Assembly: GCA_963675595.2 (NCBI GenBank)
Contig: CAXXLZ010000002.1
Span: forward strand, 4,224,001 to 4,288,000
DNA: 64,000 nucleotides
Source of the DNA: Thermodesulfobacteriota bacterium
GTDB taxonomy: Bacteria > Desulfobacterota > Desulfarculia > JACQYL01
Direction of reading: 5' to 3'
In this document: positions 1-64,000 of the stretch, in pieces
How the letters are laid out: every line of letters starts with the position of its first letter
Position numbering within the stretch: the stretch's first letter is position 1
Program-made: the position numbers and the translations under genes
Notes under the pieces: model-generated
Seen by the model: the letters and a program-made list of their open reading frames with translations, nothing else
The model's database searches: none
What the model was told of the DNA's origin: nothing

Positions 1-1043
1 CCCGGCTGCCCGCTTTCGGCGACCAAGCGGCGCACTTGTTCCCAGAACCATGCGCTCTTTTTCTCAAGCTCGTCGTGGAAACCCGGTTCCATCAGAAGCT
101 TTAGACTCGCCAATCCGCTGGCCATGGCCAGGGGGTTTCCGGAGAGCGTGCCGGCCTGGTACACGTCGCCGTCGGGAGCCATGCGATCCATGTATTCGGC
201 CTTTCCCCCGAAAGCGCCCACCGGCAGCCCGCCTCCGATGATCTTGCCCAGGCAGGTGAGGTCCGGGGTGACCCCGAACCGCTCCTGAGCCCCGCCCAAA
301 GCAAGTCGAAAGCCGGTGATCACCTCGTCGAAAATCAGTAGAGCTCCGTGCTTGCGGGTCTCTTCCCTCAAGCCCTCCAGGAAACCGGGTTCCGGCGCCA
401 CCACGCCCATGTTGCCCGCCGCCGGTTCCACGATCACCGCGGCCACACGGTCCCCGGCGCGGTCCATAAGTTCCCGGAAAGCCGAAAGATCGTTGTACGG
501 CAGGGAAAGGGTGTTCTTGGTGATGTCCGCGGGCACTCCGGGACTGCCGGGAATCCCCAAAGTGGCCAAACCGGACCCCGCTTTCACCAGGAAACTGTCC
601 GCGTGGCCGTGGTAGCACCCGTCGAATTTGACGACCAAGTCCCGTTCCGTGACGCCTCGAGCCAAGCGAAGCGCGCTCATGGTCGCCTCCGTGCCCGAGT
701 TCACCATACGAACCTTTTCGATGGACGGAACGATTCCGACGATGAGCTCCGCCATTTCCACTTCCTTTTCCGTGGGAGCTCCGAAACTCGTTCCCTCCTC
801 CGCCGCTTCACGCACGGCCCGCACCACCGCTTCGTGCGCGTGCCCCAGAATCATGGGTCCCCAGGACGCCACGAAATCGATGTATTCTCTCCCGTCGGCG
901 TCATAAATCTTGGAGCCCGCGGCCTTGGCAATGAACAGCGGGTCGCGCCGAACCGACTTGCACGCTCTTACCGGGGAATTCACTCCTCCGGGAATCACCT
1001 TGCGTGCCCGCTCGAACAACCGGCTGGAAACAGTGTCCGTCAT
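1..1043 (-). CDS. hemL: Glutamate-1-semialdehyde 2,1-aminomutase (3' end outside window)
   Basis: Manual translation from ATG at 1043: [27 protein letters not shown]...[11 protein letters not shown]...GTSFGAPT...[19 protein letters not shown]...[11 protein letters not shown], all hallmark GSA-AT motifs. Not in the ORF track because it runs off the edge. Confidence 0.95.
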
Positions 1044-1044
1044 T

Positions 1045-1509
1045 TCAGAAATACCTCATGCTTGTTTTCTTATGCTCGGTGTGGCTGAAGAGAAGCTGAT
1101 ACTCGGAAATTCCGGCCTTTTCCGAAATTTCCCGGGCCAGTTCCCTGCATTCCTCTTCGGAAGCTCCGTGGATCATGGCGAACAGGTTGAACCTCCAATT
1201 CCCCATGGGAATCCGTCGATAGCAATGTGTGACCTGGGGATAGGCCACGATGGCCTCCGCCACTTCGTCCGCACGATCCTCCTCCACCAGGAAGGCGGCC
1301 ATGGCATTGGCCTCGAAGCCGGAGATCTGGTGGCGGATGGTGACTCCGAACCTGCGTATGATGCCTCTTTCCGACAGGCTGCGCAGACAATTCAGCACTT
1401 CCTGCTCCGAGATTCCCAAGCGACCCGCAATGGTCTTGAAGGGCCTTTGCTCTACGGCCAGATCTCCCTGAACCTGGGACAACACGCTTTTTTCCAGTTC
1501 CGTCAACAT
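1045..1509 (-). CDS. ahbB: Siroheme decarboxylase beta subunit (Lrp/AsnC-like, AhbB/NirH family)
   Basis: QGDL...[15 protein letters not shown]...[29 protein letters not shown]; directly upstream of hemL. Confidence 0.8.
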
Positions 1510-1605
1510 GACGCTCGCATTAGACCACCAGGCCTTTCAAGTCAAGGGTGAACAAACGGGGCCTGCGGCCGAATCATCTTGCCGTCGACCCCCTTCGAAT
1601 GGAGA

Positions 1606-2022
1606 TCATTCGGGCAGTGTTTTCACATAGTTCAGGATGTTCCATATGTCCTCTTCGGACAATACGGATTTCCAGGCCGGCATGGAGCCGTATCCGTTTT
1701 CAATGATCCCGAACAGCTCGCCTTCGGAGTCGGAGCGAACGGCGCGGGTGAGGTCCGCAGGCGGATGAGGAAGCATCCGGGCTTTGGGTCCGTCTCCCTT
1801 GGCGGATGTGCCGTGGCAGCCGACACAGAATGTGGTATACTTCGTCTTGCCCGCGGCTACGGAAGTCTCCGTCGAAGGAACGGGGTTTTCACGGTTCGCC
1901 GCCTCGCTGGTGACGGCTTCGGCTTCGTGACGTTCCTCGTCGCTGCTCAAGCCCGTCCCGGGAAACGACAGGAACAGCGAAAGAATCATACCCGTGCAAA
2001 GTAGAGCTCTAAATGGGCCCAT
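1606..2022 (-). CDS. Exported monoheme c-type cytochrome
   Basis: Signal-peptide-like N-terminus (MGPFRALLCTGMILSLFL), CVGCH heme motif, distal SMPAW. Start chosen at the ATG after an AAAGGAGG RBS. Confidence 0.85.
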   Translation of the reverse strand: MGPFRALLCTGMILSLFLSFPGTGLSSDEERHEAEAVTSEAANRENPVPSTETSVAAGKTKYTTFCVGCHGTSAKGDGPKARMLPHPPADLTRAVRSDSEGELFGIIENGYGSMPAWKSVLSEEDIWNILNYVKTLPE

Positions 2023-2450
2023 AACGCCTCCTTTGTCGTACGTTTTTGTGATGAAGCTCGATCCGACGGCCAAGGCCCCGGGATCGAGATTCTTCACGTA
2101 AGTTTGCCGGGATTCCTCCCGGGAGACCGACATGGACTTCATGGTATGAGAAACGGAAGCGTACGGGCAAGAAGAAACGGGTTCCATGCGCCTCGAAACC
2201 ACCGCGATCGAGAGTTTTTTTGAACATTCACCGGGGTGACTTCCGACAACGTCGCCCTCGTCCCCCTTCGAGGCTTTTCGAGGATGCCTCACCGCTTGGG
2301 CGGAGAAGGGGGCAAGAACTTGGTCCGCGGTGAGCATCCAGAGGGGTATCCGAGGGAACCCTCCAAAAAAACTTTATGTATTTTAGTACGTTGGACGGTA
2401 ATAGGCCCCTCTTTTTGCGAATTGTTTAGGCGATTCGCGGAAGCGCAACG

Positions 2451-2510
2451 GGGGTCCGGGAGACCGTAGGTTCCCCGGCAGGGGGTGCGGGGGACGGCGC
2501 CCCCCGCGGC
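2451..2510. repeat. GC-rich palindromic REP/MITE-like intergenic element
   Basis: GCGGGGGACGGCGCCCCCCGC hairpin; related to 5589-5625 (GCAGGGGGACGCCGTCCCCCTGC). Confidence 0.5.
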
Positions 2511-2645
2511 ACAACTCCTGAACAGGTACGGGTTGCGCACCAAAAACCTGGAAGCCCAAAAGCTTCACGAAGGGCGCCCTGACGGCCCGATGAATACGTG
2601 CACTTTTTCCACAATGGTTCAAACGCCGCTTCAAGGAGAACAATC

Positions 2646-3128
2646 ATGGCTCACAAAATCCTCATCGCCCTGGATACTTCGGATGACGCTGCAAAGTGCG
2701 TGAACTACGTGGCGGGTGTGGTGTCGAAAGACGTACACGTAACGCTCCTGCACGTTTTTCCCAAGATTCCCGCCCTGAATCTGGGGATGGACACCCTGAT
2801 CACCAACCATTATCCGCCGTTCAGCGAACGGGTGAAAGAGTTGGAGACCTGGGTCGAGCAGGAACGCATGTCCATGGAGCGCATCATGAAGGAGGCGGTG
2901 GAAACCTTGACCAAAGCCGGTATCGATCCGCACCACATCGAAACCCGGATCTCGGACCAAAAGGAAGGCGCGGCCCGGGACATTCTGGCATTGGTGAAGG
3001 AGGAGGCCTACAATACCGTGGTGGTGGGCCGCAGGGGCATTTCGGCCACCGAGGCCTTCTTCATGGGGAGCGTATCCAACAAGGTCGTTCACCACGCCAA
3101 GGACTGCGCCGTCTGGGTGGTGGAATAA
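2646..3128 (+). CDS. Universal stress protein (UspA family)
   Basis: KILIALDTS...VVVGRRG...FMGSVSNKVVHHAKDCAVWVV; AAGGAG RBS. Confidence 0.93.
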   Translation: MAHKILIALDTSDDAAKCVNYVAGVVSKDVHVTLLHVFPKIPALNLGMDTLITNHYPPFSERVKELETWVEQERMSMERIMKEAVETLTKAGIDPHHIETRISDQKEGAARDILALVKEEAYNTVVVGRRGISATEAFFMGSVSNKVVHHAKDCAVWVVE

Positions 3129-3196
3129 GCCTTAGGTTGCATGGATTCCCGGGGTGCGCTTTTGGGGCTTCTTGTTTGAATGACTAAAAAGGCCAC

Positions 3197-3330
3197 CGGG
3201 GGAACACCGTTCCCCCGAACCCCCTCCCAAAGCACGTTGGACAGGCCTATCCGCTGAAAGCGGTGAGGCCCGCTTCAGAAGTTTTGAAGGGGGGACAAGG
3301 GGGGGAACTTTTCCAAAAGTTCCCCCCCTT
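3197..3330. repeat. Palindromic REP/MITE-like element between convergent genes (possible terminator)
   Basis: GGGGGAAC-ACC-GTTCCCCC and GGGGGGGAACTTTT-CC-AAAAGTTCCCCCCC hairpins; a similar motif lies at 5291-5340. Confidence 0.5.
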
Positions 3331-3353
3331 GAATGATTAAGTCCGGCAGTCTG

Positions 3354-5222
3354 CTATAGATCATACTTGGACAGCCGTTTCAGCGCTTCCAGAAAGCCCC
3401 GTGCCTGGTTCAGGTGGCCTCGCCACACTTCCGGCACCCAGGAGCCGCGATAGTCCTCAAATAGAGGCATCACCGCGTCGAAGTCGATTTCTCCCTCCCC
3501 GATCTGCACGCCTTCTCCGTCCAAACCGTACCCGTCGGCGAAATGAATATGCCGGATGTGCGGCTTCAACTCGGCCGTGAATTTGGTCAAGTCGCGGTCC
3601 TTGGCGTTGCAGTACAAGGCGGCGTGGGAGAGGTCGAAACAGAATCCCGCCCCGGTGCGCTCGCAGAACTCGAGAATCTCCTTGGTATCCATGAAGTAAT
3701 TCCCTTTCCACTGGCCGCCGAAATACCAGGGATAGGGGGGCAGATTCTCCATGAGGAGTTCCACTTCGTCCGTCTGAATCTGCTCCCAGGAGCGGCAGAG
3801 ATTCCGCCGCAGAGGATCGCGAGGGAGCTTCTCGTTGATGCTCATGGCGCCGGGATGCACGATCACCTTGGGCTTGCCCTGGAACCACTTGCTCAGGCGC
3901 ACCGCCAGGCGCGTGGATTTGCGGACCTGCTCCACGGACAGACCGCGCAGGTCCTCATCGGACGTGCAAAGGTCCAGCAGTCGTTCGCCCAGATATTCGG
4001 GCGCGTGCACCACCAGGCCTTGGCCGTAGACCTGATTGGGGGTGAAACCGATTTCGAGGTCTTGTTCGGCCAGGTGGAATTCCAACACCTTGGGGTTGAA
4101 GGACGCCATGGTGTCCGCGTCCCCGAATCGTGCGATGAGCCCCCACAGGCTGCGGAAAGCGTTGGTGAAATCCCCCTGCGTCGGTCCGGAAACGTCCTCC
4201 TCGGTGAACATCTCCCCGGCCTGAAAATCCCTCCGCGCCGCCGCGCCCACCACTTCGGGCAGACGGCAGGGTGCCAGGCCCTTTCCCGGTCCCCGGATAT
4301 CCAGCATTTCTCGCTGGATCACCGCGCCTCTCGGGATGGTTTGCGAAGCCACAATGCTTTTGGCGAACACCTCTCGATTGAGAATTTCCCCTTGAAGCAG
4401 GAAACGTTTGCTTTTTCCCAGGGCCTGGTCGGCCACGCGAATATCCCTCACCAGGCGACGGAACTCGAAAGGTTCCAGGCTCACCTTGTGGTCGGGACCC
4501 GCAAGAGTCTTGTCCAGAGTCAGGTGCTTTTCGATGATGGAGGCCCCCATGGAGGCGGCCACCAGGGATACGGTGATGCCCACGTCATGACTCGAATAGC
4601 CCACGGGGCATCCGAACTGCTTGAGCTTGAGCATCATCTTGAGGTTCACTTCCCGGGCCCAAACGGGATACACGCTGCGACAATGGAGAAAGGCGAAAGG
4701 AACCCCGGCCCGACGCAGCACCTCCACCGCGGTTTCGATTTCGTCCCAGTAGGACATGCCCGTGGAAACGATCATGGGCTTGCCGGCGGAGGCCACGGTT
4801 TCCAAATGAGGAATATTGGTCAGGTCCGCGGAAGCGATCTTGTAGGCGGGCACCCCCAATGTTTCGAGGAAACGAAAGCTGGGTTCGTCAAAAGGCGTGC
4901 ACAGGAAGTCGAGCCCCAGGTCCTCCGCCTGTTGTTTGAGCTCCCGATAGGCATCCTCGGACAATTCCACCTGCTTGAGAATGGGGATCATATACTGGAA
5001 ATGCTGCTCGAACCGATGCGTCTCTTCAATGACTTCGCGGGGATAAAGGCTCTGAAGACGGCGCTTCTGGAACTTCACCGCGTCGGCCCTGCAGTGAGCC
5101 GCGGCTTCCACGAGCCGCCGGGCACGGTCCAGGTCGCCGTTATGATTGATCCCGATTTCGGCGATCACATACGTGGGTTGATTGTCGCCGATGGTCGAAG
5201 AGCCTATGGCAAAGGATTTCAT
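3354..5222 (-). CDS. N-acetylneuraminate-synthase (NeuB) family protein with SAF domain and C-terminal TIM-barrel (xylose isomerase/AP endonuclease 2-like)
   Basis: IAEIGINHNG, ADAVKFQKR, YKIASADLTN, IVSTGMS, IIEKHLTLD; C-terminal LLMENLPP, FDLSHA, HIHFADG. Confidence 0.88.
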   Translation of the reverse strand: MKSFAIGSSTIGDNQPTYVIAEIGINHNGDLDRARRLVEAAAHCRADAVKFQKRRLQSLYPREVIEETHRFEQHFQYMIPILKQVELSEDAYRELKQQAEDLGLDFLCTPFDEPSFRFLETLGVPAYKIASADLTNIPHLETVASAGKPMIVSTGMSYWDEIETAVEVLRRAGVPFAFLHCRSVYPVWAREVNLKMMLKLKQFGCPVGYSSHDVGITVSLVAASMGASIIEKHLTLDKTLAGPDHKVSLEPFEFRRLVRDIRVADQALGKSKRFLLQGEILNREVFAKSIVASQTIPRGAVIQREMLDIRGPGKGLAPCRLPEVVGAAARRDFQAGEMFTEEDVSGPTQGDFTNAFRSLWGLIARFGDADTMASFNPKVLEFHLAEQDLEIGFTPNQVYGQGLVVHAPEYLGERLLDLCTSDEDLRGLSVEQVRKSTRLAVRLSKWFQGKPKVIVHPGAMSINEKLPRDPLRRNLCRSWEQIQTDEVELLMENLPPYPWYFGGQWKGNYFMDTKEILEFCERTGAGFCFDLSHAALYCNAKDRDLTKFTAELKPHIRHIHFADGYGLDGEGVQIGEGEIDFDAVMPLFEDYRGSWVPEVWRGHLNQARGFLEALKRLSKYDL

Positions 5223-5836
5223 AAGGCGTACGCCGGCACCTTCATAAACGAGATGAATGGGAATCAGTCAGTGAGTCATTGCGGGGCACCCGGGGAAACT
5301 TTTGAAAAAGGTTTTCCCGGACCCTTTCCCAAACTTTTTGAGCGGGTTGCTCGCTTGCGCGTCGCAACCGGGGCCTGGGGGCTTTTCGGACAAGCTGCCG
5401 CGCACCCCCTTTCCAAGCCGTCTGAGTAGGCCTCACCGCCTTCGGCGGAGAAGCTCACGGTGAAGCAGAATCTCCAAGCCGAAGAAATACGGAATACAGA
5501 AAGATTGCTCCCGCATTATAACCGGTCGGCGGCCTCTCTTCCACTCGGGAAAGGCCACCGACGCAGGAAACCGCTGGACCTATTCACGGGGTGCGCCGCA
5601 GGGGGACGCCGTCCCCCTGCACCCTCAGGCCGTAGGGGACCAATGGCTGCCCCCGGATATCCCTCTGAATGCGCACAATCCGTTAATAACGGAATCGGCG
5701 GATTCGGCAAAAACTCAATGCTTCCGCATCCATTGAATATTCCAAGGATCGGATGGGCTTCGGCGTGGAGACCAAGAAAGCATTGTCTCTCGAAAGCGTC
5801 GGCATGGGAAGCCGTCCGAAAACCGGTGAAAAATTC

Positions 5837-5866
5837 TTGACAACCGGGCACGAGGGCGCTTATAAG
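5837..5866 (+). promoter_or_regulatory. Sigma70-type promoter of tRNA-Phe
   Basis: TTGACA (5837-5842), 18-nt spacer, TATAAG (5861-5866), 13 nt before the tRNA. Confidence 0.7.
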
Positions 5867-5879
5867 AGGCTTTCGCAGC

Positions 5880-5955
5880 GCCGAGGTAGCTCAGCCGGTA
5901 GAGCAGGGGACTGAAAATCCCCGTGTCGGCGGTTCAATTCCGTCCCTCGGCACCA
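5880..5955 (+). tRNA. tRNA-Phe(GAA); probable integration site
   Basis: GCCGAGG acceptor stem, D-arm TAGCTCAG..GGTAGAGC, anticodon loop CTGAAAA, T-loop GGTTCAATTCC, encoded CCA; 76 nt. Confidence 0.97.
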
Positions 5956-6477
5956 CAGATTATTCAGTGATTAGAGGGGGTTACGTTGCCGCCGTGCCCC
6001 CTCATTCTTTTTCTGATGCTTTGCTGTGTGTCATTTGGTGTGTCACTCTTTCTGATTCGTGCGATTCGTTCATTACTTTTTCAAACAAATCCATTGCGTC
6101 TCGGTCACTATCACCAATGCGATGGAGATATATCTCAGTGGTCGTGCGGTTCTCGTGGCCAAGTATCCGTTGAATGCCTCCGAGGTTGACGTTGGCCACG
6201 TCGAGAACAGACGCTCCAAAGTGGCGGAAGGCATGAAAACGAAAATACCTTACCCCTGCCTTCTGACAAAGTCGTTTCATTAGTTTCTTGCGATCCTGAT
6301 AGGGCCCCTCGATAATTCTTCTTTGAGTTCTGCTCCAGTATTTATGCCAGAATACCCATGGCTTAGAGATATCGCGCTTGGCAAACCGCTTGGTTAAGAT
6401 TTGAAATAGCTTGTTAGTCATTGCAACTCTTCTTGGAGTTAGATGGCCTCCTCTTTTCTTGCGAGTATAAAGTACTA

Positions 6478-8027
6478 CTAGAGTTTAGAGCCATGCGGGG
6501 CAGCCAAGTTTGTATAGAAGAGCATAGTTCTCCAAGACGGGTTGAATACCGTTGACGTAAGGCTTTGAGATGATTGACTGAACACGGATATCAGGCAGCG
6601 CGCCCCAAGTCTTCCGGAGAATCGGTGAATTCCGGTTGGAATTTTTTGGATTTCCGGTTCCACATGGCTCGCACGTTTAAGTTGCCGAAAAGACGACCGA
6701 TGGCTGCGGCCATCCAGCCGGCGGTGGCGGGCCTGTTCTTTCTCCAAGGGATTGGAAACATCGTATAGGCCGCGTTGGGACCCAGGCAGAGCGCCAAGAG
6801 CCGTGGCAAGCCGTAGGCCAGGCACAAGATCATGCTCCATCGAGCCAATGTCTGCCGTGTCTGCTGCCAAGCATTTTTCAGTCCGAACAGGTGCTTGATC
6901 TCGTTGAACATGGGCTCGGTCCACCATCGTCGTGCATAGCGTGTAATCACTTCCGCGCCGTCCATGTCGGGATCGGTACTGATCAGAAGATGCCAATCGG
7001 ACCAAGAGGGGTTGTCGGACATAAACCGGCACCACACGATCTTGCACAACCGGCCGTCCAGGAAGCGGACTTTGGCTTTGGTTTGGTAGAACTGGAAAAC
7101 TCGTTCCGAGCCGTAGGCAAAGAGGGTTTTCTCCACCGGACGACAGAATCGTCCGATGTTTTCCAACGTGAGTTTTTCCCCATACTTTCTGGGTCTGCCC
7201 CGTTTCTTCCGAGGCGGATTGTCCGGAGGCAAAAACAGGGCGGTATCTTTGCGGACTTGGCCGATGACCGTCACACCATCGCGAATCAGGGGAACCACCA
7301 GGGAGCTTTTCATATACCAGGCATCGAGCAGCAGAATAATGAGAAAGCGATCCGGCAGCCAAGTCATGAGAACGGACATCAAGAGCCGCGCCGCGTCCAG
7401 TTTGGTGGTGTTCCCTTTTTTGCGGATGAGCCGAAACAAGAGGGGAAACGCGGCTACCCGGCCCTTGTGGCGGCAGATGACAGCCAGAGAAACCCGAAGC
7501 TGTCCCCACAGGAATTTGGGGCGGTTGGGCCGGTGCGCGTGATCGTAATGCCAACCGGCGCAGGGAGCTTTCTTGGACGATCTGGGCAAAGGGAAGTCGT
7601 CTATGGCGAACTCGATGGATCGGTTTGGAATCCGTTTCAGGATCAGGCGCATCCATTGCCGGGCTAGCGCAAGCCATTGGAATCGGCCCTTTTCGATGGC
7701 CTTGTAATAGGCGGTCCAGGACAACTGGGGCCGAACGGCCAGAAGCGCGGAAGAAATATGGCCGCCGCGGCAGACCATACATCCCATCAGGAGTTCCAGA
7801 AGAGTCGGAGCTATTCTGCACGGAACGGCCTGAAATAGAAAGGAAATCCACTGCGATAGGAGCATAAGTGCTTGAGCCGTCGAATCCATTGGTTGACCCC
7901 CAAGGAAAGGTTTCTTTCCTTAAAGGGCCGCCAAAGGCGGCCGCGCATCCGCGCGGCAATGTCAAGTACTTTGTTGTCTTTATTCGCATTTTTCCTATAC
8001 CAAGGGTCGCCAGACTCTAAACTCTAG
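6478..8027 (-). mobile_element. IS701-like insertion sequence, 1550 bp
   Basis: Perfect 13-bp terminal inverted repeats CTAGAGTTTAGAG (6478-6490 / 8015-8027); 8-bp direct repeat AAGTACTA at 6470-6477 and 8028-8035. Confidence 0.92.
6591..7889 (-). CDS. DDE transposase (IS701-like)
   Basis: FAIDD, LLDAWY, and Y-x2-R-W-x2-E-x6-K (YARRWWTEPMFNEIK). Confidence 0.9.
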   Translation of the reverse strand: MDSTAQALMLLSQWISFLFQAVPCRIAPTLLELLMGCMVCRGGHISSALLAVRPQLSWTAYYKAIEKGRFQWLALARQWMRLILKRIPNRSIEFAIDDFPLPRSSKKAPCAGWHYDHAHRPNRPKFLWGQLRVSLAVICRHKGRVAAFPLLFRLIRKKGNTTKLDAARLLMSVLMTWLPDRFLIILLLDAWYMKSSLVVPLIRDGVTVIGQVRKDTALFLPPDNPPRKKRGRPRKYGEKLTLENIGRFCRPVEKTLFAYGSERVFQFYQTKAKVRFLDGRLCKIVWCRFMSDNPSWSDWHLLISTDPDMDGAEVITRYARRWWTEPMFNEIKHLFGLKNAWQQTRQTLARWSMILCLAYGLPRLLALCLGPNAAYTMFPIPWRKNRPATAGWMAAAIGRLFGNLNVRAMWNRKSKKFQPEFTDSPEDLGRAA

Positions 8028-8472
8028 AAGTACTACATAGCGATCTCTAAAGTTAACATCATCCCACTTTAGGTTGTTTATCTCGCTCATTCTACCCATG
8101 GTCTCTATAAAACAGCAAAGATATTCCTTGTCATCAGTATCTGCTACATTTATTACTTCCGTTATATCTTCTTTGGAAGGTACATAAACAGCCGTTTTTG
8201 TCATAGGAAAAAATTCTATCCCTGAGGTAGGGTTTTTGTCTATCCATCCTTGCTTTAATCCATAATTAAAAGTACTACGCAAGTATTTAAGATACTTATT
8301 TGCATTTTTTGCCGATGAAATGGAGACATTGAGCAAATATGATTCAATCATGTCTCTAGAAATACTACTACATGGGACGTTCCCCCATCGTGCTATCCAT
8401 TTTCTGCCGAGATAAACATGATCCATGTAGTGCTTATGGGTATTGTAGGCTTTGACATGGTCTATTCGGCGA

Positions 8473-8859
8473 TTAACGAGGTCCAAGAAGGCCATGCCTG
8501 TTGGGGTCGTCTCCGCTATCGCCGCCGGTTCCTCCCGGATTTCGATCCTTCGTTCTTCTTCGGGATCCGGCAGTCCCTTTTGTATCGCCTCCTTTCTTTT
8601 CGATTCCGCTATCCTCGCTTCGTTCTTCGTCGCGTAGAAGCCTTTTGCGTAGCGGTTTTTGTTGAGGTAGAAATTGTACCTCCAGCCTTTGTTTTGAACG
8701 AAAAATACGCTCATAGAGGTCCTCCTTTGACGGAAAAACAAGAGAACCCCCAAGCTTCCGACCGCCAAGTTCCTTCCAGTGCCGGTAGACCCAACTCCGG
8801 CTCTTCTTCAGAAACCTGGCGACTTCCTCAGGGGTTTGGATTAGAGGACTCTCGGACAT
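8473..8859 (-). CDS. Excisionase-like helix-turn-helix protein overlapping the integrase 5' end
   Basis: TPEEVARFLKKSRSWVYRH resembles the HTH_17/Xis motif; GAGGTG RBS; lies immediately upstream of int. Confidence 0.65.
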   Translation of the reverse strand: MSESPLIQTPEEVARFLKKSRSWVYRHWKELGGRKLGGSLVFPSKEDLYERIFRSKQRLEVQFLPQQKPLRKRLLRDEERSEDSGIEKKGGDTKGTAGSRRRTKDRNPGGTGGDSGDDPNRHGLLGPR

Positions 8860-8936
8860 AAGTCAACACCTCGGACCGGACTGCACCGGCAAGCCGGCTT
8901 CATTCCGAAAAAACCACATAACTTTTTGGAATCATT

Positions 8937-9170
8937 TTACTTTCTCAAGAGCTTCATCACTCCGACAACGATAATCCCGATGACCGCAAGCTTTGCCACC
9001 GAAGTGACAGGATCACCGGAATGATGAGCGCCCCGACTTCCAACATCCCAGGCAGTCTTCATCGCATCACCGAATTCCGACACCGTACCGGCAACCGTCG
9101 AAAGAATCGACGGCAGGTACACGGCAAGAAGAACGATCATGATCGCAAGAAATACGTTCCGCCATTCCAT
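8937..9170 (-). CDS. Small two-TM membrane protein
   Basis: Two hydrophobic segments; AGGTGAT RBS 5 nt before the ATG. Confidence 0.7.
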   Translation of the reverse strand: MEWRNVFLAIMIVLLAVYLPSILSTVAGTVSEFGDAMKTAWDVGSRGAHHSGDPVTSVAKLAVIGIIVVGVMKLLRK

Positions 9171-9500
9171 ATGGGATCACCTTTCTTGAAAGGGTTTCAT
9201 GAAGAAAGTGTCCGCTGAAGCTGAAATGTGTTCCTTCTTCTCCCGACCGGAGAATTCTGCTTCCTTTTCCACCGGCGCTTCGAACCTCTCCATCGATTGG
9301 GATGCCATCTCCTATCAAAGCCGCTCTGCGGACAGCTTCGGTGAACTGAAATCGAAATCTTACTCTGTCCAAATCCCGGCCTGGTACCGCGAACTGATTG
9401 GTGACAACGTCATGAAGACCGACAAAATTGGCCCCATCGCAGGAACGCTTGCAGGCCTGGCCCTCGTTTCCGCCATCCTCACAATCGCCGGCCTTGCCTG

Positions 9501-9538
9501 GAGAAACGCGAAAAGAGAAACGCGAAAAGAGAAACGCG
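9501..9538 (+). repeat. 14-bp tandem repeat (GAGAAACGCGAAAA x2.7)
   Basis: Read directly; lies within a single-TM ORF that starts at ATG 9412. Confidence 0.85.
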
Positions 9539-9611
9539 GTTTCCTCGATAGCAAAACCGATCTTAGAACGAATTCTATCTCACTTTTCCCGGCGATCACT
9601 CCCATCCACAT

Positions 9612-9628
9612 CCGAAAACTATTTATAC
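9612..9628 (+). promoter_or_regulatory. Archaeal-type BRE+TATA-like motif CCGAAAACTATTTATAC
   Basis: 16-mer identical to 50372-50387 (minus strand); ATG 23 nt after the 16-mer, no RBS. Confidence 0.55.
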
Positions 9629-9650
9629 CCGCGCTTCCCGATCATCCAAT

Positions 9651-10823
9651 ATGGCCGGCGGCGCATTCGATGAAGTCTGGGAACTCCTTTCAGTATTCGA
9701 TATCCCGTACATCTATGACCGCTACGCTGTGGGAGTCGATTTCGTCCTCGCTTTTCTCTTCTTCCTGGGAGTCAGCCAGGTCACTCTCGGCAAGCGTTTC
9801 ACAGGCAAAGGCGGGAGCCTTCTCACTGTCGCCGTATCGCTTCTCTTGTCTGTAGGATTATCTGTTGCTGAATCACGGCTCAGTTTCAGCCTCGCTTCCT
9901 TCGGCCCGATCGCAATCTTCTTCCTTCTCTTCATCGTCGGCTTGGTGCTGTATCAACTCGCCCGGCATCTGGGTTTCCACGCATCGACTGCTTTGTCCCT
10001 CGTGTTCGTTATGACCTATTTCTCGATCCAGGCAGTGTCGCCGTCCATCATGGACTTCGTTCACCAAAGAGCGCCCTGGCTCAGGACCACGCTGTTCTGT
10101 GTCTTCGTGTTCGCTGCTGGAAAGCTCCTCTATTCGATCTTTCATACGATCTTTTCGAAAAGCTCAATCACGTCCCTCGCATCCAAGATTGAAGCAAACC
10201 CTGAATTCACCCGACAGATTGAGCGGGATGTCGAATTCGAGGAACATGAGAACAAATCCTCGAAGAAACAGGAAAAACTCTCCAAGAAAAGCCGGGGAGA
10301 TTCGGAAGATATTCTCCAACGCATAGTATCGGTCCTCAGGATTCTTGAAACAGAAGGAGTAACGCCTTTCGCGGGAAAGAAGATCGCGGACAAATTGGTC
10401 TCCATCGCGGATTCAGAACACCAAATCGAAAAGCGAATGAAACAGCTCGAGTCCGCCAACGCCGATCTCAAGCGAGTCGATGCCGACCATCTCACCCAAC
10501 TCAGAGACCGGATGAGCAGAGCCCAGGGCAAGGAAAAGGAAAGGCTTCAAAGGGAAATCGAACTGGAGAGCGAAAAACTCCGACTTCACCAAGCGGTCGA
10601 AACCCTCGGCCAACGGATTGACGCTTTGATGGAGGAGTTCAAGGCCTCTCTCCGATCAGCAGCCGAACTTATCGCGCGGTCAGCCTATCCTCTGGATTCC
10701 CGGCCATACTTGGAGCGGGCAATCCAGATCGATGAGGAGGTTCGGCGGGAGCTTGACGTGATTCAAGATTTTGAGGATAAGATAGGCAAATTCGCGCGCG
10801 AGGCGAAGAAAAGCGCCAAGTAA
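9651..10823 (+). CDS. Membrane protein: about 5 N-terminal TM helices plus a long C-terminal coiled coil
   Basis: 390-aa ORF with hydrophobic N-half and E/K/R-rich heptad C-half. Confidence 0.8.
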   Translation: MAGGAFDEVWELLSVFDIPYIYDRYAVGVDFVLAFLFFLGVSQVTLGKRFTGKGGSLLTVAVSLLLSVGLSVAESRLSFSLASFGPIAIFFLLFIVGLVLYQLARHLGFHASTALSLVFVMTYFSIQAVSPSIMDFVHQRAPWLRTTLFCVFVFAAGKLLYSIFHTIFSKSSITSLASKIEANPEFTRQIERDVEFEEHENKSSKKQEKLSKKSRGDSEDILQRIVSVLRILETEGVTPFAGKKIADKLVSIADSEHQIEKRMKQLESANADLKRVDADHLTQLRDRMSRAQGKEKERLQREIELESEKLRLHQAVETLGQRIDALMEEFKASLRSAAELIARSAYPLDSRPYLERAIQIDEEVRRELDVIQDFEDKIGKFAREAKKSAK

Positions 10824-11643
10824 GGGATGATTTGACCTTTAGGCAATCAGGATATCGAAAGGCATTCAACGTGTTCTTAAGCCATCATTGGAAGCATATA
10901 CCCATGAATAGACGGGATGTGTCTCTTTCGTGGTCAACCTAACCAATCTAAGCAAAATCATGCAAAAGAGTCATTTGCCTTCAAACTGCACCGTGTTAAA
11001 ATAATTTTCCGATTCAAGTATTCTCATGCCTTAGCCTTCGTTATCCCAAAAACCGCGCGATTCCCTGAATATGGTGCTCATGAAGGTAGATTCTCAGCCA
11101 AATGAAATCCCACAAATAGCCTTCTCGACGAGAACGGCTTTTCAATGGGTCCCGGATTTTAGGAGGGCAAAAGCCTTTGCATTCTAATGGGGCTTGAGAG
11201 CGTTGTCTCGGAACCCATTTGTCGACGAGAAACACCAGCTCCGAGCATTTTGTCTTGGGAGAAGAAGATGCAGTACGGTCTGCAATGGTGACGAATAGCA
11301 GACTATTTTGCTCGATTATAGGCAAGGCCGCCGATCGATGGCGCGCTTTCTGTGCAATATCGGGCCCTCCCCGCCCCTCGTAATTACCACATTTCCCGTG
11401 AAATAAATCTGTTCTTGAATCTGGCCCGCAAGCTATACATAATTTGCAATGCAGAGATTTTTACGACTGCCACACCTGATGAGCTCAAATGTAACATTCC
11501 TGAAAATGTCGAGATCAAATCGCTTTAGGGCAAGAGGGAAAAAGCCTAACTCGGGAAGATTCCGTTTCATAGTGTCCGCATTGCGCACCGAATGGGTTAA
11601 TTCCCACTTTGACCATTAAGGGAGAAGGATATTGACAACATCC

Positions 11644-12489
11644 ATGACAAAAATTGCGGGAAACAAAGGCTCCGGCCCCCCTGGAATCGTCAAAATCCCG
11701 GCCGGCATCCGGGGACTGGATGAGGTCCTCAACGGGGGTGTTCCCAAAGGCGCAACGACGCTTCTCAGCGGCGGGCCGGGAACGGGCAAAACCATGTTAG
11801 GGCTTGAATTCCTTGTCCGGGGGGCCATGGCCGGGCATCCCGGAATCCTGTTGACCTTCGAGGAAACTGAGCTTGCTTTGAAAAACTATGCCGCCGGGTT
11901 TGGGTGGGATCTCGCCGAATTCGAATCCAAAGGGTTTCTGTCCATTGTATCGGCCCGCATCCAACCGGACGCCGTGCTTTCCGGCAATTTCGACCTGCGC
12001 GGCGTCATCGGTATCCTGCGGCAAAAGGCCGATTCCATAAAGGCCGAACGGGTGGTTGTCGATGCCCCGGACGTGTTCCTTCGCCTTCTGGGTGACATCT
12101 CCAAAGAGCGGGCAGAATTGCATCTCTTGCACGAATGGCTGCGGGAGGCCGGGATGACGGCCCTGATGACGGTCAAAAGCCGAACGGACCAAGCCTCGTC
12201 CTCGCAATACGATTTCCTCGATTACATGGCTGATTGCGTGATTCACTTGGACCAGCGGGTTTTGGAACAGGTCACCACACGACGTCTGCGGGTGACCAAG
12301 AACCCCGGCTCCGCGTACGGTCGTAATGAGTATCCGTTCGGCATCACGGACAAAGGAATCTGGATCATTCCCGTAACCCAGGCCGGCCTCGGCGAATGCC
12401 TCTCCAGCGGCGTGGATCAACTGGACGACATTCTGGGCGGATGTTACCGGCGCAACTCCTGTACATTTCCCCGCATTCACCCTGTATGA
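11644..12489 (+). pseudogene. kaiC: KaiC-like ATPase, truncated after the first RecA domain
   Basis: GIRGLDEVLNGGVP, GGPGTGKT, YMADCVIHL, RRLRVTK, NEYPFGI; the second domain breaks off after SSGVDQLDDILGG. Confidence 0.8.
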
Positions 12490-12501
12490 ACCGGCGGCCC
12501 T

Positions 12502-15500
12502 TCAGGATGTCAACGAGTCGAGTTTCGTCGAAGTTACATCCATGATGATTCCGATGACCTTGAGCACTCGTTCGTTTTCCGACACGGCTTCGGCTCGTGT
12601 GCGAACACGTTTGGTTCGGCCCGAGAAATCCACGAAATCGCATTCAAGGTCATAAGGTTCGCCGATTTCACAGCATGCCTCAAACGCCTTTTGGACCCGT
12701 TCACGATCCCCGGGAACGTAACAATCCAGACTGTGTTCGATATGCTCCTTGGAACCCGGTTGAATCGCGTGGGGGTCCAGCCCGTGAATACGATAGACTT
12801 CGTCGGACCAGTACATGGTGCTCGTTCCAATGGTCCATTCCCAGCCTCCGATGCGGGCCAGTCGCTGCGCCGTATTGAGAAGTTCGGTGATTCGGCGAAG
12901 GCTGGTTTCCGTTTGCTTACGTTGAGTGACGTCGATCGCCAATTCGAAACGGACAAGCCGGCCATCGGGCCATTGAATAGCGCGATCCGTGATATCGTAA
13001 TCAGCACGGGTGACCGGATTGTGAAACTCCCACCGGTAAGGCCGTAGGGAATCCTTTCGAATAATCTCGTTTGTACAGAACTCACAGGGCGAAAGTCTTT
13101 TCTGCAACGCCTTGAAACAAACTGCGCCGACGATATCCTTACCGAAAGCATTTTTGGCCGCCTTATTGGCGAAAAGTACCTCATAATTGTTCATGTCGGA
13201 GACGTAAATGATTTCGTCGATGCTGTCGAAAATCGACAGGAGTTGAGCACGCTCCAATCTCAGGCTTTCTTCGAATCGCTTGAGAGGTCCGACATCCGTA
13301 AAGGTGATGACCACGCCGGAAGATTCGCTCTCGCCGATTCGATAAGGCAGTACCCGCATCAGAAGCCAGTGGCCCGAATCCGTCCGGCATTCCGTTTCAA
13401 GGGCCTTACCCGTATCGATGACCTGGCGCGCGGCAACCACCGGGTCGATGTCGATCAATGTGTGAGACAGATGGGACAAGGGGCGATTGAGATCACTTTC
13501 CTTGATGCGGTAGACGTTGCGCAACTCCGGAGTGAACCGGCGTATATCGAGGTTTTCGTCCAAGAATAAGGTCGCGATGCGTGTAGTGGACATCAAGTTG
13601 TCCAAATCATTGGTGGTTTCCGTAAGTTCAATGATTTTGGATTGATACTCCGCGTTGACCGTGTGCAATTCTTCATTGACGGACTGTAATTCTTCGTTGG
13701 TGCTTTGAAGCTCTTCATTGCCGGCGAGCAGTTCTTCGTTGGTGGCCTGCAGCTCCTCATTGGAGGTTTCCAGTTCCTCGATCGTGGCCTGCAAATTCTC
13801 TTTGGTGAATTGCAGATCTTGCTCCAGGTCGTAGATGCGCTGCTCGGCTTCCTTGCTGAGATCGAATTCGTTCACCGACGCGGACGGGGTCACCTTTTGG
13901 TGGGGCGTCCCATCCTGAAGAAGGATCATCGCATTGCGTTCTTGTCCCTTTCTGTGAGGAAGCAGGCGAATACGTATTTCCACAATTCGGCCGCCCTCGG
14001 AGCTTTCCAGGCGGACGTTCTTGTATCGAACCTCGCCGCCTCCGTGGAAGGCCTTTTGAAGCCCCGTGGACAGAGGAATGGCCAATTCCTTGGACACAAC
14101 GCGCGTGATCTCGTTCTGCACGCGACCCGGCGGGAAACGGAGCAAACCGTCGGTGTTTCCCACAACATGCAACAATTCCAGCCGCTCGTTCACCACCGCC
14201 GCAAATATGTTGAAATCGTCGGCCAGCATCTGCAGCAAATTCTCTTGGAGACGTTCCTCCTCACGTTCGCCGAGAATGCGAGCTCCGGGCTGTAATCGAG
14301 AATACGCGGCAGGAGCCACCGACGTTCTGAACGCCGGAACCCGCACCGCGTCGGTCAAAGGACGCCTACGCCCCCTTGCTCTGTATATCTTGAACTTGTG
14401 ATGCAGGGGCTCGAACAATTCGCCCTGATCGCCCGGGGTTTCGCTTGTTCCCAACAAGAGTAGACCGCCTGGGTGCAGTGAAAAATTGAGGTAATCGATG
14501 ATCTTTTTTTGAAGCACGGGCTGAAGGTAGATAAGGAGATTGCGGCAGCTTATCAGGTCGATGCTGGTGAAAGGCGGGTCTTTGATGAGATTGTGCTGGG
14601 CGAACACCACCATTTCTCTTATGGAACGATGAATTTGATAGCCGTCGTCCCGGTGAACGAAATATTTGGTCAACAGGCCGCTGGGGAGGTCTGCCGTTAT
14701 GCTCTCGGGATAGAACCCGTTTCCCGCGCTCATTACCGCGTTTCGATCCAAATCCGTGGCGAATATTTTGATATTGGGAGGATTCTTCATTCGGTCCTGA
14801 CATTCTCGGGCCAGGATGGCAAATGTGTATGCCTCTTCTCCCGTTGAACAACCGGGCACCCAAAAACGGGCTTCCGCGTGGTTCAGCTCATTCAGAAGAG
14901 CGGGCAGGTAAGTCTTTCCCAGAACCTCGAAGACCTCACGATCTCTGAAAAAACTGGTGACGCCGATTAGGAGCTCTCGATAGAGGGTTGTCAATTCCTC
15001 CGGCCGTGCTTCCAACATGCGTACGTATTCGCGAAGGTCCTTGGCTTGGTTCACCGTGATCCTTCGTTCGATGCGGCGTAATACGGTGCTCGATTTATAA
15101 AAGGTGAAATCGACCTTTGTCTGTTCCCTCAACAGGGCGAATATCCTTGTCAAGCCGTCTTCGTCGGAAAGGAGCGCCTTGGGCCGGTCGGCGGGTGCGC
15201 CGGTTCTGCGGACGGCGAAAGATACCAGTCGGCCGGGCATTTCTTCGGGAGGCAGCACGATATCGGCAAGCCCTGTAGATATGGCGGCCCTGGGCATGCC
15301 GTCGAACTTGGCGGAGGCCTCGCTTTGCACCGTCACCATGCCGCCTGCTTCCTTCACGGCGCGTACTCCGCGCACGCCGTCGCTTCCGGTGCCCGATAGA
15401 ATGACCGCGATGGCCTTGTCCCCCTGGTCCTCGGCCAAGGACATGAGAAATACGTCGATGGGCAGGTTGATTCCTTGATTGGGATCGAAATCCCTCAAGA

Positions 15501-15831
15501 GCAGCTTGCCGTGGAAGACGCTGAGTTGCTTGCGGGGGGGGATGAGATAAACGCTGTTAGGCTCGACGCGGAGGCCTTCCTCGGCCCGCAGTACGGGCAT
15601 GGTCGTACGTTTGGAAAGCAGCTCCACCATCAGACTTTTGTAATCCGGAGATAGATGTTGGATGACTACGAAAGCCATACCGGAGTCCGGAGGCATATGC
15701 GAGAAGAAAACGTCCAACGCTTCGAGACCTCCGGCTGACGCGCCGATTCCTACATAGTAGAGGGGATCGGTGGGCGATGCCGTGGTTTGAGTCTGCTGGC
15801 CTTCCGATTCAGGAAATTGCGGTTCGCGCAT
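12502..15831 (-). CDS. CheB/CheR fusion protein with PAS domains
   Basis: CheB motifs GIGASAGG, IQHLSPD, LSGTGSDG; CheR motifs GVTSFFRD, GCSTGEEAY, CRNLLIY; EELQSTNEEL coiled coil; C-terminal PAS domains. Confidence 0.95.
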   Translation of the reverse strand: MREPQFPESEGQQTQTTASPTDPLYYVGIGASAGGLEALDVFFSHMPPDSGMAFVVIQHLSPDYKSLMVELLSKRTTMPVLRAEEGLRVEPNSVYLIPPRKQLSVFHGKLLLRDFDPNQGINLPIDVFLMSLAEDQGDKAIAVILSGTGSDGVRGVRAVKEAGGMVTVQSEASAKFDGMPRAAISTGLADIVLPPEEMPGRLVSFAVRRTGAPADRPKALLSDEDGLTRIFALLREQTKVDFTFYKSSTVLRRIERRITVNQAKDLREYVRMLEARPEELTTLYRELLIGVTSFFRDREVFEVLGKTYLPALLNELNHAEARFWVPGCSTGEEAYTFAILARECQDRMKNPPNIKIFATDLDRNAVMSAGNGFYPESITADLPSGLLTKYFVHRDDGYQIHRSIREMVVFAQHNLIKDPPFTSIDLISCRNLLIYLQPVLQKKIIDYLNFSLHPGGLLLLGTSETPGDQGELFEPLHHKFKIYRARGRRRPLTDAVRVPAFRTSVAPAAYSRLQPGARILGEREEERLQENLLQMLADDFNIFAAVVNERLELLHVVGNTDGLLRFPPGRVQNEITRVVSKELAIPLSTGLQKAFHGGGEVRYKNVRLESSEGGRIVEIRIRLLPHRKGQERNAMILLQDGTPHQKVTPSASVNEFDLSKEAEQRIYDLEQDLQFTKENLQATIEELETSNEELQATNEELLAGNEELQSTNEELQSVNEELHTVNAEYQSKIIELTETTNDLDNLMSTTRIATLFLDENLDIRRFTPELRNVYRIKESDLNRPLSHLSHTLIDIDPVVAARQVIDTGKALETECRTDSGHWLLMRVLPYRIGESESSGVVITFTDVGPLKRFEESLRLERAQLLSIFDSIDEIIYVSDMNNYEVLFANKAAKNAFGKDIVGAVCFKALQKRLSPCEFCTNEIIRKDSLRPYRWEFHNPVTRADYDITDRAIQWPDGRLVRFELAIDVTQRKQTETSLRRITELLNTAQRLARIGGWEWTIGTSTMYWSDEVYRIHGLDPHAIQPGSKEHIEHSLDCYVPGDRERVQKAFEACCEIGEPYDLECDFVDFSGRTKRVRTRAEAVSENERVLKVIGIIMDVTSTKLDSLTS

Positions 15832-17117
15832 GGGTCAGCACCTTTTGTGCAGGGGCTTAGGAGGGGGGAACAGTAAATAAATGTCGACGGTCTCCGCATA
15901 AGGATATCAAACAACGGTCTTGACCAGTTAATAATTTATCACGAGCTTATTGTCAGGGTCTACCTGTCGATAGACGAAGCGGTATCAGCCATCCGGCCCC
16001 TCCGGTCCGCCGATTACGACCACGAATCCAAGGCGGGCTCCAGAGAAATCTTCAACCTCCTGGGTGAAATCCTGCAGAGGTTCGCTCATCGCATGCCCTT
16101 ACTTCAAGATACCTCCTTTCTTCGCTCCAATTCATCGCAGGTATTCTGTTGGGCATTCCGTTTCGCCTTTTTGTTCCAATTCGACGGGCAGTTGAAAAAG
16201 GGCGGTGGACGGCTCCTGGATCACTCCACAGGAGCCCCTCACCCAATTCCCCTCGGGAGAATCCGATCCCAGCATTCTCGATGCCTCACCGACGGCGCAC
16301 CTCGGACCCGCAGGCATGGCGAAGGAAACACCACGGTCGCGCCGTGTGACAAAGAGACGCAGGGTGATGCGGAGGTAACGCGGAAGATCGCTCTCCCGAG
16401 GATTCTCGAGCCCCCGTCTCATCCATGGCTTTTGGGGAAGAGGTACGGGTAAGGACCCTGAAGGCTTCTTTTGCGAAGAACGGCACCCCGGCCGGGTGTC
16501 CAACAGAAAAGACATGTCCAGATTTCCGGACAGCACATTTTAAGGATTTAAAATCAGTATGTTGAACCCTCGGTAGGGTTCCGACGTATGGGAAAGCGGA
16601 CGCTTTTCGATCCATTGACCACAAATGGATCGGCGCTGTCGATGCCATAAATTTCGTCCATGACAGCAACTTGTAAGGACATACGTGCGCACATAACAGG
16701 TATGCCCAAAAGCCGACTTTTTGCCAGCCTGGTCGCAGCATACTTAGGGCAAGCGATTGTTGGCTGTTACCTTCTCCCATCGTGTAACATTCAGCAGAAT
16801 TCGGATTCTCGGGCCAAAAAGCAACATTTCTCCATATCCAATCGGGGAAGTTGTTCCGGCATTTACCCGGCGGCGAACCACTCGAAAAATATTGGGTGAA
16901 GGCCCGGACCTCGGCTCGATGCTTCTCCACCTTCTGGTTTGGTTCTTGCAATACACCGGACCATGGGAACCTCGACCCCAGTAGTTCTCAAAGAAGATTC
17001 ACTAAACAAGCCCTCTAGTGGGCAGTTACTTCAAGAATGATCCTATCATTACGCCAAACTAACAGTAACCCGAAATAATATTTTCAATGCTTAACAATAG
17101 TCAGGGAGAGCAACGCG

Positions 17118-19112
17118 ATGAAGAACATGAAACTGGCAATGAAGATCGTAATAGGTTTCGGCTTTCTGATTTTGGTCTCCTGCGTTTTGGGAGGTCTGGC
17201 CGTCTACAACATGAAGACCGTCGAACGAGATTCAGTTCGACTGGCCGAAGAGTATGTCCCCGAGGTGGCCATCGCCAATGAGGTGGAACGGGCTTCTCTC
17301 TTGACCATGTTCGAAATTCGCGGTTACGGGCTGACCGGTGAACAAGAGTACCTGGAACGAGGTCGGAAGCACCTGGCAAACGTGAATACCCACATCAAGA
17401 CCGCCTTGAGTCACGCCGCAAAGTATGAAGACCTCGTTAAACTGAAGGAGAACGCCGCCAATGCCGAGACGCAGGTTCGCGCCTACAGCGAGCTGCTGGA
17501 ACAGGCGGAAAATACGTACCTAGTATTGGACGAAGCTCGAAGTACCATGGACCGGTCCGCGGGCGCCTACATGGAAAACTGCGCCCAATTCCTGGAAGAT
17601 CAAAACAAGTCGCTGGAGGCGGAACTGGCCTCCGGAGTCGATGAAGCCAAGATCAAGGAACGTGTGGCCAAGATCAACCTGATGAACGACGTGATCGACC
17701 TGGGAAATGCGGTACGGGTGGACAATTGGAAAGCACAGGCAACCCGCGATCCGAAGGTCATCCAGGGTACCATGGCCAACTTTTCTCTCATGGAACGCAA
17801 GATGGGGGAAATCAAGGCCATCACGCGCCGAGATTTGAATTTGCAGCAGATATCACGGATTGAGACGGCGGCAAGGGAATATAAGAGAGCAATGAGTCAG
17901 TTCTTGGACAGCTGGCTTTCCTTGCAGGAAATCAATGACAAGCGCAGGCTGACGGCCGAGGAAGTGCTGGCTGCAGCCCAAACCACGGCCAAGACCGGAA
18001 TGGAACACACCGGCATTATTGCCGAGGAGGCGGCCACCGGCCTTTCCCGATCATCCGCCACCATGATCGTGGGACTTCTGATCGCCGTGATCGTCGGCGT
18101 CCTTGCCGCGATTTTCATTACGCGCAGCATCACCAAGCCCATCAACAGAATCATCGAAGGACTCACCGAGGCCTCGGACCAGGTGGCCTCCGCTTCGGGA
18201 CAGGTGTCTTCCGCCAGTCAATCCTTGGCCGAAGGCGCTTCGGAGCAGGCGGCCTCCATTGAGGAGACTTCTTCTTCCTTGGAAGAGATGTCTTCCATGA
18301 CCAAGCGAAACGCGGACAACGCGGACGAGGCGAAAAGCAAGATGACCGAGGCCGGAGAAGTCGTGAGCAGAGTCGGGAAACACATGGATGATATGGCCAA
18401 AGCCATAGATGAGATTACCAAATCCAGCGAGGAGACGGGAAAGATCATTAAGACCATCGACGAAATCGCGTTTCAAACCAACCTGTTGGCGTTGAATGCG
18501 GCGGTGGAGGCTGCGAGAGCGGGTGAAGCCGGGGCGGGTTTCGCGGTGGTGGCGGATGAAGTCAGGAATCTCGCCATGCGCGCGGCTGACGCCGCCAAGA
18601 ACACCTCGGAGCTCATCGAAAACACCATCAAGTCGGTGCAGATGGGAGCCGAGATTACGACAGCCACTCAGAAGGCTTTCCAGGAGAACATGGAAATATC
18701 CGTCAAGGTAGGCGAAGTGGTGGATGAGATTGCGGCCGCCTCGAGAGAGCAGGCCCAAGGGATCGAGCAGGTGAACCTGGCGGTTACGGACATGGACAAG
18801 GTCACTCAGCAAAACGCGGCCAATGCCGAGGAATCAGCCAGCGCAGCCGAAGAGATGAATGCGCAGGCCGAGCAAATGAATTCATTTGTAGCCGATCTGG
18901 TCCGTCTGGTCGGTGGTTCAGGCAAAAACGGAAAACACCGGGGTATGGCAGTCAAGAAATTGATCCAAAGGAAATCGACCACGAAAAAAGCCCTCACCGT
19001 ACGGTCCGCCCGAAAGGGTGAGCCTATGTCTTCGGCTTACCGGAAAGCCGCCGAAGTGAGGCCGGAAGACGTAATCCCTCTAGATGACGAGAAGAACTTT
19101 GACTCATTTTAG
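17118..19112 (+). CDS. Methyl-accepting chemotaxis protein
   Basis: Two TM helices and the signalling hairpin [34 protein letters not shown]. Confidence 0.96.
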
Positions 19113-19478
19113 CAGGCCGAAATTCCACGGGCGGATTGGGCGTGAATGAAATGCACAAGGGGCGTTCGGGATAAGCCCCGGATACAGGCGCTTATCCCGG
19201 GCGTCACATCCTCATGGGAGTTCCGGAAAGCGGAATCGTTGTTCGTCACGGCATGCCGGAAACGCTATGGACCAAATGGGTTCCGTCTCGGCAGAACAGA
19301 AAATTGGAGGACCGCCAGCCTATCGCGGCGACAATCCTATTCGTGGGACCCGAATGATTCCACTCGGATCTTTTGAGAACAAAACATCTGTCAAGGGAGC
19401 AGCAAACCCGAAGGCACCAGCGTTTGGCATCGTCAAAGGAAAGCATCGCCGAGTCCAACGGATCAAGGACGGAGCCTC

Positions 19479-19940
19479 ATGAATAATCCGCTCAGGAAAA
19501 GCCGGGAGGCCGGGCATGAGTACCTGCAGGGAACACAGGCTCCCATTCAATGCGGCAACCAGGCCATCCTCATCGTCGAAGACGAAACCTCGGTGCTTTT
19601 TGTGACCCGAAAGATACTCGAAAGGCTGGGGTATCGAGTCCTGGCGTGCAGTAGCCCCGTTGAGGCCATACGAGTGGCCGTGGGGCATGCCGGCGGAATC
19701 GATCTGCTGATGACCGATGTGATCATGCCTGAAATGAACGGCCGGGAACTGGCCGATCGGATCCTCTCCATTCGGCCCGGGATCAGGGTTTTATTCGCCT
19801 CTGGCTACACCGCCGATGAACTTCAAAGCCAAGGAGTATTGGATGAGGCTTACAGTTTTATCGAGAAGCCTTTCTCCCTAAAAACGCTTTCGGCCACGCT
19901 TCGGGCAATCTTATGCTCCTCACACGACAACGACATTTAG
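19479..19940 (+). CDS. Stand-alone receiver domain (resembles a hybrid-kinase C-terminus)
   Basis: ILIVEDE, LLMTDVIMPEMNGRELA, SGY, FIEKPF; similar to the C-terminus of 26673-31175. Confidence 0.85.
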   Translation: MNNPLRKSREAGHEYLQGTQAPIQCGNQAILIVEDETSVLFVTRKILERLGYRVLACSSPVEAIRVAVGHAGGIDLLMTDVIMPEMNGRELADRILSIRPGIRVLFASGYTADELQSQGVLDEAYSFIEKPFSLKTLSATLRAILCSSHDNDI

Positions 19941-20239
19941 GAGAATATGAATCAACTCAGCAGCCGGACGGAACGAAGAAAAGCCTTTGTCCGAATTGAG
20001 GCATGCCGAGAAAGGTTTTCAAATAGTATTCATAATGGACGACAATTCTTTTGAAATTGTGAAGCCAGGCAAAGAGCCTCTCCACTTTTCAGTGCCGTCT
20101 GTAGGGCCTGTGAGGCCGCTCGTCTCAAGTTCTGTTTTTTTCCACCTCCCTCGTGAGGGGCGATCATTTCCGTGACGCAATAGCAAATTGGAAACCGATC
20201 GAAGGGTCACTGTCGTGACCACTATCGCCGATCATGGCC

Positions 20240-20665
20240 GCCTTCATTGAAGCGATCCTTGGCATCCGGTTCCGGCACGCGTCGCCGCAGGTCTCGAATG
20301 ACATGGTCCAGATAGGTCCTGAGCTTTCGAGTACAGTGCTTGGCCAGCTTCATCCACCGGGCATGGTCGTAACGACCTTGCTGAATCACCAGCTGTTTGG
20401 AAATCCGGTTGTCGTTCCGTCGCAAAGGAATTCCCCGTTTTTTGCTCCGGCGACCAGTTGTTCACGGGCTCGGTCTTACAACCGGGCATCAGAGGGAAAT
20501 CGGTTCTCCTTTTCCCGAACCGTGGTGTCCACGTTGACGCGATCGAACTGCTGCTGACGGACGGCCTTGACCTCGAGAACCGCTTCGGTGGTTTCTTTTA
20601 GAAGCTCCTCGGCACCGGCGTCTCCGATGCGCTTACGCCATCGGGTAATGCTCGAAGGATGGATG
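20240..20665 (-). pseudogene. IS5-family transposase remnant
   Basis: PSSITRWRKRIG...RVNVDTTVREK...PSDARL, then a stop and frameshift, then GRYDHAR...RKLRTYL...RDLRR. Confidence 0.8.
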
Positions 20666-20884
20666 GCAAACAACTTCAAAACCTGCAAATTCGATAGGAT
20701 AATTAGCTGGCTTACTACATATAATATTAATAAGATAGGCATGTTAGCTGTTTTTTTATTAGAGCCTTTTGGAGCTTATGATGAAAAACAATCTCTAAGA
20801 TTGTGTACAGGGCAAAGGATTTTCTTTACTTTTCCATAATCGGAATCACCGAGCTTTGGAAGTGCTTTTTAGACCTTCCTGCTT

Positions 20885-23800
20885 ATGGATGACCTGATGT
20901 TAAAAAAACGTTTTGGTAAGCGTCTTGGATGGCTGAGGAAGGTGAGAAACCTGACCCAGCAAGACCTGTCCGAACGGGTGGGCGTATCCGTCCAATATCT
21001 CGGCACCATCGAACGAGGGCTTTCCGCACCCTCCTTCAAGGTAATCGAGCGTATTTGCCTTGCCTTGGAGGTATCTCCTTTGAGCCTCTTTCTTTTTCTT
21101 CCGGAAATCTCGAGCGAAGCCCACGCAGGATGTTCCGATCACGCCGAGCCGGTCCTCCACCCATTTCAGATGAGTATGATCAAGCTTGATTTGAAGTCTG
21201 CACAGTGGGCGGTTTCTGATTCCTTTTATGGGCTTTTGGGCTACCGGAATCCCAAGAAAGATTATTCATTCGGTTTCTTCTTGAAGCATGTTCCGCCTCA
21301 ACAACGAGGGCTGCTTTCCGAGGCGTGGTTCCAAACCGTCGCCTGGTCCAAGAAAAGCAGCATCAAATTTGATCTGACGAGGATTGACGGGATTGTCAGA
21401 TCCATACGCGGATATTCGGATGTCTTACGCGGCAAATCAGGAGAACCCTTTGAAGCCCAATGGGTTCTGCAGGACCTTACCGATTTGGAAGTATTGAACA
21501 GAGCGATTCTGAGAAACCGTGTGAATTTGGAACAAGACATGGCGGAGTGCAACCGTCAACTGGATAGCGCGCTTGATAACGCCGATAGGGAGAAAGTGAA
21601 GGCGAAGGAAGCCCACCAGGCTTTGAATTCGTTCAAGCATTCCTATAGACAAATATTCAATGCCATTTCCGATGCCGTTTATATCCACGATGTCAAGGGT
21701 CGAATTCTTGACGCCAATACCGTGGGCCATGAACGGTTGGGATATACACGCGATGAGATGCTCAGTCTTTCAGCCTCCGATGTTGATCTAGATCATCCTA
21801 CCGAAAAAGAAGTTCGAGAAAGAATTTCATCCGCCCTTTCAGCAGGCCCCCTCTGCATCGAATCCAGACACATCACCAAAGACGGTCACATTATCAATGT
21901 GGAGCTTCAGACCAGTACTTTTGGGGACCGTGAAGAAAAGAGCTTTGTGACCGTAGCCCGTGACATCACAAAGCGCAAAATGGCTGAAACGGCGTTGGAA
22001 AAAAGCCTTAAAATGCTGAATCGCACCGAATCCCTCGCCCATGTCGGGAGCTGGGAATGGGACATCGCGACCGACACCGTAACTTGGTCTGAAGAACTGT
22101 ACCGCATCTTTCAGCTTGATCCTGGTGCGGAAGCACCGAACTGGGCCGGGCATCCAAAACTATATCATCCGGAAGATTTTGAAAAACTACGTCATGCCGC
22201 AGAAAGAGCCATAGCGGATGCAAAACCTTACGAAATGGAACTTCGCGCTTTTCGGGAAGATGGCCAAACCCGGATTTGTAAAGCCGAAGGATTTCCTGAA
22301 ATCGACGAGGCCGGACAGGTCTTTCGACTTTTTGGTCTACTTCAGGACATCACCGATCACAGACAGGTCGAAGAAGAATTTGCCCAAATATTTGCCATGT
22401 CTCTGGACATGATCTGTATTGCCGACATCCAGTCGGCAACCTTCATCAAGGTCAATCCTGCTTTCACTGAAATCCTCGGATACAAGCAGATTGAACTTTT
22501 AGAGAGACCGTTTATAGACTTCATTCACCCTGAGGACATTGACGCCACGCGAACCGTAATCAACCGTGCACTTAATGTGGGTTCGAAAGTCATCAATTTT
22601 GAGAATCGGTATCGGTGCAAAGATGGAAGCTATCGTTGGTTTAGCTGGACTTCCCATCCCAACACGGAAAGAGGCGTCACCTATGCCGTTGCCCGCGACA
22701 TTACGGAAACCAAACAAAACGAAGAGGAATTAAGGAGAAACAAAGCCCTGCTCGATGCCACCAACCGCATGGCAAAGGTCGGAGGATGGGAACTGGATGC
22801 AAGCACACTGGAGGTAACCTGGACCGATGAGACATACCGTATTCATGAGTTGCCACTCGATTGTAAGCCCCCTCAATTACGGGATGCCATCAACTTCTTT
22901 CATCCTGAAGACAGAGGACACTTGGGGCAGGCTGTTAAGAACGCGCTAGATCACGGTGACGGGTACGATTTGGAGGTCCGATTCATCACCGCCAGTGGAA
23001 AAGAATTGTGGACCCGAACCAAATGCGAACCGGAACTGGTGGAAGGAAAGGTCACAAAGCTCAAAGGAACGTTTCAGGATATATCCGATCGAAAAACAGC
23101 AGAAATTAAGTTGATTGATAGCGAAAGACGTTTTCGTTCGCTTTTTGAATTCATGGAAGAAGGTTTTGTGCGTGCGGATAAAGATGGTCACATAACTTTG
23201 GCGAATATTGCAATGGCTAAAATGTTCGGCTACGAATCTTCTGATGATATGATCGCCCTTAACATGAAAACACTTTATGCCGATCCCGAAGAAAGATATA
23301 ACGTTATCGCCAAATTACACAAAACGTCCGCATTGTATAATTATGAACTTCTGGTAAAGTCAAAAGAGGGGCATACCTTCTGGTCGTTATGCAATCTAAA
23401 AATTCTTAAGGATGGGCATGGCAAGTTTATCGGAACAGAGGGTCTAGTTCGTGACATTAACGATCGTAAACAAGCTGAGTACGCTCTGGCCAAATCAAAC
23501 AGGGGACTTTCAGTATTAAAAGAGGCGGGAAAGGCTTTGCTGCGTACCCAGGATGAGTCTACCCTCATAGAACAAATCTGTCGAATAATCGTTCAATTAG
23601 GTCATTATTCCTTGGCATGGGTTGGATTTTCGGACGCAGGTCCGGAAAAGTTTGTCAAGGCGGTAGGTAGCTGGGGAGTCGACGCCAATTATCTAAACGG
23701 CCTCAATATCACGTGGGATGATTCGGAAACCGGTAAAGGACCTATCGGCAAAGCAATACGGACTCAGAAGGTTCAAGTTATCAAACAAATCAGCACAGCT

Positions 23801-25933
23801 TCAGACTATGATTTTTGGCGGAATGCCGCCTTGAAAAGAGGATATCACTCATCCATCGCTATTCCGATTTGTCATGAGCATCTTTGCCTTGGGGCAGTGA
23901 ATATTTACTCGCCTGAACCCGACGCTTTCGATGAATCCGAAACTGATCTCCTTGTGCAATTGACCCAAGAACTTTCTTACGGGATTGTTTCATTGCGTAA
24001 TAAAGAAGCCCAGATGAAGGCGGAAGAGGCCCTGCGGAAAAGTGAAGATAAATATCGTCGCTTAACGGAAAACTCACCGGATGTCATTTACCGCATGTCC
24101 TTGCCTGATGGGAAATATGAATATATCAGCCCGGCTGCAGAGACTATTTTTGGATACCCTCCGGAAGCCTGGTACGAAGGTCGGATTCATTTACAGGATT
24201 TCATCCATCCGGATTCTTATTCTTATTTCAAGGTTCAATGGGGACAAATGCTCAAAGGACATGTCCCGCCCACTTATGAATATCGGATTGTCCATGCCAA
24301 CGGAGCTATCCGTTGGCTCAACCAGCGCAACGTCCCCATAATAAGCTCAGATGGAAGCCTGATTGCCATCGAAGGGATCGTTACCGATATTACCGAGAGA
24401 AAAGAGGCCGAAAATGCGCTGCAGGAGTCTTATAGAAGGTTCTTAACGGTTCTGGACAGCATCGACGTGAATATTTACGTTGTTGATATCGAGAGTTATC
24501 AAATCCTGTTTATGAACAAATCTATGATAGAAAGCTTCGATAATGATATGACCGGTGATGTTTGCTGGAAACTTTATGGAGAGCAATCCAGTCCATGTTC
24601 GAACTGCCCTATTGATAAATTAAGTCATGACAATAGGAAGACTGACGATGTCGTTTTTTGGCAAAATAAAAATAATATTACTGGTAAGTGGTACGTAAAT
24701 TATGCCAAATTATTAGAATGGATAGATGGACGGTCGGTACAAATTCAAGTTTCTACTGATATTACTGAAATAAAACGTATGGAAGATGAACTTCGTCAAG
24801 CTCATAAGATGGAAGCCATTGGAACTCTTGCTGGTGGAATTGCGCATGAATTCAATAATATGCTTGGAATCATCATTGGAAATACGGAGCTTGCCTTGGA
24901 CGATATCCCGAATTGGAGTTCAGCCAGAGAATTTCTGGGTGATGTAAAGACCGCCTCATTGCGTGCTAAAGACGTTGTTAGGAAGCTATTGAGTGTTGCT
25001 CGAAAAACACCGATGTCGTTAAAACCCATACATGTACGTTCGATTATTGAAGACTCCTTGAAACTTATGAGAAGAATGATTCCTACAACAATTGATATTC
25101 GAGAAAACTTAGCCTGTTTATCCGAGATGATTTTGGGCGATCCTACTGAGATCAGCCAAGTTATGATCAATTTGTGTACCAATTCGGTTCATGCCATGGC
25201 TTCGGGAAAGGGTATTTTAGAAGTGGGGTTGGATGTCATACGGTTGGATCAAGTGTCTGCACTGCATTACGAAGATCTATCACCGGGAAGCTATGTAAGG
25301 CTTACTGTCAAGGATACGGGCGAAGGCATTGAACCGACCAAAATGTATCGTATTTTCGATCCTTATTTTACAACAAAAGAAGTGAACCAAGGGCTTGGGA
25401 TGGGACTTGCCGTTGTCTACGGCATCGTAAAAAATCATCAAGGTTCGATCAAGTTTCAAAGTACGGTTGGTGAAGGCACCACGGCGGAAGTTCTGTTCCC
25501 GATGATAGAAAATCAGGATGTCTTCAGCATTGAACAGACTGAGACTCTTTCCAAGGGAACCGAACGAATATTACTGGTGGATGATGAACCTTCGCTAGTT
25601 AAAATCGTTACAAAAATGCTGAAGGGATTCGGCTATGAAGTGATTGGAAAAACGAGCAGTTCAGAAGCCTTGGCAATATTTAAAGAGTCTCCCGATCGTT
25701 TTGATCTTTTGATTAGTGACATGGCAATGCCTGAACTTTCAGGTGAAAAATTAGCAAAGGAGATTCTTAATATTCGCCCTGATTTTCCAATTATTATTTG
25801 CACTGGTCATAGTGAGTTTATGGATGAATATAAGGCAAAGGAATTAGGGATTCGAAGCTTTGTCTTCAAGCCTTTGACTAAATCGGCTTTAATCGTAACA
25901 GTTCAAAAAGCTTTACATCCAGTGCATGGATAA
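20885..25933 (+). CDS. XRE-HTH / multi-PAS / GAF hybrid histidine kinase with receiver
   Basis: N-terminal LRKVRNLTQQDLSERVGVSVQYLGTIERG; many PAS/PAC repeats; H-box AGGIAHEFNN; G-box GLGMGL; receiver LLVDDE...SDMAMP. Confidence 0.93.
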   Translation: MDDLMLKKRFGKRLGWLRKVRNLTQQDLSERVGVSVQYLGTIERGLSAPSFKVIERICLALEVSPLSLFLFLPEISSEAHAGCSDHAEPVLHPFQMSMIKLDLKSAQWAVSDSFYGLLGYRNPKKDYSFGFFLKHVPPQQRGLLSEAWFQTVAWSKKSSIKFDLTRIDGIVRSIRGYSDVLRGKSGEPFEAQWVLQDLTDLEVLNRAILRNRVNLEQDMAECNRQLDSALDNADREKVKAKEAHQALNSFKHSYRQIFNAISDAVYIHDVKGRILDANTVGHERLGYTRDEMLSLSASDVDLDHPTEKEVRERISSALSAGPLCIESRHITKDGHIINVELQTSTFGDREEKSFVTVARDITKRKMAETALEKSLKMLNRTESLAHVGSWEWDIATDTVTWSEELYRIFQLDPGAEAPNWAGHPKLYHPEDFEKLRHAAERAIADAKPYEMELRAFREDGQTRICKAEGFPEIDEAGQVFRLFGLLQDITDHRQVEEEFAQIFAMSLDMICIADIQSATFIKVNPAFTEILGYKQIELLERPFIDFIHPEDIDATRTVINRALNVGSKVINFENRYRCKDGSYRWFSWTSHPNTERGVTYAVARDITETKQNEEELRRNKALLDATNRMAKVGGWELDASTLEVTWTDETYRIHELPLDCKPPQLRDAINFFHPEDRGHLGQAVKNALDHGDGYDLEVRFITASGKELWTRTKCEPELVEGKVTKLKGTFQDISDRKTAEIKLIDSERRFRSLFEFMEEGFVRADKDGHITLANIAMAKMFGYESSDDMIALNMKTLYADPEERYNVIAKLHKTSALYNYELLVKSKEGHTFWSLCNLKILKDGHGKFIGTEGLVRDINDRKQAEYALAKSNRGLSVLKEAGKALLRTQDESTLIEQICRIIVQLGHYSLAWVGFSDAGPEKFVKAVGSWGVDANYLNGLNITWDDSETGKGPIGKAIRTQKVQVIKQISTASDYDFWRNAALKRGYHSSIAIPICHEHLCLGAVNIYSPEPDAFDESETDLLVQLTQELSYGIVSLRNKEAQMKAEEALRKSEDKYRRLTENSPDVIYRMSLPDGKYEYISPAAETIFGYPPEAWYEGRIHLQDFIHPDSYSYFKVQWGQMLKGHVPPTYEYRIVHANGAIRWLNQRNVPIISSDGSLIAIEGIVTDITERKEAENALQESYRRFLTVLDSIDVNIYVVDIESYQILFMNKSMIESFDNDMTGDVCWKLYGEQSSPCSNCPIDKLSHDNRKTDDVVFWQNKNNITGKWYVNYAKLLEWIDGRSVQIQVSTDITEIKRMEDELRQAHKMEAIGTLAGGIAHEFNNMLGIIIGNTELALDDIPNWSSAREFLGDVKTASLRAKDVVRKLLSVARKTPMSLKPIHVRSIIEDSLKLMRRMIPTTIDIRENLACLSEMILGDPTEISQVMINLCTNSVHAMASGKGILEVGLDVIRLDQVSALHYEDLSPGSYVRLTVKDTGEGIEPTKMYRIFDPYFTTKEVNQGLGMGLAVVYGIVKNHQGSIKFQSTVGEGTTAEVLFPMIENQDVFSIEQTETLSKGTERILLVDDEPSLVKIVTKMLKGFGYEVIGKTSSSEALAIFKESPDRFDLLISDMAMPELSGEKLAKEILNIRPDFPIIICTGHSEFMDEYKAKELGIRSFVFKPLTKSALIVTVQKALHPVHG

Positions 25934-26672
25934 GATCGTCAATAATTAGTTTATTCATGTGCATATTATTTTGTCATAAGTTCATGAAATCGAATGTTAT
26001 CGGTTTCTAAGGGATTAGGCACAAACTAACATGTAGAAGTATGGCACATTCCGAAGAAGTGTCGCTTTTCTTCACCGACTGCGTTTTATTCCGAGAAAGA
26101 AACGGAAGAAATGACTTCACAGGAAGGCGACGTTAATGATTTATCTTTACGCCGGAAACCGGCTTTAACCAGTCGACCTACTATCTCGGATGCTGAAAAG
26201 AAATGGTGATCAAGTGCTCCAAGCGGATTTTCTCATTTGCAGAAAATAATCGAAATGCGTATCAGCCGAATTCGTTCTCGCTTCATCGCCATCAGCCATG
26301 GCCAATTGCTGGAAACAGGTCAAACCATGTAAGCGATGCGAGTGCCCCTCTCGGGGCTTGGGACACTCCTTATCTTTCTGTGACAGCTTTTGGTCGATTT
26401 GACGGCATTCTGAACATCGCATTCTTGCAAAATCAGCTCCAAATCAGCACATGGTCAAACTCCCAATCTCTTCTTTACACACGATAGAAAACTGAGACTG
26501 CCTCTCATGAGTTCACCTATGGACAAAAGAATCTTTGCTATTTAATTTTTGCAATACAAAAAGAAGAGGCGCATACAGATCAGATCAAAAGAGATTATCC
26601 AATTATACCGGATAATCGGATAAATATCATAAATTGGTGGTTTTAGGCCTTTCCATCACCTGGGAGTCGATC

Positions 26673-29600
26673 ATGAAGGATCAAAAAGGGCACGAAGTCA
26701 CGATTCTGAATAATTCTAAGCAAGGACGGTTTGACGACGCGAATGGTTGCAGCACAGAAACCGGTGGGCAGGATTCCAACAGGTTGATGGAAGAGCTTCG
26801 CGTCTACCAGGCTGAATTGGAAATGCAAAACGAAGAGTTGCGTGGCTCCCAGGAATCTCTTGCGAGATCACGAGACCGCTTCTACTCGCTTTTTCATAGA
26901 GCACCCGTGGGTTATGTGGCAATTGATGCTTCGGGCATGATCCAGGAAGCCAACGAGACTTTCCTTCGAATGGCGGGAGCATCGCGGGAAACGGCAAAAG
27001 GGCGTTATTTCCATTCATTTCTGCAAGAATCCCATGCCTCGGTGTTCAGAGGCCGTTTCAAGGCCCTTTTGAAAAAGCCCTCGGGCAAGGTCATGGAGCT
27101 TCGGCTGTCAACGCAGGCGAACCCGGCTTGGGTCAGGACCGAAGCATCCGACGCGCAGGTTATGGATCACCCGCCTGACGATGAGCCGCCGGTGTTGCTC
27201 CTGACACTGAGCGACATTACCGAAGAAAAACTCGCCGAAGAAGCGCGTCGAGAGGAACAACGCAGGCTCAATTTCGTCATTGAAGGTTCGAGACTGGGCA
27301 CGTGGGAATGGAATCTCCAAACCAACGAGACCGTATTCAATGAAATCTGGGCGGAGATCATAGGATACACTTTGGACGAGCTGACGCCATACAACTTAGA
27401 GACTTGGGAGCGGCTGACGCATCCCGAGGACCTGGCACGCGCCCAGCAGGCTCTCACAAAATGCATCGCAGGAGAAACGCCCGACTATGAATGCGAATTA
27501 CGCATGAGGCACAAGGACGGGCACTGGGTATGGATCCTGGACCGCGGTCGCGTCATGACATGGGACGCCCACGGCAAGCCTCTCCTCATGTTCGGCACTC
27601 ACAGCGATATCACCCCGCGCAAGCTTATGCAGGAAGATCGCGAGCGGCTGCTCGAGCGGGTGACACAGGAAAAAAGGGTACAGGAATCTCTTTTCGAAGC
27701 CTCCAAGACTGTGCTAGAAGGCGGCGATTTCGCCTCCACCGCCCGACGCATCTTCGATGCCGCACGGATCCTGACTGGGGCGCAATCGGGGTATGTGGCG
27801 CTCCTCAGCGACGACGGCGAAGAAAATGAACTACTGTTTCTCGAATCGGGAGGTTTGCCCTGTTTGGTGGACCCGGATTTGCCCATGCCCATCCGCGGTC
27901 TTCGCGCCGAAGCCTACAAAACGGGAAGCGTCGTGTTGGACAACGACTTCATGAATTCCGAGTGGGCTTCCTTTATGCCTCCCGGGCACGTCGACCTGGG
28001 GAATGTGATGTTCGCTCCCTTGAATGTCGAGGGGAAGACCGTCGGCATTATGGGTTTGGCGAACAAGCCGGGGGATTTCAGTGAGGACGACGTGATTGTG
28101 GCCCGGGCGTTCGGGCAACTGGCCGCCATCGCGCTGCAGAAGAACCGAAATCTGGAGGCCTTGCGGGACAGCGAACAGCGATTTCGCTCCTTTGTGGAAA
28201 ACGCCAATGATATCGTATACGCCCTTTCGCCGGAAGGTCTGTTTACCTACCTATCCCCCAACTGGATCGACTTCGTGGGGGAACCGGCGGAAGCGGCTCT
28301 TGGCGGATCGTTCGAGCCGTACGTGCATCCGGAAGACGTTCATTTGTGCAGGGAGTTTCTACAGAAGGTTCTCTCCTCCGGGGAAAAGCAAAGCGGCGTC
28401 GTTTATCGCGTGCAACGAAGAGACGGCAGTTGGCGTTGGCACTTTTCCAACGGCTCGCCGCTATTAGATTTCCAAGGGAGAATAACCGGTTATCTGGGGA
28501 TCGCCCGCGACATCACGGAGATCAGACAGGCGGAGGAAACCATCAAGGAGCGGGAAAGATTCCTGCGCGCGGTGTTGGAGACCACGGCCGACGGCTTTTT
28601 CGCAGTGGACAGCCAAGGGCGGATCACGGAGGCAAACAACGTCTATTGCAACATGACTGGTTACCGGGACGAGGAAATCGTCGGCCGAAGCATGAACGAC
28701 ATCGACGCGAACGAATCCCCCGAAGAAACGGGGTCCCATATGAGACGTGTCGTCATCAAGGGCTCGGAAGTCTTCGAGGCCCGTCATCGACGCAAAAACG
28801 GCACGGAGTTTCCCGTCGAGATTTCCACCACCTTTGTCCCGACTCACGGGGGACGATTCGTCTGTTTCTGCCGCGACCTGACCGAGCGCAAAGAAAACGA
28901 ACGTATCCTGAAACGACACAGCCATCTGCTGGAGAATTCCCCCAATGCCGTTTACGTATCGGACGAGCGAGGCAGAATCATTTACGCCAATAATGCCGCG
29001 GCCTGCCAAACCGGCATCCCTCGCTCGGAGATGTTGAATAAGAATGTCTGGGACATCGACGCCTCACTCCAAGAATCCGAATATGTCCAGTTCCTCACTC
29101 GAATATCCCGCGACACCCCCATGCGATTGAAAACCACCCATCGTCGTGCGGATGGAAGCCTGTTTCCCGTTGAAATCTCCATTTCAAAGCTGGAGCAGGA
29201 AGGATCGAGCCTGCTTTGCGCAATCGCCGTGGACATCACGGAACGGGAGGCCCAAGAGGCGTCCTTGAGGCGCACCCAGTTCACGGTGGACCACGCGCCC
29301 ATCGGCGTTTTCTGGGTCTCGCAGGAAGGAAGCATCATTTACGCCAACAACAAGGCCGCCGAGAGCCTCGGCTACAAGAAAGAAGAGCTGTCTGGAATCG
29401 GGTTTGAATGCATAGACTCGAATTTTTCCACTGAAAGCAGTGAATCTCCCTGGAAGCTTTGCGAAGGGGAGGCTCTGGTAGAATTCGAATCCATTCATCG
29501 CCGGAAGGACGGCACCGTTTTCCCGGTTCACGTGCACAGCCACCGCATCAGTTTCATGGGCGAGGAAATGCAGGTGCTTGAGGTCGTGGACATCGCCGAG

Positions 29601-31175
29601 CGTAAACGGTGGGAAGATCAGTTGCGCCTTCACTCCCTGGTCCTGAGCCAGATTCGAGACCAAGTCACTGTCACCGATCTTCACGGCGTCATCACCTATG
29701 TAAATGAGTCGGTATCCGAAACTTTGGGCTTCAGGGCCGAAGACTTGATTGGGAAGTCAGTGGAATTCTTTGGGCAAGATGCAGGCCGAGGCGCCTCTCA
29801 AGGGGAGATCATCGAAAGAACGCTCCGGGACGGCTACTGGCGCTGTGAAGTGGTGAATTTCGCCGACGACGGCAGCGAAAGGATCATGGATTGCCGGACC
29901 CAGGTTGTTATGGACGGGCTCGGAAGAGCCGTCGCTCTATGCGGTATCGCTACCGATGTCACCGAGCGAAAACAGGCGGAAGAGGAGAAAGCCAAACTTG
30001 AGGCCCAGCTCCGCCAAGCCCAGAAAATGGAGGCTATCGGGACCTTGGCCGGAGGCGTGGCCCACGACTTCAACAACATGTTGGGCGTCATCCTGGGCCA
30101 TACGGAACTGGCATTGGATGAGACGGGTCCTGAGGAAGCGATTTTTTCTGATTTACTTGAAATTCAAAAGGCCGCCCAGCGTTCCTCCGACCTCACACGT
30201 CAACTCCTGGCTTTCGCCAGAAAACAGACCATCAGTCCGAAAGTGCTCGATTTGAATAGCACGGTGGAGGGGATGCTCAGGATGTTGAGGCGCCTCATAG
30301 GTGAAGACATCGAATTGGCCTGGCTGCCTGGAAGCCGTCTATGGAAGCTCAAGATGGATCCTTCCCAGGTGGATCAAATTCTGGCCAATCTGTGTGTCAA
30401 TGCGAGGGACGCCGTTTCCGATTCCGGCCGGGTCACCATTGAGACCATGAACGTTACGTTGAACGAGGCGCAATGTGCGGAGCGGGAAGGTTTCTTGCCC
30501 GGCGAGTACGTCCTTTTGGCCGTAAGCGATAACGGATGCGGCATGGACCGAAAGACCCTGACCCATCTGTTCGAACCCTTTTTCACCACCAAAGGGGTCG
30601 GCCGGGGCACGGGTCTTGGATTGGCCACAATCTACGGTATCGTCAAACAGAACGGAGGATTCATCGACGTCGAAAGCGAGCCGGGCGAAGGAACGAAATT
30701 CTCCATTTATTTGCCGAGGCACAGGTCCCAGGGGGAAGCCGACTCCCATGGAAAGGCCGAGACTCCGGCGGAGCGCGGCAACGAAACCATTCTATTGGTA
30801 GAGGACGAGGAAGCCATGCTGAACATGGCGAAGGCCATGCTGAAAAGGCTGGGATACCGCGTTTTCGCTTGCAGGGCGCCCGTGGAGGCGGAACGATTGC
30901 TTCAAGAGCATGCGGACGACATCCATTTGCTTATGACCGATGTGATCATGCCGGAGATGAACGGCAGGGAGCTCGCGGAACGGCTGATATCTCGATATCC
31001 GAGCCTCCGATGCCTTTTCACGTCCGGGTACACAGCGGACGTCATTGGTCACCACGGAGTGCTTAACCAAAAGGTGCACTTCATAAGGAAGCCGTTTTCC
31101 AAAAAGGACTTGGCGGGCAAGGTACGGGAAGCCCTGTCGGGGCTCCCGCCTCGCACGAGCCGGGCCGACGAATAA
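26673..31175 (+). CDS. Multi-PAS/GAF hybrid histidine kinase
   Basis: AGGVAHDFNN, NLCVNARDA, GRGTGLGL, C-terminal receiver. Start could instead be the TTG at 26634. Confidence 0.93.
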   Translation: MKDQKGHEVTILNNSKQGRFDDANGCSTETGGQDSNRLMEELRVYQAELEMQNEELRGSQESLARSRDRFYSLFHRAPVGYVAIDASGMIQEANETFLRMAGASRETAKGRYFHSFLQESHASVFRGRFKALLKKPSGKVMELRLSTQANPAWVRTEASDAQVMDHPPDDEPPVLLLTLSDITEEKLAEEARREEQRRLNFVIEGSRLGTWEWNLQTNETVFNEIWAEIIGYTLDELTPYNLETWERLTHPEDLARAQQALTKCIAGETPDYECELRMRHKDGHWVWILDRGRVMTWDAHGKPLLMFGTHSDITPRKLMQEDRERLLERVTQEKRVQESLFEASKTVLEGGDFASTARRIFDAARILTGAQSGYVALLSDDGEENELLFLESGGLPCLVDPDLPMPIRGLRAEAYKTGSVVLDNDFMNSEWASFMPPGHVDLGNVMFAPLNVEGKTVGIMGLANKPGDFSEDDVIVARAFGQLAAIALQKNRNLEALRDSEQRFRSFVENANDIVYALSPEGLFTYLSPNWIDFVGEPAEAALGGSFEPYVHPEDVHLCREFLQKVLSSGEKQSGVVYRVQRRDGSWRWHFSNGSPLLDFQGRITGYLGIARDITEIRQAEETIKERERFLRAVLETTADGFFAVDSQGRITEANNVYCNMTGYRDEEIVGRSMNDIDANESPEETGSHMRRVVIKGSEVFEARHRRKNGTEFPVEISTTFVPTHGGRFVCFCRDLTERKENERILKRHSHLLENSPNAVYVSDERGRIIYANNAAACQTGIPRSEMLNKNVWDIDASLQESEYVQFLTRISRDTPMRLKTTHRRADGSLFPVEISISKLEQEGSSLLCAIAVDITEREAQEASLRRTQFTVDHAPIGVFWVSQEGSIIYANNKAAESLGYKKEELSGIGFECIDSNFSTESSESPWKLCEGEALVEFESIHRRKDGTVFPVHVHSHRISFMGEEMQVLEVVDIAERKRWEDQLRLHSLVLSQIRDQVTVTDLHGVITYVNESVSETLGFRAEDLIGKSVEFFGQDAGRGASQGEIIERTLRDGYWRCEVVNFADDGSERIMDCRTQVVMDGLGRAVALCGIATDVTERKQAEEEKAKLEAQLRQAQKMEAIGTLAGGVAHDFNNMLGVILGHTELALDETGPEEAIFSDLLEIQKAAQRSSDLTRQLLAFARKQTISPKVLDLNSTVEGMLRMLRRLIGEDIELAWLPGSRLWKLKMDPSQVDQILANLCVNARDAVSDSGRVTIETMNVTLNEAQCAEREGFLPGEYVLLAVSDNGCGMDRKTLTHLFEPFFTTKGVGRGTGLGLATIYGIVKQNGGFIDVESEPGEGTKFSIYLPRHRSQGEADSHGKAETPAERGNETILLVEDEEAMLNMAKAMLKRLGYRVFACRAPVEAERLLQEHADDIHLLMTDVIMPEMNGRELAERLISRYPSLRCLFTSGYTADVIGHHGVLNQKVHFIRKPFSKKDLAGKVREALSGLPPRTSRADE

Positions 31176-31324
31176 CGATGGTACTGCGATTCCGAATCGC
31201 CCAAAGTGATTTACTAAGCTTTTAACCCGCCACCGAGCATGCTCATAACCGAGGCGCATGACCTGGGAGGCGATCATAGTCCCGTCCGTTGTTGCGTCGT
31301 GCGTCTTTAGTTGAGGTTCACAGC

Positions 31325-34300
31325 ATGAAGGAAACCAAACCGGAACCAGGAAAGCCTTCAAATTCTGAACGGATCAATATGGGGGATACGACCATCTCGG
31401 GAGCAGACCGGCGGCTTTGGGATGACTCGGATGAGCGCCTCCACGAACTTCGCGTTTACCAGGCTGAACTGGAAATGCAAAACGAGGAGCTGCGCGCCGC
31501 CCAGGAAGCTCTTGCCGAGTCCCGCGACCGGTTTTCCGCCTTGTTTCACCAAGCCCCGGTAGGATACGTGGTGCTCGACGAGGTCGGTCTGATTCTGGAG
31601 GCCAACGAAACCTTCGCCCGTATGGTCCATTGTCCCATGGATGGGATAAGAGGGCGAGCCTTCGCCGCATTCCTGAAGGAAGACCACTCCAGGACCTTTC
31701 AATCCCGCTTCAGGGCCCTGTTTCGAAACCCCAAGGGCAAAAGCATGGAGGTGGAACTCCGTTCCGGAGAACGGTCACTTTCCGTGCAACTGGACGCCTC
31801 TTTCGCGGATTCCATCAAGGCACCGACTTCGAGCAAGGCTTCCGCCCTGCTCCTCACCGTGAGCGACATATCGGACCGCAAACGGGCCGAAGAGGAACGG
31901 CGCTATTCCCTTTCCCTGCTGGAGGCCGCCCTGGAGTCCACCGCCGATGGAATCCTTATCGTGGCCGCCGACGGAACGTGGTCCGGCTTCAATCAAAAAT
32001 TCACGGACATGTGGAAAATCCCCCCTTGGATAGCCAAGTCCGGGGATGATCGCAGGGCATTGGAACATGTGCTCAGCGTTGTTGCGGATCCTGATGAATT
32101 CCTGGCCACGGTGAAGGAAATCTATGGTGACTCCCATGGCGTGTCCTTCGACACGGTGGTCATGAAGGATGGTCGAATTCTTGAACGATACTCCCAACGG
32201 CATCGCGTGGGTGACCAAATTGTGGGTCGCGTTTGGAGTTTCCGAGACATTACGGACCAAAAGAGAGACCGAAAACGACTGGAAGAATCGTTGAAGGAGA
32301 CTCAGGGCCTTCTGGACGCCTCACGCGCCGTGCTGGAATGCCGCGGCTTCGAAGAGGCCGCCCGCCGGATATTTGATTCCTGCCGCGAAGCTACGGGGGC
32401 CCCTTCCGGATACATCGCGTTGTTGAGCGATGACGGGGAGGAAAACGAACTGGTTTTCCTGGAATCCGGGGGATTGCCGTGTAGCGTCGACCCTGGGCTG
32501 CCCATGCCGGTGCGAGGCCTTCGGGCCGAGGCCTACTCCGCCGCCGAAGTGGTGTACGAGAACGATTTCATGAACAGCCAATGGGTGCGCTATATGCCCC
32601 CCGGACACGTGAACATGCGGAACGTGCTGTTCGCACCGATCATGAGTGACGGCAAGGCCGTGGGAGTCATCGGGCTGGCCAACAAGCCCGAAGACTTCAC
32701 CCCGGAAGACGTGCGTATCACCCGGGCTTTGGGAGACATGGCGGCCATAGCGCTGCGCCGAAGTCGGGCCGAGGAGGACCTTCGCCGTAGCGAGCGGTTG
32801 ATGGAGACGATCCTCGACACCATTCCGGCGCCGGTGTTCTACAAAGACGTTCAAGGCGTCTACCTGGGCTGCAATCGCGCCTTCCAGGAACTCATGGGTT
32901 TGAGCAAGGATTCCATCCTGGGCCGTACCGCTTTGGATATCGCCCCCCCGGAACTCGCTCGCCGATACCACGAAGCCGATCTTGGGTTGATGGAACAGGG
33001 CGAAATCCAGGTTTACGAAACGGAGGTCGAAAACGCGCTTGGAGATAGGCGACAAGTGGTCTTCCACAAGGCCCCTTTTTGCGATCAGGACGGCGGCGTC
33101 ATGGGGATTGTCGGCGCCCTGTTGGACATAACCGAGCGCCAACAGGCCGAACAGCGGCTCAAGAGCGCCCATGAACGAACCAAAGCCCTCATGGATTCGG
33201 TGCAGGCCGGAATCATCCTGGTTCGAGGAGAAGACCGGGTGATTGTGGAAGCCAATCCCGCCGCCGCCCGACTGATGAACGTCCCGATGGAAGAGCTGAT
33301 CGGAAGTAGCGCCAAGAAGTACTTATGTCCAAAAGAAGCGGACCAATGCCCCGTTTTCGACATGGCGCATGACTTGGACACTTCCGAAGATGAACTTCGA
33401 ACGCGCGACGGTCGGAAGATTCCCATCCTCAAGACCGTGACCCGCATTGAAATCAACGGCAAGAAACATTTGCTCGAATCGTTCGTGGATATCTCGGATT
33501 TGAAACAAACCGAGGAGGAACTGCGCCGAAGCCGGGAACAGTTCATGCTGGCGGTCAATGGGGCTCAGGACGGCATTTGGGATTGGGACCTCAGGGACGG
33601 CACCTTGTTTCTTTCCCCCAAGTGGAAAGAAATGATCGGCTATCGCGATGAGGAAATAACCAACGACTTTTCCTCTTTCGAGGATCGCGTGCATCCCGAA
33701 GACAAGCCAAGGGTGATGCAGGCCCTTGACCGATACCTGAAACGACAGACACCCGTTTATTCCATTGATTTCAGATTTCGACATCGAGACGGCTCCTACC
33801 GGTGGATCTTGGCCCGAGGGGAGGCGATCTTCGATGAAAGCGGGAACCCTTTGCGCATGGCCGGTTCCCACACCGATATCACTCAGCGAAAGCAGGTGGA
33901 AGAAGCGTTGAGACGCGCCAACGAGGTTCTGGTCCGCAGTCCCGCCGTGGCCTTCACCTGGAAGAACGCCGAAGATTGGCCCGTTGAATACGCCTCCGAA
34001 AATGTGGAGCAATTGTTCGGCTGGAAAGCCGGCGACTTTGTTTCCGGATCGGTAGGTTACGCCCGAACCATACATCCCGACGACCTACCGCGCGTCTGGG
34101 AGGAGGTTTTTAGGGCCGCCGCCGACCCCCAAACCTACTCGGTGTGCCATGAGCCCTATCGGATCGTTGCTCGCGACGGAACGACCAAATGGGTCCAAGA
34201 CATGACGAGCGTTCGACGGGACAAGAACGGAAAGATATTAGCTTACGAGGGCATCCTGCTCGACATCACGGATATCAAGAATACTCAGGAGGAGCTGAAC

Positions 34301-36901
34301 AAGCGTCTCAACTACGAGGCGAAACTGGCCGAAGCGTCCGCGGGTCTCCTTTCCGAAAAATCTCCCAACGAGAATATTACGGACGCACTGTCCTGCCTGC
34401 GAAAGGCTGCCGGCGTATCACGATCCTATCTGTTTGAAAACTTTGAAGATACGCACCACGGTCTGTGCATGCGGCTGATTTGTGAGGACTGCGCCCTGGG
34501 AGTGCCGGCTCGCATGGACGACCCGCTCTTCCAGCATGTGCCCTACTCCCATGGTTTCCAGCGATGGCGCGAGATCCTATCGGCCGGCAATGTCATAAAG
34601 GGCGAAGTGGATACTTTCCCCGAGTCCGAACGCATTATGGCGAGACCCCAAGGCATTCGTTCCCTTTTGGCGCTTCCTCTTTGGGTGGGCGGGAAGTGGT
34701 TGGGCTTCATCGGTTTCGATGCAACCGATCCGGCAGGGAATTTGGACGAAGAAGAAATACGCATGCTGAAGACGGGCGCCATGATGATAGGAGGCTATCT
34801 GACCCTGATCCGGACCGAAACGGCCCTCCGACGCGCCAAGCAGCGGGCCGAAAGTCTCAACGAGAGTCTTCGCAATCAAACCTTGCTGGCCGAAGAAATG
34901 GCCGAGCGGGCGGCCAGGGCCAGTTCCGCAAAAAGCGAATTTCTGGCCAACATGAGCCATGAGATCCGCACCCCCATGAACGGGGTGATCGGTATGACGG
35001 GTTTGTTGCTGGATACCGGACTGACGGAGGAACAGCGTCGATACGCCGAAGTGGTGAAATCCAGCGGAGAATCCCTGCTGGCCATTATCAACGACATTTT
35101 GGATTTCTCCAAGATCGAAGCCGGAAAGCTGGACTTGGAGGTGTTGGATTTCAACTTGCAGGACCTCCTAGACGACTTTTCGGCAACCATGGCTTTGCGC
35201 GCGCACCAAAAAGGACTGGAATGGCTTTGCAGTGCGGCCCCGGACGTTCCTCTGTCTCTACGTGGCGATCCGGTGCGACTCAGACAAGTCCTCACCAATC
35301 TCGCGGGCAACGCCGTGAAGTTCACCCACACCGGGGAAGTGGCGGTTCTGGTGTCCACGGCATCACAAAGGGGAGACGACGTCTTGCTCAAGTTCTCAGT
35401 TCGCGACACGGGCATCGGCATACCGGAGAACAAGTTGAGCGGGCTGTTCACCAAGTTTTTCCAGGCGGACGCCTCCACCACCCGCCAATTCGGGGGTACG
35501 GGGCTGGGATTGGCCATTTCCAAACAGTTGGTTCAGATGATGGGTGGGGACATCTGGTTAGAGAGCAGAGAGGGCGAAGGGTCCGAATTCCATTTTACCC
35601 TGCGGTTCGTCAAAGGCGCTCCGGACACGTCTACGGAGTCTCAGGTATGCGACGTCTTGAAGGATGTGCGAACGCTCATTGTGGACGACAATGCCACCAA
35701 TCGAGAAATCCTGATGACCCGGTTGCGCTTTTGGGGGATGCGGCCCGCAGAAGCCGCGGATGGTCCTTCGGCCCTGGAAACGCTCCTGGAGGCCAAAGCA
35801 CAGGGCGATCCCTTTCGTCTAGCGGTGATCGATATGCAGATGCCCGGCATGGCCGGAGAGGAGCTGGCGCAAGCCGTGAAAGCCGATCGTCGCCTTTCAG
35901 ACACGCGTATGGTGATGCTTACTTCCTTGGGAACGCAGGGAGATATCCGTCGCCTGAACAAAATAGGTTCTCATGCCGCTCTCTCCAAGCCCGTGCGACA
36001 TCGTGACCTTCACGGTGTCTTATCTCAGGTGCTTTCAGGCTCCGAACCCCTGGACGGGACCAGCGAAACTGAATTGCAATCCGGTCCGGAACCTACCGAA
36101 CTGTTTTCGGGAAGGAATGTACGAATACTTCTTGCCGAAGACAACTTCACCAATCAGCAAGTGGCCTTGGGTATGCTCAAGAAGTTGGGCCTACAGGCGG
36201 ACGCCGTTGCCGACGGAAACGAGGCTCTCAAGGCGCTATCCTCCTTCGTTTACGATCTCGTACTTCTGGACGTCCAGATGCCCGTGATGGACGGGATCGA
36301 GACCGCGCGAAGGATACGAGACCCGCATTCCGATGTCCTCAATCACCGTGTGCCCATCATCGCCATGACCGCCCATGCCATGAAAGGGGATCGCGAGAAG
36401 TGTCTGCAGGCGGGCATGGACGACTACCTGACGAAACCCATTGTCCTGGGTACACTGGCCGCCAAGCTGCAAATATGGATGGGAGAGACGGAGCGGAGAG
36501 ATAACGGGACGGAGAATTCCGAAACGGCACTCGAGGAACTGCCGGTGTTTGATCGCGTCGGGGCGCTTAAGCGACTTGGGGGCGACGAAAGTCTACTGAA
36601 GACGATCGGTGAAATATTTCTTCAGGATGTGCCGTCCCAGATTCAGAATCTGAAGGAGTGCTTCGACCGAGGAGACACTGAGGAGTTCGGACGTTACGTG
36701 CACAGCATCAAGGGAGCGTCCGCCGGGGTGGGCGGCGAGAGGCTTCGCAACATCGCCGCTGAAATGGAGCAGGCCGCCCGATCGGGATCGTTGGATAAGG
36801 CCGGCTCTCATATGAATGAATTGGAAACGCAGTTTGCGACGCTCAAGGAACTGCTTCAATCCACAATCCTGAAACCAACATCGCAAAAGGGAACGACGTG
36901 A
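31325..36901 (+). CDS. Multi-PAS/GAF hybrid histidine kinase with two receivers and an HPt domain
   Basis: [24 protein letters not shown], two receiver domains, HPt VHSIKGAS. Start uncertain (31289, 31325 or 31379). Confidence 0.93.
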   Translation: MKETKPEPGKPSNSERINMGDTTISGADRRLWDDSDERLHELRVYQAELEMQNEELRAAQEALAESRDRFSALFHQAPVGYVVLDEVGLILEANETFARMVHCPMDGIRGRAFAAFLKEDHSRTFQSRFRALFRNPKGKSMEVELRSGERSLSVQLDASFADSIKAPTSSKASALLLTVSDISDRKRAEEERRYSLSLLEAALESTADGILIVAADGTWSGFNQKFTDMWKIPPWIAKSGDDRRALEHVLSVVADPDEFLATVKEIYGDSHGVSFDTVVMKDGRILERYSQRHRVGDQIVGRVWSFRDITDQKRDRKRLEESLKETQGLLDASRAVLECRGFEEAARRIFDSCREATGAPSGYIALLSDDGEENELVFLESGGLPCSVDPGLPMPVRGLRAEAYSAAEVVYENDFMNSQWVRYMPPGHVNMRNVLFAPIMSDGKAVGVIGLANKPEDFTPEDVRITRALGDMAAIALRRSRAEEDLRRSERLMETILDTIPAPVFYKDVQGVYLGCNRAFQELMGLSKDSILGRTALDIAPPELARRYHEADLGLMEQGEIQVYETEVENALGDRRQVVFHKAPFCDQDGGVMGIVGALLDITERQQAEQRLKSAHERTKALMDSVQAGIILVRGEDRVIVEANPAAARLMNVPMEELIGSSAKKYLCPKEADQCPVFDMAHDLDTSEDELRTRDGRKIPILKTVTRIEINGKKHLLESFVDISDLKQTEEELRRSREQFMLAVNGAQDGIWDWDLRDGTLFLSPKWKEMIGYRDEEITNDFSSFEDRVHPEDKPRVMQALDRYLKRQTPVYSIDFRFRHRDGSYRWILARGEAIFDESGNPLRMAGSHTDITQRKQVEEALRRANEVLVRSPAVAFTWKNAEDWPVEYASENVEQLFGWKAGDFVSGSVGYARTIHPDDLPRVWEEVFRAAADPQTYSVCHEPYRIVARDGTTKWVQDMTSVRRDKNGKILAYEGILLDITDIKNTQEELNKRLNYEAKLAEASAGLLSEKSPNENITDALSCLRKAAGVSRSYLFENFEDTHHGLCMRLICEDCALGVPARMDDPLFQHVPYSHGFQRWREILSAGNVIKGEVDTFPESERIMARPQGIRSLLALPLWVGGKWLGFIGFDATDPAGNLDEEEIRMLKTGAMMIGGYLTLIRTETALRRAKQRAESLNESLRNQTLLAEEMAERAARASSAKSEFLANMSHEIRTPMNGVIGMTGLLLDTGLTEEQRRYAEVVKSSGESLLAIINDILDFSKIEAGKLDLEVLDFNLQDLLDDFSATMALRAHQKGLEWLCSAAPDVPLSLRGDPVRLRQVLTNLAGNAVKFTHTGEVAVLVSTASQRGDDVLLKFSVRDTGIGIPENKLSGLFTKFFQADASTTRQFGGTGLGLAISKQLVQMMGGDIWLESREGEGSEFHFTLRFVKGAPDTSTESQVCDVLKDVRTLIVDDNATNREILMTRLRFWGMRPAEAADGPSALETLLEAKAQGDPFRLAVIDMQMPGMAGEELAQAVKADRRLSDTRMVMLTSLGTQGDIRRLNKIGSHAALSKPVRHRDLHGVLSQVLSGSEPLDGTSETELQSGPEPTELFSGRNVRILLAEDNFTNQQVALGMLKKLGLQADAVADGNEALKALSSFVYDLVLLDVQMPVMDGIETARRIRDPHSDVLNHRVPIIAMTAHAMKGDREKCLQAGMDDYLTKPIVLGTLAAKLQIWMGETERRDNGTENSETALEELPVFDRVGALKRLGGDESLLKTIGEIFLQDVPSQIQNLKECFDRGDTEEFGRYVHSIKGASAGVGGERLRNIAAEMEQAARSGSLDKAGSHMNELETQFATLKELLQSTILKPTSQKGTT

Positions 36902-37287
36902 AAATACTCATTGTGGAAGACGACTTTACCAGCCGAGTGATCCTTCAGGAATTTCTGAAGACTTACGGCACGCCCCATGTGGCGGTGAACGGAAAAGAAG
37001 CCGTCGAGGCCGCGCGCAAAGCCGGGGAAGCGGGCGAGCCCTATGACCTCATCTGCCTGGATATCATGATGCCCGAGATGGATGGACAACACGCGTTGAA
37101 GGCGATCCGGGCCGACGAGGAAGCCAGGGGCGTTTTGTCCTCCAACGGAGCCAAAATCGTCATGACCACCGCACTGGACGACTTCAGGAACGTAACCGAC
37201 GCCTATGGCGCTCTCTGCGACGGCTACCTGGTCAAACCCATCGCAAAGGACCGTTTGTTGGAAGAGTTGAAGAAGTTGGGATTTTAG
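36898..37287 (+). CDS. CheY-like single-domain response regulator
   Basis: KILIVEDD, CLDIMMPEMDG, YLVKPI; GTGA overlap with the upstream kinase. Confidence 0.92.
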   Translation: MKILIVEDDFTSRVILQEFLKTYGTPHVAVNGKEAVEAARKAGEAGEPYDLICLDIMMPEMDGQHALKAIRADEEARGVLSSNGAKIVMTTALDDFRNVTDAYGALCDGYLVKPIAKDRLLEELKKLGF

Positions 37288-37333
37288 TGCTTAAAGGACG
37301 GATCAAGACCTCATTCAACGGAGTCAAAGGAGT

Positions 37334-37879
37334 ATGAGTACCGAAACTATTTACTGGATTGATGAGAAGGACGTGATTTGTCAGGTGTCGGGGCCTTGGG
37401 ACGATTTTGCATTGGAAAACAACGGGAGCGAAGCCTGTGCAAATTTTGTGGTCGGCAAACCCATCTGGAATTTTATTGTTGGTGATACGGCCAGAATGTG
37501 GATGAATGCGATCATAGGATTGTCGAGAATAAAACGGGAATCGGTGGAAAGACAGTACAGGTGTGATTCTCCTTCTCTGAAACGATACATGATGATGAGG
37601 CTTCAATCTGAGGATTCGAACATTGTAAGAGTTGAACATGAGCTTCTATTCACCGAGCTTATGGACCCTCCAATGAACTTCAAATATACCGGAATACCCC
37701 TTTCAACCGGCATCCTGCGTTGCAGCGTATGCAACAAGATCCAAGTAAAAGAAGGATGGTATGAACCAGACGAAGCCGTCCATAAGTTCAATCTGGTTAC
37801 GGATGATTTTCTATCCATCAGCTATGCGGTTTGTGAAAAATGCGACAGTTCTGTGGATGAAGTATTACGGGAAGCATGA
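37334..37879 (+). CDS. PAS-like protein with C-terminal CxxC...CxxC
   Basis: WDDFALEN, YRCDSP, CSVC, CEKC; AAGGAG RBS. Confidence 0.7.
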   Translation: MSTETIYWIDEKDVICQVSGPWDDFALENNGSEACANFVVGKPIWNFIVGDTARMWMNAIIGLSRIKRESVERQYRCDSPSLKRYMMMRLQSEDSNIVRVEHELLFTELMDPPMNFKYTGIPLSTGILRCSVCNKIQVKEGWYEPDEAVHKFNLVTDDFLSISYAVCEKCDSSVDEVLREA

Positions 37880-37885
37880 GCGGAC

Positions 37886-38215
37886 ATGCTTTGCGACGTC
37901 GCCGTGCTCATAGAATCCACCTCCGCTTGGGTCTGGGCCTATGCCCGAGAAATGGATCACCCGGAAATCTATGAATGGGAACCTTGGGACGAGCGATTTG
38001 TTCTCAAAACGCGCGGACTCGCGCTGCATGCCAATGCAGCGGTGGAACGAGTGTGCAGCAGAGCCATGGATTTCATGGGATCCTACGGTTACGCACGAGA
38101 GTTCGATATCGAAAAACACTGGCGCGACCAGAAAGTCATAGGCCTCTGGATGGGGGGAAAAGGGCTGAAGACGCTGGAAAATGCCCCTTAGTGGTATGAA
38201 CTGCAGACTCTTTGA
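37886..38215 (+). pseudogene. C-terminal fragment of an acyl-CoA dehydrogenase
   Basis: RAMDFMGSYGYAREFDIEKHWRD; N-terminus missing; in-frame stop at 38189. Confidence 0.75.
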
Positions 38216-38440
38216 TTGATAGAGTGCTTCTTGTAGTGTTCGTGCGGTGTGTTTAGATTCACTACCCGACAGTCCCGGCGCTTGAAATCCGGGGCTGCCC
38301 ATCAAACACGTCGCGACCGACAACCCCGGCAAAGTTGGAAGCTCCCGACACTGCATCCAAGTATCGAGCAGATATTTCCCGCGCTGGGAACATCATGATT
38401 GGATTAAGCTTTAAGCCAAAAATGCCTGGAACTTGATTAC

Positions 38441-41400
38441 ATGGAAAAGAAATCGACCATAAAGGCGCTACAGGATCAGATCGAGACCCTTTCGAATATG
38501 ATAAGTAGTGCGGCTGACGGTATTTGCGTTTGCCACAATATTCCGGAATTCCCCTATGTCCGCTTTACCCATTGGAACCCTCGCATGTATGAAATTACAG
38601 GGTATACCATGGAGGAGATAAATCGCCATGGTTGGTACCAAAGCTTGTATAAGGACCGGCAGGTACGGCAAAAGGCGATTGAGCGCATGGCCGAAATGCG
38701 CGCAGGACAGGACATCCATGCTGAGGAGTGGCGGATCACCGCAAAAAATGGGGTAAACAAGCACCTATCCATTTCCACCTCGATTGTAAAGGCCGAGTAC
38801 GACCAAGTCCATGTGCTGGCGGTCATACAGGACATCACCGAACGTAAGAAGGTGGACCAAGCCTTGGCGTATGAGCTGGAGTTCCAGAGGGCACTCGCCG
38901 AAATTGCCAACGATTTCATAAACATACCGCTAAACCATATTGACGAAGCTGTGGACCGAGCCTTACAGACGGCGGGCGAATTCGCCGGAGCGGACCGCAG
39001 CTATGTCATTTTATTCGATTTTCAGTCCGACACCCTCTGTAATACCCATGAGTGGTGCCGTCGTAACATCGAATCACAACGGGATAACCTGCAGGAAATC
39101 ACACTTGAGCCATTTCGTTGGATTATTGGGCAGTTGGCGGACCTCCACGATGTACATATCCCAAAACTAGCCGACATGCCGGCGGATGCGGCTTCGGCCA
39201 GGGAGGAATTCGAGTCTGAGGGCATCCGGTCTTTATTATTGGTGCCCGTCATATCCGAAGGCAAGTGTATTGGAACTGTTGGATTTGATTTCGTAAATCA
39301 GGAACGGTTCTGCACGAAAGGCGAAATTCGGCTCCTGCGCATGTTGGGCGCTACGTTTTCCAACGCGCTGGAACGAAAACACGCCGAGGCAGCACTTCAA
39401 GAAAGCAATAGTCGTCTGCAACAGATGGCTGACACGATCGATGACATCTTCTGGTTGGTGGACTGGGAGACAAAGGCCACCATATTCGCCAGTTCGGCTT
39501 ACGAACGCATATGCGGGCGCAAACTACAGGATCTGTATGATCACCCAAAAAGCCGGCTGGAAACGGTCCACATTGAGGATCGGGATAATCTGTCGGAGAA
39601 ATTTCTCAGACTGGATGAGGGCGGGCAGTTCGACGAAACGTATCGCATCGTTTTGCCGGACGGTTCCATCCGCCGGCTCCGCGATCGTGCATTCCCCATC
39701 TTTGATGAGACCGGCCATATCAATCGTGTCGCCGGGATCGCACAGGATATCACCGAGCATTTGCGCAAGGAAAGCATCACCAAAGCACGATTAGAACTTT
39801 CGGAACTCTCCACCGGGTTGTCTACCCGGGAGTTGCTGCAGGCCTTTCTGGACAAAGCGGAAGAGTTGACTGGCAGCACCATCGGTTTCTTCCATTTCAT
39901 TGATTCAGATCAGCAAACCATACATCTCCAAACCTGGTCCACCCGGACCCTTACCGATATGTGCACCACGGATGTCGACATAAGGCATTACCCTATCGAC
40001 AAGGCCGGAGTCTGGGCGGATTGTGTTCGGCAAGGCCGTGCCCTGGTTCATAACGACTACTATAGCCTGTCAAACCGCCGGGGGTTGCCGGAGGGACATG
40101 CTCCGATCATCCGTGAACTGGTAGTGCCGGTCCATCGCGACAATCGCATTGTTGCCATTCTTGGGGTCGGCAATAAGGCCGCCGACTATTGTGAAGATGA
40201 CCTCACAACCGTTTCCGAATTGGCCGGCGTGGCTTGGGATATCATCGCCCGCAAACAAGCTGAGGAGGCGCTTCGAGAGAGTGAAGAAAGGTACCGATCC
40301 ATTTTGAAGTCTGCAATGGATGGGTATTGTATGACGGATATTGAAGGTAAAATCATAGATGTCAACGAGTCTTACTGCACAATGAGCCAATACACGGAAT
40401 CCGAATTACTGAAGATGCGAATCCTTGACTTAAAAGCCACAGAAGACCCTGATCAGTTGAACGAACATATAAAGGAAGTTACCCTTAAAGGCTACGATCG
40501 TTTTGAATCCAAACATCGAAAAAAAGATGGCACAATCTACGATGTTGAAGTCAGTGTTCAGTTCTTTATGGAAAATGGTGGCAGATTGGTATCGTTTATC
40601 CGAGATATTACAAAACGCAAAAGAGCCGATTACATTCTAAAGCAATATCAAGAAAAACTGGAACATATGGTGGAAGATAGAACGTTAGCTCTTTTTAAGG
40701 CTAAAGAAGAAGCCGAGATAGCCAACAAGGCCAAAAGTGAGTTTCTAGCCAACATGAGCCATGAAATCAGAACGCCTATGAACTCGCTAATTGGTTTTTC
40801 TCAAGTTCTTAAAGACCAATACTTCGGTTCATTAAATATGGAACAGCAAGAATATGTTGATTATATATTGGAAAGCGGTAATAGACTGCTATATTTGATA
40901 AATGATATATTGGATTATTCAAAAATAGAAGCAGGTAAGCTTGAAATCAGAGTGGAAGAGTTTAATCTGCGTGAGCTGCTTCATGATATTTATAGTACTA
41001 CGTCTATATTGGCGTCAAAAAAAGCTTTACAGATTAATATAATCATCAACGATAACGTACCCGAAAGGATCAAGAGCGATGCCTACCGCCTGGATCAGAT
41101 ACTAAGAAATTTGATCAGCAACGCCATAAAATTCACAGAAGAAGGCTTTGTTACCATTAGTGTCAACCTTGCGGGTGAAAACGAATTGCTGTTTTCCGTA
41201 GAAGATACCGGCATCGGTATCGAGACGAAAAAGATCGATCAGATATTTGATGCCTTTGTACAGGCCGACAGCTCTACCACAAAAGTATATGGTGGAACCG
41301 GGTTGGGATTAGCCATATCAAGACAATTGGTTTCCGGTTTGGGAGGTCGAATCTGGGTTCAGAGTGAAATTGGCAAGGGAACGACCTTCTTCTTCACCAT

Positions 41401-41863
41401 AAAGCTCGTGACCAGTCAGGATGAGCTATCTGAAAAGAGCTGCGAGCGTGTTAGTCCCAAAGTATCGCCTGTATCCGAGATTTCGCGTAACTTCAAAGTT
41501 CTGCTGGTTGAAGATGATCACTTCAACCAAAAGGCGATCAGTTTTTTTCTAAAAAGAGCAGGACATACGGTTACGATTGTCGACAATGGTAGGATGGCGC
41601 TTGACGCTCTGATGCATAATAAATTTGATATCGTGCTTATGGATGTACAAATGCCTGAAATGGATGGAGTTGAAGCGGCGAGGTCGATAAGGTCATTTGC
41701 ATCCAACAACATAAATACTCAAATTCCAATCATCGCTCTGACGGCGTACGCCATGGTGGGCGATAAGGAGAAGTTTTTGGCGGCCGGCATGAATGACTAT
41801 GTTACCAAACCTGTTGATTATCCTGTTCTTCTTATGAAAATGGTCCAACTTCTCGCGAATTAG
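38441..41863 (+). CDS. PAS/GAF hybrid histidine kinase
   Basis: [23 protein letters not shown], receiver VLMDVQMP. Confidence 0.93.
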
Positions 41864-43910
41864 GAGGCAGGAGTAAGCAATGCGTATCTTTCAGAATAAT
41901 ACGACAGTTTTTTGGTGGGTGAGGACTTCTATAAAGCGAGATTAGTCCAGCGCGATCAACCTGTGGACACACTGTAGATAAACATTCATGCCGATCTTGT
42001 TTCCGAAAAAAGGGATAGAGAATGGCCAAGACTGGGAAAACCACTTATGATGAACTGGAAAAGCGGGTTCTGGAATTGGAGAAAGATGAAGCCGAGCGCC
42101 GGCGTGAGAACAAGTTACTACGTGAGCAGTTACTTCATCAAAGAACGCTAATGGACGCAAGTCTCGACGGCATTGCCATTATCGATCAGAATCACAAAGT
42201 CCGTCAGGCCAACAAGAGTTTTTCGCAAATGCTGGGCTACGCCGCGGAAGAGGTTCTTGGCCTCCATATATGGGATTTCGATGCCTTGATGACTGAGGCG
42301 GAAATCCGTGCCGATTTCGCGGATATTGCGCAAACCCAAACGACCTTCCAAACACGTCATCGCCGCAAGGACGGCACAGTCTACGACGCGGAGGTAACCG
42401 CTTGTGGGGTCCAATTGGGTGATGAGTCCATGGTCCTGACCGTAACCCGGGACATCAACGAGCGCAAGCGATCGGAAGAAGCGCTACGAAAGAGCGAGGC
42501 AAAATTCAAGGGCATTTTTGAGAACAAGGGAACTGCCACGGGTATCTTTGGTGAGGACAGTATAATCAGGGAATGTAACGCTGTCTTCGTCGGGTTGTGT
42601 GGATACTCGAAATCCGAAGTCATTAACAAGATGAAATGGTCGGATTTTGTTATCGAGGAAGACCTTGCAAGAATGCAGAAGTATCATGCTCAACGTTTAG
42701 GGAAAGGAGCCTCCCCCCCTACTCAATATGAATGTAGGATTATTGACAAAAAAAGCGACATTAAAAATGTGATTGTCAATATCAGTGTGGTTGATGAAGA
42801 TCGGGTCGTGTCACTCACCGACATCACCGAGCGTAAGCATGTGGAAGAAGCTTTAGGCGCGAGCGAAAAGCGTTTCAGGGACCTTGTGGAAATGCTGCCG
42901 GAAGCTGTGTTTGAGACCGATCGGAATATGAAATTGGTCTTCGCCAACCTGCATGCTTTCTCTCTTTTCGGATATTCACAACAGGATTTCGACGATGGGC
43001 TCATTGCTTTCGATATGATTGCCCCTGAAGACAGGGACTTGGCAATGACCAATCTGGCGAGGAGGTTCCACGGAAAAGATTTTGGAGCAACCGAATACCG
43101 TGCATTGAAAAAGGATGGCACTGTCTTTCCAATTCTATTACATGCAAGCCCGATTCTTCGGAATGGAATTACCGAGGGGGTCAGAGGCATCATTATAGAC
43201 ATAACCGACCGCAAGCGCGCGGAAGAAGACTTGGCCTTCAAGGAGGCACAGTATCGCGGAATATTCGAAGCGTCGGAGGATGCCTTCCTCATTTTTGACA
43301 TGGATGGCGTTGTGAAAGAAGCGAATCCTGCAGCTTGTAGCATGTACGGTTATTCACATAAAGACATCATAGGCCTGAGTGGACGGGACATAGTGCATCC
43401 CGATTACCAACACCTTTTTCTTGAATTTATTGAGAAGGCCTCTTCTGGCCGAATATTTCAAGCTGAATCCATTGATACACGAAAAAACGGAGCATTTTTT
43501 CATGTCGAAGTTAAGGGAAGCGGTCTCGAATATGATGGGGGCCCGCACCTTCTCGCGATTGTTCGGGACATCACCGAGCGCAAACGGCAGGAACAGGAGC
43601 TGCATCAAACGCGTGCCATCCTGGAGGCCGCAATCAACCAATCACCTTCGGGGATATTAATTGCCGACGCTCCTGATGCCCGTATACGTTTGGGTAACCC
43701 GGCAGCCTTCAGCATCAGAGGTGAGGTAGGCGATAAACTTACCGATATCAATGTAGAACAGCATTCCGCGAATTGGCAAACTTTTTACCCCGACGGTACC
43801 CCCTAGACATAATGGCTGCACGTGCAGGAAAGTAGGCCCGTCTCCTGCGTTGTTGGGTTATGGTGCGAGTAATCAGCACGCCCATCGAACCAACACCAAG
43901 GAGGCAGGCC

Positions 43911-45017
43911 ATGACCGATTTTATCTTTGTTGGATTGGATGTTCACCAGAAATCGATAGACGTTGCCTTGGCCGAAGGGTCCCGTGATGGAGAAGTCCGA
44001 TCTTACGGCAAGATCAACGGGGAGCCGTCGGATGTGGATCGATTGTTTCGCCGGCTGGGCTACAAGAAGGATCGGCTTCGGGTGGTCTACGAAGCCGGCC
44101 CATGCGGCTACGTTCTTTGCCGGCACCTGCATGCCCGGGGAATCCATTGCACGGTCGTGGCGCCCTCGCTGACGCCCCGACGAGCCGGCGATCGGATCAA
44201 GACGGATCGACGGGATGCGGTCACCCTGGCTCGTCTTCATCGGGCTGGAGAACTCACGGGGGTGTATGTTCCCCGTGTGGAGGACGAGGCGATACGGGAT
44301 TTGACCAGGGCCCGGGAGGATGCCAAGAGCTCGGAGCGAAAGGCCAAACAGCGGCTCAACGCCTTTTTGCTGCGCCACGGTCGGAAGTACGGCGGGCCGC
44401 GGAAGTGGAGCCGGGCCCACCGGAGGTGGCTTTCGGACCAGTCGTTTGAACACCCGGCCCAGCAGATCGTTTTTCAGGAGTATATCGACACCATTGAAGA
44501 GTGCGAGCGCCGGGTGGCGCGATTGGTGGAGCAGATTGGCGAGCAGGTGGAGCACTGGCCTATGAAACCGGTCGTGGAGGCCTTCCAATCGATGCGAGGC
44601 GTGTCGTTGATCGTGGCCGCCACTGTGGTGGCCGAAGTGGGCGACATGACGCGATTTGATGAGCCCGGGCAGTTGACGGCGTATCTGGGTTTGGTCCCCT
44701 CGGAGAGTTCCAGCGGAGGACGGCGCAAACAAGGAGGCATTACCAAGTCCGGCAACGGACATGCGCGCCGGGTATTGATCCAGGGGGCCTGGACCTATCG
44801 CTATCCGCCCCGAGTGGGCCGCAGGCTGAGGGATCGGCGGGAGGAGGCGCCGTCCGAGGTCTGCAAGATCGGCTGGAAGGCCCAGCTGCGTCTGTGCGGC
44901 CGGTACCACCGGCTGATGGCCCGGGGTAAGCCGTCGCAAGTGGCCGTCACGGCCATTGCAAGGGAGATGGCCGCCTTTCTGTGGGCGATCGCCAGAGAGG
45001 TTCCCGTTGCCGCTTAG
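43911..45017 (+). CDS. IS110-family DEDD recombinase/transposase
   Basis: VGLDVHQ, VYEAGPCG, KTDRRDA, GLVPSESSSG, ITKSGN; AAGGAGG RBS. Confidence 0.95.
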   Translation: MTDFIFVGLDVHQKSIDVALAEGSRDGEVRSYGKINGEPSDVDRLFRRLGYKKDRLRVVYEAGPCGYVLCRHLHARGIHCTVVAPSLTPRRAGDRIKTDRRDAVTLARLHRAGELTGVYVPRVEDEAIRDLTRAREDAKSSERKAKQRLNAFLLRHGRKYGGPRKWSRAHRRWLSDQSFEHPAQQIVFQEYIDTIEECERRVARLVEQIGEQVEHWPMKPVVEAFQSMRGVSLIVAATVVAEVGDMTRFDEPGQLTAYLGLVPSESSSGGRRKQGGITKSGNGHARRVLIQGAWTYRYPPRVGRRLRDRREEAPSEVCKIGWKAQLRLCGRYHRLMARGKPSQVAVTAIAREMAAFLWAIAREVPVAA

Positions 45018-45336
45018 CCTCACATCAACACCATATCGTTCGATTTGGAAGGAGGACGGCACTGTAAAAGGGAAAAACACCGGCTTCAACCTGTGAGCAG
45101 GGGCGCAACCGCGGTAAGGAGAATCCTCGTGACCTGATAGGAGATCTGGCATCTGCCGAACCCTCGTCTCTAGAAAGAGGCAGCTCCGCGACGAACCAAG
45201 TCCGGCGGTAACCAACCCGCGAATATCAGCATGATCCACCGTCGCTATGCAGGTTCCGCCTCTGTCCGCAGGTTGAAGTTCCATAAATGGTAGCCATACC
45301 CCAACGTTACAAGGGGCGGAAGAATTCTGCGCCCTA
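45018..45336 (+). ncRNA. Candidate bridge/seek RNA region
   Basis: Position expected for IS1111-type elements; contains short matches to the target site and to the circle junction (see findings). Confidence 0.5.
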
Positions 45337-47215
45337 TTGACGTGTGCAGCCATATCATCAGCCTGAAGATTTGCCTCTCTCCAGGGCCGTCCTAAGGGGC
45401 GAGGTCTCAAGGGATGTCACTGTGATTATCAGGCATGAATCCGGCGAGGAGCGTTGGGTTTCGGCGAACGCAGCCCCGATAGCCGATTCCGACGGGAGTA
45501 TTCGGGCCGGTATCGTGATCTTTCACGACATCACGGATCGTGTTCAGGCTGAAGCCGCTCTCAGGGAAAGTGAAGAGAGGTTTCGGACCCTCGTGGAAGA
45601 ATCTCCCCTAGCAATATCTTTAATAGCCAATGACGGCTGTTACAAATACGTAAACCCTCAGTTTCGGGAGACGTTCGGTTATACGATCGACGATGTCCCC
45701 ACCGGACGGGAATGGTTCAGGAAAGCCTTCCCTGACGAGACCTATCGGCGCCAAGTGGTCAAGACATGGGTCCAAGACCTGAAGCAAACCGGTATGGGAC
45801 AATCTAGACCACGTACCTACATTGTCACGTGTAAAGACGGATCCCGGAGAGAAATTTATTTCAGGCCGGTCACCATGCAGAACCTTGACCAGTTCGTGAT
45901 ATACGAGGACATCACCGAACGCAAGCGGGCCGAAGAGGAAAGGTTACGGCTTGAAGCCCAACTCCGTCAGGCGCAGAAAATGGAGGCACTCGGTACGCTG
46001 GCCGGGGGTATCGCGCATGACTTCAATAACATACTGGCGGCCATGATAGGCTACACCGAACTTGCGGTTGAAGGTCTTTCCAAAGGCTTGCCCGCAAGAG
46101 AACAACTGGCGCAAGTCTTGAAATCGGGAGATCGAGCCAAGGAATTGGTTCGCCAAATCCTGAGTTTCAGCAGAGCGACCGATCAGGAAAGGCGGCCCGC
46201 CGAAGTCCTTCCTATTGTGGAAGAAGCGCTGAAGCTGCTAAGAGCATCCATTCCCACCACCATTGATATAGAGCAGGAGGCGGAAGGGGTTTTAGGGACC
46301 GTGCTGGCGGACCCGACACAAATCCACCAACTGGTCATGAACCTGTGCACCAATGCCGCCCAAGCCATGCGAGATCGGGGGGGAGTCATGAGAGTGCGGC
46401 TTGAGAGGATCGAACTGGATGAGGATGCGGCGCGCAAATATGTCGAGTTAAGCCCGGGAGCGTATTTAAAGCTGAGCGTTACCGACACTGGAGAGGGTAT
46501 CGAGGAAAGCATACTGGATCGCATATTCGAGCCGTTTTTCACGACCAAAGAAACCGGACAAGGCACGGGTATGGGCCTTGCAGTAGTTCATGGGATCGTG
46601 AAAGCTCACTGCGGAAGCATAGAGGTGCAAAACAGGGCCGGTCGCGGCTGTACATTCTACGTTTACCTGCCGCTTTTTGAAAGCGAGGCGGAAAAGAGTG
46701 ATCCGCCGGAAACGATTCGTATCATAGCCGGCACTGGACATATCCTTTTCGTAGACGATGAAGAGTCCATAGCAGACTTGGGGAGGCAGATGTTGGAGCG
46801 ATTGGGCTACAAGGTCACCGCTTGCACCTCAAGTCGCCAGGCATTGGAAACGTTCAAAATCGACCCCACCCAGTTTGATATCGTGATCTCTGACCAGACC
46901 ATGCCACAAATGACCGGTTTGAGACTAGCCGGGGAGTTGATGAGCATAAAGCCGAATATACCTATTATCATCTGTACGGGTTACAGCACGGATATATCAC
47001 CCGAAAAAGCACAGGAATTCGGCGTTAGGCACGTCATAATGAAGCCCTATGCGTTCTGCGAGGTCGCCGCTTTGATCAGGAAAGTGATCGATGATAAGTC
47101 AGCAGGTTTTCCTTGAGCACGCGGATGAGGGACTAGGCTACATCCTCCCTTGCCCTCCGACTCTCGGACGAAAGAATAAGAACTCTCGTTTCCAGGAAAC
47201 CGATCACCTTAACCG

Positions 47216-47638
47216 TCAGAAGAAACCAAACAGCCCCCGGTCCTTCTTCTCCTGCATCGCGCCTCTGCGCTCTCTGGCCGACGCCGCGATGCCGGATAGC
47301 TGTTCCAATGACTTCCCGAACCTGCTCGAAAAGACCCAGCCTTCCCGGTAACCGTACCGCTTGTTGAAGCGGGAAACGTGGTCGATGAGCCCCATTCGCC
47401 GCATCTTGCTTCGGACGGTTTCGAGGATTCTCGGTGAGAAATCGTATTTGCCGCACAAAGGCTGAAGAGTGTTCAAGAATTCATGTTCAGCGTACTTGAG
47501 TTCGATGAAGATTGCGAGAAAAACTCGCTGATGGTTCTTGTTGGCTGGGAATAGGATAGCCGCGAGTTCATCCAGGTCCCGAGTCCTCGCGATCTTGTTA
47601 TGGCTGAGTTCGATTTTTGTGTTGACGATTGCGATCAC
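47216..47638 (-). CDS. Hypothetical protein, probable winged helix
   Basis: ETVRSKMRRMGLIDHVSRF...GWVFS pattern; overlaps the stop codon of the upstream gene. Start uncertain. Confidence 0.7.
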   Translation of the reverse strand: MIAIVNTKIELSHNKIARTRDLDELAAILFPANKNHQRVFLAIFIELKYAEHEFLNTLQPLCGKYDFSPRILETVRSKMRRMGLIDHVSRFNKRYGYREGWVFSSRFGKSLEQLSGIAASARERRGAMQEKKDRGLFGFF

Positions 47639-48006
47639 CTCGACCGGGCCAGGTGCTGGAGAACGACCGGCTTACCGTAACCATTCTCTTTCAGGGCTTT
47701 CTTCCTCAGTTCGACTCGTTGTTTTGCGATCTCAAGAGCCATCGTCCTGAGTTCTGTCCCCAATAGGCTCTCCACCCAATAGATGGTGGTGTATGCAGAA
47801 ACGTAGATATCTCCCAGAAGCCGTTGGAACCGCCACCTGATTCCCTGGCGGGAGAGTCCGAAGATCCGCTCAATCTTGTCGCCGTAATTTCTGCGCAAAA
47901 CGAACCGCTTCAGGCCGTCTTCCTTCAGCTCAATCTTGAGATCACTATCTTCGATCAACATCTTGAGCTTTTCAATAAATTCCTTGTCCTTTTCAGTCAG
48001 TTTCAT
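47635..48006 (-). CDS. Hypothetical protein, possible HTH
   Basis: KIERIFGLSRQGIRWRFQRL; overlaps both neighbouring genes. Confidence 0.7.
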   Translation of the reverse strand: MKLTEKDKEFIEKLKMLIEDSDLKIELKEDGLKRFVLRRNYGDKIERIFGLSRQGIRWRFQRLLGDIYVSAYTTIYWVESLLGTELRTMALEIAKQRVELRKKALKENGYGKPVVLQHLARSR

Positions 48007-48808
48007 AATAGGGCGGCTCGATTTCGATATCCGAGCCGTATTGTGTCACCTGCACTTCGCAATCCTGAAGCAGGAAAATCAGAGCCACAAATCGCATCGC
48101 CCGATCTCTCCGGGCATTATCGATCAGGGGGTCAATCCTGGAAAACATGATTTGTCGATACCTATGAACCGAATCCAGGATATGGCGTCTGTACCGGGAC
48201 AGCCCAGGAAGATTCCCAGTCAGGGAGAACTCCTCGCCCCAAACTCCCGCGTCAAAACCCATGAAACCCGACAATGCTTCAGTAAACCCGGGCAAACGAT
48301 CAAGCCGTGGTTCCTCCAGTAACGCCAACCCGCCCGACCGCCCTTCTCGACGGGCGAGCCTCATCATCTCTCTTCGCCTTCTTGCCTTGGCTCTCGATTC
48401 AGCCATTCGTTGCCGGAAATAAACCTTGTCGAAGACCCGTTCATCGAACAAGAACCGGGACGGCACGGTCTTCCCACAAGAAGCGCACGCATAATGAAGA
48501 CTCCGCCTGACCAGCTTCGCTCCGCAACAGCCGCTCCTTTGAAACACCACTGTGGGGTCCAGTTCATGGTCGCTCACACAGGCCGCCGAACCGGGTTCAA
48601 GCATCCGCAGGTTTTCGCCGCAAACAGGACACGGATGATTCGCCAGCATAACGTCATAGTAGTAGTCTCGGGCCGACGCCTTGTATTGAGCAACGCCGAA
48701 AACAAACTCCCCGATAATCCGGCCGAGGGCTTCCTCCGGCTCTTCCATGTCCAAAATTATCGCTGGGCGTTCGCTGTAGTGATCCGGCTCCAGGGTTTCG
48801 CATTCCAT
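47993..48808 (-). CDS. Zn-ribbon protein with ScpA/kleisin-like C-terminal winged helix
   Basis: CPVC, CVSDH, SGCCG, CASC; C-terminus RRDRAMRFVALIFLLQDCEVQVTQYGSDIEI. Confidence 0.65.
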   Translation of the reverse strand: MECETLEPDHYSERPAIILDMEEPEEALGRIIGEFVFGVAQYKASARDYYYDVMLANHPCPVCGENLRMLEPGSAACVSDHELDPTVVFQRSGCCGAKLVRRSLHYACASCGKTVPSRFLFDERVFDKVYFRQRMAESRAKARRRREMMRLARREGRSGGLALLEEPRLDRLPGFTEALSGFMGFDAGVWGEEFSLTGNLPGLSRYRRHILDSVHRYRQIMFSRIDPLIDNARRDRAMRFVALIFLLQDCEVQVTQYGSDIEIEPPYYETD

Positions 48809-48830
48809 CTATCGCGGAAAGCAAAGCATT

Positions 48831-48880
48831 GATATAAACCTTTCGCTCCCACGCCGCAGAATTCGGAAAAGTTTATATAC
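48831..48880. promoter_or_regulatory. Back-to-back archaeal-type BRE+TATA-like motifs
   Basis: Minus 48845-48831 CGAAAGG-TTTATATC with ATG 22 nt downstream; plus 48864-48880 CGGAAAAG-TTTATATAC. Confidence 0.55.
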
Positions 48881-48913
48881 ACCAGGGCCTTACCGAGTCC
48901 CGAGGTGATACCG

Positions 48914-49060
48914 ATGCCAAGACCCTATAAGTGCCCATATTGCGGCGCAACCCAAAGCCACTGGAAAGGATACAGGCCCCTTGCCCAGGGAAAAGTCAGA
49001 CTCCGGATGTGCACCAAGTGCCACCGGAAGTTCACGACTCGGGTTAAGATCGCCGAATAA
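48914..49060 (+). CDS. 48-aa zinc-ribbon protein (below the ORF-track cutoff)
   Basis: MPRPYKCPYCGATQSHWKGYRPLAQGKVRLRMCTKCHRKFTTRVKIAE; GAGGTGAT RBS at 48902-48909. Confidence 0.75.
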   Translation: MPRPYKCPYCGATQSHWKGYRPLAQGKVRLRMCTKCHRKFTTRVKIAE

Positions 49061-49075
49061 CCACCCGACGGACCT

Positions 49076-50350
49076 TCAATGAAGACCGCCGAACGACCCG
49101 GCACCAAATCCTTCTCTTGACAAGAACCGGCTGAGGGTTTCCTTGGGAAGCGATCTCGATATTTCTCTTGTCTGGCCGTACCTGCCGCGTGATATCAGCC
49201 TGGCGTTGATCAGTCCGTAGAGGTCAAGGGAACCGATAATGTCCGAGAACCTTCGTTGCGTCAGCGGCCTGACCCGTTCCAACTCGCAGAAATTGGCGTA
49301 TCGATCATAGGCCTCGCCTGTAGTGACCCGTTTCGAAGTCTTGGCCAACAGATCGTAGCAGGAAAGAAGCGCAAGTTTCTGCTGCGGCGCGAGAGCCCGA
49401 ACCATTTCTTCGGTCTTGTCCATCTCCAATCTGTGCTCAGCCAGATCCACGATTTCTTCGGACAGCCTGCCGCCGGTTTCCTGTGCCACTTTGGCCGACT
49501 TTGATAGAAGTTCCACCGCCTTCCTCGCATCACCGGTTTCCCGCGACGCCAGGGCCGCGATCTTTCGAACAGCAGCTTCGTCCACCTTTGACTTGTCCAA
49601 CGCCTTTTCCACCCGAAGATTCAGAATTTCGATCAAATCCAAGGCGTTATAGGGTTCAAAGAGCATGTCCGTCTTCTTGAGAACGCTCAGAATACGCGGA
49701 TCCAGCATCTTGTCCCAGTTCAGTTTGTTCGTGACCATAATGAGAACCAACCGGCAGGGAATCTTTCTCGGAAGGGTCTTTCCGAGGAAGGTAATAAACT
49801 CGTCCGCATTGGGCTTGATGTTATCCGCCTCATCAATCAGGAGGCACAAGAAACCCTGAAATCGGTTCAGCTCTTCGATGATGCGTTCCTGCATCTGATC
49901 AATGGGAATGCCTTTCCTGTAAGTACGAATCGATTCATTGAGTGCTCTTGCAAGTTCATTCAACGCTCCGAAAGAGGACCTGGGCGAGGTCAAGTCCACG
50001 TATCTGTACTGAAACCCGACGGACTGCGTTCGGCAATATTCCTGGAACGTCGAAAGGACGTGAATGAGGGAAACCGTTTTCCCTGAACCCGTAGGCCCGA
50101 AGATCAGCAGAGAACTCGGATGATCGCCGTCCAGGATCGGAGTCAGATGACAGACGATGCGCTTAAGCTGCTCCTCCCTGATATTCCGATCAAAAATCTC
50201 CTTCAGAACCGAAGTTCGCTCTTCCTCTGGCAACTTCTCGTCGTCCAGATAGTTGGGGTTCAAAATAAGGCGATGATTCTTCTGTGAGTCATGCAATGTG
50301 CGGATGAATTGCAAGGAAGCTTCGGAATGATCTCCACCGGACATTTTCAA
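49076..50350 (-). CDS. cdc6: Orc1/Cdc6-family replication initiator (AAA+ plus winged helix)
   Basis: Walker A GPTGSGKT, Walker B LLIDEAD, LDPRILS, FEPYNA, GDARKAVELL; C-terminal TTGEAYDRY...LTQRRFSDIIGSLDLYGLINARLISRGRYGQTREI. Confidence 0.9.
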   Translation of the reverse strand: MKMSGGDHSEASLQFIRTLHDSQKNHRLILNPNYLDDEKLPEEERTSVLKEIFDRNIREEQLKRIVCHLTPILDGDHPSSLLIFGPTGSGKTVSLIHVLSTFQEYCRTQSVGFQYRYVDLTSPRSSFGALNELARALNESIRTYRKGIPIDQMQERIIEELNRFQGFLCLLIDEADNIKPNADEFITFLGKTLPRKIPCRLVLIMVTNKLNWDKMLDPRILSVLKKTDMLFEPYNALDLIEILNLRVEKALDKSKVDEAAVRKIAALASRETGDARKAVELLSKSAKVAQETGGRLSEEIVDLAEHRLEMDKTEEMVRALAPQQKLALLSCYDLLAKTSKRVTTGEAYDRYANFCELERVRPLTQRRFSDIIGSLDLYGLINARLISRGRYGQTREISRSLPKETLSRFLSREGFGAGSFGGLH

Positions 50351-50370
50351 GCGATTCTTCTACAGGACAT

Positions 50371-50387
50371 CTATAAATAGTTTTCGG
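50371..50387 (-). promoter_or_regulatory. Archaeal-type BRE+TATA-like motif CCGAAAACTATTTATAG upstream of cdc6
   Basis: 16-mer identical to 9612-9627; 21-27 nt before the candidate starts. Confidence 0.55.
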
Positions 50388-50427
50388 TTAAATGCATTGT
50401 CGTCACCTGACAGTGAACCGGATGTTA

Positions 50428-50650
50428 AGTGTGGGAAAGTTTCTCGTGGAACTTTCAGTTTCAGTTTTTAGTGATGTTTTCTTTTCCTTATTATTATTTA
50501 TTTCTATATAGAAACTATATAATATAATATAAAAGCCGCGAAAATATAGAAAAGTTTTTAAATGAAAACACTTCAGAATAGTAACAAGAAACAAAAATAA
50601 CACACCCAACAAAAGGTTTTCAAGTTTTCCACGCGACATTTACACACACT
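50428..50650. other. Putative replication origin: AT-rich core flanked by inverted ORB-like boxes
   Basis: 24-bp imperfect inverted repeat (19/24 identical) at 50428-50451 and 50627-50650 around a very AT-rich 175-bp core, directly upstream of cdc6. Confidence 0.65.
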
Positions 50651-50861
50651 CTAAAAGCTGATTTTGAATCACTATTGAGTGACAACGTGGAGGCCATGAC
50701 GTCCCTCAAAGACCTCGATCACCGACGGTATTTCAAGAAAACCCGAAACAATCGGCCATTCGACAGTACAAGAGCCACGTTTCCACCGGAAATTTACTCG
50801 GGTTCCTGAAGCCATTCGGCGTCAATCCCTCCATTCCTCTGAGGAAATTTCCCATACCAAC

Positions 50862-51365
50862 CTACATCTCGTCCCAGCCGATATACTGAGCCGGACTTTC
50901 CCCCACCCTTTCGACGATCTTGGGATATTTTTCTCCCGGAGCCGCTTTTCCGATCTCGATCACCCGGATTTCGTGCCACCAATCATCTCCGAAATCGAAC
51001 CAATAGAAGAAGTGATCGCCCTCTTTCAGGTTCAGAGAGCCGATCTTGGTTCTTGAAACGTCTCCTGCAGGCGGAGGAGTTCCCATCAGGTCTCCCTCCA
51101 TTTCGATGGGCAGCACATACCTCGCCGCCTCGGGATCCTGCGGTATTTTGGAGAGCTGAAACTCGTAGAGGTGCTCGTCTTCACGATCAAAGGCTCTGAA
51201 GATCGCCCGGTGAAGCTGCCCCAGGGTATGCTTGCCTCGAACTTGAATGACACGGAATACCGCCGGGTTCTTTGCGATGAAGGTCTTGCTCATGGGTCCG
51301 TTTGCAATGGAGACCTTTAAAGCGTACAGATTTTCCGCCCGCTTTCCTCCGGAACTCGTCGCCAT
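50862..51365 (-). CDS. Plasmid pRiA4b ORF-3 family protein
   Basis: TLGQLHRAIFRAFD...HLYEF...FYWFDFGDDWWHEI...YPKIVERVGESPAQY. Confidence 0.85.
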   Translation of the reverse strand: MATSSGGKRAENLYALKVSIANGPMSKTFIAKNPAVFRVIQVRGKHTLGQLHRAIFRAFDREDEHLYEFQLSKIPQDPEAARYVLPIEMEGDLMGTPPPAGDVSRTKIGSLNLKEGDHFFYWFDFGDDWWHEIRVIEIGKAAPGEKYPKIVERVGESPAQYIGWDEM

Positions 51366-51465
51366 TCACTTCCTCCTTGGTGATCCGAACATCAAAAAAC
51401 TTATAAAGGAATGAACTTACCGGTATCCAACGGAATCGGCAAGAACCGATTCGGAGGTGCACACC

Positions 51466-51909
51466 ATGGCAATGGAAACAAATTCGGCCACATCCGGCAC
51501 ACCATCAAGCGGCTGTCCCACTTGGGACGGAATGGGCATATCCGGCGATCTGCCGCCCTTTTTCAAGCCCACCGAAGACATGAAACGAAACGGCTTCGAA
51601 GTGATCTTTCTGTCCGACGGTCCCAGGAGAGAGACCGAGAACAACTTCGACAAGAACTCGAAAGACCTCTGGTTCGATATCTCCTACCAGGACAAGGAAA
51701 TGACCTGGACCATCAGCCAGATCAGCCTGCTTTCCGAACTGAAGAAGCATTCACCGCTGAAGGAGAAGATCCTCAGGATACGCCTTGTTCCGGTGACCGA
51801 AGAATTCAGGAAAAAGCGGCCGAAGTACAGAGGCAGTGAGCGATACCAGGTTGAAGAAATCCGAGAAAACCGATTCGACAAGATCGACGTGGAAGAACTG
51901 ACGGTATAG
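51466..51909 (+). CDS. Hypothetical protein, possibly an OB-fold ssDNA-binding protein
   Basis: GGAGGTG RBS; beta-rich aromatic core (LWFDISY, MTWTISQ) and acidic tail; upstream CAAAAAA-CTTATAAAG. The ORF is well supported; the fold is speculative. Confidence 0.65.
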   Translation: MAMETNSATSGTPSSGCPTWDGMGISGDLPPFFKPTEDMKRNGFEVIFLSDGPRRETENNFDKNSKDLWFDISYQDKEMTWTISQISLLSELKKHSPLKEKILRIRLVPVTEEFRKKRPKYRGSERYQVEEIRENRFDKIDVEELTV

Positions 51910-52048
51910 ATATTCTTTCTTCTTTTTGTTTCAGCCGATCGGAGATAAGACGTGCGAAACAGACTCAAGTAATGGACGGAAGGAAAGACGGTCTGAACCG
52001 CCGACAGAACGAAAGCAGGCTGTAATCTCAGGGGACTTTATCTGAAGC

Positions 52049-52744
52049 TCAGCCCAAGGTCGTGAGACCATGGAGGATCGCGTATTTGGTCAACTGGGAC
52101 ATTCGCCTGGTTTTCAGCTTCTTCACAATATTCCTGCGGTGATTTTCCACCGTATTCACGCTGACACAGAGTATGGCCGCCATCTCCGCACTGGTCTTCC
52201 CCTCGGTCATACCCTGGAGAACTTCCTTTTCTCTCGAGGTCAACGAAGGAAGCGACCGGTGTCCGTTTCCATTGCCTAGCGCAAGCGCTTGAAACGCCTC
52301 AGTCATCGTTTCAGCGGATTTGCGGCAAAGATACATCCGGCCTTCGAGCACCGAACGAACAGCCGCGACCAGCTCATGCAATCCGCTTTGACTGAGCACA
52401 TACCCCATGGCCCCAGCGACGAGCATTTTGAACATGGGGTCCCATTCCGAATCCGGCGCGACTCCGACCACCCGGGTTTTTCGAAACCGATGCGTGATTT
52501 GGCGCGCGGTCTCGATACCGTTCAAACCCTTCATGGAAGTGTTCACGATCACCACGTCCGAGGGCGTATTGGACAGCAGTTTAAGTGCTTCATGACCTTC
52601 CAAAGCTTCACCCGAAACCTCGAAATCAGGAACAGAGCCCATCGCGTGCCGCAATCCTTCGAGAACCATCCTGTGGTTGTCCACCAGGAATATCCGCTTT
52701 TTCTCGAGTTCTTCCCTTGCTCCGCCTTGCCCCGGTTGCTCCAT
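52049..52744 (-). CDS. NarL/LuxR-family response regulator with atypical receiver
   Basis: LuxR HTH LTSREKEVLQ...VSVNTVENHRRNIVKKL; receiver has VDNH, IVNTSM, YVLSQ. Confidence 0.88.
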   Translation of the reverse strand: MEQPGQGGAREELEKKRIFLVDNHRMVLEGLRHAMGSVPDFEVSGEALEGHEALKLLSNTPSDVVIVNTSMKGLNGIETARQITHRFRKTRVVGVAPDSEWDPMFKMLVAGAMGYVLSQSGLHELVAAVRSVLEGRMYLCRKSAETMTEAFQALALGNGNGHRSLPSLTSREKEVLQGMTEGKTSAEMAAILCVSVNTVENHRRNIVKKLKTRRMSQLTKYAILHGLTTLG

Positions 52745-53417
52745 GATCACCCTCCGTAACAGACGATCCATTGTTCAATCGGAAATCCGGCAGAAGATAC
52801 CGAGACCTCCCGAAAGCAAAATGTTGGATTCAGAGAAAAAGCATCCTATAAAAAGATGAAACCGTGCGCAATCGTGATAATCATGAGGTTTTCTCATGAA
52901 ATTCATGAGTTAAATCTGTGGAAATCGCTAGACCAGCTAATGGATTTTATGATATGGAGCAGCGAAAAAAGAGGGGTGCAGGGCGGCCATCGGGTCAACC
53001 CATTACGATCTTTAGACTTTTGGGCGGGCATAGTCTCCGGAGAATGATAACACGGCCGTTACAACGTCGGACATGGACACGACGCGTGGGAAGAACAATC
53101 AAGATCCCTGCAGCGGGGGGATGAAAGCCGAGTCAATCGCAGGGAAATAGTTGATAGCCGCTCAAACCGTCCTATGAATGCAAACACCACCTTCGCCGTG
53201 GACATCTCCGCCGAAAGTGGATTCCGGTGTCGCGAGACTCTGAGACCGGCAGGTGCCCGGGACTACCCTCCGGTGAGCCTGTGCAAGGGAAGCTTCGAGC
53301 CTGCGAACGTGATCAATGACAGACCGCCAACGATCGGTCGGAACATTGGGCGGGTTCGGCGTTTTCGGGGGCGAGATGAAAGGCCTCTTCGCCCGTCTCC
53401 CTAAAGCCCGTTCCGCC

Positions 53418-53870
53418 TCATTTTGTTCCTTTTGAAAGCCTGATCGTTCGAGTAACCGTCTCGTGGGTATCATGGGAGATTCTTCCGTCGGCAAGCATCT
53501 CGTCGGCAAGGTCTTGTGCAGCGGCAAGATCAAGACGCCCGTCTTCAAGCCGATCCCGAAGCTCGTCCTTCATTTCCATGGCCTTTCCATCACGTCGTTT
53601 CAGGATTTGATGATCCTCGGAAAGATCGATCAGGCGATCCATCGACAGGTCCACGGAATCCAGGTCTTCTTCGAACTGCTCTCTTCCCTTCTCGGAGAGA
53701 TAGCGATGAAATTTGTCTTCCCATTCCGGCTGTGAGATGAGTCCTTTGTCGTAAAGGTCATCGTACACTTCGAACTTCCGGTCGGCGCTCAGCTCCTCGG
53801 CCTCCAAAGGCTCTTCCGGCTCAGTTTCGAAGGACAACAACTTCTTCCCCGCCTCCATGAACCAATCCAT
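53418..53870 (-). CDS. Acidic hypothetical protein
   Basis: ORF is open to 54014; GGAGGT RBS favours the ATG at 53870. Confidence 0.6.
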   Translation of the reverse strand: MDWFMEAGKKLLSFETEPEEPLEAEELSADRKFEVYDDLYDKGLISQPEWEDKFHRYLSEKGREQFEEDLDSVDLSMDRLIDLSEDHQILKRRDGKAMEMKDELRDRLEDGRLDLAAAQDLADEMLADGRISHDTHETVTRTIRLSKGTK

Positions 53871-54085
53871 GAGGCCCTCGACCTCCTGATCTTCCTCAAC
53901 AGAATCACAATCGAATTCCTCTTCCCCTCGTTCCCAATCCTTTCTCACGGCAAACCTCCCTTTTCCAATAGAAGTGCTCGGAAAGAAATTTTCGTGTTTT
54001 GATTTTTTTCCCACACGTTTTCGATCGAGGGATCACTGGAGGAGTAAGGCAGGACGAAAACCACCCCAAACAAAAGGAGAAAGCC

Positions 54086-54277
54086 ATGAGATTTTCACGT
54101 CACCCCTTCACTGGAATGCTTCAGGTGGACTTCGGGCTTCCGCTTAGAAGAGACGATTTCAATCTGATTCACGATGTCAACGGAAAGACTGTCAGAAGGA
54201 TAGACGACTTCAACTTGGTTAAGGATACGCTCGACCGAACCGTCGAAATATGGAAGCCCAAAATGTACAATGACTGA
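54086..54277 (+). CDS. Small hypothetical protein with internal DDFNL repeat
   Basis: AAGGAG RBS; RRDDFNLIHD and RIDDFNLVKD. Confidence 0.6.
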   Translation: MRFSRHPFTGMLQVDFGLPLRRDDFNLIHDVNGKTVRRIDDFNLVKDTLDRTVEIWKPKMYND

Positions 54278-54348
54278 TCCCGCTTTAAAAACTGGTCGCA
54301 GCTTCCGCCGATAATTCTATCTCGGCATGAGATAACCGCTCCCTTACC

Positions 54349-54366
54349 GAGCCCCTTCGGGGGCTC
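54349..54366 (+). terminator. GC hairpin with C(UUCG)G loop, possible terminator
   Basis: GAGCCCC-TTCG-GGGGCTC; weak U tract. Confidence 0.35.
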
Positions 54367-54797
54367 ATCTTCATTTCCTTCCAGCCAAAATTCCCACAAG
54401 CCCTGTCGCGGAATAGCTTCGCTTTCGAGACGTCTCGTATCAGCTTCCCTGTCCTTGTTAATCGAGCCGTACCTGAAGAAACCGGTCGGTCGTCCACCGC
54501 AAAATGGTCAAGGTGTATAACGATCTCAGCGGCGTTGAAAAAAGGCGGCATTCGCGGGATATTGGGGGTGCTCAGGAAAACTTCGAACCTTCAAGCCAAC
54601 ACAAGCCTGCCGACTGCCGTCATAAAGGCCCCGCAGAGCCCCTGTTTGAGAAAGATGCCGCATAATATCGGAGGACCCAAGTTGAAGCTTTTCGTAATGG
54701 CTTACAAACCCATCGCTCTAGTCAATGACACTGATGATATACTGACAAAGTCGTATAACCTTTTTTCATCGGATAGGTAGCATTAAGGAGAATAAAA

Positions 54798-55685
54798 GTG
54801 TCCCTATTCACCATACTCAATAATATAGTCAATCACCCTTTTAACAAATACAATAAGGCTGCGGCGATAGCCATATTTGTAGGTTGGCAAATCGGTAGCA
54901 GATTAGTTCCAGGTGATGTTATTTTTGAATGGGTAAATAATTCCAAACTTGTGGCCAGAACAGGTGAAATTGTTGTTACCGGTAATATTTACTGTGGTCT
55001 TCTTGAATTTCAAGATATGGGTTTCTTGCTTCACGTTTTGAGAGAAAGAGATATTTTTGTTGATATTGGAGCTAATGTTGGAGCCTACACTATTCTGGCA
55101 AGTGCAGCTATTGGTGCAAGCTCCTATTGCTTTGAACCAGTCCCATCAACATACCGTAGGCTAATGACAAATATTAGGCTAAACGCATTAGATAAAAAAG
55201 TTATTTCATTAAATATGGCACTTGGAAATGCAAGAAAACAATTGCTATTTTCTTCAGATGAAAGTGGCACCAGCCATGTCTTGGCAGATAATGAGAAAAC
55301 TAAGAACGAAATTACTGTAAATTGTTCCACTCTTGATGAGGAGCTGAAAGGTGACCCATTTCTAATAAAGATTGATGTGGAAGGATATGAAACTCCAGTA
55401 CTGGAAGGTGCACAACATTCACTTAAGAATCCCAATCTTTGTGGAGTGATTATTGAATTGAACGATTCAGGACAAAGATACGGTTTTGATGAACAAACGA
55501 TATTGCAAATGATGTTTGATCATGGATTTAAAACCTATTCATATTGTCCTTTTGAAAGAAAGCTAAGAATTTTGGGAGGTAAGAACGAATATGAAGGGAA
55601 TACAATTTTTGTAAAGAATATCGATCGCGTCCTAAATAGAATCAATAAAGCTCCAAAGTTTGCTGTTCATGGGGTGTCAATATAG
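54798..55685 (+). CDS. FkbM-family SAM-dependent methyltransferase (AT-rich cargo)
   Basis: FVDIGANVGAYT, FEPVP, LIKIDVEGYE. Confidence 0.9.
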   Translation: MSLFTILNNIVNHPFNKYNKAAAIAIFVGWQIGSRLVPGDVIFEWVNNSKLVARTGEIVVTGNIYCGLLEFQDMGFLLHVLRERDIFVDIGANVGAYTILASAAIGASSYCFEPVPSTYRRLMTNIRLNALDKKVISLNMALGNARKQLLFSSDESGTSHVLADNEKTKNEITVNCSTLDEELKGDPFLIKIDVEGYETPVLEGAQHSLKNPNLCGVIIELNDSGQRYGFDEQTILQMMFDHGFKTYSYCPFERKLRILGGKNEYEGNTIFVKNIDRVLNRINKAPKFAVHGVSI

Positions 55686-55807
55686 GTGGATGCATAATCA
55701 AATTAGCTCTACCAGGACTTTAAGGCTTTACGAAGAGGGCAGTGCTCAACTTTAAATCGTGCCGCCCGGTAATTACGGGACGTCGACCATTCCTCCTCCG
55801 ACGACAA

Positions 55808-55999
55808 TTAGAATTCCCGAAGGTCTCCAACGTCGTTCGCAGGCCGGCGTTCTGCTCGATCCGGTCGGTGCAAGGAATTCCGCTCCGAACTCTGCCTGCA
55901 CCAGAACAAATGGGCGTTACCGCGCTTCCGTTCCCGCCACCAGTCCGAAAGGGTCTCATCTTCCTCAAAAGGATGCGTAATCCGAAGTTCCTGTTTCAT
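55808..55999 (-). CDS. Short hypothetical protein, possibly a degraded backbone gene
   Basis: ATG 22 nt after CGACAGG-TTTAAATA (56036-56022). Confidence 0.4.
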   Translation of the reverse strand: MKQELRITHPFEEDETLSDWWRERKRGNAHLFWCRQSSERNSLHRPDRAERRPANDVGDLREF

Positions 56000-56072
56000 G
56001 GCCACCATTACGGCACGGTGGTATTTAAACCTGTCGAAAAGGGCTCACGAAGAGCCCTCTTCCAACCTACAC

Positions 56073-56945
56073 TCAATCCAGAACGATCTTTCTCCGCGGC
56101 TGGTTTATCAGTTCCCGCACTTGGTCATGCACGGAAGCCATCGCTTCGCGAATCCGGTTCTTGAGGTAACCGCTTTCGCGAATGGACTCGGGCGACCTTC
56201 CGTCGAGCACCGACTCCGCCTGCTGCACGAGTTCCGCCAAGCCATTGTCGTCAAAGACGTTTCTTTGCTTGAAGTGTTCGAAGAACTCGTAGAAGTTCGT
56301 CACCGTCGTTCCTTTGAACTTCTTTGCTTCACCGTCCGGCCCGATACTGAAGCGCTCGCAGATATGCCCGACAAGGTCAGCGAACTCCTCTCGAAGACTC
56401 TGCACGGCAAGCTCACGAGCCTCTTCCATGGTTTGGATGAATTTTCGCTTTTCGCGCTCATACACTTCCGGCGCCAGGAGACCGAACCTGCCGTTGGGGA
56501 CATCAAGAGCCACAAACCGCCACTCGAATGAAAACCGCCTATGAATATCCACGGGGTAGTCCTGCTCATTGAACAGGTCACCGAGGTAGGCAATGGCAGA
56601 GTCCCTGAGCGCCGGATATCGTGAAGCAAAATCGTTGACGAGGTAGCCGAACTCAGATTGAAGCTCCCGCAACTTCTCGTCCACCTCAGTAATCAAGTCT
56701 TTCGGCACGAACATCATGCCGTGGATGGGAAAGGGCAGACTGACCGATGTGAGGTAGAGCCGGGAATTGCCGGCCAACTTCGCAATGGGTTTCAGGCTTT
56801 CCGGGTCCACGAGCTTTTTCGTTGCATGAAGCCATTCGTGGTTGCTGGTCATTTGAGCGAGTTTTCCCTGATCGATCTTTCTTCTCGCTCCCCACATGCT
56901 GATGGAGAGTTGCACCAGGCATCCTTTTTCGAAAATGTTTTCCAT
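56073..56945 (-). CDS. DUF3150-like protein
   Basis: LVQLSISMWGARRK...ATKKLVDP...SLPFPIHG; GAAAGGAG RBS. Confidence 0.72.
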   Translation of the reverse strand: MENIFEKGCLVQLSISMWGARRKIDQGKLAQMTSNHEWLHATKKLVDPESLKPIAKLAGNSRLYLTSVSLPFPIHGMMFVPKDLITEVDEKLRELQSEFGYLVNDFASRYPALRDSAIAYLGDLFNEQDYPVDIHRRFSFEWRFVALDVPNGRFGLLAPEVYEREKRKFIQTMEEARELAVQSLREEFADLVGHICERFSIGPDGEAKKFKGTTVTNFYEFFEHFKQRNVFDDNGLAELVQQAESVLDGRSPESIRESGYLKNRIREAMASVHDQVRELINQPRRKIVLD

Positions 56946-56962
56946 CGCCGTCTCCTTTCAGA

Positions 56963-57001
56963 GAAAAGAAAACCCCGATCTCCGACTAACGGAAACCGGG
57001 G
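56963..57001 (-). terminator. Intrinsic terminator
   Basis: CCCCGGTTTCCG-TTAGT-CGGAGATCGGGG followed by TTTTCTTTTC. Confidence 0.6.
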
Positions 57002-57037
57002 CATGCGTTGATTTGTGGTTACAGTGTCGGCGGAAGG

Positions 57038-57238
57038 TCAGCCGCAAAGAGGCAGATACTTCTTAACCGACTCCTTCTCCTCCTGGTAATAGGCCGGTGT
57101 AAGTTCCCGCAAAGTTTCCGCTCCGAGAACCTCTTTCAGGAATTTCGATTCCTCGATACAAGCCTTGCCCTTGAACCCTCTGGTTTCGAGCTTGATCTCG
57201 CCATCCATGGATACTTCCACAATGATTTCCTTCATCAC
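57038..57238 (-). CDS. DUF2997-family protein
   Basis: IIVEVSMDGEIKLETRGFKGKAC...LTPAYYQ. Confidence 0.8.
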   Translation of the reverse strand: MMKEIIVEVSMDGEIKLETRGFKGKACIEESKFLKEVLGAETLRELTPAYYQEEKESVKKYLPLCG

Positions 57239-57244
57239 AGCCTC

Positions 57245-57616
57245 CTACATCCGGACGTGGAGCCGGATTGCATTTTCGGTTTTCTTTTCGATCACCGTGT
57301 AGCCTTTACGCCGCGCTTCGGTCCGGGTCTTCTCCACCGCATAGGCCTGCTTCAACAGTCCTCCGTTTACGCCGATTGCTTTTTCCACGTTAGGGTCGTA
57401 GAAGTCGCACTGAAGTTCATACCTGTCATCCATCCTCTGAACGCCGATTTCATAATCCGCACCGGGCAATCGAATGGCATGCTCGCACGCGGCGTTGTTT
57501 CCGTACCACCGGAACTCTTTCCTGCCTTCGAGGAAAATCAGACCCAGCCGATTACACGCAGACTTCAGGACAGCGAGGTCCTTTACTTCGAGTTCGATTT
57601 TGACGATATGACTCAT
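57245..57616 (-). CDS. DUF1257 (Ycf35-like) protein
   Basis: MSHIVKIELEVKDLAVLKSACNRLG...YEIGV...LLKQAYA...GYTV. Confidence 0.8.
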   Translation of the reverse strand: MSHIVKIELEVKDLAVLKSACNRLGLIFLEGRKEFRWYGNNAACEHAIRLPGADYEIGVQRMDDRYELQCDFYDPNVEKAIGVNGGLLKQAYAVEKTRTEARRKGYTVIEKKTENAIRLHVRM

Positions 57617-60600
57617 CGTATCCTCCGGATCGTTCTGATAGGTTCTTCGTCCCTTCGGCTCGCTCTCCTCGCCCGATTCTCAGCCCAATCCCGGAGCGCT
57701 GAGAGCTGCTCCTTCATGGTTTTGGAAAGCGGAACAATGGTTTCACGGGCGTTTTCCAGGCCATCGAACAGCGAATCCTTGGCCAGCTGCTCGATCTCAG
57801 CGCCTGTCCATTCAGTGAGTTCAGCTGCATACTCGGAAGGTATTTCCGAACCGTATCGTTGATTCATGATTTCGATGATGGCTTCGCGCTCGCTTCTGTT
57901 CGGGATATCCACAAAGAACAGGGCATCAAACCTCCCCGATCGCAGAAACTCAGGCGGAAGCCCCGAGATATCATTGGCGGTTGCCATGACCAGAATCGGA
58001 CTGGTAGTCTCTTGAAGCCACAAGAGCAGATGGCCGAACATGGACGAGGTGGTACCGCCGTCCGTCGCCCCCGAACTTTTGACCCCGGACAGCACGTAGG
58101 GTAGGCAGCGGCCCTCCTGCAGAAGCAGGCTAAGCCGCCACCCCCCTCCGAACCGTACGTGCGGCTTTCACCGCATACGGCTCTCTACTTACACTTACCT
58201 GGAAATCTCAGGTCAGGCAGAGTCCCGTCATGGAGTTGCCGATGGCAGTGAACGCACAAGACCAGGGTTTTCCGATTGCGTTCACGCATCAGCTCTTTCC
58301 ATGGTTCGTTGCCATCAGCAACGGCACTCATACTCCCGGCGTGGTGCACCTCAAAGTAGCCGCCTGCACGCCCGCAGAACTCGCATTTCTGAGCCCTCAA
58401 ACGAGAAAGGATATCAGAGTACGTGGCCCGATACTTCTTTGTATTGGGTACACTGTCGAGATTCTGCAACAGGGAAGAGCGGTAAAATTTGAGGTCCTTC
58501 AACCTGAAGAGCCGAGTGGTGCGTAATTTCCCATGGTACCATTCGGTAATAGCGTATTCCCCCGGTTCAACCTTCAGACGCCTCCTCACTGTTCTCTTGC
58601 TGCAGCGGTGTTTTCGGGCAAATGTTCTCGTCAAACTTCGGAACCAGACGGACTGCAGTTTCTGCAATGCCCGAACTGCCCCTTGAGCGAGAACATAGTA
58701 ATTGGCAAAGCCCCTCAACTCCGCGTTGTAAATCGTGAGGATTTGTGTATCCATTAGGTTGACCAAGTTAAGTCGGGGCATGACTTCAAAGTTCTCATAG
58801 TTGCCATATCCGTTCTTCTTGCAGAACGCCGCCATCTTATCGCTTGGGACTTTAAGCTGGATTCGACCAGCCCCAAGCCTCCTGGTCGTGTAGGTCCCGC
58901 CAAGTTTTACCTTGACCGATTTTCCCACCGGGTAGGTTGTGATGTCATACCCGAGGAAGCGCGTTTCCTCAGTACAATGACGGAGGCCTGATTTCTCTTC
59001 GGAGATCTGCAGGCGCAAATGTTCTTGGACAAAACCACGAACAGTCTGCATGACCTGCCTGCAATCCTCCTTGGAGCCGATCATGCCGATGAGAAAATCA
59101 TCGGCGTACCGGATATACATCAGTCTCTTGTAACCTTCGTCATGGAAATCCAAGGAAGGGACTAAACGTCGCATCCTGCAATGTTCCCGAAGTTCGGCTT
59201 CTATTTCTTTGAGCTTTTCGGTCTCCCCAGCCTGCTGAGCCCGGGCGAACCTTATCCTTTGACGACGGACCAGATACTGATAGCGGAGATACTCTTCGTT
59301 CCGGCGTCTTCGCTTTCCCTTGTTGAATTCCTGAACCAGACTTTCCATGAACTCGTCGAGCTCATGAAGGTAAATATTGGCTAGGATCGGGGAAATAATT
59401 CCACCTTGAGGAGTTCCACTATACGTGGCATGGTATTTCCAATCATCAATATAGCCGGCCTTAAGCATGGCCTTGATGAGATTGATGAAACGCCTGTCGT
59501 CAATCCGTTTCTCCAACAGTCTTATCAACACCTTATGGTCGATATTGTCGAAGAAACCCCGGATATCCATGTCGATGATCCACTTAACGCCGGTCCAGTA
59601 TTTCTGAAGATACCGCAAAGCGGTATGACACGATCTTTCCGGACGAAATCCATGCGAGCGATCAGAAAAGATCGGCTCGTAGATTCGTTCCAGAATCGCT
59701 CGTGTCACTTCCTGGATCAGCTTGTCATCTCCGGAAGGTATGCCCAAGGGTCGCAACTTACCGTTGGCCTTGGGGATGTAAACGCGTTTTGATGGTTTGA
59801 ACTTGTAACGACCGTCTTTGAGCAGCTTAATAATGTTCTTTGCCCGCTCATCGGAAAAGCCGTCCAGGGTCACGCCGTCCACGCCCTTCGTCATAGCACC
59901 TTTGTTTGAATAGATATTGGCGTAGGCGTCTTCCCATAAAGTCGGGTTTTCCATGAGCCGAAATAGGCCGTTAACACGTTTCCCCTGCTTGGAGAGTTTT
60001 CCAAGAGCGTTCAACCTCTTGATGGTCGTAGCGGACAGCATCAGCACATCCTCCTTTCAGAGTGTTGAACACGTTGCATAAGCTGTCTTCCTTCCCCCGG
60101 ATAGAGGACCCTTCGTCGATGTCGCCACCGACTTATAGCCATATCCGTATCCCGCAATTGCGAGATCTGCAGAACCCATTACAGGCCCACCTTGGGTACT
60201 ATGAAGACTCCGTCGCCATACAGGTCCGAGCCGTGTGCTCGTGACCAGCTTAGGCGATCCCGCATTTACGCCAGATCAAAGATTCGCCGTGGTTAGGTCT
60301 CCCGTTCGTCCCTTTTATCCTTCTCGTCGAAGGCATGCCGGACAGACGGAATATGCAGGTCGAAAAGTGGGCCTACATACAGTCCGGACTGGCGTTTCAG
60401 CTACTTTCACCAGTGCCCGAGCTACGGCCATGAGGACTGGGGTTCAAGCAGTTTAGCCTTGACCATACACGGCTTACGCTGACATCATCGTTGGTCGTAG
60501 CTACCTTCTTTGATGCCTTTTCCCAACATGCTGCACTCCCCCCTCCCTTTCGGGACAAGGACCATTGCTGGTCAGAGATAAGTTGGGTGCGTACAGGATA

Positions 60601-63600
60601 TTTCCGTAATCTTGGTGACTTCCGTCACACTCCTATCTGGCGCCAATACGGCGCACGTAGGGTAGGCAGCGGCCCTCCTGCAGAAGCAGGCTAAGCCGCC
60701 ACCCCCCTCCGAACCGTACGTGCGGCTTTCACCGCATACGGCTCTCTACTTACACTTACCTGGAAATCTCAGGTCAGGCAGAGTCCCGTCATGGAGTTGC
60801 CGATGGCAGTGAACGCACAAGACCAGGGTTTTCCGATTGCGTTCACGCATCAGCTCTTTCCATGGTTCGTTGCCATCAGCAACGGCACTCATACTCCCGG
60901 CGTGGTGCACCTCAAAGTAGCCGCCTGCACGCCCGCAGAACTCGCATTTCTGAGCCCTCAAACGAGAAAGGATATCAGAGTACGTGGCCCGATACTTCTT
61001 TGTATTGGGTACACTGTCGAGATTCTGCAACAGGGAAGAGCGGTAAAATTTGAGGTCCTTCAACCTGAAGAGCCGAGTGGTGCGTAATTTCCCATGGTAC
61101 CATTCGGTAATAGCGTATTCCCCCGGTTCAACCTTCAGACGCCTCCTCACTGTTCTCTTGCTGCAGCGGTGTTTTCGGGCGAATGTTCTCGTCAAACTTC
61201 GGAACCAGACGGACTGCAGTTTCTGCAATGCCCGAACTGCCCCTTGAGCGAGAACATAGTAATTGGCAAAGCCCCTCAACTCCGCGTTGTAAATCGTGAG
61301 GATTTGTGTATCCATTAGGTTGACCAAGTTAAGTCGGGGCATGACTTCAAAGTTCTCATAGTTGCCATATCCGTTCTTCTTGCAGAACGCCGCCATCTTA
61401 TCGCTTGGGACTTTAAGCTGGATTCGACCAGCCCCAAGCCTCCTGGTCGTGTAGGTCCCGCCAAGTTTTACCTTGACCGATTTTCCCACCGGGTAGGTTG
61501 TGATGTCATACCCGAGGAAGCGCGTTTCCTCAGTACAATGACGGAGGCCTGATTTCTCTTCGGAGATCTGCAGGCGCAAATGTTCTTGGACAAAACCACG
61601 AACAGTCTGCATGACCTGCCTGCAATCCTCCTTGGAGCCGATCATGCCGATGAGAAAATCATCGGCGTACCGGATATACATCAGTCTCTTGTAACCTTCG
61701 TCATGGAAATCCAAGGAAGGGACTAAACGTCGCATCCTGCAATGTTCCCGAAGTTCGGCTTCTATTTCTTTGAGCTTTTCGGTCTCCCCAGCCTGCTGAG
61801 CCCGGGCGAACCTTATCCTTTGACGACGGACCAGATACTGATAGCGGAGATACTCTTCGTTCCGGCGTCTTCGCTTTCCCTTGTTGAATTCCTGAACCAG
61901 ACTTTCCATGAACTCGTCGAGCTCATGAAGGTAAATATTGGCTAGGATCGGGGAAATAATTCCACCTTGAGGAGTTCCACTATACGTGGCATGGTATTTC
62001 CAATCATCAATATAGCCGGCCTTAAGCATGGCCTTGATGAGATTGATGAAACGCCTGTCGTCAATCCGTTTCTCCAACAGTCTTATCAACACCTTATGGT
62101 CGATATTGTCGAAGAAACCCCGGATATCCATGTCGATGATCCACTTAACGCCGGTCCAGTATTTCTGAAGATACCGCAAAGCGGTATGACACGATCTTTC
62201 CGGACGAAATCCATGCGAGCGATCAGAAAAGATCGGCTCGTAGATTCGTTCCAGAATCGCTCGTGTCACTTCCTGGATCAGCTTGTCATCTCCGGAAGGT
62301 ATGCCCAAGGGTCGCAACTTACCGTTGGCCTTGGGGATGTAAACGCGTTTTGATGGTTTGAACTTGTAACGACCGTCTTTGAGCAGCTTAATAATGTTCT
62401 TTGCCCGCTCATCGGAAAAGCCGTCCAGGGTCACGCCGTCCACGCCCTTCGTCATAGCACCTTTGTTTGAATAGATATTGGCGTAGGCGTCTTCCCATAA
62501 AGTCGGGTTTTCCATGAGCCGAAATAGGCCGTTAACACGTTTCCCCTGCTTGGAGAGTTTTCCAAGAGCGTTCAACCTCTTGATGGTCGTAGCGGACAGC
62601 ATCAGCACATCCTCCTTTCAGAGTGTTGAACACGTTGCATAAGCTGTCTTCCTTCCCCCGGATAGAGGACCCTTCGTCGATGTCGCCACCGACTTATAGC
62701 CATATCCGTATCCCGCAATTGCGAGATCTGCAGAACCCATTACAGGCCCACCTTGGGTACTATGAAGACTCCGTCGCCATACAGGTCCGAGCCGTGTGCT
62801 CGTGACCAGCTTAGGCGATCCCGCATTTACGCCAGATCAAAGATTCGCCGTGGTTAGGTCTCCCGTTCGTCCCTTTTATCCTTCTCGTCGAAGGCATGCC
62901 GGACAGACGGAATATGCAGGTCGAAAAGTGGGCCTACATACAGTCCGGACTGGCGTTTCAGCTACTTTCACCAGTGCCCGAGCTACGGCCATGAGGACTG
63001 GGGTTCAAGCAGTTTAGCCTTGACCATACACGGCTTACGCTGACATCATCGTTGGTCGTAGCTACCTTCTTTGATGCCTTTTCCCAACATGCTGCACTCC
63101 CCCCTCCCTTTCGGGACAAGGACCATTGCTGGTCAGAGATAAGTTGGGTGCGTACAGGATATTTCCGTAATCTTGGTGACTTCCGTCACACTCCTATCTG
63201 GCGCCAATACGGCGCACCTTCTCGAGTTCATCGCACCAGATCACCGCTTTCCCGAAAGCATCAATCGTTGCAGTAGCTTGCCTCATCTTACGTTCGCTCT
63301 CTCCGACGAGAGAACCTTTCAAAGCGGACAAATCCAACCGGATGAGCGGCCATCCGAGGATCGAAGCGGCTGCTTTGCAGGAGAGCGATTTCCCGCAGCC
63401 CGGCACCCCTACCAAAAGTAACGCCTTGGGCCTCGGCAGATGCTCGTTTCCAGGCTCGAAGGCTTTCTTTCGGTTGTTGATGTACTCCTTCAGGAGATCG
63501 AGGCCTCCGACTTCCTCGATGGACACCGGCGGCCAGAACTCCATCAGTCCCGTGCGTTTGATCATCTGCTTTTTCTGCTCGGTAACGATCTCCCTGCAGA

Positions 63601-64000
63601 ACCGTTTTCGTTCCACCAAGGACCTGGCAAACGCGGTCTCAGCCTCGAACTCGGTAAGTCCCAGGGCGGCTTCCACAGCCTCCACGTCGGCTTCGATCCC
63701 CACGCTCTCCCCAAGCTCTTCCTGAATCCTGCGAAGCTCCTCAAGCCCCGGAAGTTCAAAGTCCAGCATGGTGAAATACTTTTCCAGCTCCGCCGGCAGG
63801 CTTACCTGAGGCCCAACCAAGACCAGACAACATCCTTGGCCTTTCCAGGAGGGCAGGCTGTTCTGGATTTCCTGGATGATATCCACGGAACCTAAAGAGT
63901 GGTGGAAGTTGTGCACGAAGAGCACGGTGTCCTCTTTTCCCGAGAGCCACTTGAGACTGCTCAATGGATCACTGGAATCGTCGTTTCGCATGCCGGACTG
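57613..64000 (-). CDS. Ycf46-like AAA+ ATPase (exons >64000-63218 and 58095-57613; 5' end probably outside window)
   Basis: GVPGCGKS; Walker B WCDELEK|VLSG joins in frame after both introns are removed; ATAN...LPPEFLRSGRFD. Confidence 0.9.
58096..60656 (-). mobile_element. Group II intron, downstream copy (2561 nt)
   Basis: 5' GTGCG, domain V GAGCCGTATGCGGTGAAAGCCGCACGTACGGTTC, 3' ...CCCTAC. Confidence 0.95.
58185..60047 (-). CDS. ltrA: Group II intron-encoded RT/maturase/HNH endonuclease (LtrA-like)
   Basis: LRPLGIP, GTPQGG, RYADD, C-terminal CEFC...EVHH...CVHCH. Confidence 0.95.
   Translation of the reverse strand: MLMLSATTIKRLNALGKLSKQGKRVNGLFRLMENPTLWEDAYANIYSNKGAMTKGVDGVTLDGFSDERAKNIIKLLKDGRYKFKPSKRVYIPKANGKLRPLGIPSGDDKLIQEVTRAILERIYEPIFSDRSHGFRPERSCHTALRYLQKYWTGVKWIIDMDIRGFFDNIDHKVLIRLLEKRIDDRRFINLIKAMLKAGYIDDWKYHATYSGTPQGGIISPILANIYLHELDEFMESLVQEFNKGKRRRRNEEYLRYQYLVRRQRIRFARAQQAGETEKLKEIEAELREHCRMRRLVPSLDFHDEGYKRLMYIRYADDFLIGMIGSKEDCRQVMQTVRGFVQEHLRLQISEEKSGLRHCTEETRFLGYDITTYPVGKSVKVKLGGTYTTRRLGAGRIQLKVPSDKMAAFCKKNGYGNYENFEVMPRLNLVNLMDTQILTIYNAELRGFANYYVLAQGAVRALQKLQSVWFRSLTRTFARKHRCSKRTVRRRLKVEPGEYAITEWYHGKLRTTRLFRLKDLKFYRSSLLQNLDSVPNTKKYRATYSDILSRLRAQKCEFCGRAGGYFEVHHAGSMSAVADGNEPWKELMRERNRKTLVLCVHCHRQLHDGTLPDLRFPGKCK
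60657..63217 (-). mobile_element. Group II intron, upstream copy (2561 nt)
   Basis: Same termini as the other copy; its 3' AC abuts that copy's GTGCG directly. Confidence 0.95.
60746..62608 (-). CDS. ltrA: Group II intron-encoded RT/maturase/HNH endonuclease, same protein sequence as 58185-60047
   Basis: Identical 620-aa translation in the ORF track. Confidence 0.95.
   Translation of the reverse strand: MLMLSATTIKRLNALGKLSKQGKRVNGLFRLMENPTLWEDAYANIYSNKGAMTKGVDGVTLDGFSDERAKNIIKLLKDGRYKFKPSKRVYIPKANGKLRPLGIPSGDDKLIQEVTRAILERIYEPIFSDRSHGFRPERSCHTALRYLQKYWTGVKWIIDMDIRGFFDNIDHKVLIRLLEKRIDDRRFINLIKAMLKAGYIDDWKYHATYSGTPQGGIISPILANIYLHELDEFMESLVQEFNKGKRRRRNEEYLRYQYLVRRQRIRFARAQQAGETEKLKEIEAELREHCRMRRLVPSLDFHDEGYKRLMYIRYADDFLIGMIGSKEDCRQVMQTVRGFVQEHLRLQISEEKSGLRHCTEETRFLGYDITTYPVGKSVKVKLGGTYTTRRLGAGRIQLKVPSDKMAAFCKKNGYGNYENFEVMPRLNLVNLMDTQILTIYNAELRGFANYYVLAQGAVRALQKLQSVWFRSLTRTFARKHRCSKRTVRRRLKVEPGEYAITEWYHGKLRTTRLFRLKDLKFYRSSLLQNLDSVPNTKKYRATYSDILSRLRAQKCEFCGRAGGYFEVHHAGSMSAVADGNEPWKELMRERNRKTLVLCVHCHRQLHDGTLPDLRFPGKCK

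Follow-up and report, generated by a model that had tools for sequence, protein, structure and literature searches.

Promoter-like boxes of archaeal design precede the backbone genes of a tRNA-Phe-integrated element in a Thermodesulfobacteriota bacterium

Why would genes on a bacterial chromosome be preceded by boxes laid out like archaeal promoters? The question is raised by six genes in a 64-kb stretch of DNA from a Thermodesulfobacteriota bacterium (GCA_963675595.2 CAXXLZ010000002.1:4224001-4288000; "the window" denotes this whole stretch). The host itself is a bacterium: its small-subunit rRNA scores 1630 bits with the bacterial model versus 1077 bits with the archaeal model, and the 16S is bacterial, with a Desulfarculia MAG as class-level kin. 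The genome is 98% complete, with a CheckM-type contamination of 2.43%.

The boxes lie in an element integrated in a tRNA-Phe gene of this sulfate-reducer-type chromosome, most of it inside the window. The same 45 nt occur as attL at 5911-5955, i.e., the last 45 nt of the tRNA-Phe gene (5880..5955, plus strand), and as attR at 81483-81527 (extended coordinates continue the same numbering past the window end), which gives an element size of ~75.6 kb. A tyrosine integrase gene (6002..8768, minus strand) adjoins the tRNA gene and direct tRNA 3′ repeats stand at both ends, as in tRNA islands. The integrase is split into a C-terminal part (6002-6421) and an N-terminal part (7995-8768), matching positions 75-167 and 8-58, respectively, of the Pfam Phage_integrase profile, the N-terminal part with a SAM-like domain in addition; the interrupting insertion sequence (1551 bp, 6477-8027) has 12 further full-length copies in the genome at ≥99.7% identity. 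Four related copies of the element, with Orc1 proteins 97.9 to 100% identical, are found in the host genome on two contigs (4.7 and 1.8 Mb), together making up 388,720 bp or 5.7% of the genome.

Between the conserved backbone modules is a variable cargo (11300..47200) encoding a KaiC-like ATPase, a CheB/CheR-PAS protein, an MCP, five large PAS/GAF histidine kinases, receiver proteins, and IS110, all of them without a gene-associated box; parts of it are 82 to 88% identical to chromosomal region C2:3103613-3128404. The distal part of a long gene string (56073..64000, minus strand) encodes DUF3150, DUF1257, and an AAA ATPase interrupted by two tandem group II introns (58096-60656 and 60657-63217). 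At the head of this string, past the window end, is p184 (184 aa), with a box of its own; the string headed by this box includes RadC, DUF2958, DUF3150, and DUF1257, typical bacterial mobile-element genes. In an unsystematic look at the element, neither a relaxase nor a type IV secretion set was identified; the sole conjugation-type sign was a HerA-like ATPase with a weak TrwB-like match.

All six boxes of the window have an 8-bp A/T-rich TATA directly preceded by a purine- or A-rich BRE of the CGAAA type (CGAAA begins 8 of the 11 sites in our first training set). Distances to start codons are counted here from the final base of the TATA. The box at 9612..9627 (plus strand) is 23 nt from the ATG (9651) of p390 (9651..10823, plus strand), which encodes a family-less 390-aa membrane and coiled-coil protein and lacks a Shine-Dalgarno (SD) sequence. 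That at 50372..50387 (minus strand) is 21 nt from a TTG (50350) or 27 nt from an ATG (50344) of orc1 (49076..50350, minus strand), encoding an Orc1/Cdc6-family initiator. The remaining four boxes were found where the initial annotation had placed them, each oriented to the adjoining gene. One (48831..48845, minus strand), 22 nt from the ATG at 48808, heads the p271-p123-p140 gene string (47216..48808, minus strand), which is kept beside orc1 in relatives; the p271 product contains cysteine pairs resembling those of a zinc ribbon and ends in a predicted winged helix. Back to back with it, the box at 48865..48879 (plus strand) precedes zn, a 48-aa zinc-ribbon gene (48914-49060, plus strand), with 34 nt to the ATG at 48914. 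The box at 51393..51407 (plus strand) is 58 nt from the ATG (51466) of p147 (51466-51909, plus strand), and its TATA may, on a by-eye reading, be shared in the opposite direction by the divergent gene of a PRiA4_ORF3-family protein (50862..51365, minus strand). Finally, the box at 56022..56036 (minus strand) points at p66, a 63-aa ORF (55808..55999, minus strand), whose ATG (55999) lies 22 nt past the TATA. A seventh site, likewise with a TATA, is located just past the window at extended position 70430 (minus strand), 23 nt ahead of p184.

The close starts of 21 to 27 nt claimed for four of the genes (p390, orc1, p271, and p66) thus hold, as do the SD sequences of the other two, namely GAGGTGAT at 48902-48909 for zn, beginning 22 nt past the TATA, and GGAGGTG at 51453-51459 for p147. 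Overall, at least seven backbone transcription units are headed by a box, with either a leaderless ATG or an SD beginning 21 to 24 nt past the TATA.

The boxes before p390 and orc1 are one and the same 16-mer, exact at 9612-9627(+) and 50372-50387(-), in agreement with the initial annotation. With up to two mismatches allowed, these are its only two matches in the window versus 0.03 expected, and none of 100 shuffles reached two. Genome-wide, the 16-mer occurs eight times, upstream of p390 and of orc1 in each of the four element copies, unchanged in all eight between variable immediate flanks, so that the proposed tie between the two backbone halves across the cargo extends to every copy.

The boxes are specific to the elements. 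With a matrix trained on 14 sites taken from other genomes and from metagenomes, only partly independent in that the metagenome sites were initially chosen with a matrix that included the window sites, 20 matches of ≥18 bits fell inside the four elements and 6 in the rest of the genome, and 11 versus 1 at ≥20 bits. When sites were scored with the first matrix and a cutoff of ≥17 bits, all 20 unique element sites had an ATG-ORF 5 to 79 nt downstream (at 21 to 24 nt in nine of them), compared to one of eight outside, with a gap of 45 nt; among 25 outside matches of ≥16 bits, none had an ORF start at 21 to 24 nt. The motif had been noted by eye to be missing before cargo and host genes, and at the matrix level this stands: a scan of 11300-47200 gave two weaker matches (11010-, 20915-), neither leading into an ORF, and one of the host flank (1-5900) gave zero. 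Since the four copies in the host genome are paralogues, the independent evidence amounts to about four gene families plus their relatives.

Those relatives have kept both box and spacing, at protein identities of 63% (Orc1) or about 25% (p390) and with unrelated spacer sequences. For p390-like genes (24 to 26% protein identity), the box was present at all four loci with a 23-nt gap; for the zinc-ribbon gene, it was present at eight of nine loci (six of seven with near-identical same-genome pairs counted once), and GAGGTGAT starts 21 to 23 nt past the TATA by by-eye count. In one relative, a single TATA between inverted BREs separates divergent zinc-ribbon and p271 genes. The orc1 gene of most relatives lies 31 to 58 nt from a TATA-like box with a weaker BRE, and among 17 relatives' sites of ≥15 bits only three have a 21- to 24-nt gap. 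The motif is conserved before orthologues. The suggestion that the boxes are relics of archaeal origin sits poorly with such conservation across an element radiation seen, as far as the names go, only in Desulfobacterota-type bacteria.

The likeness to archaeal promoters stands up to comparison. The published archaeal design comprises an 8-bp A/T-rich TATA centered about -27, an A-rich BRE immediately upstream, and a pyrimidine/purine at -1/+1 (PMC5316973); for haloarchaea, CGAAA has been put forward as the BRE (PMC4983044). With the core promoters mapped in Thermococcus and Haloferax, which give leaderless or short-leader mRNAs, the boxes share the 8-bp A/T-rich box, the A-rich or CGAAA motif directly upstream, the pyrimidine in position -1, an AT-rich patch around -11, a GGTGA-kind SD, and a predicted start 22 to 23 nt on. 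Of the 16 unique sites with leaderless geometry, 13 have a pyrimidine at -1; the AT fraction reaches 0.9 to 1.0 in positions -30 to -24 and shows a further bump at -12 to -10, in line with the archaeal layout (PMC5316973). On the Thermococcus barophilus plasmid pTBMP1, used as a positive control, our matrix placed 14 of 37 gene-upstream regions above the plasmid's own 95th-percentile null, eight of them with matches 30 to 38 nt from the annotated start, like the zinc-ribbon gene; on a Haloarcula plasmid it did not mark gene starts. Taken together, the boxes are real, conserved, element-specific, promoter-like, and of archaeal design. One supposed archaeal sign drops out: the GAGGTG(AT) ribosome-binding sites had been taken as typical of archaeal expression, but both they and GAGGTGAT are complementary to the 3′ end of the host's own bacterial 16S, hence uninformative, and GAGGTGAT is not an archaeal mark.

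Unlike archaeal core promoters, however, these boxes are carried by a bacterium, and their start is deduced from sequence; six sequencing runs contain this DNA, none of them registered as RNA. In a six-frame Pfam search of the host genome, neither TBP (PF00352) nor TFIIB (PF00382) was matched at E≤0.1, nor in three other carrier genomes (G014, G027, and G125); archaeal control genomes matched both models in the same search. Two folded backbone proteins were not TBP/TFB-like, and p184, examined as a candidate reader, matched nothing. The C-terminal end of p271 gave a weak match to a kleisin-like winged helix (E 0.013). The PRiA4_ORF3 protein was considered as a TBP and rejected, its fold not being TBP-like.

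An ordinary bacterial reading would make the box a -10-like element for the host sigma-70 polymerase, with a start about 7 nt downstream, CGAAA a site for an element regulator, and the leaderless-looking genes provided with SD-less leaders of 15 to 16 nt. We consider this unlikely, while several observations speak for it. The host has nine sigma-70-family loci, one of them a full-length primary sigma; GAGGTGAT matches its 16S; a relative's orc1 has AGGAGG 8 nt before the ATG, about 34 nt from the box; and the SD-led genes, with gaps of 34 and 58 nt, suit a normal bacterial leader; for these genes, taking the TATA for a -10-like element is just as good an account. Sigma-70-type matches in 47000-57000 numbered 10 versus 6.7 ± 2.2 expected, but none of the -35/-10 pairs (16 to 18 nt apart) in that interval, which covers five of the six sites, was at a box, and at the p390 site the sigma-70 consensus was absent as judged by eye. 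By eye, too, the T of the last -10 position is missing from every box. Nor would this reading explain the SD-less 15-nt leaders, the constant 21- to 23-nt TATA-to-SD distance of the zinc-ribbon gene, or a gap fixed at 22 to 23 nt across unrelated spacers and proteins about 25% identical.

Bacteriophages provide a precedent for boxes of this general kind. In T4 late promoters, a sigma-like protein of the phage recognizes a TATA-like -10 box, the start lies a few nucleotides past the box, and the distance to the start codon varies. The element's boxes resemble them in being A/T-rich, 8 bp long, without a -35, and confined to a mobile element's own genes. They differ in the fixed 21- to 24-nt gap to the ATG or SD and in the conserved CGAAA abutting the box; moreover, a search for sigma-70 region 2 inside the elements found none, and no sigma-like gene was recognized there.

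The box before orc1 introduces a replication module that is also archaeal in type. Orc1 has AAA_22 (AAA+), Cdc6_lid, and Cdc6_C (winged-helix) domains by Pfam, passes TIGR02928 (257.4 bits, cut-off 181.3), and matches Sulfolobus and Aeropyrum Orc1 structures with E values of 3e-52 and 1.7e-51. Beside the gene is a putative origin (50428..50650) in which 24-nt inverted repeats, 79% complementary, surround a 175-nt AT-rich stretch, with extra direct copies of the repeat core at 50331-50348, across the orc1 start, and at 50780-50797. This is the layout of an Orc1 origin, whose inverted repeats would be bound by the initiator, and it is also seen in relatives. Archaeal plasmids and integrated elements that use Orc1/Cdc6 for replication (haloarchaeal plasmids, a Methanohalobium plasmid, and Thermococcus pTBMP1) likewise have an Orc1 passing TIGR02928, encoded beside an AT-rich stretch that inverted repeats enclose, and a repeat copy across the initiator's own start. 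In contrast to them, the element is multicopy, is inserted at a tRNA gene of bacterial chromosomes, and brings along accessory genes of bacterial type; of the plasmid Orc1 proteins in the archaeal records listed, the nearest are only 26 to 31% identical to its own. Nor was an MCM helicase partner found in the host, where the MCM model gave weak matches of a generic AAA+ kind (35.6 bits at best), comparable to those seen in each of the 14 control genomes, including the bacterial ones. Conversely, the element is like bacterial tRNA-targeting islands and integrative elements in its tRNA-side tyrosine integrase, its 45-nt end repeats, a variable cargo flanked by conserved modules, and accessory genes of the RadC/DUF2958/DUF3150/DUF1257 type, and unlike them in its archaeal-type replication module and promoter design.

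Boxes and Orc1 might function in archaeal hosts only, with elements that shuttle between archaea and Desulfobacterota and are carried passively, in integrated form, by the latter. This would account for an archaeal promoter design, Orc1, and origin layout in a bacterium where TBP/TFB and an MCM-like helicase were not found, and the integrase of the window copy is broken. It is nevertheless improbable: of the 120 Orc1 matches listed, the four relatives with a named organism are all bacterial, the plasmid Orc1s are as distant as stated above, the att site corresponds to 45 nt of the tRNA-Phe gene in the bacterial host, a box heads the backbone string of bacterial mobile-element genes, and in one relative a box heads a gene with, by eye, a bacterial-style lipoprotein signal.

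Quite improbable, too, is a non-promoter role, in which the box would be bound by an element protein that acts in silencing, partition, or replication control and would stand before genes by happenstance. The invariance of the 16-mer at two loci in four copies, the density of Orc1-type repeats upstream of orc1, and the winged helix at the end of p271 would suit such a role, but all 20 strong element sites face a nearby start, the start codon or SD follows at a fixed distance, and every box heads a gene string. Chance, or an assembly chimera of archaeal DNA and a bacterial genome, is very unlikely despite the frequency of short A/T-rich motifs in intergenic DNA and the contamination value given above, considering the shuffle result, the four copies with att repeats on two large contigs, the host-wide insertion sequences and group II introns within the element, and the occurrence of relatives inside a single-contig 4.8-Mb chromosome.

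The explanation we tentatively prefer is that the six boxes and the seventh are promoters of archaeal design, still used in the bacterium, from which the backbone transcription units of this element, one of four related copies in the genome, are expressed. The leaderless ATG or the first base of a short-leader SD, 21 to 24 nt past the TATA, coincides with the start expected of an archaeal initiation complex, which would put the transcription start about 22 to 23 nt past the TATA. The reader would be the host RNA polymerase steered by an element-encoded factor; that such a factor reads the boxes is a guess, for which the family-conserved 48-aa zinc-ribbon protein, p271, p123, p140, and p147 are candidates. 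The element would belong to an integrative family of Desulfobacterota-type bacteria with an archaeal-type replication module, i.e., Orc1/Cdc6 and a repeat-flanked AT-rich origin. The promoter design may have been acquired from an archaeal plasmid or virus along with the Orc1 module, and would be kept by selection because it still drives the expression of the backbone in the bacterial host.

The 16-mer that the initial annotation had reported ahead of p390 and of orc1, the gene for an Orc1/Cdc6-family initiator, is an exact match between positions 9612-9627(+) and 50372-50387(-). Allowing up to two mismatches yielded no extra match in the window (0.03 expected from shuffles, none of 100 shuffles reaching two). 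Four kindred boxes, i.e., BRE/TATA-like motifs before backbone genes, were also present as annotated, at 48831-48845(-) for p271, 48865-48879(+) for a 48-aa zinc-ribbon gene, 51393-51407(+) for p147, and 56022-56036(-) for p66 (63 aa), each oriented to the adjoining gene (p-numbers denote backbone proteins without an assigned family). Coordinate readings at all six genes bore out the distances to the start codons. The gap from the last TATA base is 23 nt for p390 (ATG 9651), 22 nt for both p271 (ATG 48808) and p66 (ATG 55999), and, for orc1, 21 nt to TTG 50350 or 27 nt to ATG 50344, and none of these four genes has a Shine-Dalgarno (SD) sequence. The zinc-ribbon gene (gap 34 nt, ATG 48914) has the SD GAGGTGAT at 48902-48909 and p147 (gap 58 nt, ATG 51466) the SD GGAGGTG at 51453-51459. 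By eye, a short tandem repeat of ~13 nt in nearly three copies (9505-9540) lies 70 to 110 nt upstream of the p390 box.

The genome (6.79 Mb, 3 contigs, 98% complete) is that of a bacterial host, its rRNA operon scoring 1630 bits on the bacterial SSU model versus 1077 on the archaeal one, and its class-level relatives include a metagenome-assembled genome titled Desulfarculia bacterium. The last 45 nt of tRNA-Phe (5880-5955) are repeated at extended coordinate 81483, past the window end, so the element between the repeats measures ~75.6 kb. The adjoining tyrosine integrase is interrupted by a 1551-bp insertion sequence (6477-8027), which codes for a 503-aa protein without matches in Pfam and has 12 further full-length genome copies at at least 99.7% identity; with its integrase split, the window copy of the element is probably immobile. 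The backbone comprises p390, a p140-p123-p271 string, the zinc-ribbon gene, orc1, a PRiA4_ORF3 protein, p147, p66, a LuxR-type response regulator, an FkbM-type methyltransferase, and a long minus-strand string headed by p184 (DUF3150, DUF1257, AAA ATPase, DUF2958, RadC, HerA-like ATPase, and PD-(D/E)XK nuclease). The AAA ATPase gene is cut by two tandem, near-identical group II intron copies (58096-60656 and 60657-63217), each with a domain V-VI match and a 620-aa ORF; the other three copies of the element align as though with one. Signalling cargo occupies ~36 kb between p390 and p140, and parts of it (12487-36787; CheB/CheR-PAS, MCP, and PAS/GAF kinases) are 82 to 88% DNA-identical to contig 2 (C2) positions 3103613-3128404, so either the cargo would have been exchanged with the host lineage or the C2 region would be another island.

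The genome contains four copies of the element (contig 2 carrying three and contig 1 the fourth), between which Orc1 is 97.9 to 100% and p271 78 to 100% identical. Across the genome there are eight exact occurrences of the 16-mer, ahead of p390 and orc1 in every copy, and the bases adjoining it vary from copy to copy. For the scan of backbone versus host DNA that the initial annotation had proposed, we used a first matrix of 15 nt (7 nt of BRE, 8 nt of TATA), derived from sites read by coordinates, and a second from 14 sites solely in other genomes and metagenome contigs, which is just partly independent since the metagenome sites were originally picked with the first. The box proved concentrated in the elements rather than equally frequent elsewhere. 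At 18 bits or more, the second matrix gave 20 matches in the four elements (together 388,720 bp, or 5.7% of the genome) versus 6 outside, a density ratio of ~55-fold, and at 20 bits or more, 11 versus 1 (~181-fold). None of the 25 outside matches of at least 16 bits had an ORF start at 21 to 24 nt. When the first matrix was applied with a cut-off of 17 bits, each of the 20 unique sites in the elements had an ATG-ORF 5 to 79 nt downstream, at 21 to 24 nt in nine of them, the remainder including four at 12 to 15 nt and those of orc1 (27 nt), the zinc-ribbon gene (34 nt), and p147 (58 nt); outside the elements this applied to one match of eight, at 45 nt. The gene-associated matches in the window copy comprised all six reported sites and one further site, at extended coordinate 70430(-), which precedes the p184 ATG by 23 nt. 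Strong matches outside the four elements lie at C2:3712224, C2:3960300, C2:4170960, C3:139157, C3:140372, and C1:1504391 (C1 to C3, contigs) and are partly clustered, three matches falling within ~1.2 kb (C2:3712224-3713389); such matches might stem from remnants or from further elements of this kind.

In relatives, where conservation was the other check proposed at the outset, the zinc-ribbon gene is preceded by a box of at least 15 bits in 8 of 9 loci (6 of 7 when near-identical same-genome pairs are taken once); where GAGGTGAT is present before this gene it starts 21 to 23 nt past the TATA, counted by eye. Genes resembling p390, at 24 to 26% protein identity, are preceded by the box at all four loci with a gap of 23 nt, constant despite unrelated spacers. 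For orc1 the case is weaker: a TATA-like box occurs in most relatives, set amid initiator-type repeats, but with a poorer BRE and a gap of 31 to 58 nt. Across the relatives overall, a gap of 21 to 24 nt was found at just 3 of the 17 sites scoring at least 15 bits. In a Desulfarculia relative (L002) whose Orc1 is 63 to 64% identical, a single TATA between inverted BRE-like elements (7637-7658) is common to the divergent zinc-ribbon and p271 genes, a compact two-way counterpart of the back-to-back boxes at 48831-48879 in the window. Another relative has three genes in this region with one box each, at gaps of 36 nt for the zinc-ribbon gene (with GAGGTGAT), 22 nt for an inserted lipoprotein-like gene, and 23 nt for p271 (conserved start). 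Because box and spacing are conserved across unrelated spacers, we infer that the promoters would have been retained by selection in bacterial hosts.

We aligned on the ATG sixteen unique sites with leaderless geometry. Their AT fraction is 0.9 to 1.0 at -30 to -24, positions -35 and -34 are A-rich, GC-rich positions -14 and -13 are followed by an AT bump (-12 to -10), and 13 of the 16 have a pyrimidine at -1. These features agree with the archaeal layout described in PMC5316973, in which the 8-bp TATA has its centre around -27, with the BRE around -33, a proximal A/T element around -10, a pyrimidine at -1 and a purine at +1, and an SD of the form GGDGRD. They also agree with CGAAA as the BRE proposed for haloarchaea in PMC4983044. 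Since the ATG or SD follows at a fixed distance, transcription would start 22 to 23 nt downstream of the box. In a positive control on the Thermococcus barophilus plasmid pTBMP1, 14 of 37 gene-upstream regions exceeded the plasmid's own 95th-percentile null with the first matrix, eight of them at 30 to 38 nt from the annotated start, an architecture like that of the zinc-ribbon gene's box. A Haloarcula plasmid gave 13 matches of at least 9 bits (maximum 13.0), of which only one preceded an annotated start by 120 nt or less; this control is uninformative, probably owing to shorter haloarchaeal TATA boxes. pTBMP1 is itself annotated with a transcription initiation factor IIB (33628-34521), a precedent for a mobile element carrying a basal factor.

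Orc1 has the Cdc6_C, lid, and AAA domains by Pfam, passes TIGR02928 (257 bits versus a cut-off of 181), and matches Sulfolobus and Aeropyrum Orc1 structures at E values of 1e-51 to 1e-52. Of 8000 scored candidates, 787 are relatives at E ≤0.001; the 120 listed are 61 to 93% identical, plus one partial at 98%, and the four among them with an organism name belong to Thermodesulfobacteriota bacteria or delta proteobacterium NaphS2. Sampled genomes show a patchy, multicopy distribution of the gene: it is present in 2 of 60 relatives' genomes, with two copies each, and a sample of 400 further genomes of the phylum yielded 3 with it, of which one has four copies and another just a weak 29% match. 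In PLSDB, 427 plasmid records match Orc1, all at <60% identity, and the best 25 of these are archaeal at 26 to 31%; given such low identities, the bacterial Orc1 clade is no recent import from any sampled archaeal plasmid. Adjoining orc1 is a putative origin (50330-50860), with 24-nt inverted repeats around a 175-nt AT-rich stretch and further repeat copies at 50331, over the orc1 start, and 50780. We take this to be an archaeal origin layout, the repeats presumably resembling origin recognition boxes. Relatives share the repeat core and have one more repeat lying downstream of the TATA-like box and ahead of the orc1 start, a position that suggests orc1 autoregulation. Searches with the MCM model returned only generic AAA+ matches.

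As to what reads the boxes, neither a TBP nor a TFIIB domain came up when this genome and three other carrier genomes were searched in six frames, while archaeal controls were matched. The sigma-70 region-2 domain occurs at nine host loci, none within an element. The RBSs had been taken as archaeal in type, but GAGGTGAT is complementary to the 3' end of the host's own 16S rRNA and is therefore not diagnostic of archaeal expression. Of the nine backbone proteins of no known family, eight had no NCBIfam or PHROGs match at E ≤0.01 and p390 had one below threshold (14.3 bits versus a cut-off of 190); a protein atlas search with p184 gave no usable match. The p271 protein (47993-48808, -) has four invariant cysteine pairs, a long helix, and a winged helix, the latter C-terminal in a model of pLDDT 82, and 83 relatives, none with a name. 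It was considered as a TFB-like factor and set aside, the best Foldseek matches of the predicted structure being a weak likeness to the C-terminal winged helices of kleisins (ScpA/Scc1; E 0.013 over 67 residues), with none at E 0.001. A TBP-like fold was likewise considered for the PRiA4_ORF3 protein (50862-51365, -), and no TBP was among the structure matches listed for its model (pLDDT 87.7). This model matches 2i1s (Z 15.9), then 7xur_B, a human mini-SNAPc subunit bound to the U6 promoter element (Z 9.8, rmsd 4.4, 140 residues), and subsequently ubiquitin-like folds at Z ≤6; the family is common in unrelated bacteria, and the modelled fold offers a lead that it may bind DNA.

On sequence grounds, the boxes fit best as functional element-specific promoters of archaeal design, which would have been inherited jointly with the Orc1/origin module. 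The main rival is that the TATA works as a -10-like box, which accounts equally well for the SD-led genes but leaves the fixed gap and the SD-less genes without explanation; a sigma-70 pattern scan of 47000-57000 found no -35/-10 pair at the five boxes there, and by eye the boxes are without the final T of the -10 hexamer. A MotA-type arrangement, with the box at -30 and a sigma-70 -10 element at -12 to -7, was rejected, the spacers showing by eye no consistent -10. Less likely are a shuttle life in archaea and a non-promoter binding site; the boxes head gene strings, as expected of promoters. Chance or chimerism is also less likely, none of 100 shuffles giving the 16-mer twice and the four element copies lying on two contigs. 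Returning to promoters of archaeal design, that an element protein steers the host polymerase is a guess, made because known readers are absent. The full proposal, which we hold to be possible rather than probable, is that the elements run archaeal-design units in bacteria, with BRE/TATA-directed starts 22 to 23 nt downstream, leaderless or SD-first mRNAs, a novel element factor (no TBP, TFB, or sigma being detectable), and an Orc1/ORB-type replicon without MCM. In a bolder variant, the elements would genuinely shuttle between the two domains and be expressed in archaeal partners.

In the literature covered by our search (including 10.1101/2024.09.03.610885, PMC3914693, and 10.64898/2026.05.20.726742), no paper dealt with Orc1/Cdc6 elements of Desulfobacterota, with archaeal-type promoters in Desulfobacterota or bacterial mobile elements, or with a TBP-like PRiA4 protein. 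Promoters and initiators of these types are already known; what is new is that both are conserved as backbone control in a family of bacterial integrative elements. Few features separate bacteria from archaea as sharply as promoter architecture. Should the boxes fire in a bacterium with the geometry of archaea, the system would be new in kind, implying either a new way to recruit the RNA polymerase of bacteria or an as yet hidden analogue of TBP/TFB, and it would offer a tractable case of a replicon crossing between domains together with its expression signals. A reading as -10 boxes would instead show archaeal promoters to be co-optable without change. Six sequencing runs from two studies contain the locus, none on record as RNA. 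As judged from sequence, this bacterial element family appears to keep archaeal-design promoters, initiator, and origin under selection in hosts without known machinery to read them.

Follow-up and report, generated by a model that had tools for sequence, protein, structure and literature searches.

The window, by which we mean the whole 64-kb stretch of DNA analysed, contains an orc1/cdc6 gene with an origin-like region just upstream and a group of small genes beside it, all within an island integrated at a tRNA-Phe gene of a sulfate-reducer-like Thermodesulfobacteriota bacterium (Table 1). An earlier note on this DNA had described an intact 424-aa protein with Walker A and B motifs, a GDAR motif and a winged-helix tail, and had read in it the signature of archaeal Orc1/Cdc6. 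Profile searches agree, and set it apart from generic AAA ATPases: the protein scores 257.4 bits against TIGR02928 (cut-off 181.3), which places it in the family, with all four genomic copies at 253-258 bits, and it matches Cdc6_C (86.1 bits, cut-off 25.1), Cdc6_lid (46.9 bits, cut-off 27) and AAA_22 (50 bits). GPTGSGKT, DEAD (D173-E174), N208 and GDAR (G273-D274-A275-R276) are invariant across 20 aligned homologues; GPTGSGKT, DEAD and GDAR we take to be Walker A, Walker B and sensor 2. Full-length alignments with Sulfolobus solfataricus Orc1-1 (2qby_A; 181 bits, residues 58-410) and Aeropyrum pernix ORC1 (2v1u_A; 178.6 bits), both structures of origin-bound archaeal Orc1, extend through the winged helix. 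The equivalog level of archaeal ORC1-type proteins (NF001625 and relatives) is not reached (best 248.5 bits, cut-off 501), and the protein is a family member but no equivalog of those archaeal proteins. Alignment of upstream regions moves its likely start to ATG 50344 (MSGGD), which is kept in relatives.

Table 1. Features of the window, in coordinates of the window
Feature	Position	Strand	Remarks
tRNA-Phe(GAA)	5880-5955	+	attL side of island A
Tyrosine integrase, split	6002-8768	-	C-terminal part 6002-6421, N-terminal part 7995-8768
IS splitting the integrase	6477-8030		503-aa ORF without Pfam match
Integrase-proximal backbone	8470-12461		common to the other islands
Backbone ORF	9651-10823		390 aa, membrane/coiled-coil-looking
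Backbone KaiC-like ATPase	11632-12489		truncated in island A, 491 aa in island B
Variable cargo of island A	12502-47116		
IS110 copy in cargo	43803-45365		
Left border of 27-kb core	47208-47228		homology among the four copies begins here
g140, winged-helix protein with long C-terminal helix	47216-47638	-	dN/dS 0.13; structure model
g123, small conserved protein, no known family	47635-48006	-	dN/dS 0.14
g271, long helix, Cys-rich Zn-ribbon, C-terminal winged helix	47993-48808	-	structure model
orc1/cdc6	49076-50350	-	424-aa open frame; ORF start TTG 50350
ORB-like repeat c	50331-50351	+	overlaps orc1 start codon; TCCACCGGACATTT at 50333-50346
ORB-like repeat a	50432-50452	-	GTTCCACGAGAAACTTTCCCA on minus strand; orc1-proximal flank of AT-rich tract; exact TTCCACCGGAAA at this site in copies B and D
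AT-rich tract, candidate unwinding element	50455-50625		20% GC at 50500-50599
ORB-like repeat b	50626-50647	+	inverted relative to repeat a, across AT-rich tract
ORB-like repeat d	50779-50801	+	palindromic core TTCCACCGGAAA
PRiA4_ORF3-family protein	50862-51365	-	missing from copy D
Conserved 150-aa ORF, no known family	51457-51909	+	dN/dS 0.08
LuxR/NarL-type response regulator	52049-52771	-	in copies A, B and C
DUF3150 protein	56073-56945	-	dN/dS 0.07
DUF2997 protein	57038-57238	-	
DUF1257 protein	57245-57616	-	
Classic AAA ATPase gene	57613-64000	-	exons 57613-58095 and 63194-64141
Group II intron, two tandem copies	58092-60656 and 60653-63217		splits the AAA ATPase gene

Purifying selection acts on orc1, as read from its substitutions: with pN 0.006, pS 0.224 and dN/dS 0.03 (three pairwise comparisons of the window copy, A, with copies B to D of the same genome), it is the most constrained gene of a 27-kb conserved core, and its frame is intact in all four copies.

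The origin-like region that had been suspected beside orc1 spans 50331-50801, where ORB-like repeats of ~21 nt, with a consensus of about TTCCAYMGGAMATYTWCYC, surround a tract of 20% GC; the inverted repeats that flank this tract have the core TTCCA-NN-GGAA. Allowing up to one mismatch, the 64-kb window has three occurrences of TCCASSGGAMATTT where 0.28 would be expected, a number reached in none of 100 shuffles, and all three matches fall within 50333-50795. Exact TTCCANNGGA[AC] is found 36 times in the 9,722 nt that cover -500 to +30 of 19 orc1 loci (among them this genome's four copies and two pairs of duplicates), whereas the remaining 148,793 nt contain it 3 times; 17 of the 19 loci have at least one match and 8 have at least three. 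In an alignment of seven upstream regions, three conserved ORB blocks, an inverted one near -270, a direct one near -100 and one at the start codon, surround an AT-rich spacer whose length (150-190 nt between the inverted repeats) and extreme AT composition are conserved and whose sequence is not. Relative to orc1, the repeats extend from -450 to +10, in relatives as well as in the window, and Desulfatiglandales, NaphS2, Desulfopila and Desulfosarcina have the same layout ahead of orc1 genes that are 60-64% identical. The lowest-GC 120-nt interval of the 75.6-kb island A (GC 0.19) falls in the AT-rich tract, as do that of island B (0.17) and the third lowest of island C (0.21), and a GC of 0.20 or below is met in only 15 intervals of the 6.8-Mb genome (4.4e-5 of those sampled). 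Only one exact ORB each was found at L017, L020, L026 and L030; L017 has no clear AT-rich tract, and no ORB was found at L031 (= L018). The sigma70 promoter attributed to the island did not hold up, one site being found where 2.2 are expected by chance. An ORF at 50403-50639 was rejected as spurious (dN/dS 1.1, stops in the other copies).

On the other side of orc1, g140, g123 and g271 are all co-conserved with it. Structure models bear out the suggestion of Zn-ribbon and winged-helix neighbours, giving g271 both a Zn-ribbon, with cysteines C60, C63, C77, C95, C108 and C111 invariant, and a C-terminal winged helix, and g140 a winged helix. That such accessory genes travel with orc1 is borne out by a synteny search of eight loci of the bacterial Orc1 clade, which placed the whole trio beside orc1 at four (L012, L013, L016 and L021) and g140 without the other two at L019; g271 adjoins orc1 also at L025 and L028, and the trio operon of L016 is preceded, at a distance of ~160 nt, by an ORB-like site. 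The PRiA4_ORF3, DUF3150, DUF2997, DUF1257 and AAA assignments were confirmed. The core further encodes a PD-(D/E)XK nuclease and a HerA/DUF87-like ATPase, whose PADLOC matches are weak (mad8 43, HerA 34 and Cas4 33 bits).

The core, whose right end falls at about window-equivalent 74064-74435, is present four times in the 6.8-Mb genome, each copy inside an island of 75-130 kb (A to D) made up of a tRNA, a tyrosine integrase, cargo, the core and then the end of the tRNA repeated over 45-49 nt. The expectation of integration at tRNA-Phe, with a second att site past 64 kb, proved correct: the 3' 48 nt of the tRNA recur perfectly at C2:4305481-4305528 (window-equivalent 81481-81528, outside the window), 75.6 kb away. 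All four islands have the marks of tRNA-integrating islands, a tyrosine integrase by a tRNA and a far-end repeat of the tRNA 3' end (48, 48, 45 and 49 nt); their integrases are 44-77% identical to each other and lie 15-53 kb from orc1. The cargo of island A includes a CheB-CheR-PAS fusion, an MCP and five large PAS/GAF hybrid histidine kinases. The integrase broken by an IS in copy A and the IS inside the AT-rich tract of copy D make it probable that two of the four elements are crippled. Of the marks of an ICE, the type IV secretion ATPase (VirB4, PF03135) and the coupling protein (VirD4, PF02534) were looked for in the genome and gave no match; no virion or packaging genes were recognised, and no relative was found in IMG/VR. 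A chimeric assembly, which the earlier note had wished to see checked, is very unlikely, since each of the four copies has its tRNA and its own repeat, complete chromosomes carry homologues too (L012, L016), and the left core junction (46340-47263) is bridged by exact contigs, which probably come from the source sample and hence are not independent.

Orc1/Cdc6 with ORB origins is regarded as the archaeal (as ORC/Cdc6, the eukaryotic) start of replication, and DnaA with DnaB as the bacterial one. The host genome encodes DnaA and a single DnaB, which is chromosomal. An MCM helicase, thought possibly to lie beyond 64 kb, was found neither there nor anywhere else: PF00493 gave only 21-36-bit cross-hits in the genome (98% complete), none of them in the four islands, and the same profile gave signals in each of 14 control genomes, including the bacterial ones. 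Orc1 thus has no cognate MCM to load, and its helicase would need to be either DnaB of the host or some unrecognised protein of the element.

Phylogenetically, the bacterial Orc1 proteins group in a deep clade apart (SH-aLRT 98, stem 0.5), with at least two subfamilies and only 31-36% identity to the named archaeal proteins; thousands of relatives occur in metagenomes, and homologues also in complete chromosomes. Because this clade is large and old, a recent transfer from archaea is not demonstrated. The proposal that integrative elements had moved from archaea to bacteria accordingly survives in part: a family of tRNA-integrated elements is there, four of them in this genome and related ones in further Thermodesulfobacteriota, and the move from archaea is at most conjectural. 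PLSDB holds 415 matching plasmid records, all below 60% identity and none with the bacterial clade (the best 40 of the 415 are archaeal, at 26-31% identity), so no autonomous bacterial replicon dependent on such an Orc1 is on record there, and a literature search found no paper describing the clade. A sampled genome, G007, has an Orc1 match (395 bits, contig of 1.5 kb) that does not seem to resemble the bacterial clade.

Replicating ICEs and phage-inducible chromosomal islands have an end integrase, attachment repeats and an initiator gene by a repeat-bearing origin, and replicate after excision, using bacterial or phage-type initiators (helicase-primase, relaxase); the islands here have Orc1/Cdc6 instead, and VirB4, VirD4, virion and packaging genes were not found in them. 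Other parallels are archaeal. In the Pyrococcus ORB and mini-ORB elements (TTCCAGTGGAACT), 'TTCC' and 'GAA' are perfectly conserved and the mini-ORB core, TTCCA-NN-GGAA, is that of the repeats here, with a tail that differs, YTWCYC here and a G-string in the Pyrococcus ORB (PMC1904270). A review defines an archaeal origin as an AT-rich region between ORBs, beside the initiator gene, and relates that some archaeal chromosomes acquired Orc1/Cdc6-ORB pairs from integrated extrachromosomal elements (PMC4010727). By its sequence, the region here would qualify as an origin of archaeal type, with an AT-rich region, inverted flanking ORBs with a TTCC...GAA core and an adjacent initiator gene; shared too are the AAA+, lid and Cdc6_C winged-helix domains and, with the acquired pairs, the location on an integrated mobile element. 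Unlike those pairs, it has a bacterial host with DnaA and DnaB and without MCM, its Orc1 comes from a separate deep clade, and its origin is a candidate. The winged-helix Rep initiators of iteron plasmids share winged-helix recognition of repeats (predicted here) by an AT-rich region in a bacterial host, and a kinship of the Rep WH1 domain with the Orc1/Cdc6 winged helix is noted as a proposal in a preprint (bioRxiv 10.1101/2024.09.03.610885); Rep lacks the AAA+ module, whereas the protein here is a complete Orc1/Cdc6.

We see an even chance that a family of islands of 75-130 kb, integrating at tRNA genes in Thermodesulfobacteriota-type bacteria, has its replicator-initiator module in this region. 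The steps that we infer run from DNA binding and unwinding to replication after excision with a helicase partner: Orc1/Cdc6 would bind the ~21-nt ORB-like repeats flanking the ~170-nt AT-rich tract directly upstream of its own gene, where the overlap of repeat c with the start codon would make autoregulation possible; the tyrosine integrase would excise the island, the Orc1-ORB complex would then melt the AT-rich tract, and the circular form would be replicated by host proteins, with the host DnaB or an unrecognised element protein as helicase. The small DNA-binding-type proteins g271, g123 and g140 would probably work with Orc1. Several observations pull the other way: repeats upstream of and over the start codon equally fit a pure operator, the genome encodes no helicase that Orc1 is known to load (no MCM, and the sole DnaB chromosomal), PLSDB has no plasmid of the bacterial clade, exact ORBs are single or missing at L017, L020, L026, L030 and L031, and two elements are probably crippled. 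More tentatively still, we suggest that widespread bacterial integrative elements may replicate from an archaeal-type origin, Orc1 and ORBs opening an AT-rich element without MCM and handing it to the DnaB system or to an element partner such as g271/g123/g140.

Orc1 might instead be a regulator and no initiator, as Orf8 of the haloarchaeal provirus SNJ2 is, sensing a signal such as DNA damage and, through g271, g123 and g140, switching the island between quiescence and excision, the repeats being operators and the AT-rich tract promoter DNA; this, the main rival, is rather unlikely on our analysis. Its precedent is the SNJ2-type module of betapleolipoviruses, which couples a provirus Orc1/Cdc6 with a wHTH repressor and one more small protein, three conserved genes that control integrase expression (PMC10123103). 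The islands share with it an Orc1/Cdc6 homologue on an integrated element and adjacent small winged-helix-type proteins. The three small genes co-conserved with orc1, two with winged-helix models, would suit such a switch, as would repeat c covering the orc1 start codon, the ORB-like site ahead of the trio operon at L016 and the lack of a cognate helicase. The islands, however, differ from what is described for SNJ2 in having no virus context (neither virion genes nor an IMG/VR relative was seen) and an integrase tens of kilobases off, and their inverted repeats bracket an extreme-AT tract of conserved length and composition, a clear ORB/AT-rich architecture for which an operator has no need. 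Regulator and initiator roles could also coexist.

Improbable, in our view, is that the island's cargo here is a system for defence or conflict, in which Orc1 would be an ATP-dependent DNA sensor working with the HerA-like ATPase and a Cas4-like nuclease: both partners are in the core, with their weak PADLOC matches, and are kept near orc1 at L016, but in the window 17-19 kb separate them from orc1, and at L012 and L013 they are not its neighbours, Orc1's own PADLOC matches are marginal (mad8 21 bits, P-loop only), and the cognate repeats and AT-rich tract would be left unexplained. An inert relic, or an artefact of assembly or contamination, to which the broken integrase of copy A, the split tract of copy D and the G007 match might point, is most improbable and already mostly refuted by the low dN/dS and intact frames of all four copies, the thousands of homologues, some in complete chromosomes, the perfect att repeats and the exact contigs across the core junction.

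What these MCM-less bacteria carry on their mobile islands, a complete Orc1 together with cognate origin architecture, is maintained by strong selection. If the origin fires, the replicator-initiator module would offer a natural system for studying how an Orc1-type initiator can work with a bacterial helicase and replisome, a cross-domain initiator-helicase pairing that would bear on the exchange or replacement of replication machineries between domains. If Orc1 is a regulator, a non-replicative role of mobile-element Orc1, recently described in archaeal viruses, would extend to bacteria. On either reading, orc1, the ORB repeats and the three accessory genes together offer a new and easily recognised way to mark out a large class of genomic islands among sulfate-reducing and syntrophic bacteria.

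The uninterrupted minus-strand frame of 424 codons at 49076-50350 had been read in the earlier note as an archaeal-type Orc1/Cdc6 protein, and its profile matches bear this identity out: Pfam Cdc6_C (86.1 bits, cut-off 25.1), Cdc6_lid (46.9) and AAA_22 (50), together with NCBIfam TIGR02928, 'orc1/cdc6 family replication initiation protein' (257.4 bits, cut-off 181.3). The archaeal equivalog models of NCBIfam stay below their cut-offs, NF001625 coming highest with 248.5 bits against 501. Residues 58 to ~410 align with Orc1-1 of S. solfataricus (2qby_A, 181 bits) and ORC1 of A. pernix (2v1u_A, 178.6 bits), both structures determined bound to origin DNA, and the alignment covers the RGRYGxTxEI of the winged helix. 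GPTGSGKT, DE (173-174), N208 and GDAR (273-276), a set that includes the Walker A, Walker B and sensor 2 motifs, are invariant in 20 of 20 aligned homologues. Domain matches, structural alignment and invariant motifs together identify a real, complete Orc1/Cdc6 and rule out a generic AAA ATPase.

The genome (6.79 Mb in three contigs, 98% complete) contains four TIGR02928 copies, all in open frames and scoring 253-258 bits. By blastn, a core of ~27 kb, running from window position 47208/47228 to approximately the window equivalent of 74064-74435, occurs in four copies that are 90-97% identical, each in a tRNA island (islands A-D, A being that of the window). All four islands share one order: a tRNA gene, a tyrosine integrase pointing at it, a common 2-4 kb, variable cargo and the core, followed by a variable stretch and a short common segment, beyond which the 3' end of the tRNA recurs as a perfect direct repeat. 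The integrases are 44-77% identical in pairwise comparison. The claimed integration at tRNA-Phe is thus upheld by the tRNA gene, the integrase and a perfect 48-nt repeat, with 41 kb separating orc1 from the integrase. Very large PAS/GAF hybrid histidine kinases, together with chemotaxis-type genes, make up most of the cargo in island A. Its integrase is interrupted at 6477-8030 by an insertion sequence (IS) of ~1.55 kb with a 503-aa ORF lacking a Pfam match; a 99.9%-identical copy lies in the AT-rich tract of island D, 36 nt past the orc1-proximal repeat. An IS110-family element (DEDD_Tnp_IS110 plus Transposase_20) at 43803-45365 sits between two kinase genes and has five further copies on contig C2 (98-99.9% identity), and a ~1.3-kb repeat, presumably an IS (99-100% identity), occurs at C2:4345582-4346879 and in more than 30 other places scattered across all three contigs, one copy at the extreme end of C2.

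Features of the islands, their cores and the orc1 region (unprefixed coordinates are window positions; C1 and C2 are contigs, L005 is an orc1 locus)
Feature	Coordinates	Remarks
Island A	tRNA-Phe, 5880-5955; repeat, C2:4305481-4305528	repeat 48 nt; 75.6 kb
Island B		tRNA-Arg(tcg); repeat 48 nt; 91.8 kb
Island C		tRNA-Val; repeat 45 nt; 130 kb
Island D		tRNA-Arg(acg); repeat 49 nt; 93.5 kb
Core copy in window (A)	C2:4271208-4298435	blastn
Core copy	C1:1418348-1444496	blastn
Core copy	C2:903715-927179	blastn
Core copy	C2:1658055-1628647	reversed; blastn
Further copies of the ~1.55-kb IS	C2:1653244-1654798 and C2:1622052-1623601
CheB-CheR-PAS fusion	12502-15831	ahead of kinase run
MCP	17118-19112	ahead of kinase run
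Hybrid histidine kinases (PAS/GAF)	20885-47116	1682, 1513, 1870, 1140, 594, 590 aa
g140	47216-47638	downstream of orc1, co-conserved
g123	47635-48006	downstream of orc1, co-conserved
g271	47993-48808	downstream of orc1, co-conserved
ORB-like repeat c	50331-50351	covers ATG at 50344
ORB-like repeat a	50432-50452	minus strand; GTTCCACGAGAAACTTTCCCA
ORB-like repeat b	50626-50647	plus strand
ORB-like repeat d	50779-50801
Group II intron, tandem	58092-60656 and 60653-63217	620-aa RT/maturase/HNH ORF
Rfam RF00029	58096-58185 and 60657-60746	within tandem group II intron
ORB-like site in nuclease gene	L005:5418 (window equivalent 69418), C1:1438770, C2:921819, C2:1635285

The core also encodes PRiA4_ORF3, a LuxR-type response regulator, DUF3150, DUF2997, DUF1257, an AAA ATPase with a group II intron, DUF2958, RadC, a HerA/DUF87-like ATPase (678 aa) and a Cas4-like PD-(D/E)XK nuclease. 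The HerA-like ATPase and the nuclease lie near orc1 in Desulfosarcina as well, accompanied by two unknown genes. The intron splits the AAA ATPase gene in all four copies and is duplicated in tandem (99.96% identity) only in the window; its identity of 99.9-100% between copies, against 93-97% for the flanks, suggests recent homing or conversion. The copies differ in smaller segments: a low-GC (31-40%) insert at 54700-55700 with an FkbM-type methyltransferase (54798-55685) is confined to A and B, and A alone has a 272-aa ORF (L005:6988-7806) that lacks a Pfam match and at its end has RRRR behind a hydrophobic stretch, presumably a PEP-CTERM-type sorting signal. At the right end, C and D carry an extra 1.5 kb (L009:6366-7876, corresponding to C2:927366-928876, and its island D counterpart) with a 223-aa unknown ORF and a nucleoside 2-deoxyribosyltransferase-family gene, in place of which A and B share 370 nt with a Cys-containing 105-aa ORF. 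Among assembled contigs compared with window 46000-52000, exact contigs from runs X1 and X2, probably the source sample, span 46340-47263, and in a contig of X3, a separate study, similarity begins at 47208. The X1 and X2 contigs run from 50535 straight to 51433, and the 897 nt left out include repeats b and d as well as the PRiA4_ORF3 gene; the result resembles the copy D arrangement minus its IS.

Directly upstream of orc1 lies an AT-rich tract (~50455-50625) flanked by inverted copies of a ~21-nt ORB-like repeat, with a GC content of 20% at 50500-50599 compared with 52% for the island and 56% for the genome. The lowest-GC 120-nt window of the entire island falls in this tract in A (0.19) and B (0.17); the tract of C holds the third-lowest (0.21), and in D the lowest (0.20) is found immediately beyond the inserted IS. 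Among the 120-nt windows sampled over the whole genome, just 15 have a GC of ≤0.20. A 14-nt pattern derived from the repeats has three matches in the 64-kb window against 0.28 expected (0 of 100 shuffles). Beside the repeats, a second dyad motif of TCAC-N6-GTGA type (50403-50418 and ~50569-50585) recurs in relatives (alignment A4, columns 125-140 and 316-330) and could be recognised by a further protein, for instance a winged-helix neighbour. A further ORB-like site, GAGTTCCACAGGAAATCCACCCTG, lies within the PD-(D/E)XK nuclease gene in all four core copies; absent from that gene in Desulfosarcina (L016), it was rejected as part of the origin. An ORF at 50403-50639 is not a gene, because its pN/pS ratio is 1.1 and other copies have stops in it. 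The sigma70 promoter previously claimed finds no support, a promoter scan of 48700-51500 giving one sigma-70-like site against 2.2 expected.

Relatives with only 58-64% identical Orc1 share a three-block layout upstream of orc1. They are NaphS2, Desulfopila, Desulfosarcina variabilis, the chromosome of a Desulfatiglandales MAG, and contigs from two sampled genomes, G067 and G306. One repeat stands inverted at about -255 to -290, the next is direct and lies at about -100, and the third, again inverted, falls on the start codon; the spacer separating the first repeat from the second is AT-rich. In the upstream windows of 19 loci (9,722 nt), among them the four copies of this genome and two duplicate contigs, exact TTCCANNGGA[AC] is found 36 times; the other 148,793 nt of those loci contain it 3 times. 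Single exact matches are found at L017, L020, L026 and L030 and none at L031 (identical to L018); L017 has no clear AT-rich tract upstream of orc1. In PMC1904270, the Pyrococcus ORB and mini-ORB read '...TTTCATTTCCACTGGAAC...' and 'TTCCAGTGGAACT', with 'TTCC' and 'GAA' perfectly conserved; their core is identical to that of the island repeats, whereas the tail is YTWCYC here and a G-string in the Pyrococcus ORB.

In the best-supported reading, to which we would give about an even chance, Orc1 and the origin-like region would form a replicator-initiator pair serving the excised island. An origin requires just such a combination of protein, cognate repeats and extreme AT tract, jointly conserved, and orc1 is under intense selection. 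Against this, a known helicase partner is missing: the earlier note had allowed for an MCM beyond 64 kb, and the genome as a whole yields only cross-matches of 21-36 bits, none inside an island, in a search that also gave matches in 14 of 14 control genomes, bacterial ones included. Orc1's usual client is thus not available; the DnaA family gives two matches in the genome and DnaB one. Also against an origin, PLSDB offers, among the matches listed, only distant archaeal plasmid relatives and no bacterial plasmid dependent on the bacterial Orc1 clade. IMG/VR contains no relative, and the VirB4 and VirD4 families have no match in the genome, so that the element is not recognisable as a conjugative element or provirus. 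The main rival, possible though distinctly less probable, would make Orc1 a regulator by analogy with the haloarchaeal provirus SNJ2, whose Orc1 homologue, according to PMC10123103, is activated by DNA damage and acts as a regulator together with a wHTH repressor and a third protein. Such a role suits the trio of small genes adjoining orc1 and the ORB-like repeat overlapping its start codon; the AT-rich tract and the distance of the integrase are harder to accommodate. Initiator and regulator roles could exist side by side. A defence role is improbable, and an inert relic or artefact has only a very slim chance.

The trio g271, g123 and g140 adjoins orc1 in four of the eight bacterial-clade loci searched; a fifth, on a short contig, has g140 only, and the trio is absent at L014 (where the contig stops 776 nt past orc1), L017 and L020. 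At L025 and L028, g271 adjoins orc1. The g271 model (pLDDT 81) has two long helices, separated by a Cys-rich ribbon that includes invariant cysteines, and closes with a winged helix at the C-terminus; that of g140 (pLDDT 72.5) is a winged helix continuing into a long C-terminal helix and matches AbfR2 best (E 8e-4), then PadR and TFE-type proteins. The top Foldseek rows for g271 are Scc1/ScpA C-terminal winged helices (E 7e-3, none ≤0.001), and in the protein atlas ScpA clusters reach 0.75-0.78, under the 0.9 line; a specific kleisin assignment was rejected, many unrelated winged helices tying or exceeding these in VIA-align across 48,161 chains (Z 9.2 versus 8.3). Complex prediction for Orc1 and g271 scored 0.00, which is no verdict and counts neither way. 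No match was found for g140, g271, g150 or g123 in Pfam, NCBIfam, PADLOC or PHROG, for g184 in Pfam, PADLOC or PHROGs, for g390 in Pfam or PADLOC, or for g217 in PHROGs or Pfam, and the protein atlas gave no usable match for g123. Between copy A and copies B, C and D, orc1 has a pN of 0.006 and a pS of 0.224 (Nei-Gojobori), and its ratio of 0.03 is the lowest among all core genes; alternative frames overlapping core genes have ratios >1.

Out of 8,000 scored candidates, a word-indexed search returned 470 proteins with E ≤0.001. Identity is 58-93% for the best 120 of these, and the few named among them come from Thermodesulfobacteriota or strain NaphS2; NCBI labels the named relatives 'Cdc6/Cdc18 family' or 'orc1/cdc6 family'. 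TIGR02928 exceeds its cut-off in 4 of 401 sampled genomes of the phylum, this one included, and genomes with bacterial-type Orc1 have two to four copies each. In a quick, unrooted maximum-likelihood tree, the bacterial clade takes 24 of 127 rows (SH-aLRT 98, stem 0.5): the window protein, nine word-search proteins, seven named bacterial loci (six Thermodesulfobacteriota-type, one Hydrogenedentes) and seven unnamed representatives. P0124 (42% identical), a deeper clade member, heads a second large subfamily with named members from Thermodesulfobacteriota and Syntrophales; from this and the stem we infer that the clade is old and diversified. Only two of the other 102 rows carry names, both archaeal (Acidilobus and Woesearchaeota), too few to place the root or name a donor lineage. 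As for the proposed move from archaea to bacteria, an archaeal origin is plausible but undemonstrated by this unrooted tree. One 1.5-kb contig from the same phylum (G007:C158, locus L024) scores 395 bits with TIGR02928, far more than the ~250 bits of the bacterial clade; the contig may stem from an archaeon and have been binned with a bacterial MAG.

We found no open-access paper on a bacterial Orc1/ORB-repeat module on integrative elements, although a description elsewhere is possible. A table row in PMC5701242 lists a 'Cdc6-like protein' in Desulfovibrio, PMC13236601 mentions an 'Orc1-like AAA+ domain' in an unrelated NLR-like protein, and the accessible part of PMC3914693 holds nothing about bacterial Orc1. 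That database annotation assigns such bacterial proteins to the Cdc6/Orc1 family is already known; the new aspect is an archaeal Orc1-ORB module of integrated elements, in bacteria without MCM.

Follow-up and report, generated by a model that had tools for sequence, protein, structure and literature searches.

The tandem introns and their host gene

The window (the whole stretch of DNA that was analysed, 64,000 nucleotides) carries on its minus strand an AAA+ ATPase gene interrupted by a tandem of two complete group II introns of 2561 nt apiece, at 58096-60656 and 60657-63217. The copies are joined as CCCTAC|GTGCG, with a spacer of 0 nt. The features of the locus, in the direction of the gene, are as follows.

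63218-64000, minus strand: exon 1 of the AAA+ ATPase gene, with Walker A GVPGCGKS, Walker B VIWCDE and the end ...ELEK; Pfam AAA profile positions 1-67
63218-63223, minus strand: IBS1 GAGAAG, the final six bases of exon 1 (GAAAAG in three paralogues)
60657-63217, minus strand: upstream copy of the intron, 2561 nt, carrying C at its position 2037
62923-62928, minus strand: EBS1 of the upstream copy, CUUUUC, intron positions 290-295, within the 12-nt hairpin loop CCCACUUUUCGA
60746-62608, minus strand: ORF for the intron-encoded protein (IEP) of the upstream copy; its 620 aa include RT (YADD), maturase/X and HNH endonuclease domains
60657-60746, minus strand: domains V-VI of the upstream copy, whose 3' splice site (...CCCTAC) adjoins the next intron
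60653-60660, minus strand: intron-intron junction CTAC|GTGC, with the break between 60657 and 60656
58096-60656, minus strand: downstream copy of the intron, 2561 nt, carrying T at its position 2037
60362-60367, minus strand: EBS1 of the downstream copy
58185-60047, minus strand: IEP ORF of the downstream copy, encoding the same protein as the upstream copy
58096-58185, minus strand: domains V-VI of the downstream copy (Rfam RF00029)
58620-58620, minus strand: single difference between the copies, A against G at 61181 (letters of the plus strand)
57613-58095, minus strand: exon 2 of the ATPase gene, starting GTGCTG (VLSGVKSSG...) and encoding the part of the AAA domain with the sensor and the arginine finger; Pfam AAA profile positions 75-130

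Read on the minus strand, exon 1 meets the upstream intron at ...CTCGAGAAG|GTGCGCCG, the two introns meet at ...CCTACCCTAC|GTGCGCCG, and the downstream intron meets exon 2 at ...CCTACCCTAC|GTGCTGTCC. The repeat extends a further 4 nt on the low-coordinate side, through the GTGC with which minus-strand exon 2 opens, and by 0 nt on the other. An earlier note on this DNA had described head-to-tail, spacer-free group II introns within one ATPase gene, with one synonymous change between them. Repeat comparison, Rfam and the ORFs confirm that arrangement, and comparison of the two copies over all 2561 nt returned the same sole mismatch, which falls in codon 476 (TTT/TTC, Phe) and is indeed synonymous. 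The tandem repeat is well beyond chance; in a genome-wide tandem scan the intron pair was the longest exact tandem of the whole genome. A nested twintron was ruled out, both copies being unbroken and matching three single copies end to end.

The 3' end of both copies matches the full RF00029 model (domains V-VI) at 73.4 bits (gathering score 40), in an alignment that includes the CCUACCC strand. This agrees with a catalytic domain V followed by a domain VI that has a bulged branch A close to the 3' end, and the 5' GTGCG and 3' CCCTAC of both agree with the conserved GUGYG...AY ends of mobile group II introns. None of the Rfam D1-D4 families matched at permissive thresholds, so there is no Rfam-based subclass. 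The 620-aa ORF, identical in the two copies, contains RVT_1 (1.2e-37), Intron_maturas2 (2e-09) and AI2M-like HNH (7.8e-11) domains, and YADD and CxxC/HH motifs are legible in the intron-encoded protein, in keeping with an RT-maturase encoded in domain IV. This protein gives a full-length match to LtrA over residues 26-605 of 620 (E 5.6e-127), as against 2.1e-37 for the 6me0 maturase-RT chain, a IIB intron protein, and so groups with the LtrA-type proteins that carry a C-terminal DNA-binding/HNH region. Judged from its sequence, the intron is probably an active, LtrB-like, IIA-type group II intron of the mitochondrial-like lineage.

The ORF of exon 1 begins outside the window; its start would correspond to position 64141. 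In an alignment with six uninterrupted homologues (414-438 aa), the exon 1 end ...VIWCDELEK (Walker B hhhhDE) joins the VLSGVKSSG of exon 2 with 0 gap. Because this exon-exon alignment is gapless, the ELEK|VLSG splice junction and the insertion just after Walker B, both predicted earlier, are correct; the intron site lies three codons past Walker B.

Exon recognition and the intron copies of the genome

EBS1 pairs 6/6 with GAAAAG, and 6/6 including one G-U with the GAGAAG found here. Its hairpin stem covaries across three related introns, and EBS1 co-varies with IBS1 in related introns L025 and L026. For EBS2, no complement of at least 5 nt to positions -15 to -7 was located within intron positions 150-330. 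The candidates at 76-80, 452-456 and 224-227 were rejected for want of covariation, and the one at 267-271 because it overlaps a covarying stem, as does the candidate AGUCC. Mapping EBS1 and EBS2 onto exon 1, as had been suggested, succeeded for EBS1, whose covarying hairpin loop pairs with IBS1, and left EBS2 without a confident placement.

In the IIA, mitochondrial-like class the 3' exon is recognised through delta, the neighbour of EBS1, in place of a separate EBS3. The delta position pairs with +1 in all three related introns (A:U in L025, U:A in L026 and U:A in L027). In the present intron delta A289 faces a +1 G, unpaired, at every site that the intron has in the genome. As the G opposite delta is the same whether the site is empty or occupied, recognition at the RNA level would be unchanged. 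The start of exon 2 mimics the intron 5' end, as the earlier note had pointed out: GTGC stands at +1 to +4 both in exon 2 (the empty site) and at the occupied exon 1|intron boundary, where the exon 1 sequence is unaltered and IBS1 is retained. At positions +5 to +10 exon 2 and the intron 5' end differ. LtrA requires T+5 for bottom-strand cleavage; if the present protein needs +5 to +10 for this cleavage, insertion primed by the endonuclease would be inefficient. The intron|exon 2 boundary was ruled out as an insertion point, the intron 3' end being without any resemblance to IBS1.

In these respects the intron can be compared with Ll.LtrB and its protein LtrA from Lactococcus lactis (IIA, mitochondrial-like). 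The two have in common the RT, X and HNH domains, an EBS1 located in a hairpin loop, a delta adjacent to EBS1 that pairs with +1 (in the three relatives of the present intron) and a host gene on a mobile island. The present intron differs in its target gene and EBS sequences, in the unpaired delta at its own sites, and in the lack of a confidently placed EBS2.

Genome searches that took exon 1 and exon 2 as queries recovered four paralogues of the ATPase at E<=1e-95 and, beyond them, distant AAA proteins only. Each of these exactly four paralogues lies within a plasmid-like island. The intron occupies the same site in 4/4, leaving 0 empty sites, and the genome holds five intron copies at four homologous insertion sites. 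The flanks in the islands are 88-95% identical, whereas no two of the introns differ by more than a single base; from such near-identical copies at homologous sites in more divergent flanks we infer that the intron is mobile in this genome. At intron position 2037 the C of the upstream copy is shared with the copy at C2:1643189, and the T of the downstream copy with the other two. Differing alleles of this kind would be expected from two separate insertions with different donors.

Origin of the pair

Because the exon 1|intron boundary keeps IBS1 and +1 to +4, the best reading of the locus is a second retrohoming event into the already occupied site, to which we give a probability of roughly 0.65. 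The intron would first have spread by retrohoming through the four paralogous AAA+ ATPase genes on the islands, entering each at the same site. With no empty site remaining, the intron RNP would have reverse-spliced precisely where exon 1 meets the resident intron, at a boundary that presents IBS1 and GTGC just as the empty site does. Since the new copy would be placed between exon 1 and the resident, the upstream copy is probably the newer insertion and the downstream copy the older resident. During expression the upstream copy would splice out normally, its 3' exon being the second intron, which is also G-initial. Its removal would restore an ordinary exon1-intron-exon2 precursor, from which a second round of splicing would give ELEK|VLSG. 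This ordered-splicing logic, already set out in the earlier note, is sound. The note's proposal that the intron re-homed into its own boundary is likewise supported by the IBS1/EBS1 pairing, the shared GTGC, the saturated sites and the alleles, from which we infer the mechanism.

An artefact of assembly or polishing, in which one true intron, as a multi-copy repeat, was threaded twice by the assembler, is unlikely but deserves attention, since this single assembly shows exact doubling of three distinct multi-copy mobile elements. The genome scan returned as kb-scale exact tandems only the intron pair and two unrelated IS pairs, the first with a period of 1883 nt (a ~1.88-kb element with ~21 genome copies) and the second with a period of 1397 nt (a ~1.39-kb element with ~14 copies); the IS pairs lie at C2:3,852,916-3,856,689 and C2:2,114,155-2,116,947. 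A common technical or other general cause may underlie the intron and IS doublings, and where a long-read assembly shows a mobile element exactly doubled, read-level checks are needed before the doubling is interpreted. Against an artefact, the junction is base-precise at the splice sites, which naive end-joining of contigs would not yield because the flank shared past the intron measures 11 nt towards exon 2 and 3 nt towards exon 1. The locus is internal to a 4.73-Mb contig, ~443 kb from its nearer end, which rules out a contig-end artefact. The copies also bear different alleles that are found elsewhere in the genome, whereas one true copy would have given the same base twice.

Naturally diverged tandems are moreover present in other data: metagenome contigs L061, L062 and L065 carry tandems with 90-97% identity between units, and comparable intron|intron junctions occur in eight metagenome contigs. 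The exact 28-nt junction had 0 matches in metagenome contigs, and none of 400 other genomes from the phylum contained the family-wide junction motif. Neither the intron nor its junction was present in any of 60 relatives, eight of which gave only 35-48-nt domain V-like matches, and no tandem was seen at 21 related intron loci. Contigs assembled from four of 12 sequencing runs were compared over 59377-61936, a repeat-free stretch centred on the junction; three runs gave alignments and one gave none. Where the intron ends, these contigs either continue into exon sequence or stop. None bridges the junction 60656/60657, which is neutral either way, as assembled contigs break or choose paths at repeats.

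Two further routes to a genuine tandem have been considered. Slippage or unequal exchange between the 4-bp GTGC direct repeats at the start of the intron and of exon 2 would duplicate 'intron + GTGC' without intron machinery. The repeat does reach 4 nt (GTGC) past the unit, and in both IS tandems the two elements are separated by a short repeat and flanked by short repeats as well (short repeat-element-short repeat-element-short repeat). A 4-bp repeat across 2.5 kb is, however, a very poor substrate; there are countless other 4-bp pairs, and a duplication with exact intron ends would be unlikely. Moreover, every kb-scale tandem found is a mobile element, with 0 ordinary segments, and copies made in this way would be identical at the start, so that the shared-allele difference would demand an additional conversion event. 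We therefore regard slippage as improbable. Slightly less credible still is Campbell-type integration, in which a head-to-tail circle of full-length intron DNA recombines homologously with the resident copy to form a precise tandem. The resulting structure would be identical, and metagenome contigs L063 and L067, circular permutations of an intron-sized unit, fit circles and tandems alike; but two rare steps would be needed, as against one demonstrated step for re-homing, and nothing in the present data indicates double-stranded intron DNA circles.

Precedent and comparison with other intron arrays

Re-homing into an occupied site has an experimental precedent in EcKTE56.groEL, which integrates in tandem at the exon|intron boundary via pairing with the first G of the intron; such tandems accounted for 4.2% of the integrants obtained with the wild type and for ~3% of intron reads (PMC12584367, Mob DNA 2025). 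The second copy lands directly after the 5' exon, just ahead of the resident's first base, giving intron 3' end|GTGCG, and the intron's own first G replaces the +1 base of the target. That work concerns an E. coli intron of subgroup IIB1, plasmid-driven assays, an EBS3-IBS3 interaction (U-G wobble) and a site at the groEL stop codon. The present pair, in contrast, is genome-resident, full-length, HNH-bearing, LtrA-like and inside a reading frame, and its native +1 is already G, with +1 to +4 identical.

The intron pair is real and, since insertion at an intron's own boundary has already been shown in the laboratory, it is most likely a natural example of that route and no new kind of element. 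It provides a genome-resident counterpart to a reaction documented so far in one laboratory system, in an intron of a different class (endonuclease-bearing, LtrB-like) and in a gene whose product requires excision of both copies. On the reading given above, one genome would display site saturation and then self-boundary insertion, and the locus is a simple system for ordered splicing and for array growth versus recombinational loss. Perhaps such re-homing is a general overflow route once cognate sites are saturated, producing head-to-tail arrays that grow even inside coding genes and need iterative 'ratchet' splicing. These would be common in nature and almost undescribed, since short-read assemblies collapse arrays. 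We put this forward tentatively and lean a little against it.

Full-text literature searches found no account of one group II intron occurring naturally as a head-to-tail pair within a coding gene of a bacterium, and the term 'tandem' is absent from a 2015 review (PMC4424553). The nested twintrons of Euglena plastids, Thermosynechococcus elongatus, Methanosarcina acetivorans and Trichodesmium share with the present locus several group II introns per locus, an origin by homing and ordered splicing, but consist of an intron within an intron, whereas the copies described here are uninterrupted and side by side. A side-by-side arrangement is found in the fungal mitochondrial group I 'twintrons' of Hypomyces aurantius cox3 and Ophiostoma ips, for which a ratchet with the upstream module spliced first has been proposed (PMC8393795). 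These are distinct group I modules, whereas the present pair is a single group II retroelement in two copies.

The intron pair and its host gene

A repeat search of the window revealed a 2561-nt direct repeat in two adjoining copies, which together interrupt a gene for an AAA+ ATPase:

58096-60656, minus strand, downstream intron copy
60657-63217, minus strand, upstream intron copy

The earlier note had described two complete, abutting introns differing by one synonymous change, and its factual statements were all borne out by base-by-base comparison and by the junction sequences. The full alignment of the copies contains one mismatch in 2561 nt (58620 A / 61181 G), which lies in codon 476 (TTT/TTC, Phe in both), and each copy encodes an identical 620 amino acid protein with reverse transcriptase (RT), maturase and HNH endonuclease domains. 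The repeat extends four bases past the unit at the low-coordinate side and none at the other. Read on the minus strand, the junctions are ...CTCGAGAAG|GTGCGCCG between exon 1 and the upstream copy, ...CCTACCCTAC|GTGCGCCG between the two introns, and ...CCTACCCTAC|GTGCTGTCC between the downstream copy and exon 2. The final 90 nt of both copies match the Rfam group II domain V-VI model (73.4 bits; gathering score 40) and, by all the structural tests run, the element is a group II intron. In this layout neither copy lies inside the other, so that the pair is not a nested twintron.

LtrA of Ll.LtrB was matched over nearly the full length of the intron protein (E 5.6e-127), and the maturase-RT chain of 6me0, a IIB intron protein, at E 2.1e-37. 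By its protein, the intron is classed as LtrB-like.

Positions 1-67 of the Pfam AAA profile fall in exon 1 and positions 75-130 in exon 2. A protein search with exon 1 gave 204 relatives at E<=1e-10; an alignment with both exons took in 10 of the 120 listed, six of the 10 being uninterrupted homologues (414-438 aa) that read ...W(L/M)DE(V/I)(E/D)K-xFxGVKSSG.... Exon 1 (...VIWCDELEK) joined to exon 2 (VLSGVKSSG...) aligns to these six without a gap, and the intron pair is therefore in phase 0, three codons past the Walker B DE, in agreement with the suggestion that it had inserted right after Walker B. The predicted ATPase active site is thereby divided between the exons. Four exon 1 homologues from other sources (P0002, P0003, P0005 and P0007) end soon after Walker B or some 20 residues further on, reading …MFGH and then unrelated residues, which suggests that this ATPase family may often be interrupted by insertions at nearby positions.

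Target recognition and genomic distribution

Mapping of both EBS1 and EBS2 onto exon 1 through domain I had been proposed. This succeeded for EBS1 (CUUUUC, intron positions 290-295), which lies in a 12-nt hairpin loop; EBS2 could not be placed in the intron by a pairing search and comparison with related introns. In three related introns the stem of the EBS1 hairpin covaries and the loop varies together with the 5' exon, for example UUUUUC against exon GAAAAA (L025) and UUGGCC against exon GGUCAG (L026). In each of the three, the nucleotide just 5' of EBS1 forms a pair with position +1 of the 3' exon (A:U, U:A, U:A), which is the IIA mode of reading the 3' exon. The corresponding delta base here is A289 (window 60368 and 62929); it faces +1 G at all four native sites and is unpaired, and the intron may have colonised a non-optimal site family.

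The window corresponds to C2:4224001-4288000. The 6.79-Mb genome (three contigs, C1 to C3) contains five full-length intron copies, namely the pair, internal to the 4.73-Mb contig, and three singles in paralogous ATPase genes:

C2:913088, intron-bearing paralogue
C1:1429482, intron-bearing paralogue
C2:1643189, intron-bearing paralogue

All five copies occupy the same position, with GAAAAG or GAGAAG at the end of exon 1 and GTGCTGTCCGG at the start of exon 2 in all intron-bearing paralogues. In searches with exon 1 and exon 2, four paralogues and no more matched closely (E 1e-95 or better), the next matches being distant AAA proteins only; every cognate site is therefore occupied. The surrounding blocks are homologous for about 11 kb on the downstream side and 7 kb or more on the upstream side (88-95% identity) and carry genes for RadC, a HerA/DUF87-type ATPase, a PD-(D/E)XK nuclease, DUF1257, DUF3150, a Cdc6/Orc-like AAA protein and a pRiA4 ORF3-like protein. 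From this gene content they look like a plasmid- or ICE-like island in four copies. Since the introns differ by at most one base, they probably arrived after the islands had diverged, by homing. Two features of the window belong here:

About 47200-64000 and beyond, the window island (island size roughly 18-26 kb)
54798-55685, plus strand, FkbM-type methyltransferase gene, on the opposite strand within the otherwise homologous downstream block

The closest relatives of the intron carry Desulfamplus and 'Deltaproteobacteria' MAG labels (77% and 62% protein identity). The genome also contains seven identical 53-nt matches (83% identity) to RT-coding sequence of the intron, which suggest that another RT-bearing element is present in multiple copies:

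C3:13158
C2:3246356
C2:1402181
C2:1198380
C2:730613
C2:199632
C2:172015

Origin and splicing of the pair

As had been claimed, the exon 1|intron boundary resembles the homing site: exon 1 and the +1 G are unchanged and +1 to +4 are identical (GTGC), with differences from the empty site at +5 to +10. The ribozyme would meet exactly the same exon 1 and +1 G at the occupied boundary as at an empty site, and reverse splicing there would place a new copy upstream. Insertion at the intron|exon 2 boundary is not expected, the intron 3' end (…CCCTAC) being unlike IBS1, the last six bases of exon 1. Bottom-strand cleavage by LtrA requires 3'-exon contacts, e.g. T+5. Should the intron protein behave likewise, replication-fork strands may serve as primers at the occupied site, a route that a 2015 review describes for endonuclease-less introns (PMC4424553).

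Intron position 2037 is C in the upstream copy and in the single at C2:1643189, and T in the downstream copy and the other two singles. Both alleles recur, so that the difference is not a sequencing error but a polymorphism of the intron copies; two separate insertions from different donors would produce such a pattern.

Two further exact kilobase-scale tandems, both of multi-copy IS elements, emerged from a genome-wide k-mer scan:

C2:3852916-3856689, IS of ~1.88 kb (569-aa transposase, ~21 copies), doubled head to tail
C2:2114155-2116947, IS of ~1.39 kb (383-aa transposase, ~14 copies), doubled head to tail

The ISs are unrelated, and both tandems are laid out as short flank repeat-IS-same repeat-IS-same repeat, the recurring repeat being CAATACTT in one and C-rich and ~12 nt in the other. 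Their target preferences are roughly CAANNTTG and C/G-run-rich sites, and re-insertion into a regenerated target is therefore possible for the ISs too; their doublings reflect either this or a shared technical cause. Three mobile-element doublings within one assembly would also fit an assembly artefact at the intron locus, which we nevertheless consider unlikely, given that the intron|intron junction is precise to the base, the locus lies inside its contig, and the copies carry different alleles, which argues against a doubled single copy. The public sequencing runs consulted consist of assembled contigs, and at the intron repeat these end or follow one of the possible paths.

The upstream copy has an adjoining IBS, and its 3' splice site is followed by a G; excision of this copy would therefore give an exact single-intron precursor, able to splice again. 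Alternatively, the core of the downstream copy might use the distant exon 1, both introns being released as one lariat.

Comparison with other tandem introns

Tandem integration has been demonstrated for the IIB1 intron EcKTE56.groEL (PMC12584367): 22.4% of integrants of the ORF-deleted intron and 4.2% of those of the wild type had tandem copies, as did about 3% of intron-containing reads, which the authors attribute to EBS3 pairing with the initial G of the intron already in place. The present pair probably works in the same way. The differences are that the present intron belongs to another class, encodes an endonuclease, is resident in a genome and interrupts a reading frame. The word 'tandem' is absent from the 2015 group II review (PMC4424553), and side-by-side group I introns are known from fungal mitochondria (PMC8393795). 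The mechanism has thus already been shown for another intron; a full-text literature search found no description of a natural, genome-resident, in-gene pair of this kind.

The exact 28-nt intron|intron junction had no other match among the metagenome contigs searched, no tandem was seen at 21 related intron loci (many of them short contigs), and a 19-nt version common to the intron family was absent from 400 other genomes of the phylum. The latter matched eight metagenome contigs (L061-L068), in which the 3' end of a group II intron abuts an intron 5' end. In three of them, ORF-less introns of about 700 nt stand in tandem and their units have diverged: L061 (an exon, then an intron of 683 nt and a second copy with 94% identity), L062 (two units of ~698 nt, 90.5% identity) and L065 (two 706-nt units, 97.5% identity, behind the 3' end of a third intron). 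Since doubling during assembly cannot yield units that differ in this way, head-to-tail arrays do occur naturally. The L063 and L067 contigs each represent a circularly permuted unit of ~2.45 kb, and the L065 contig is palindromic.
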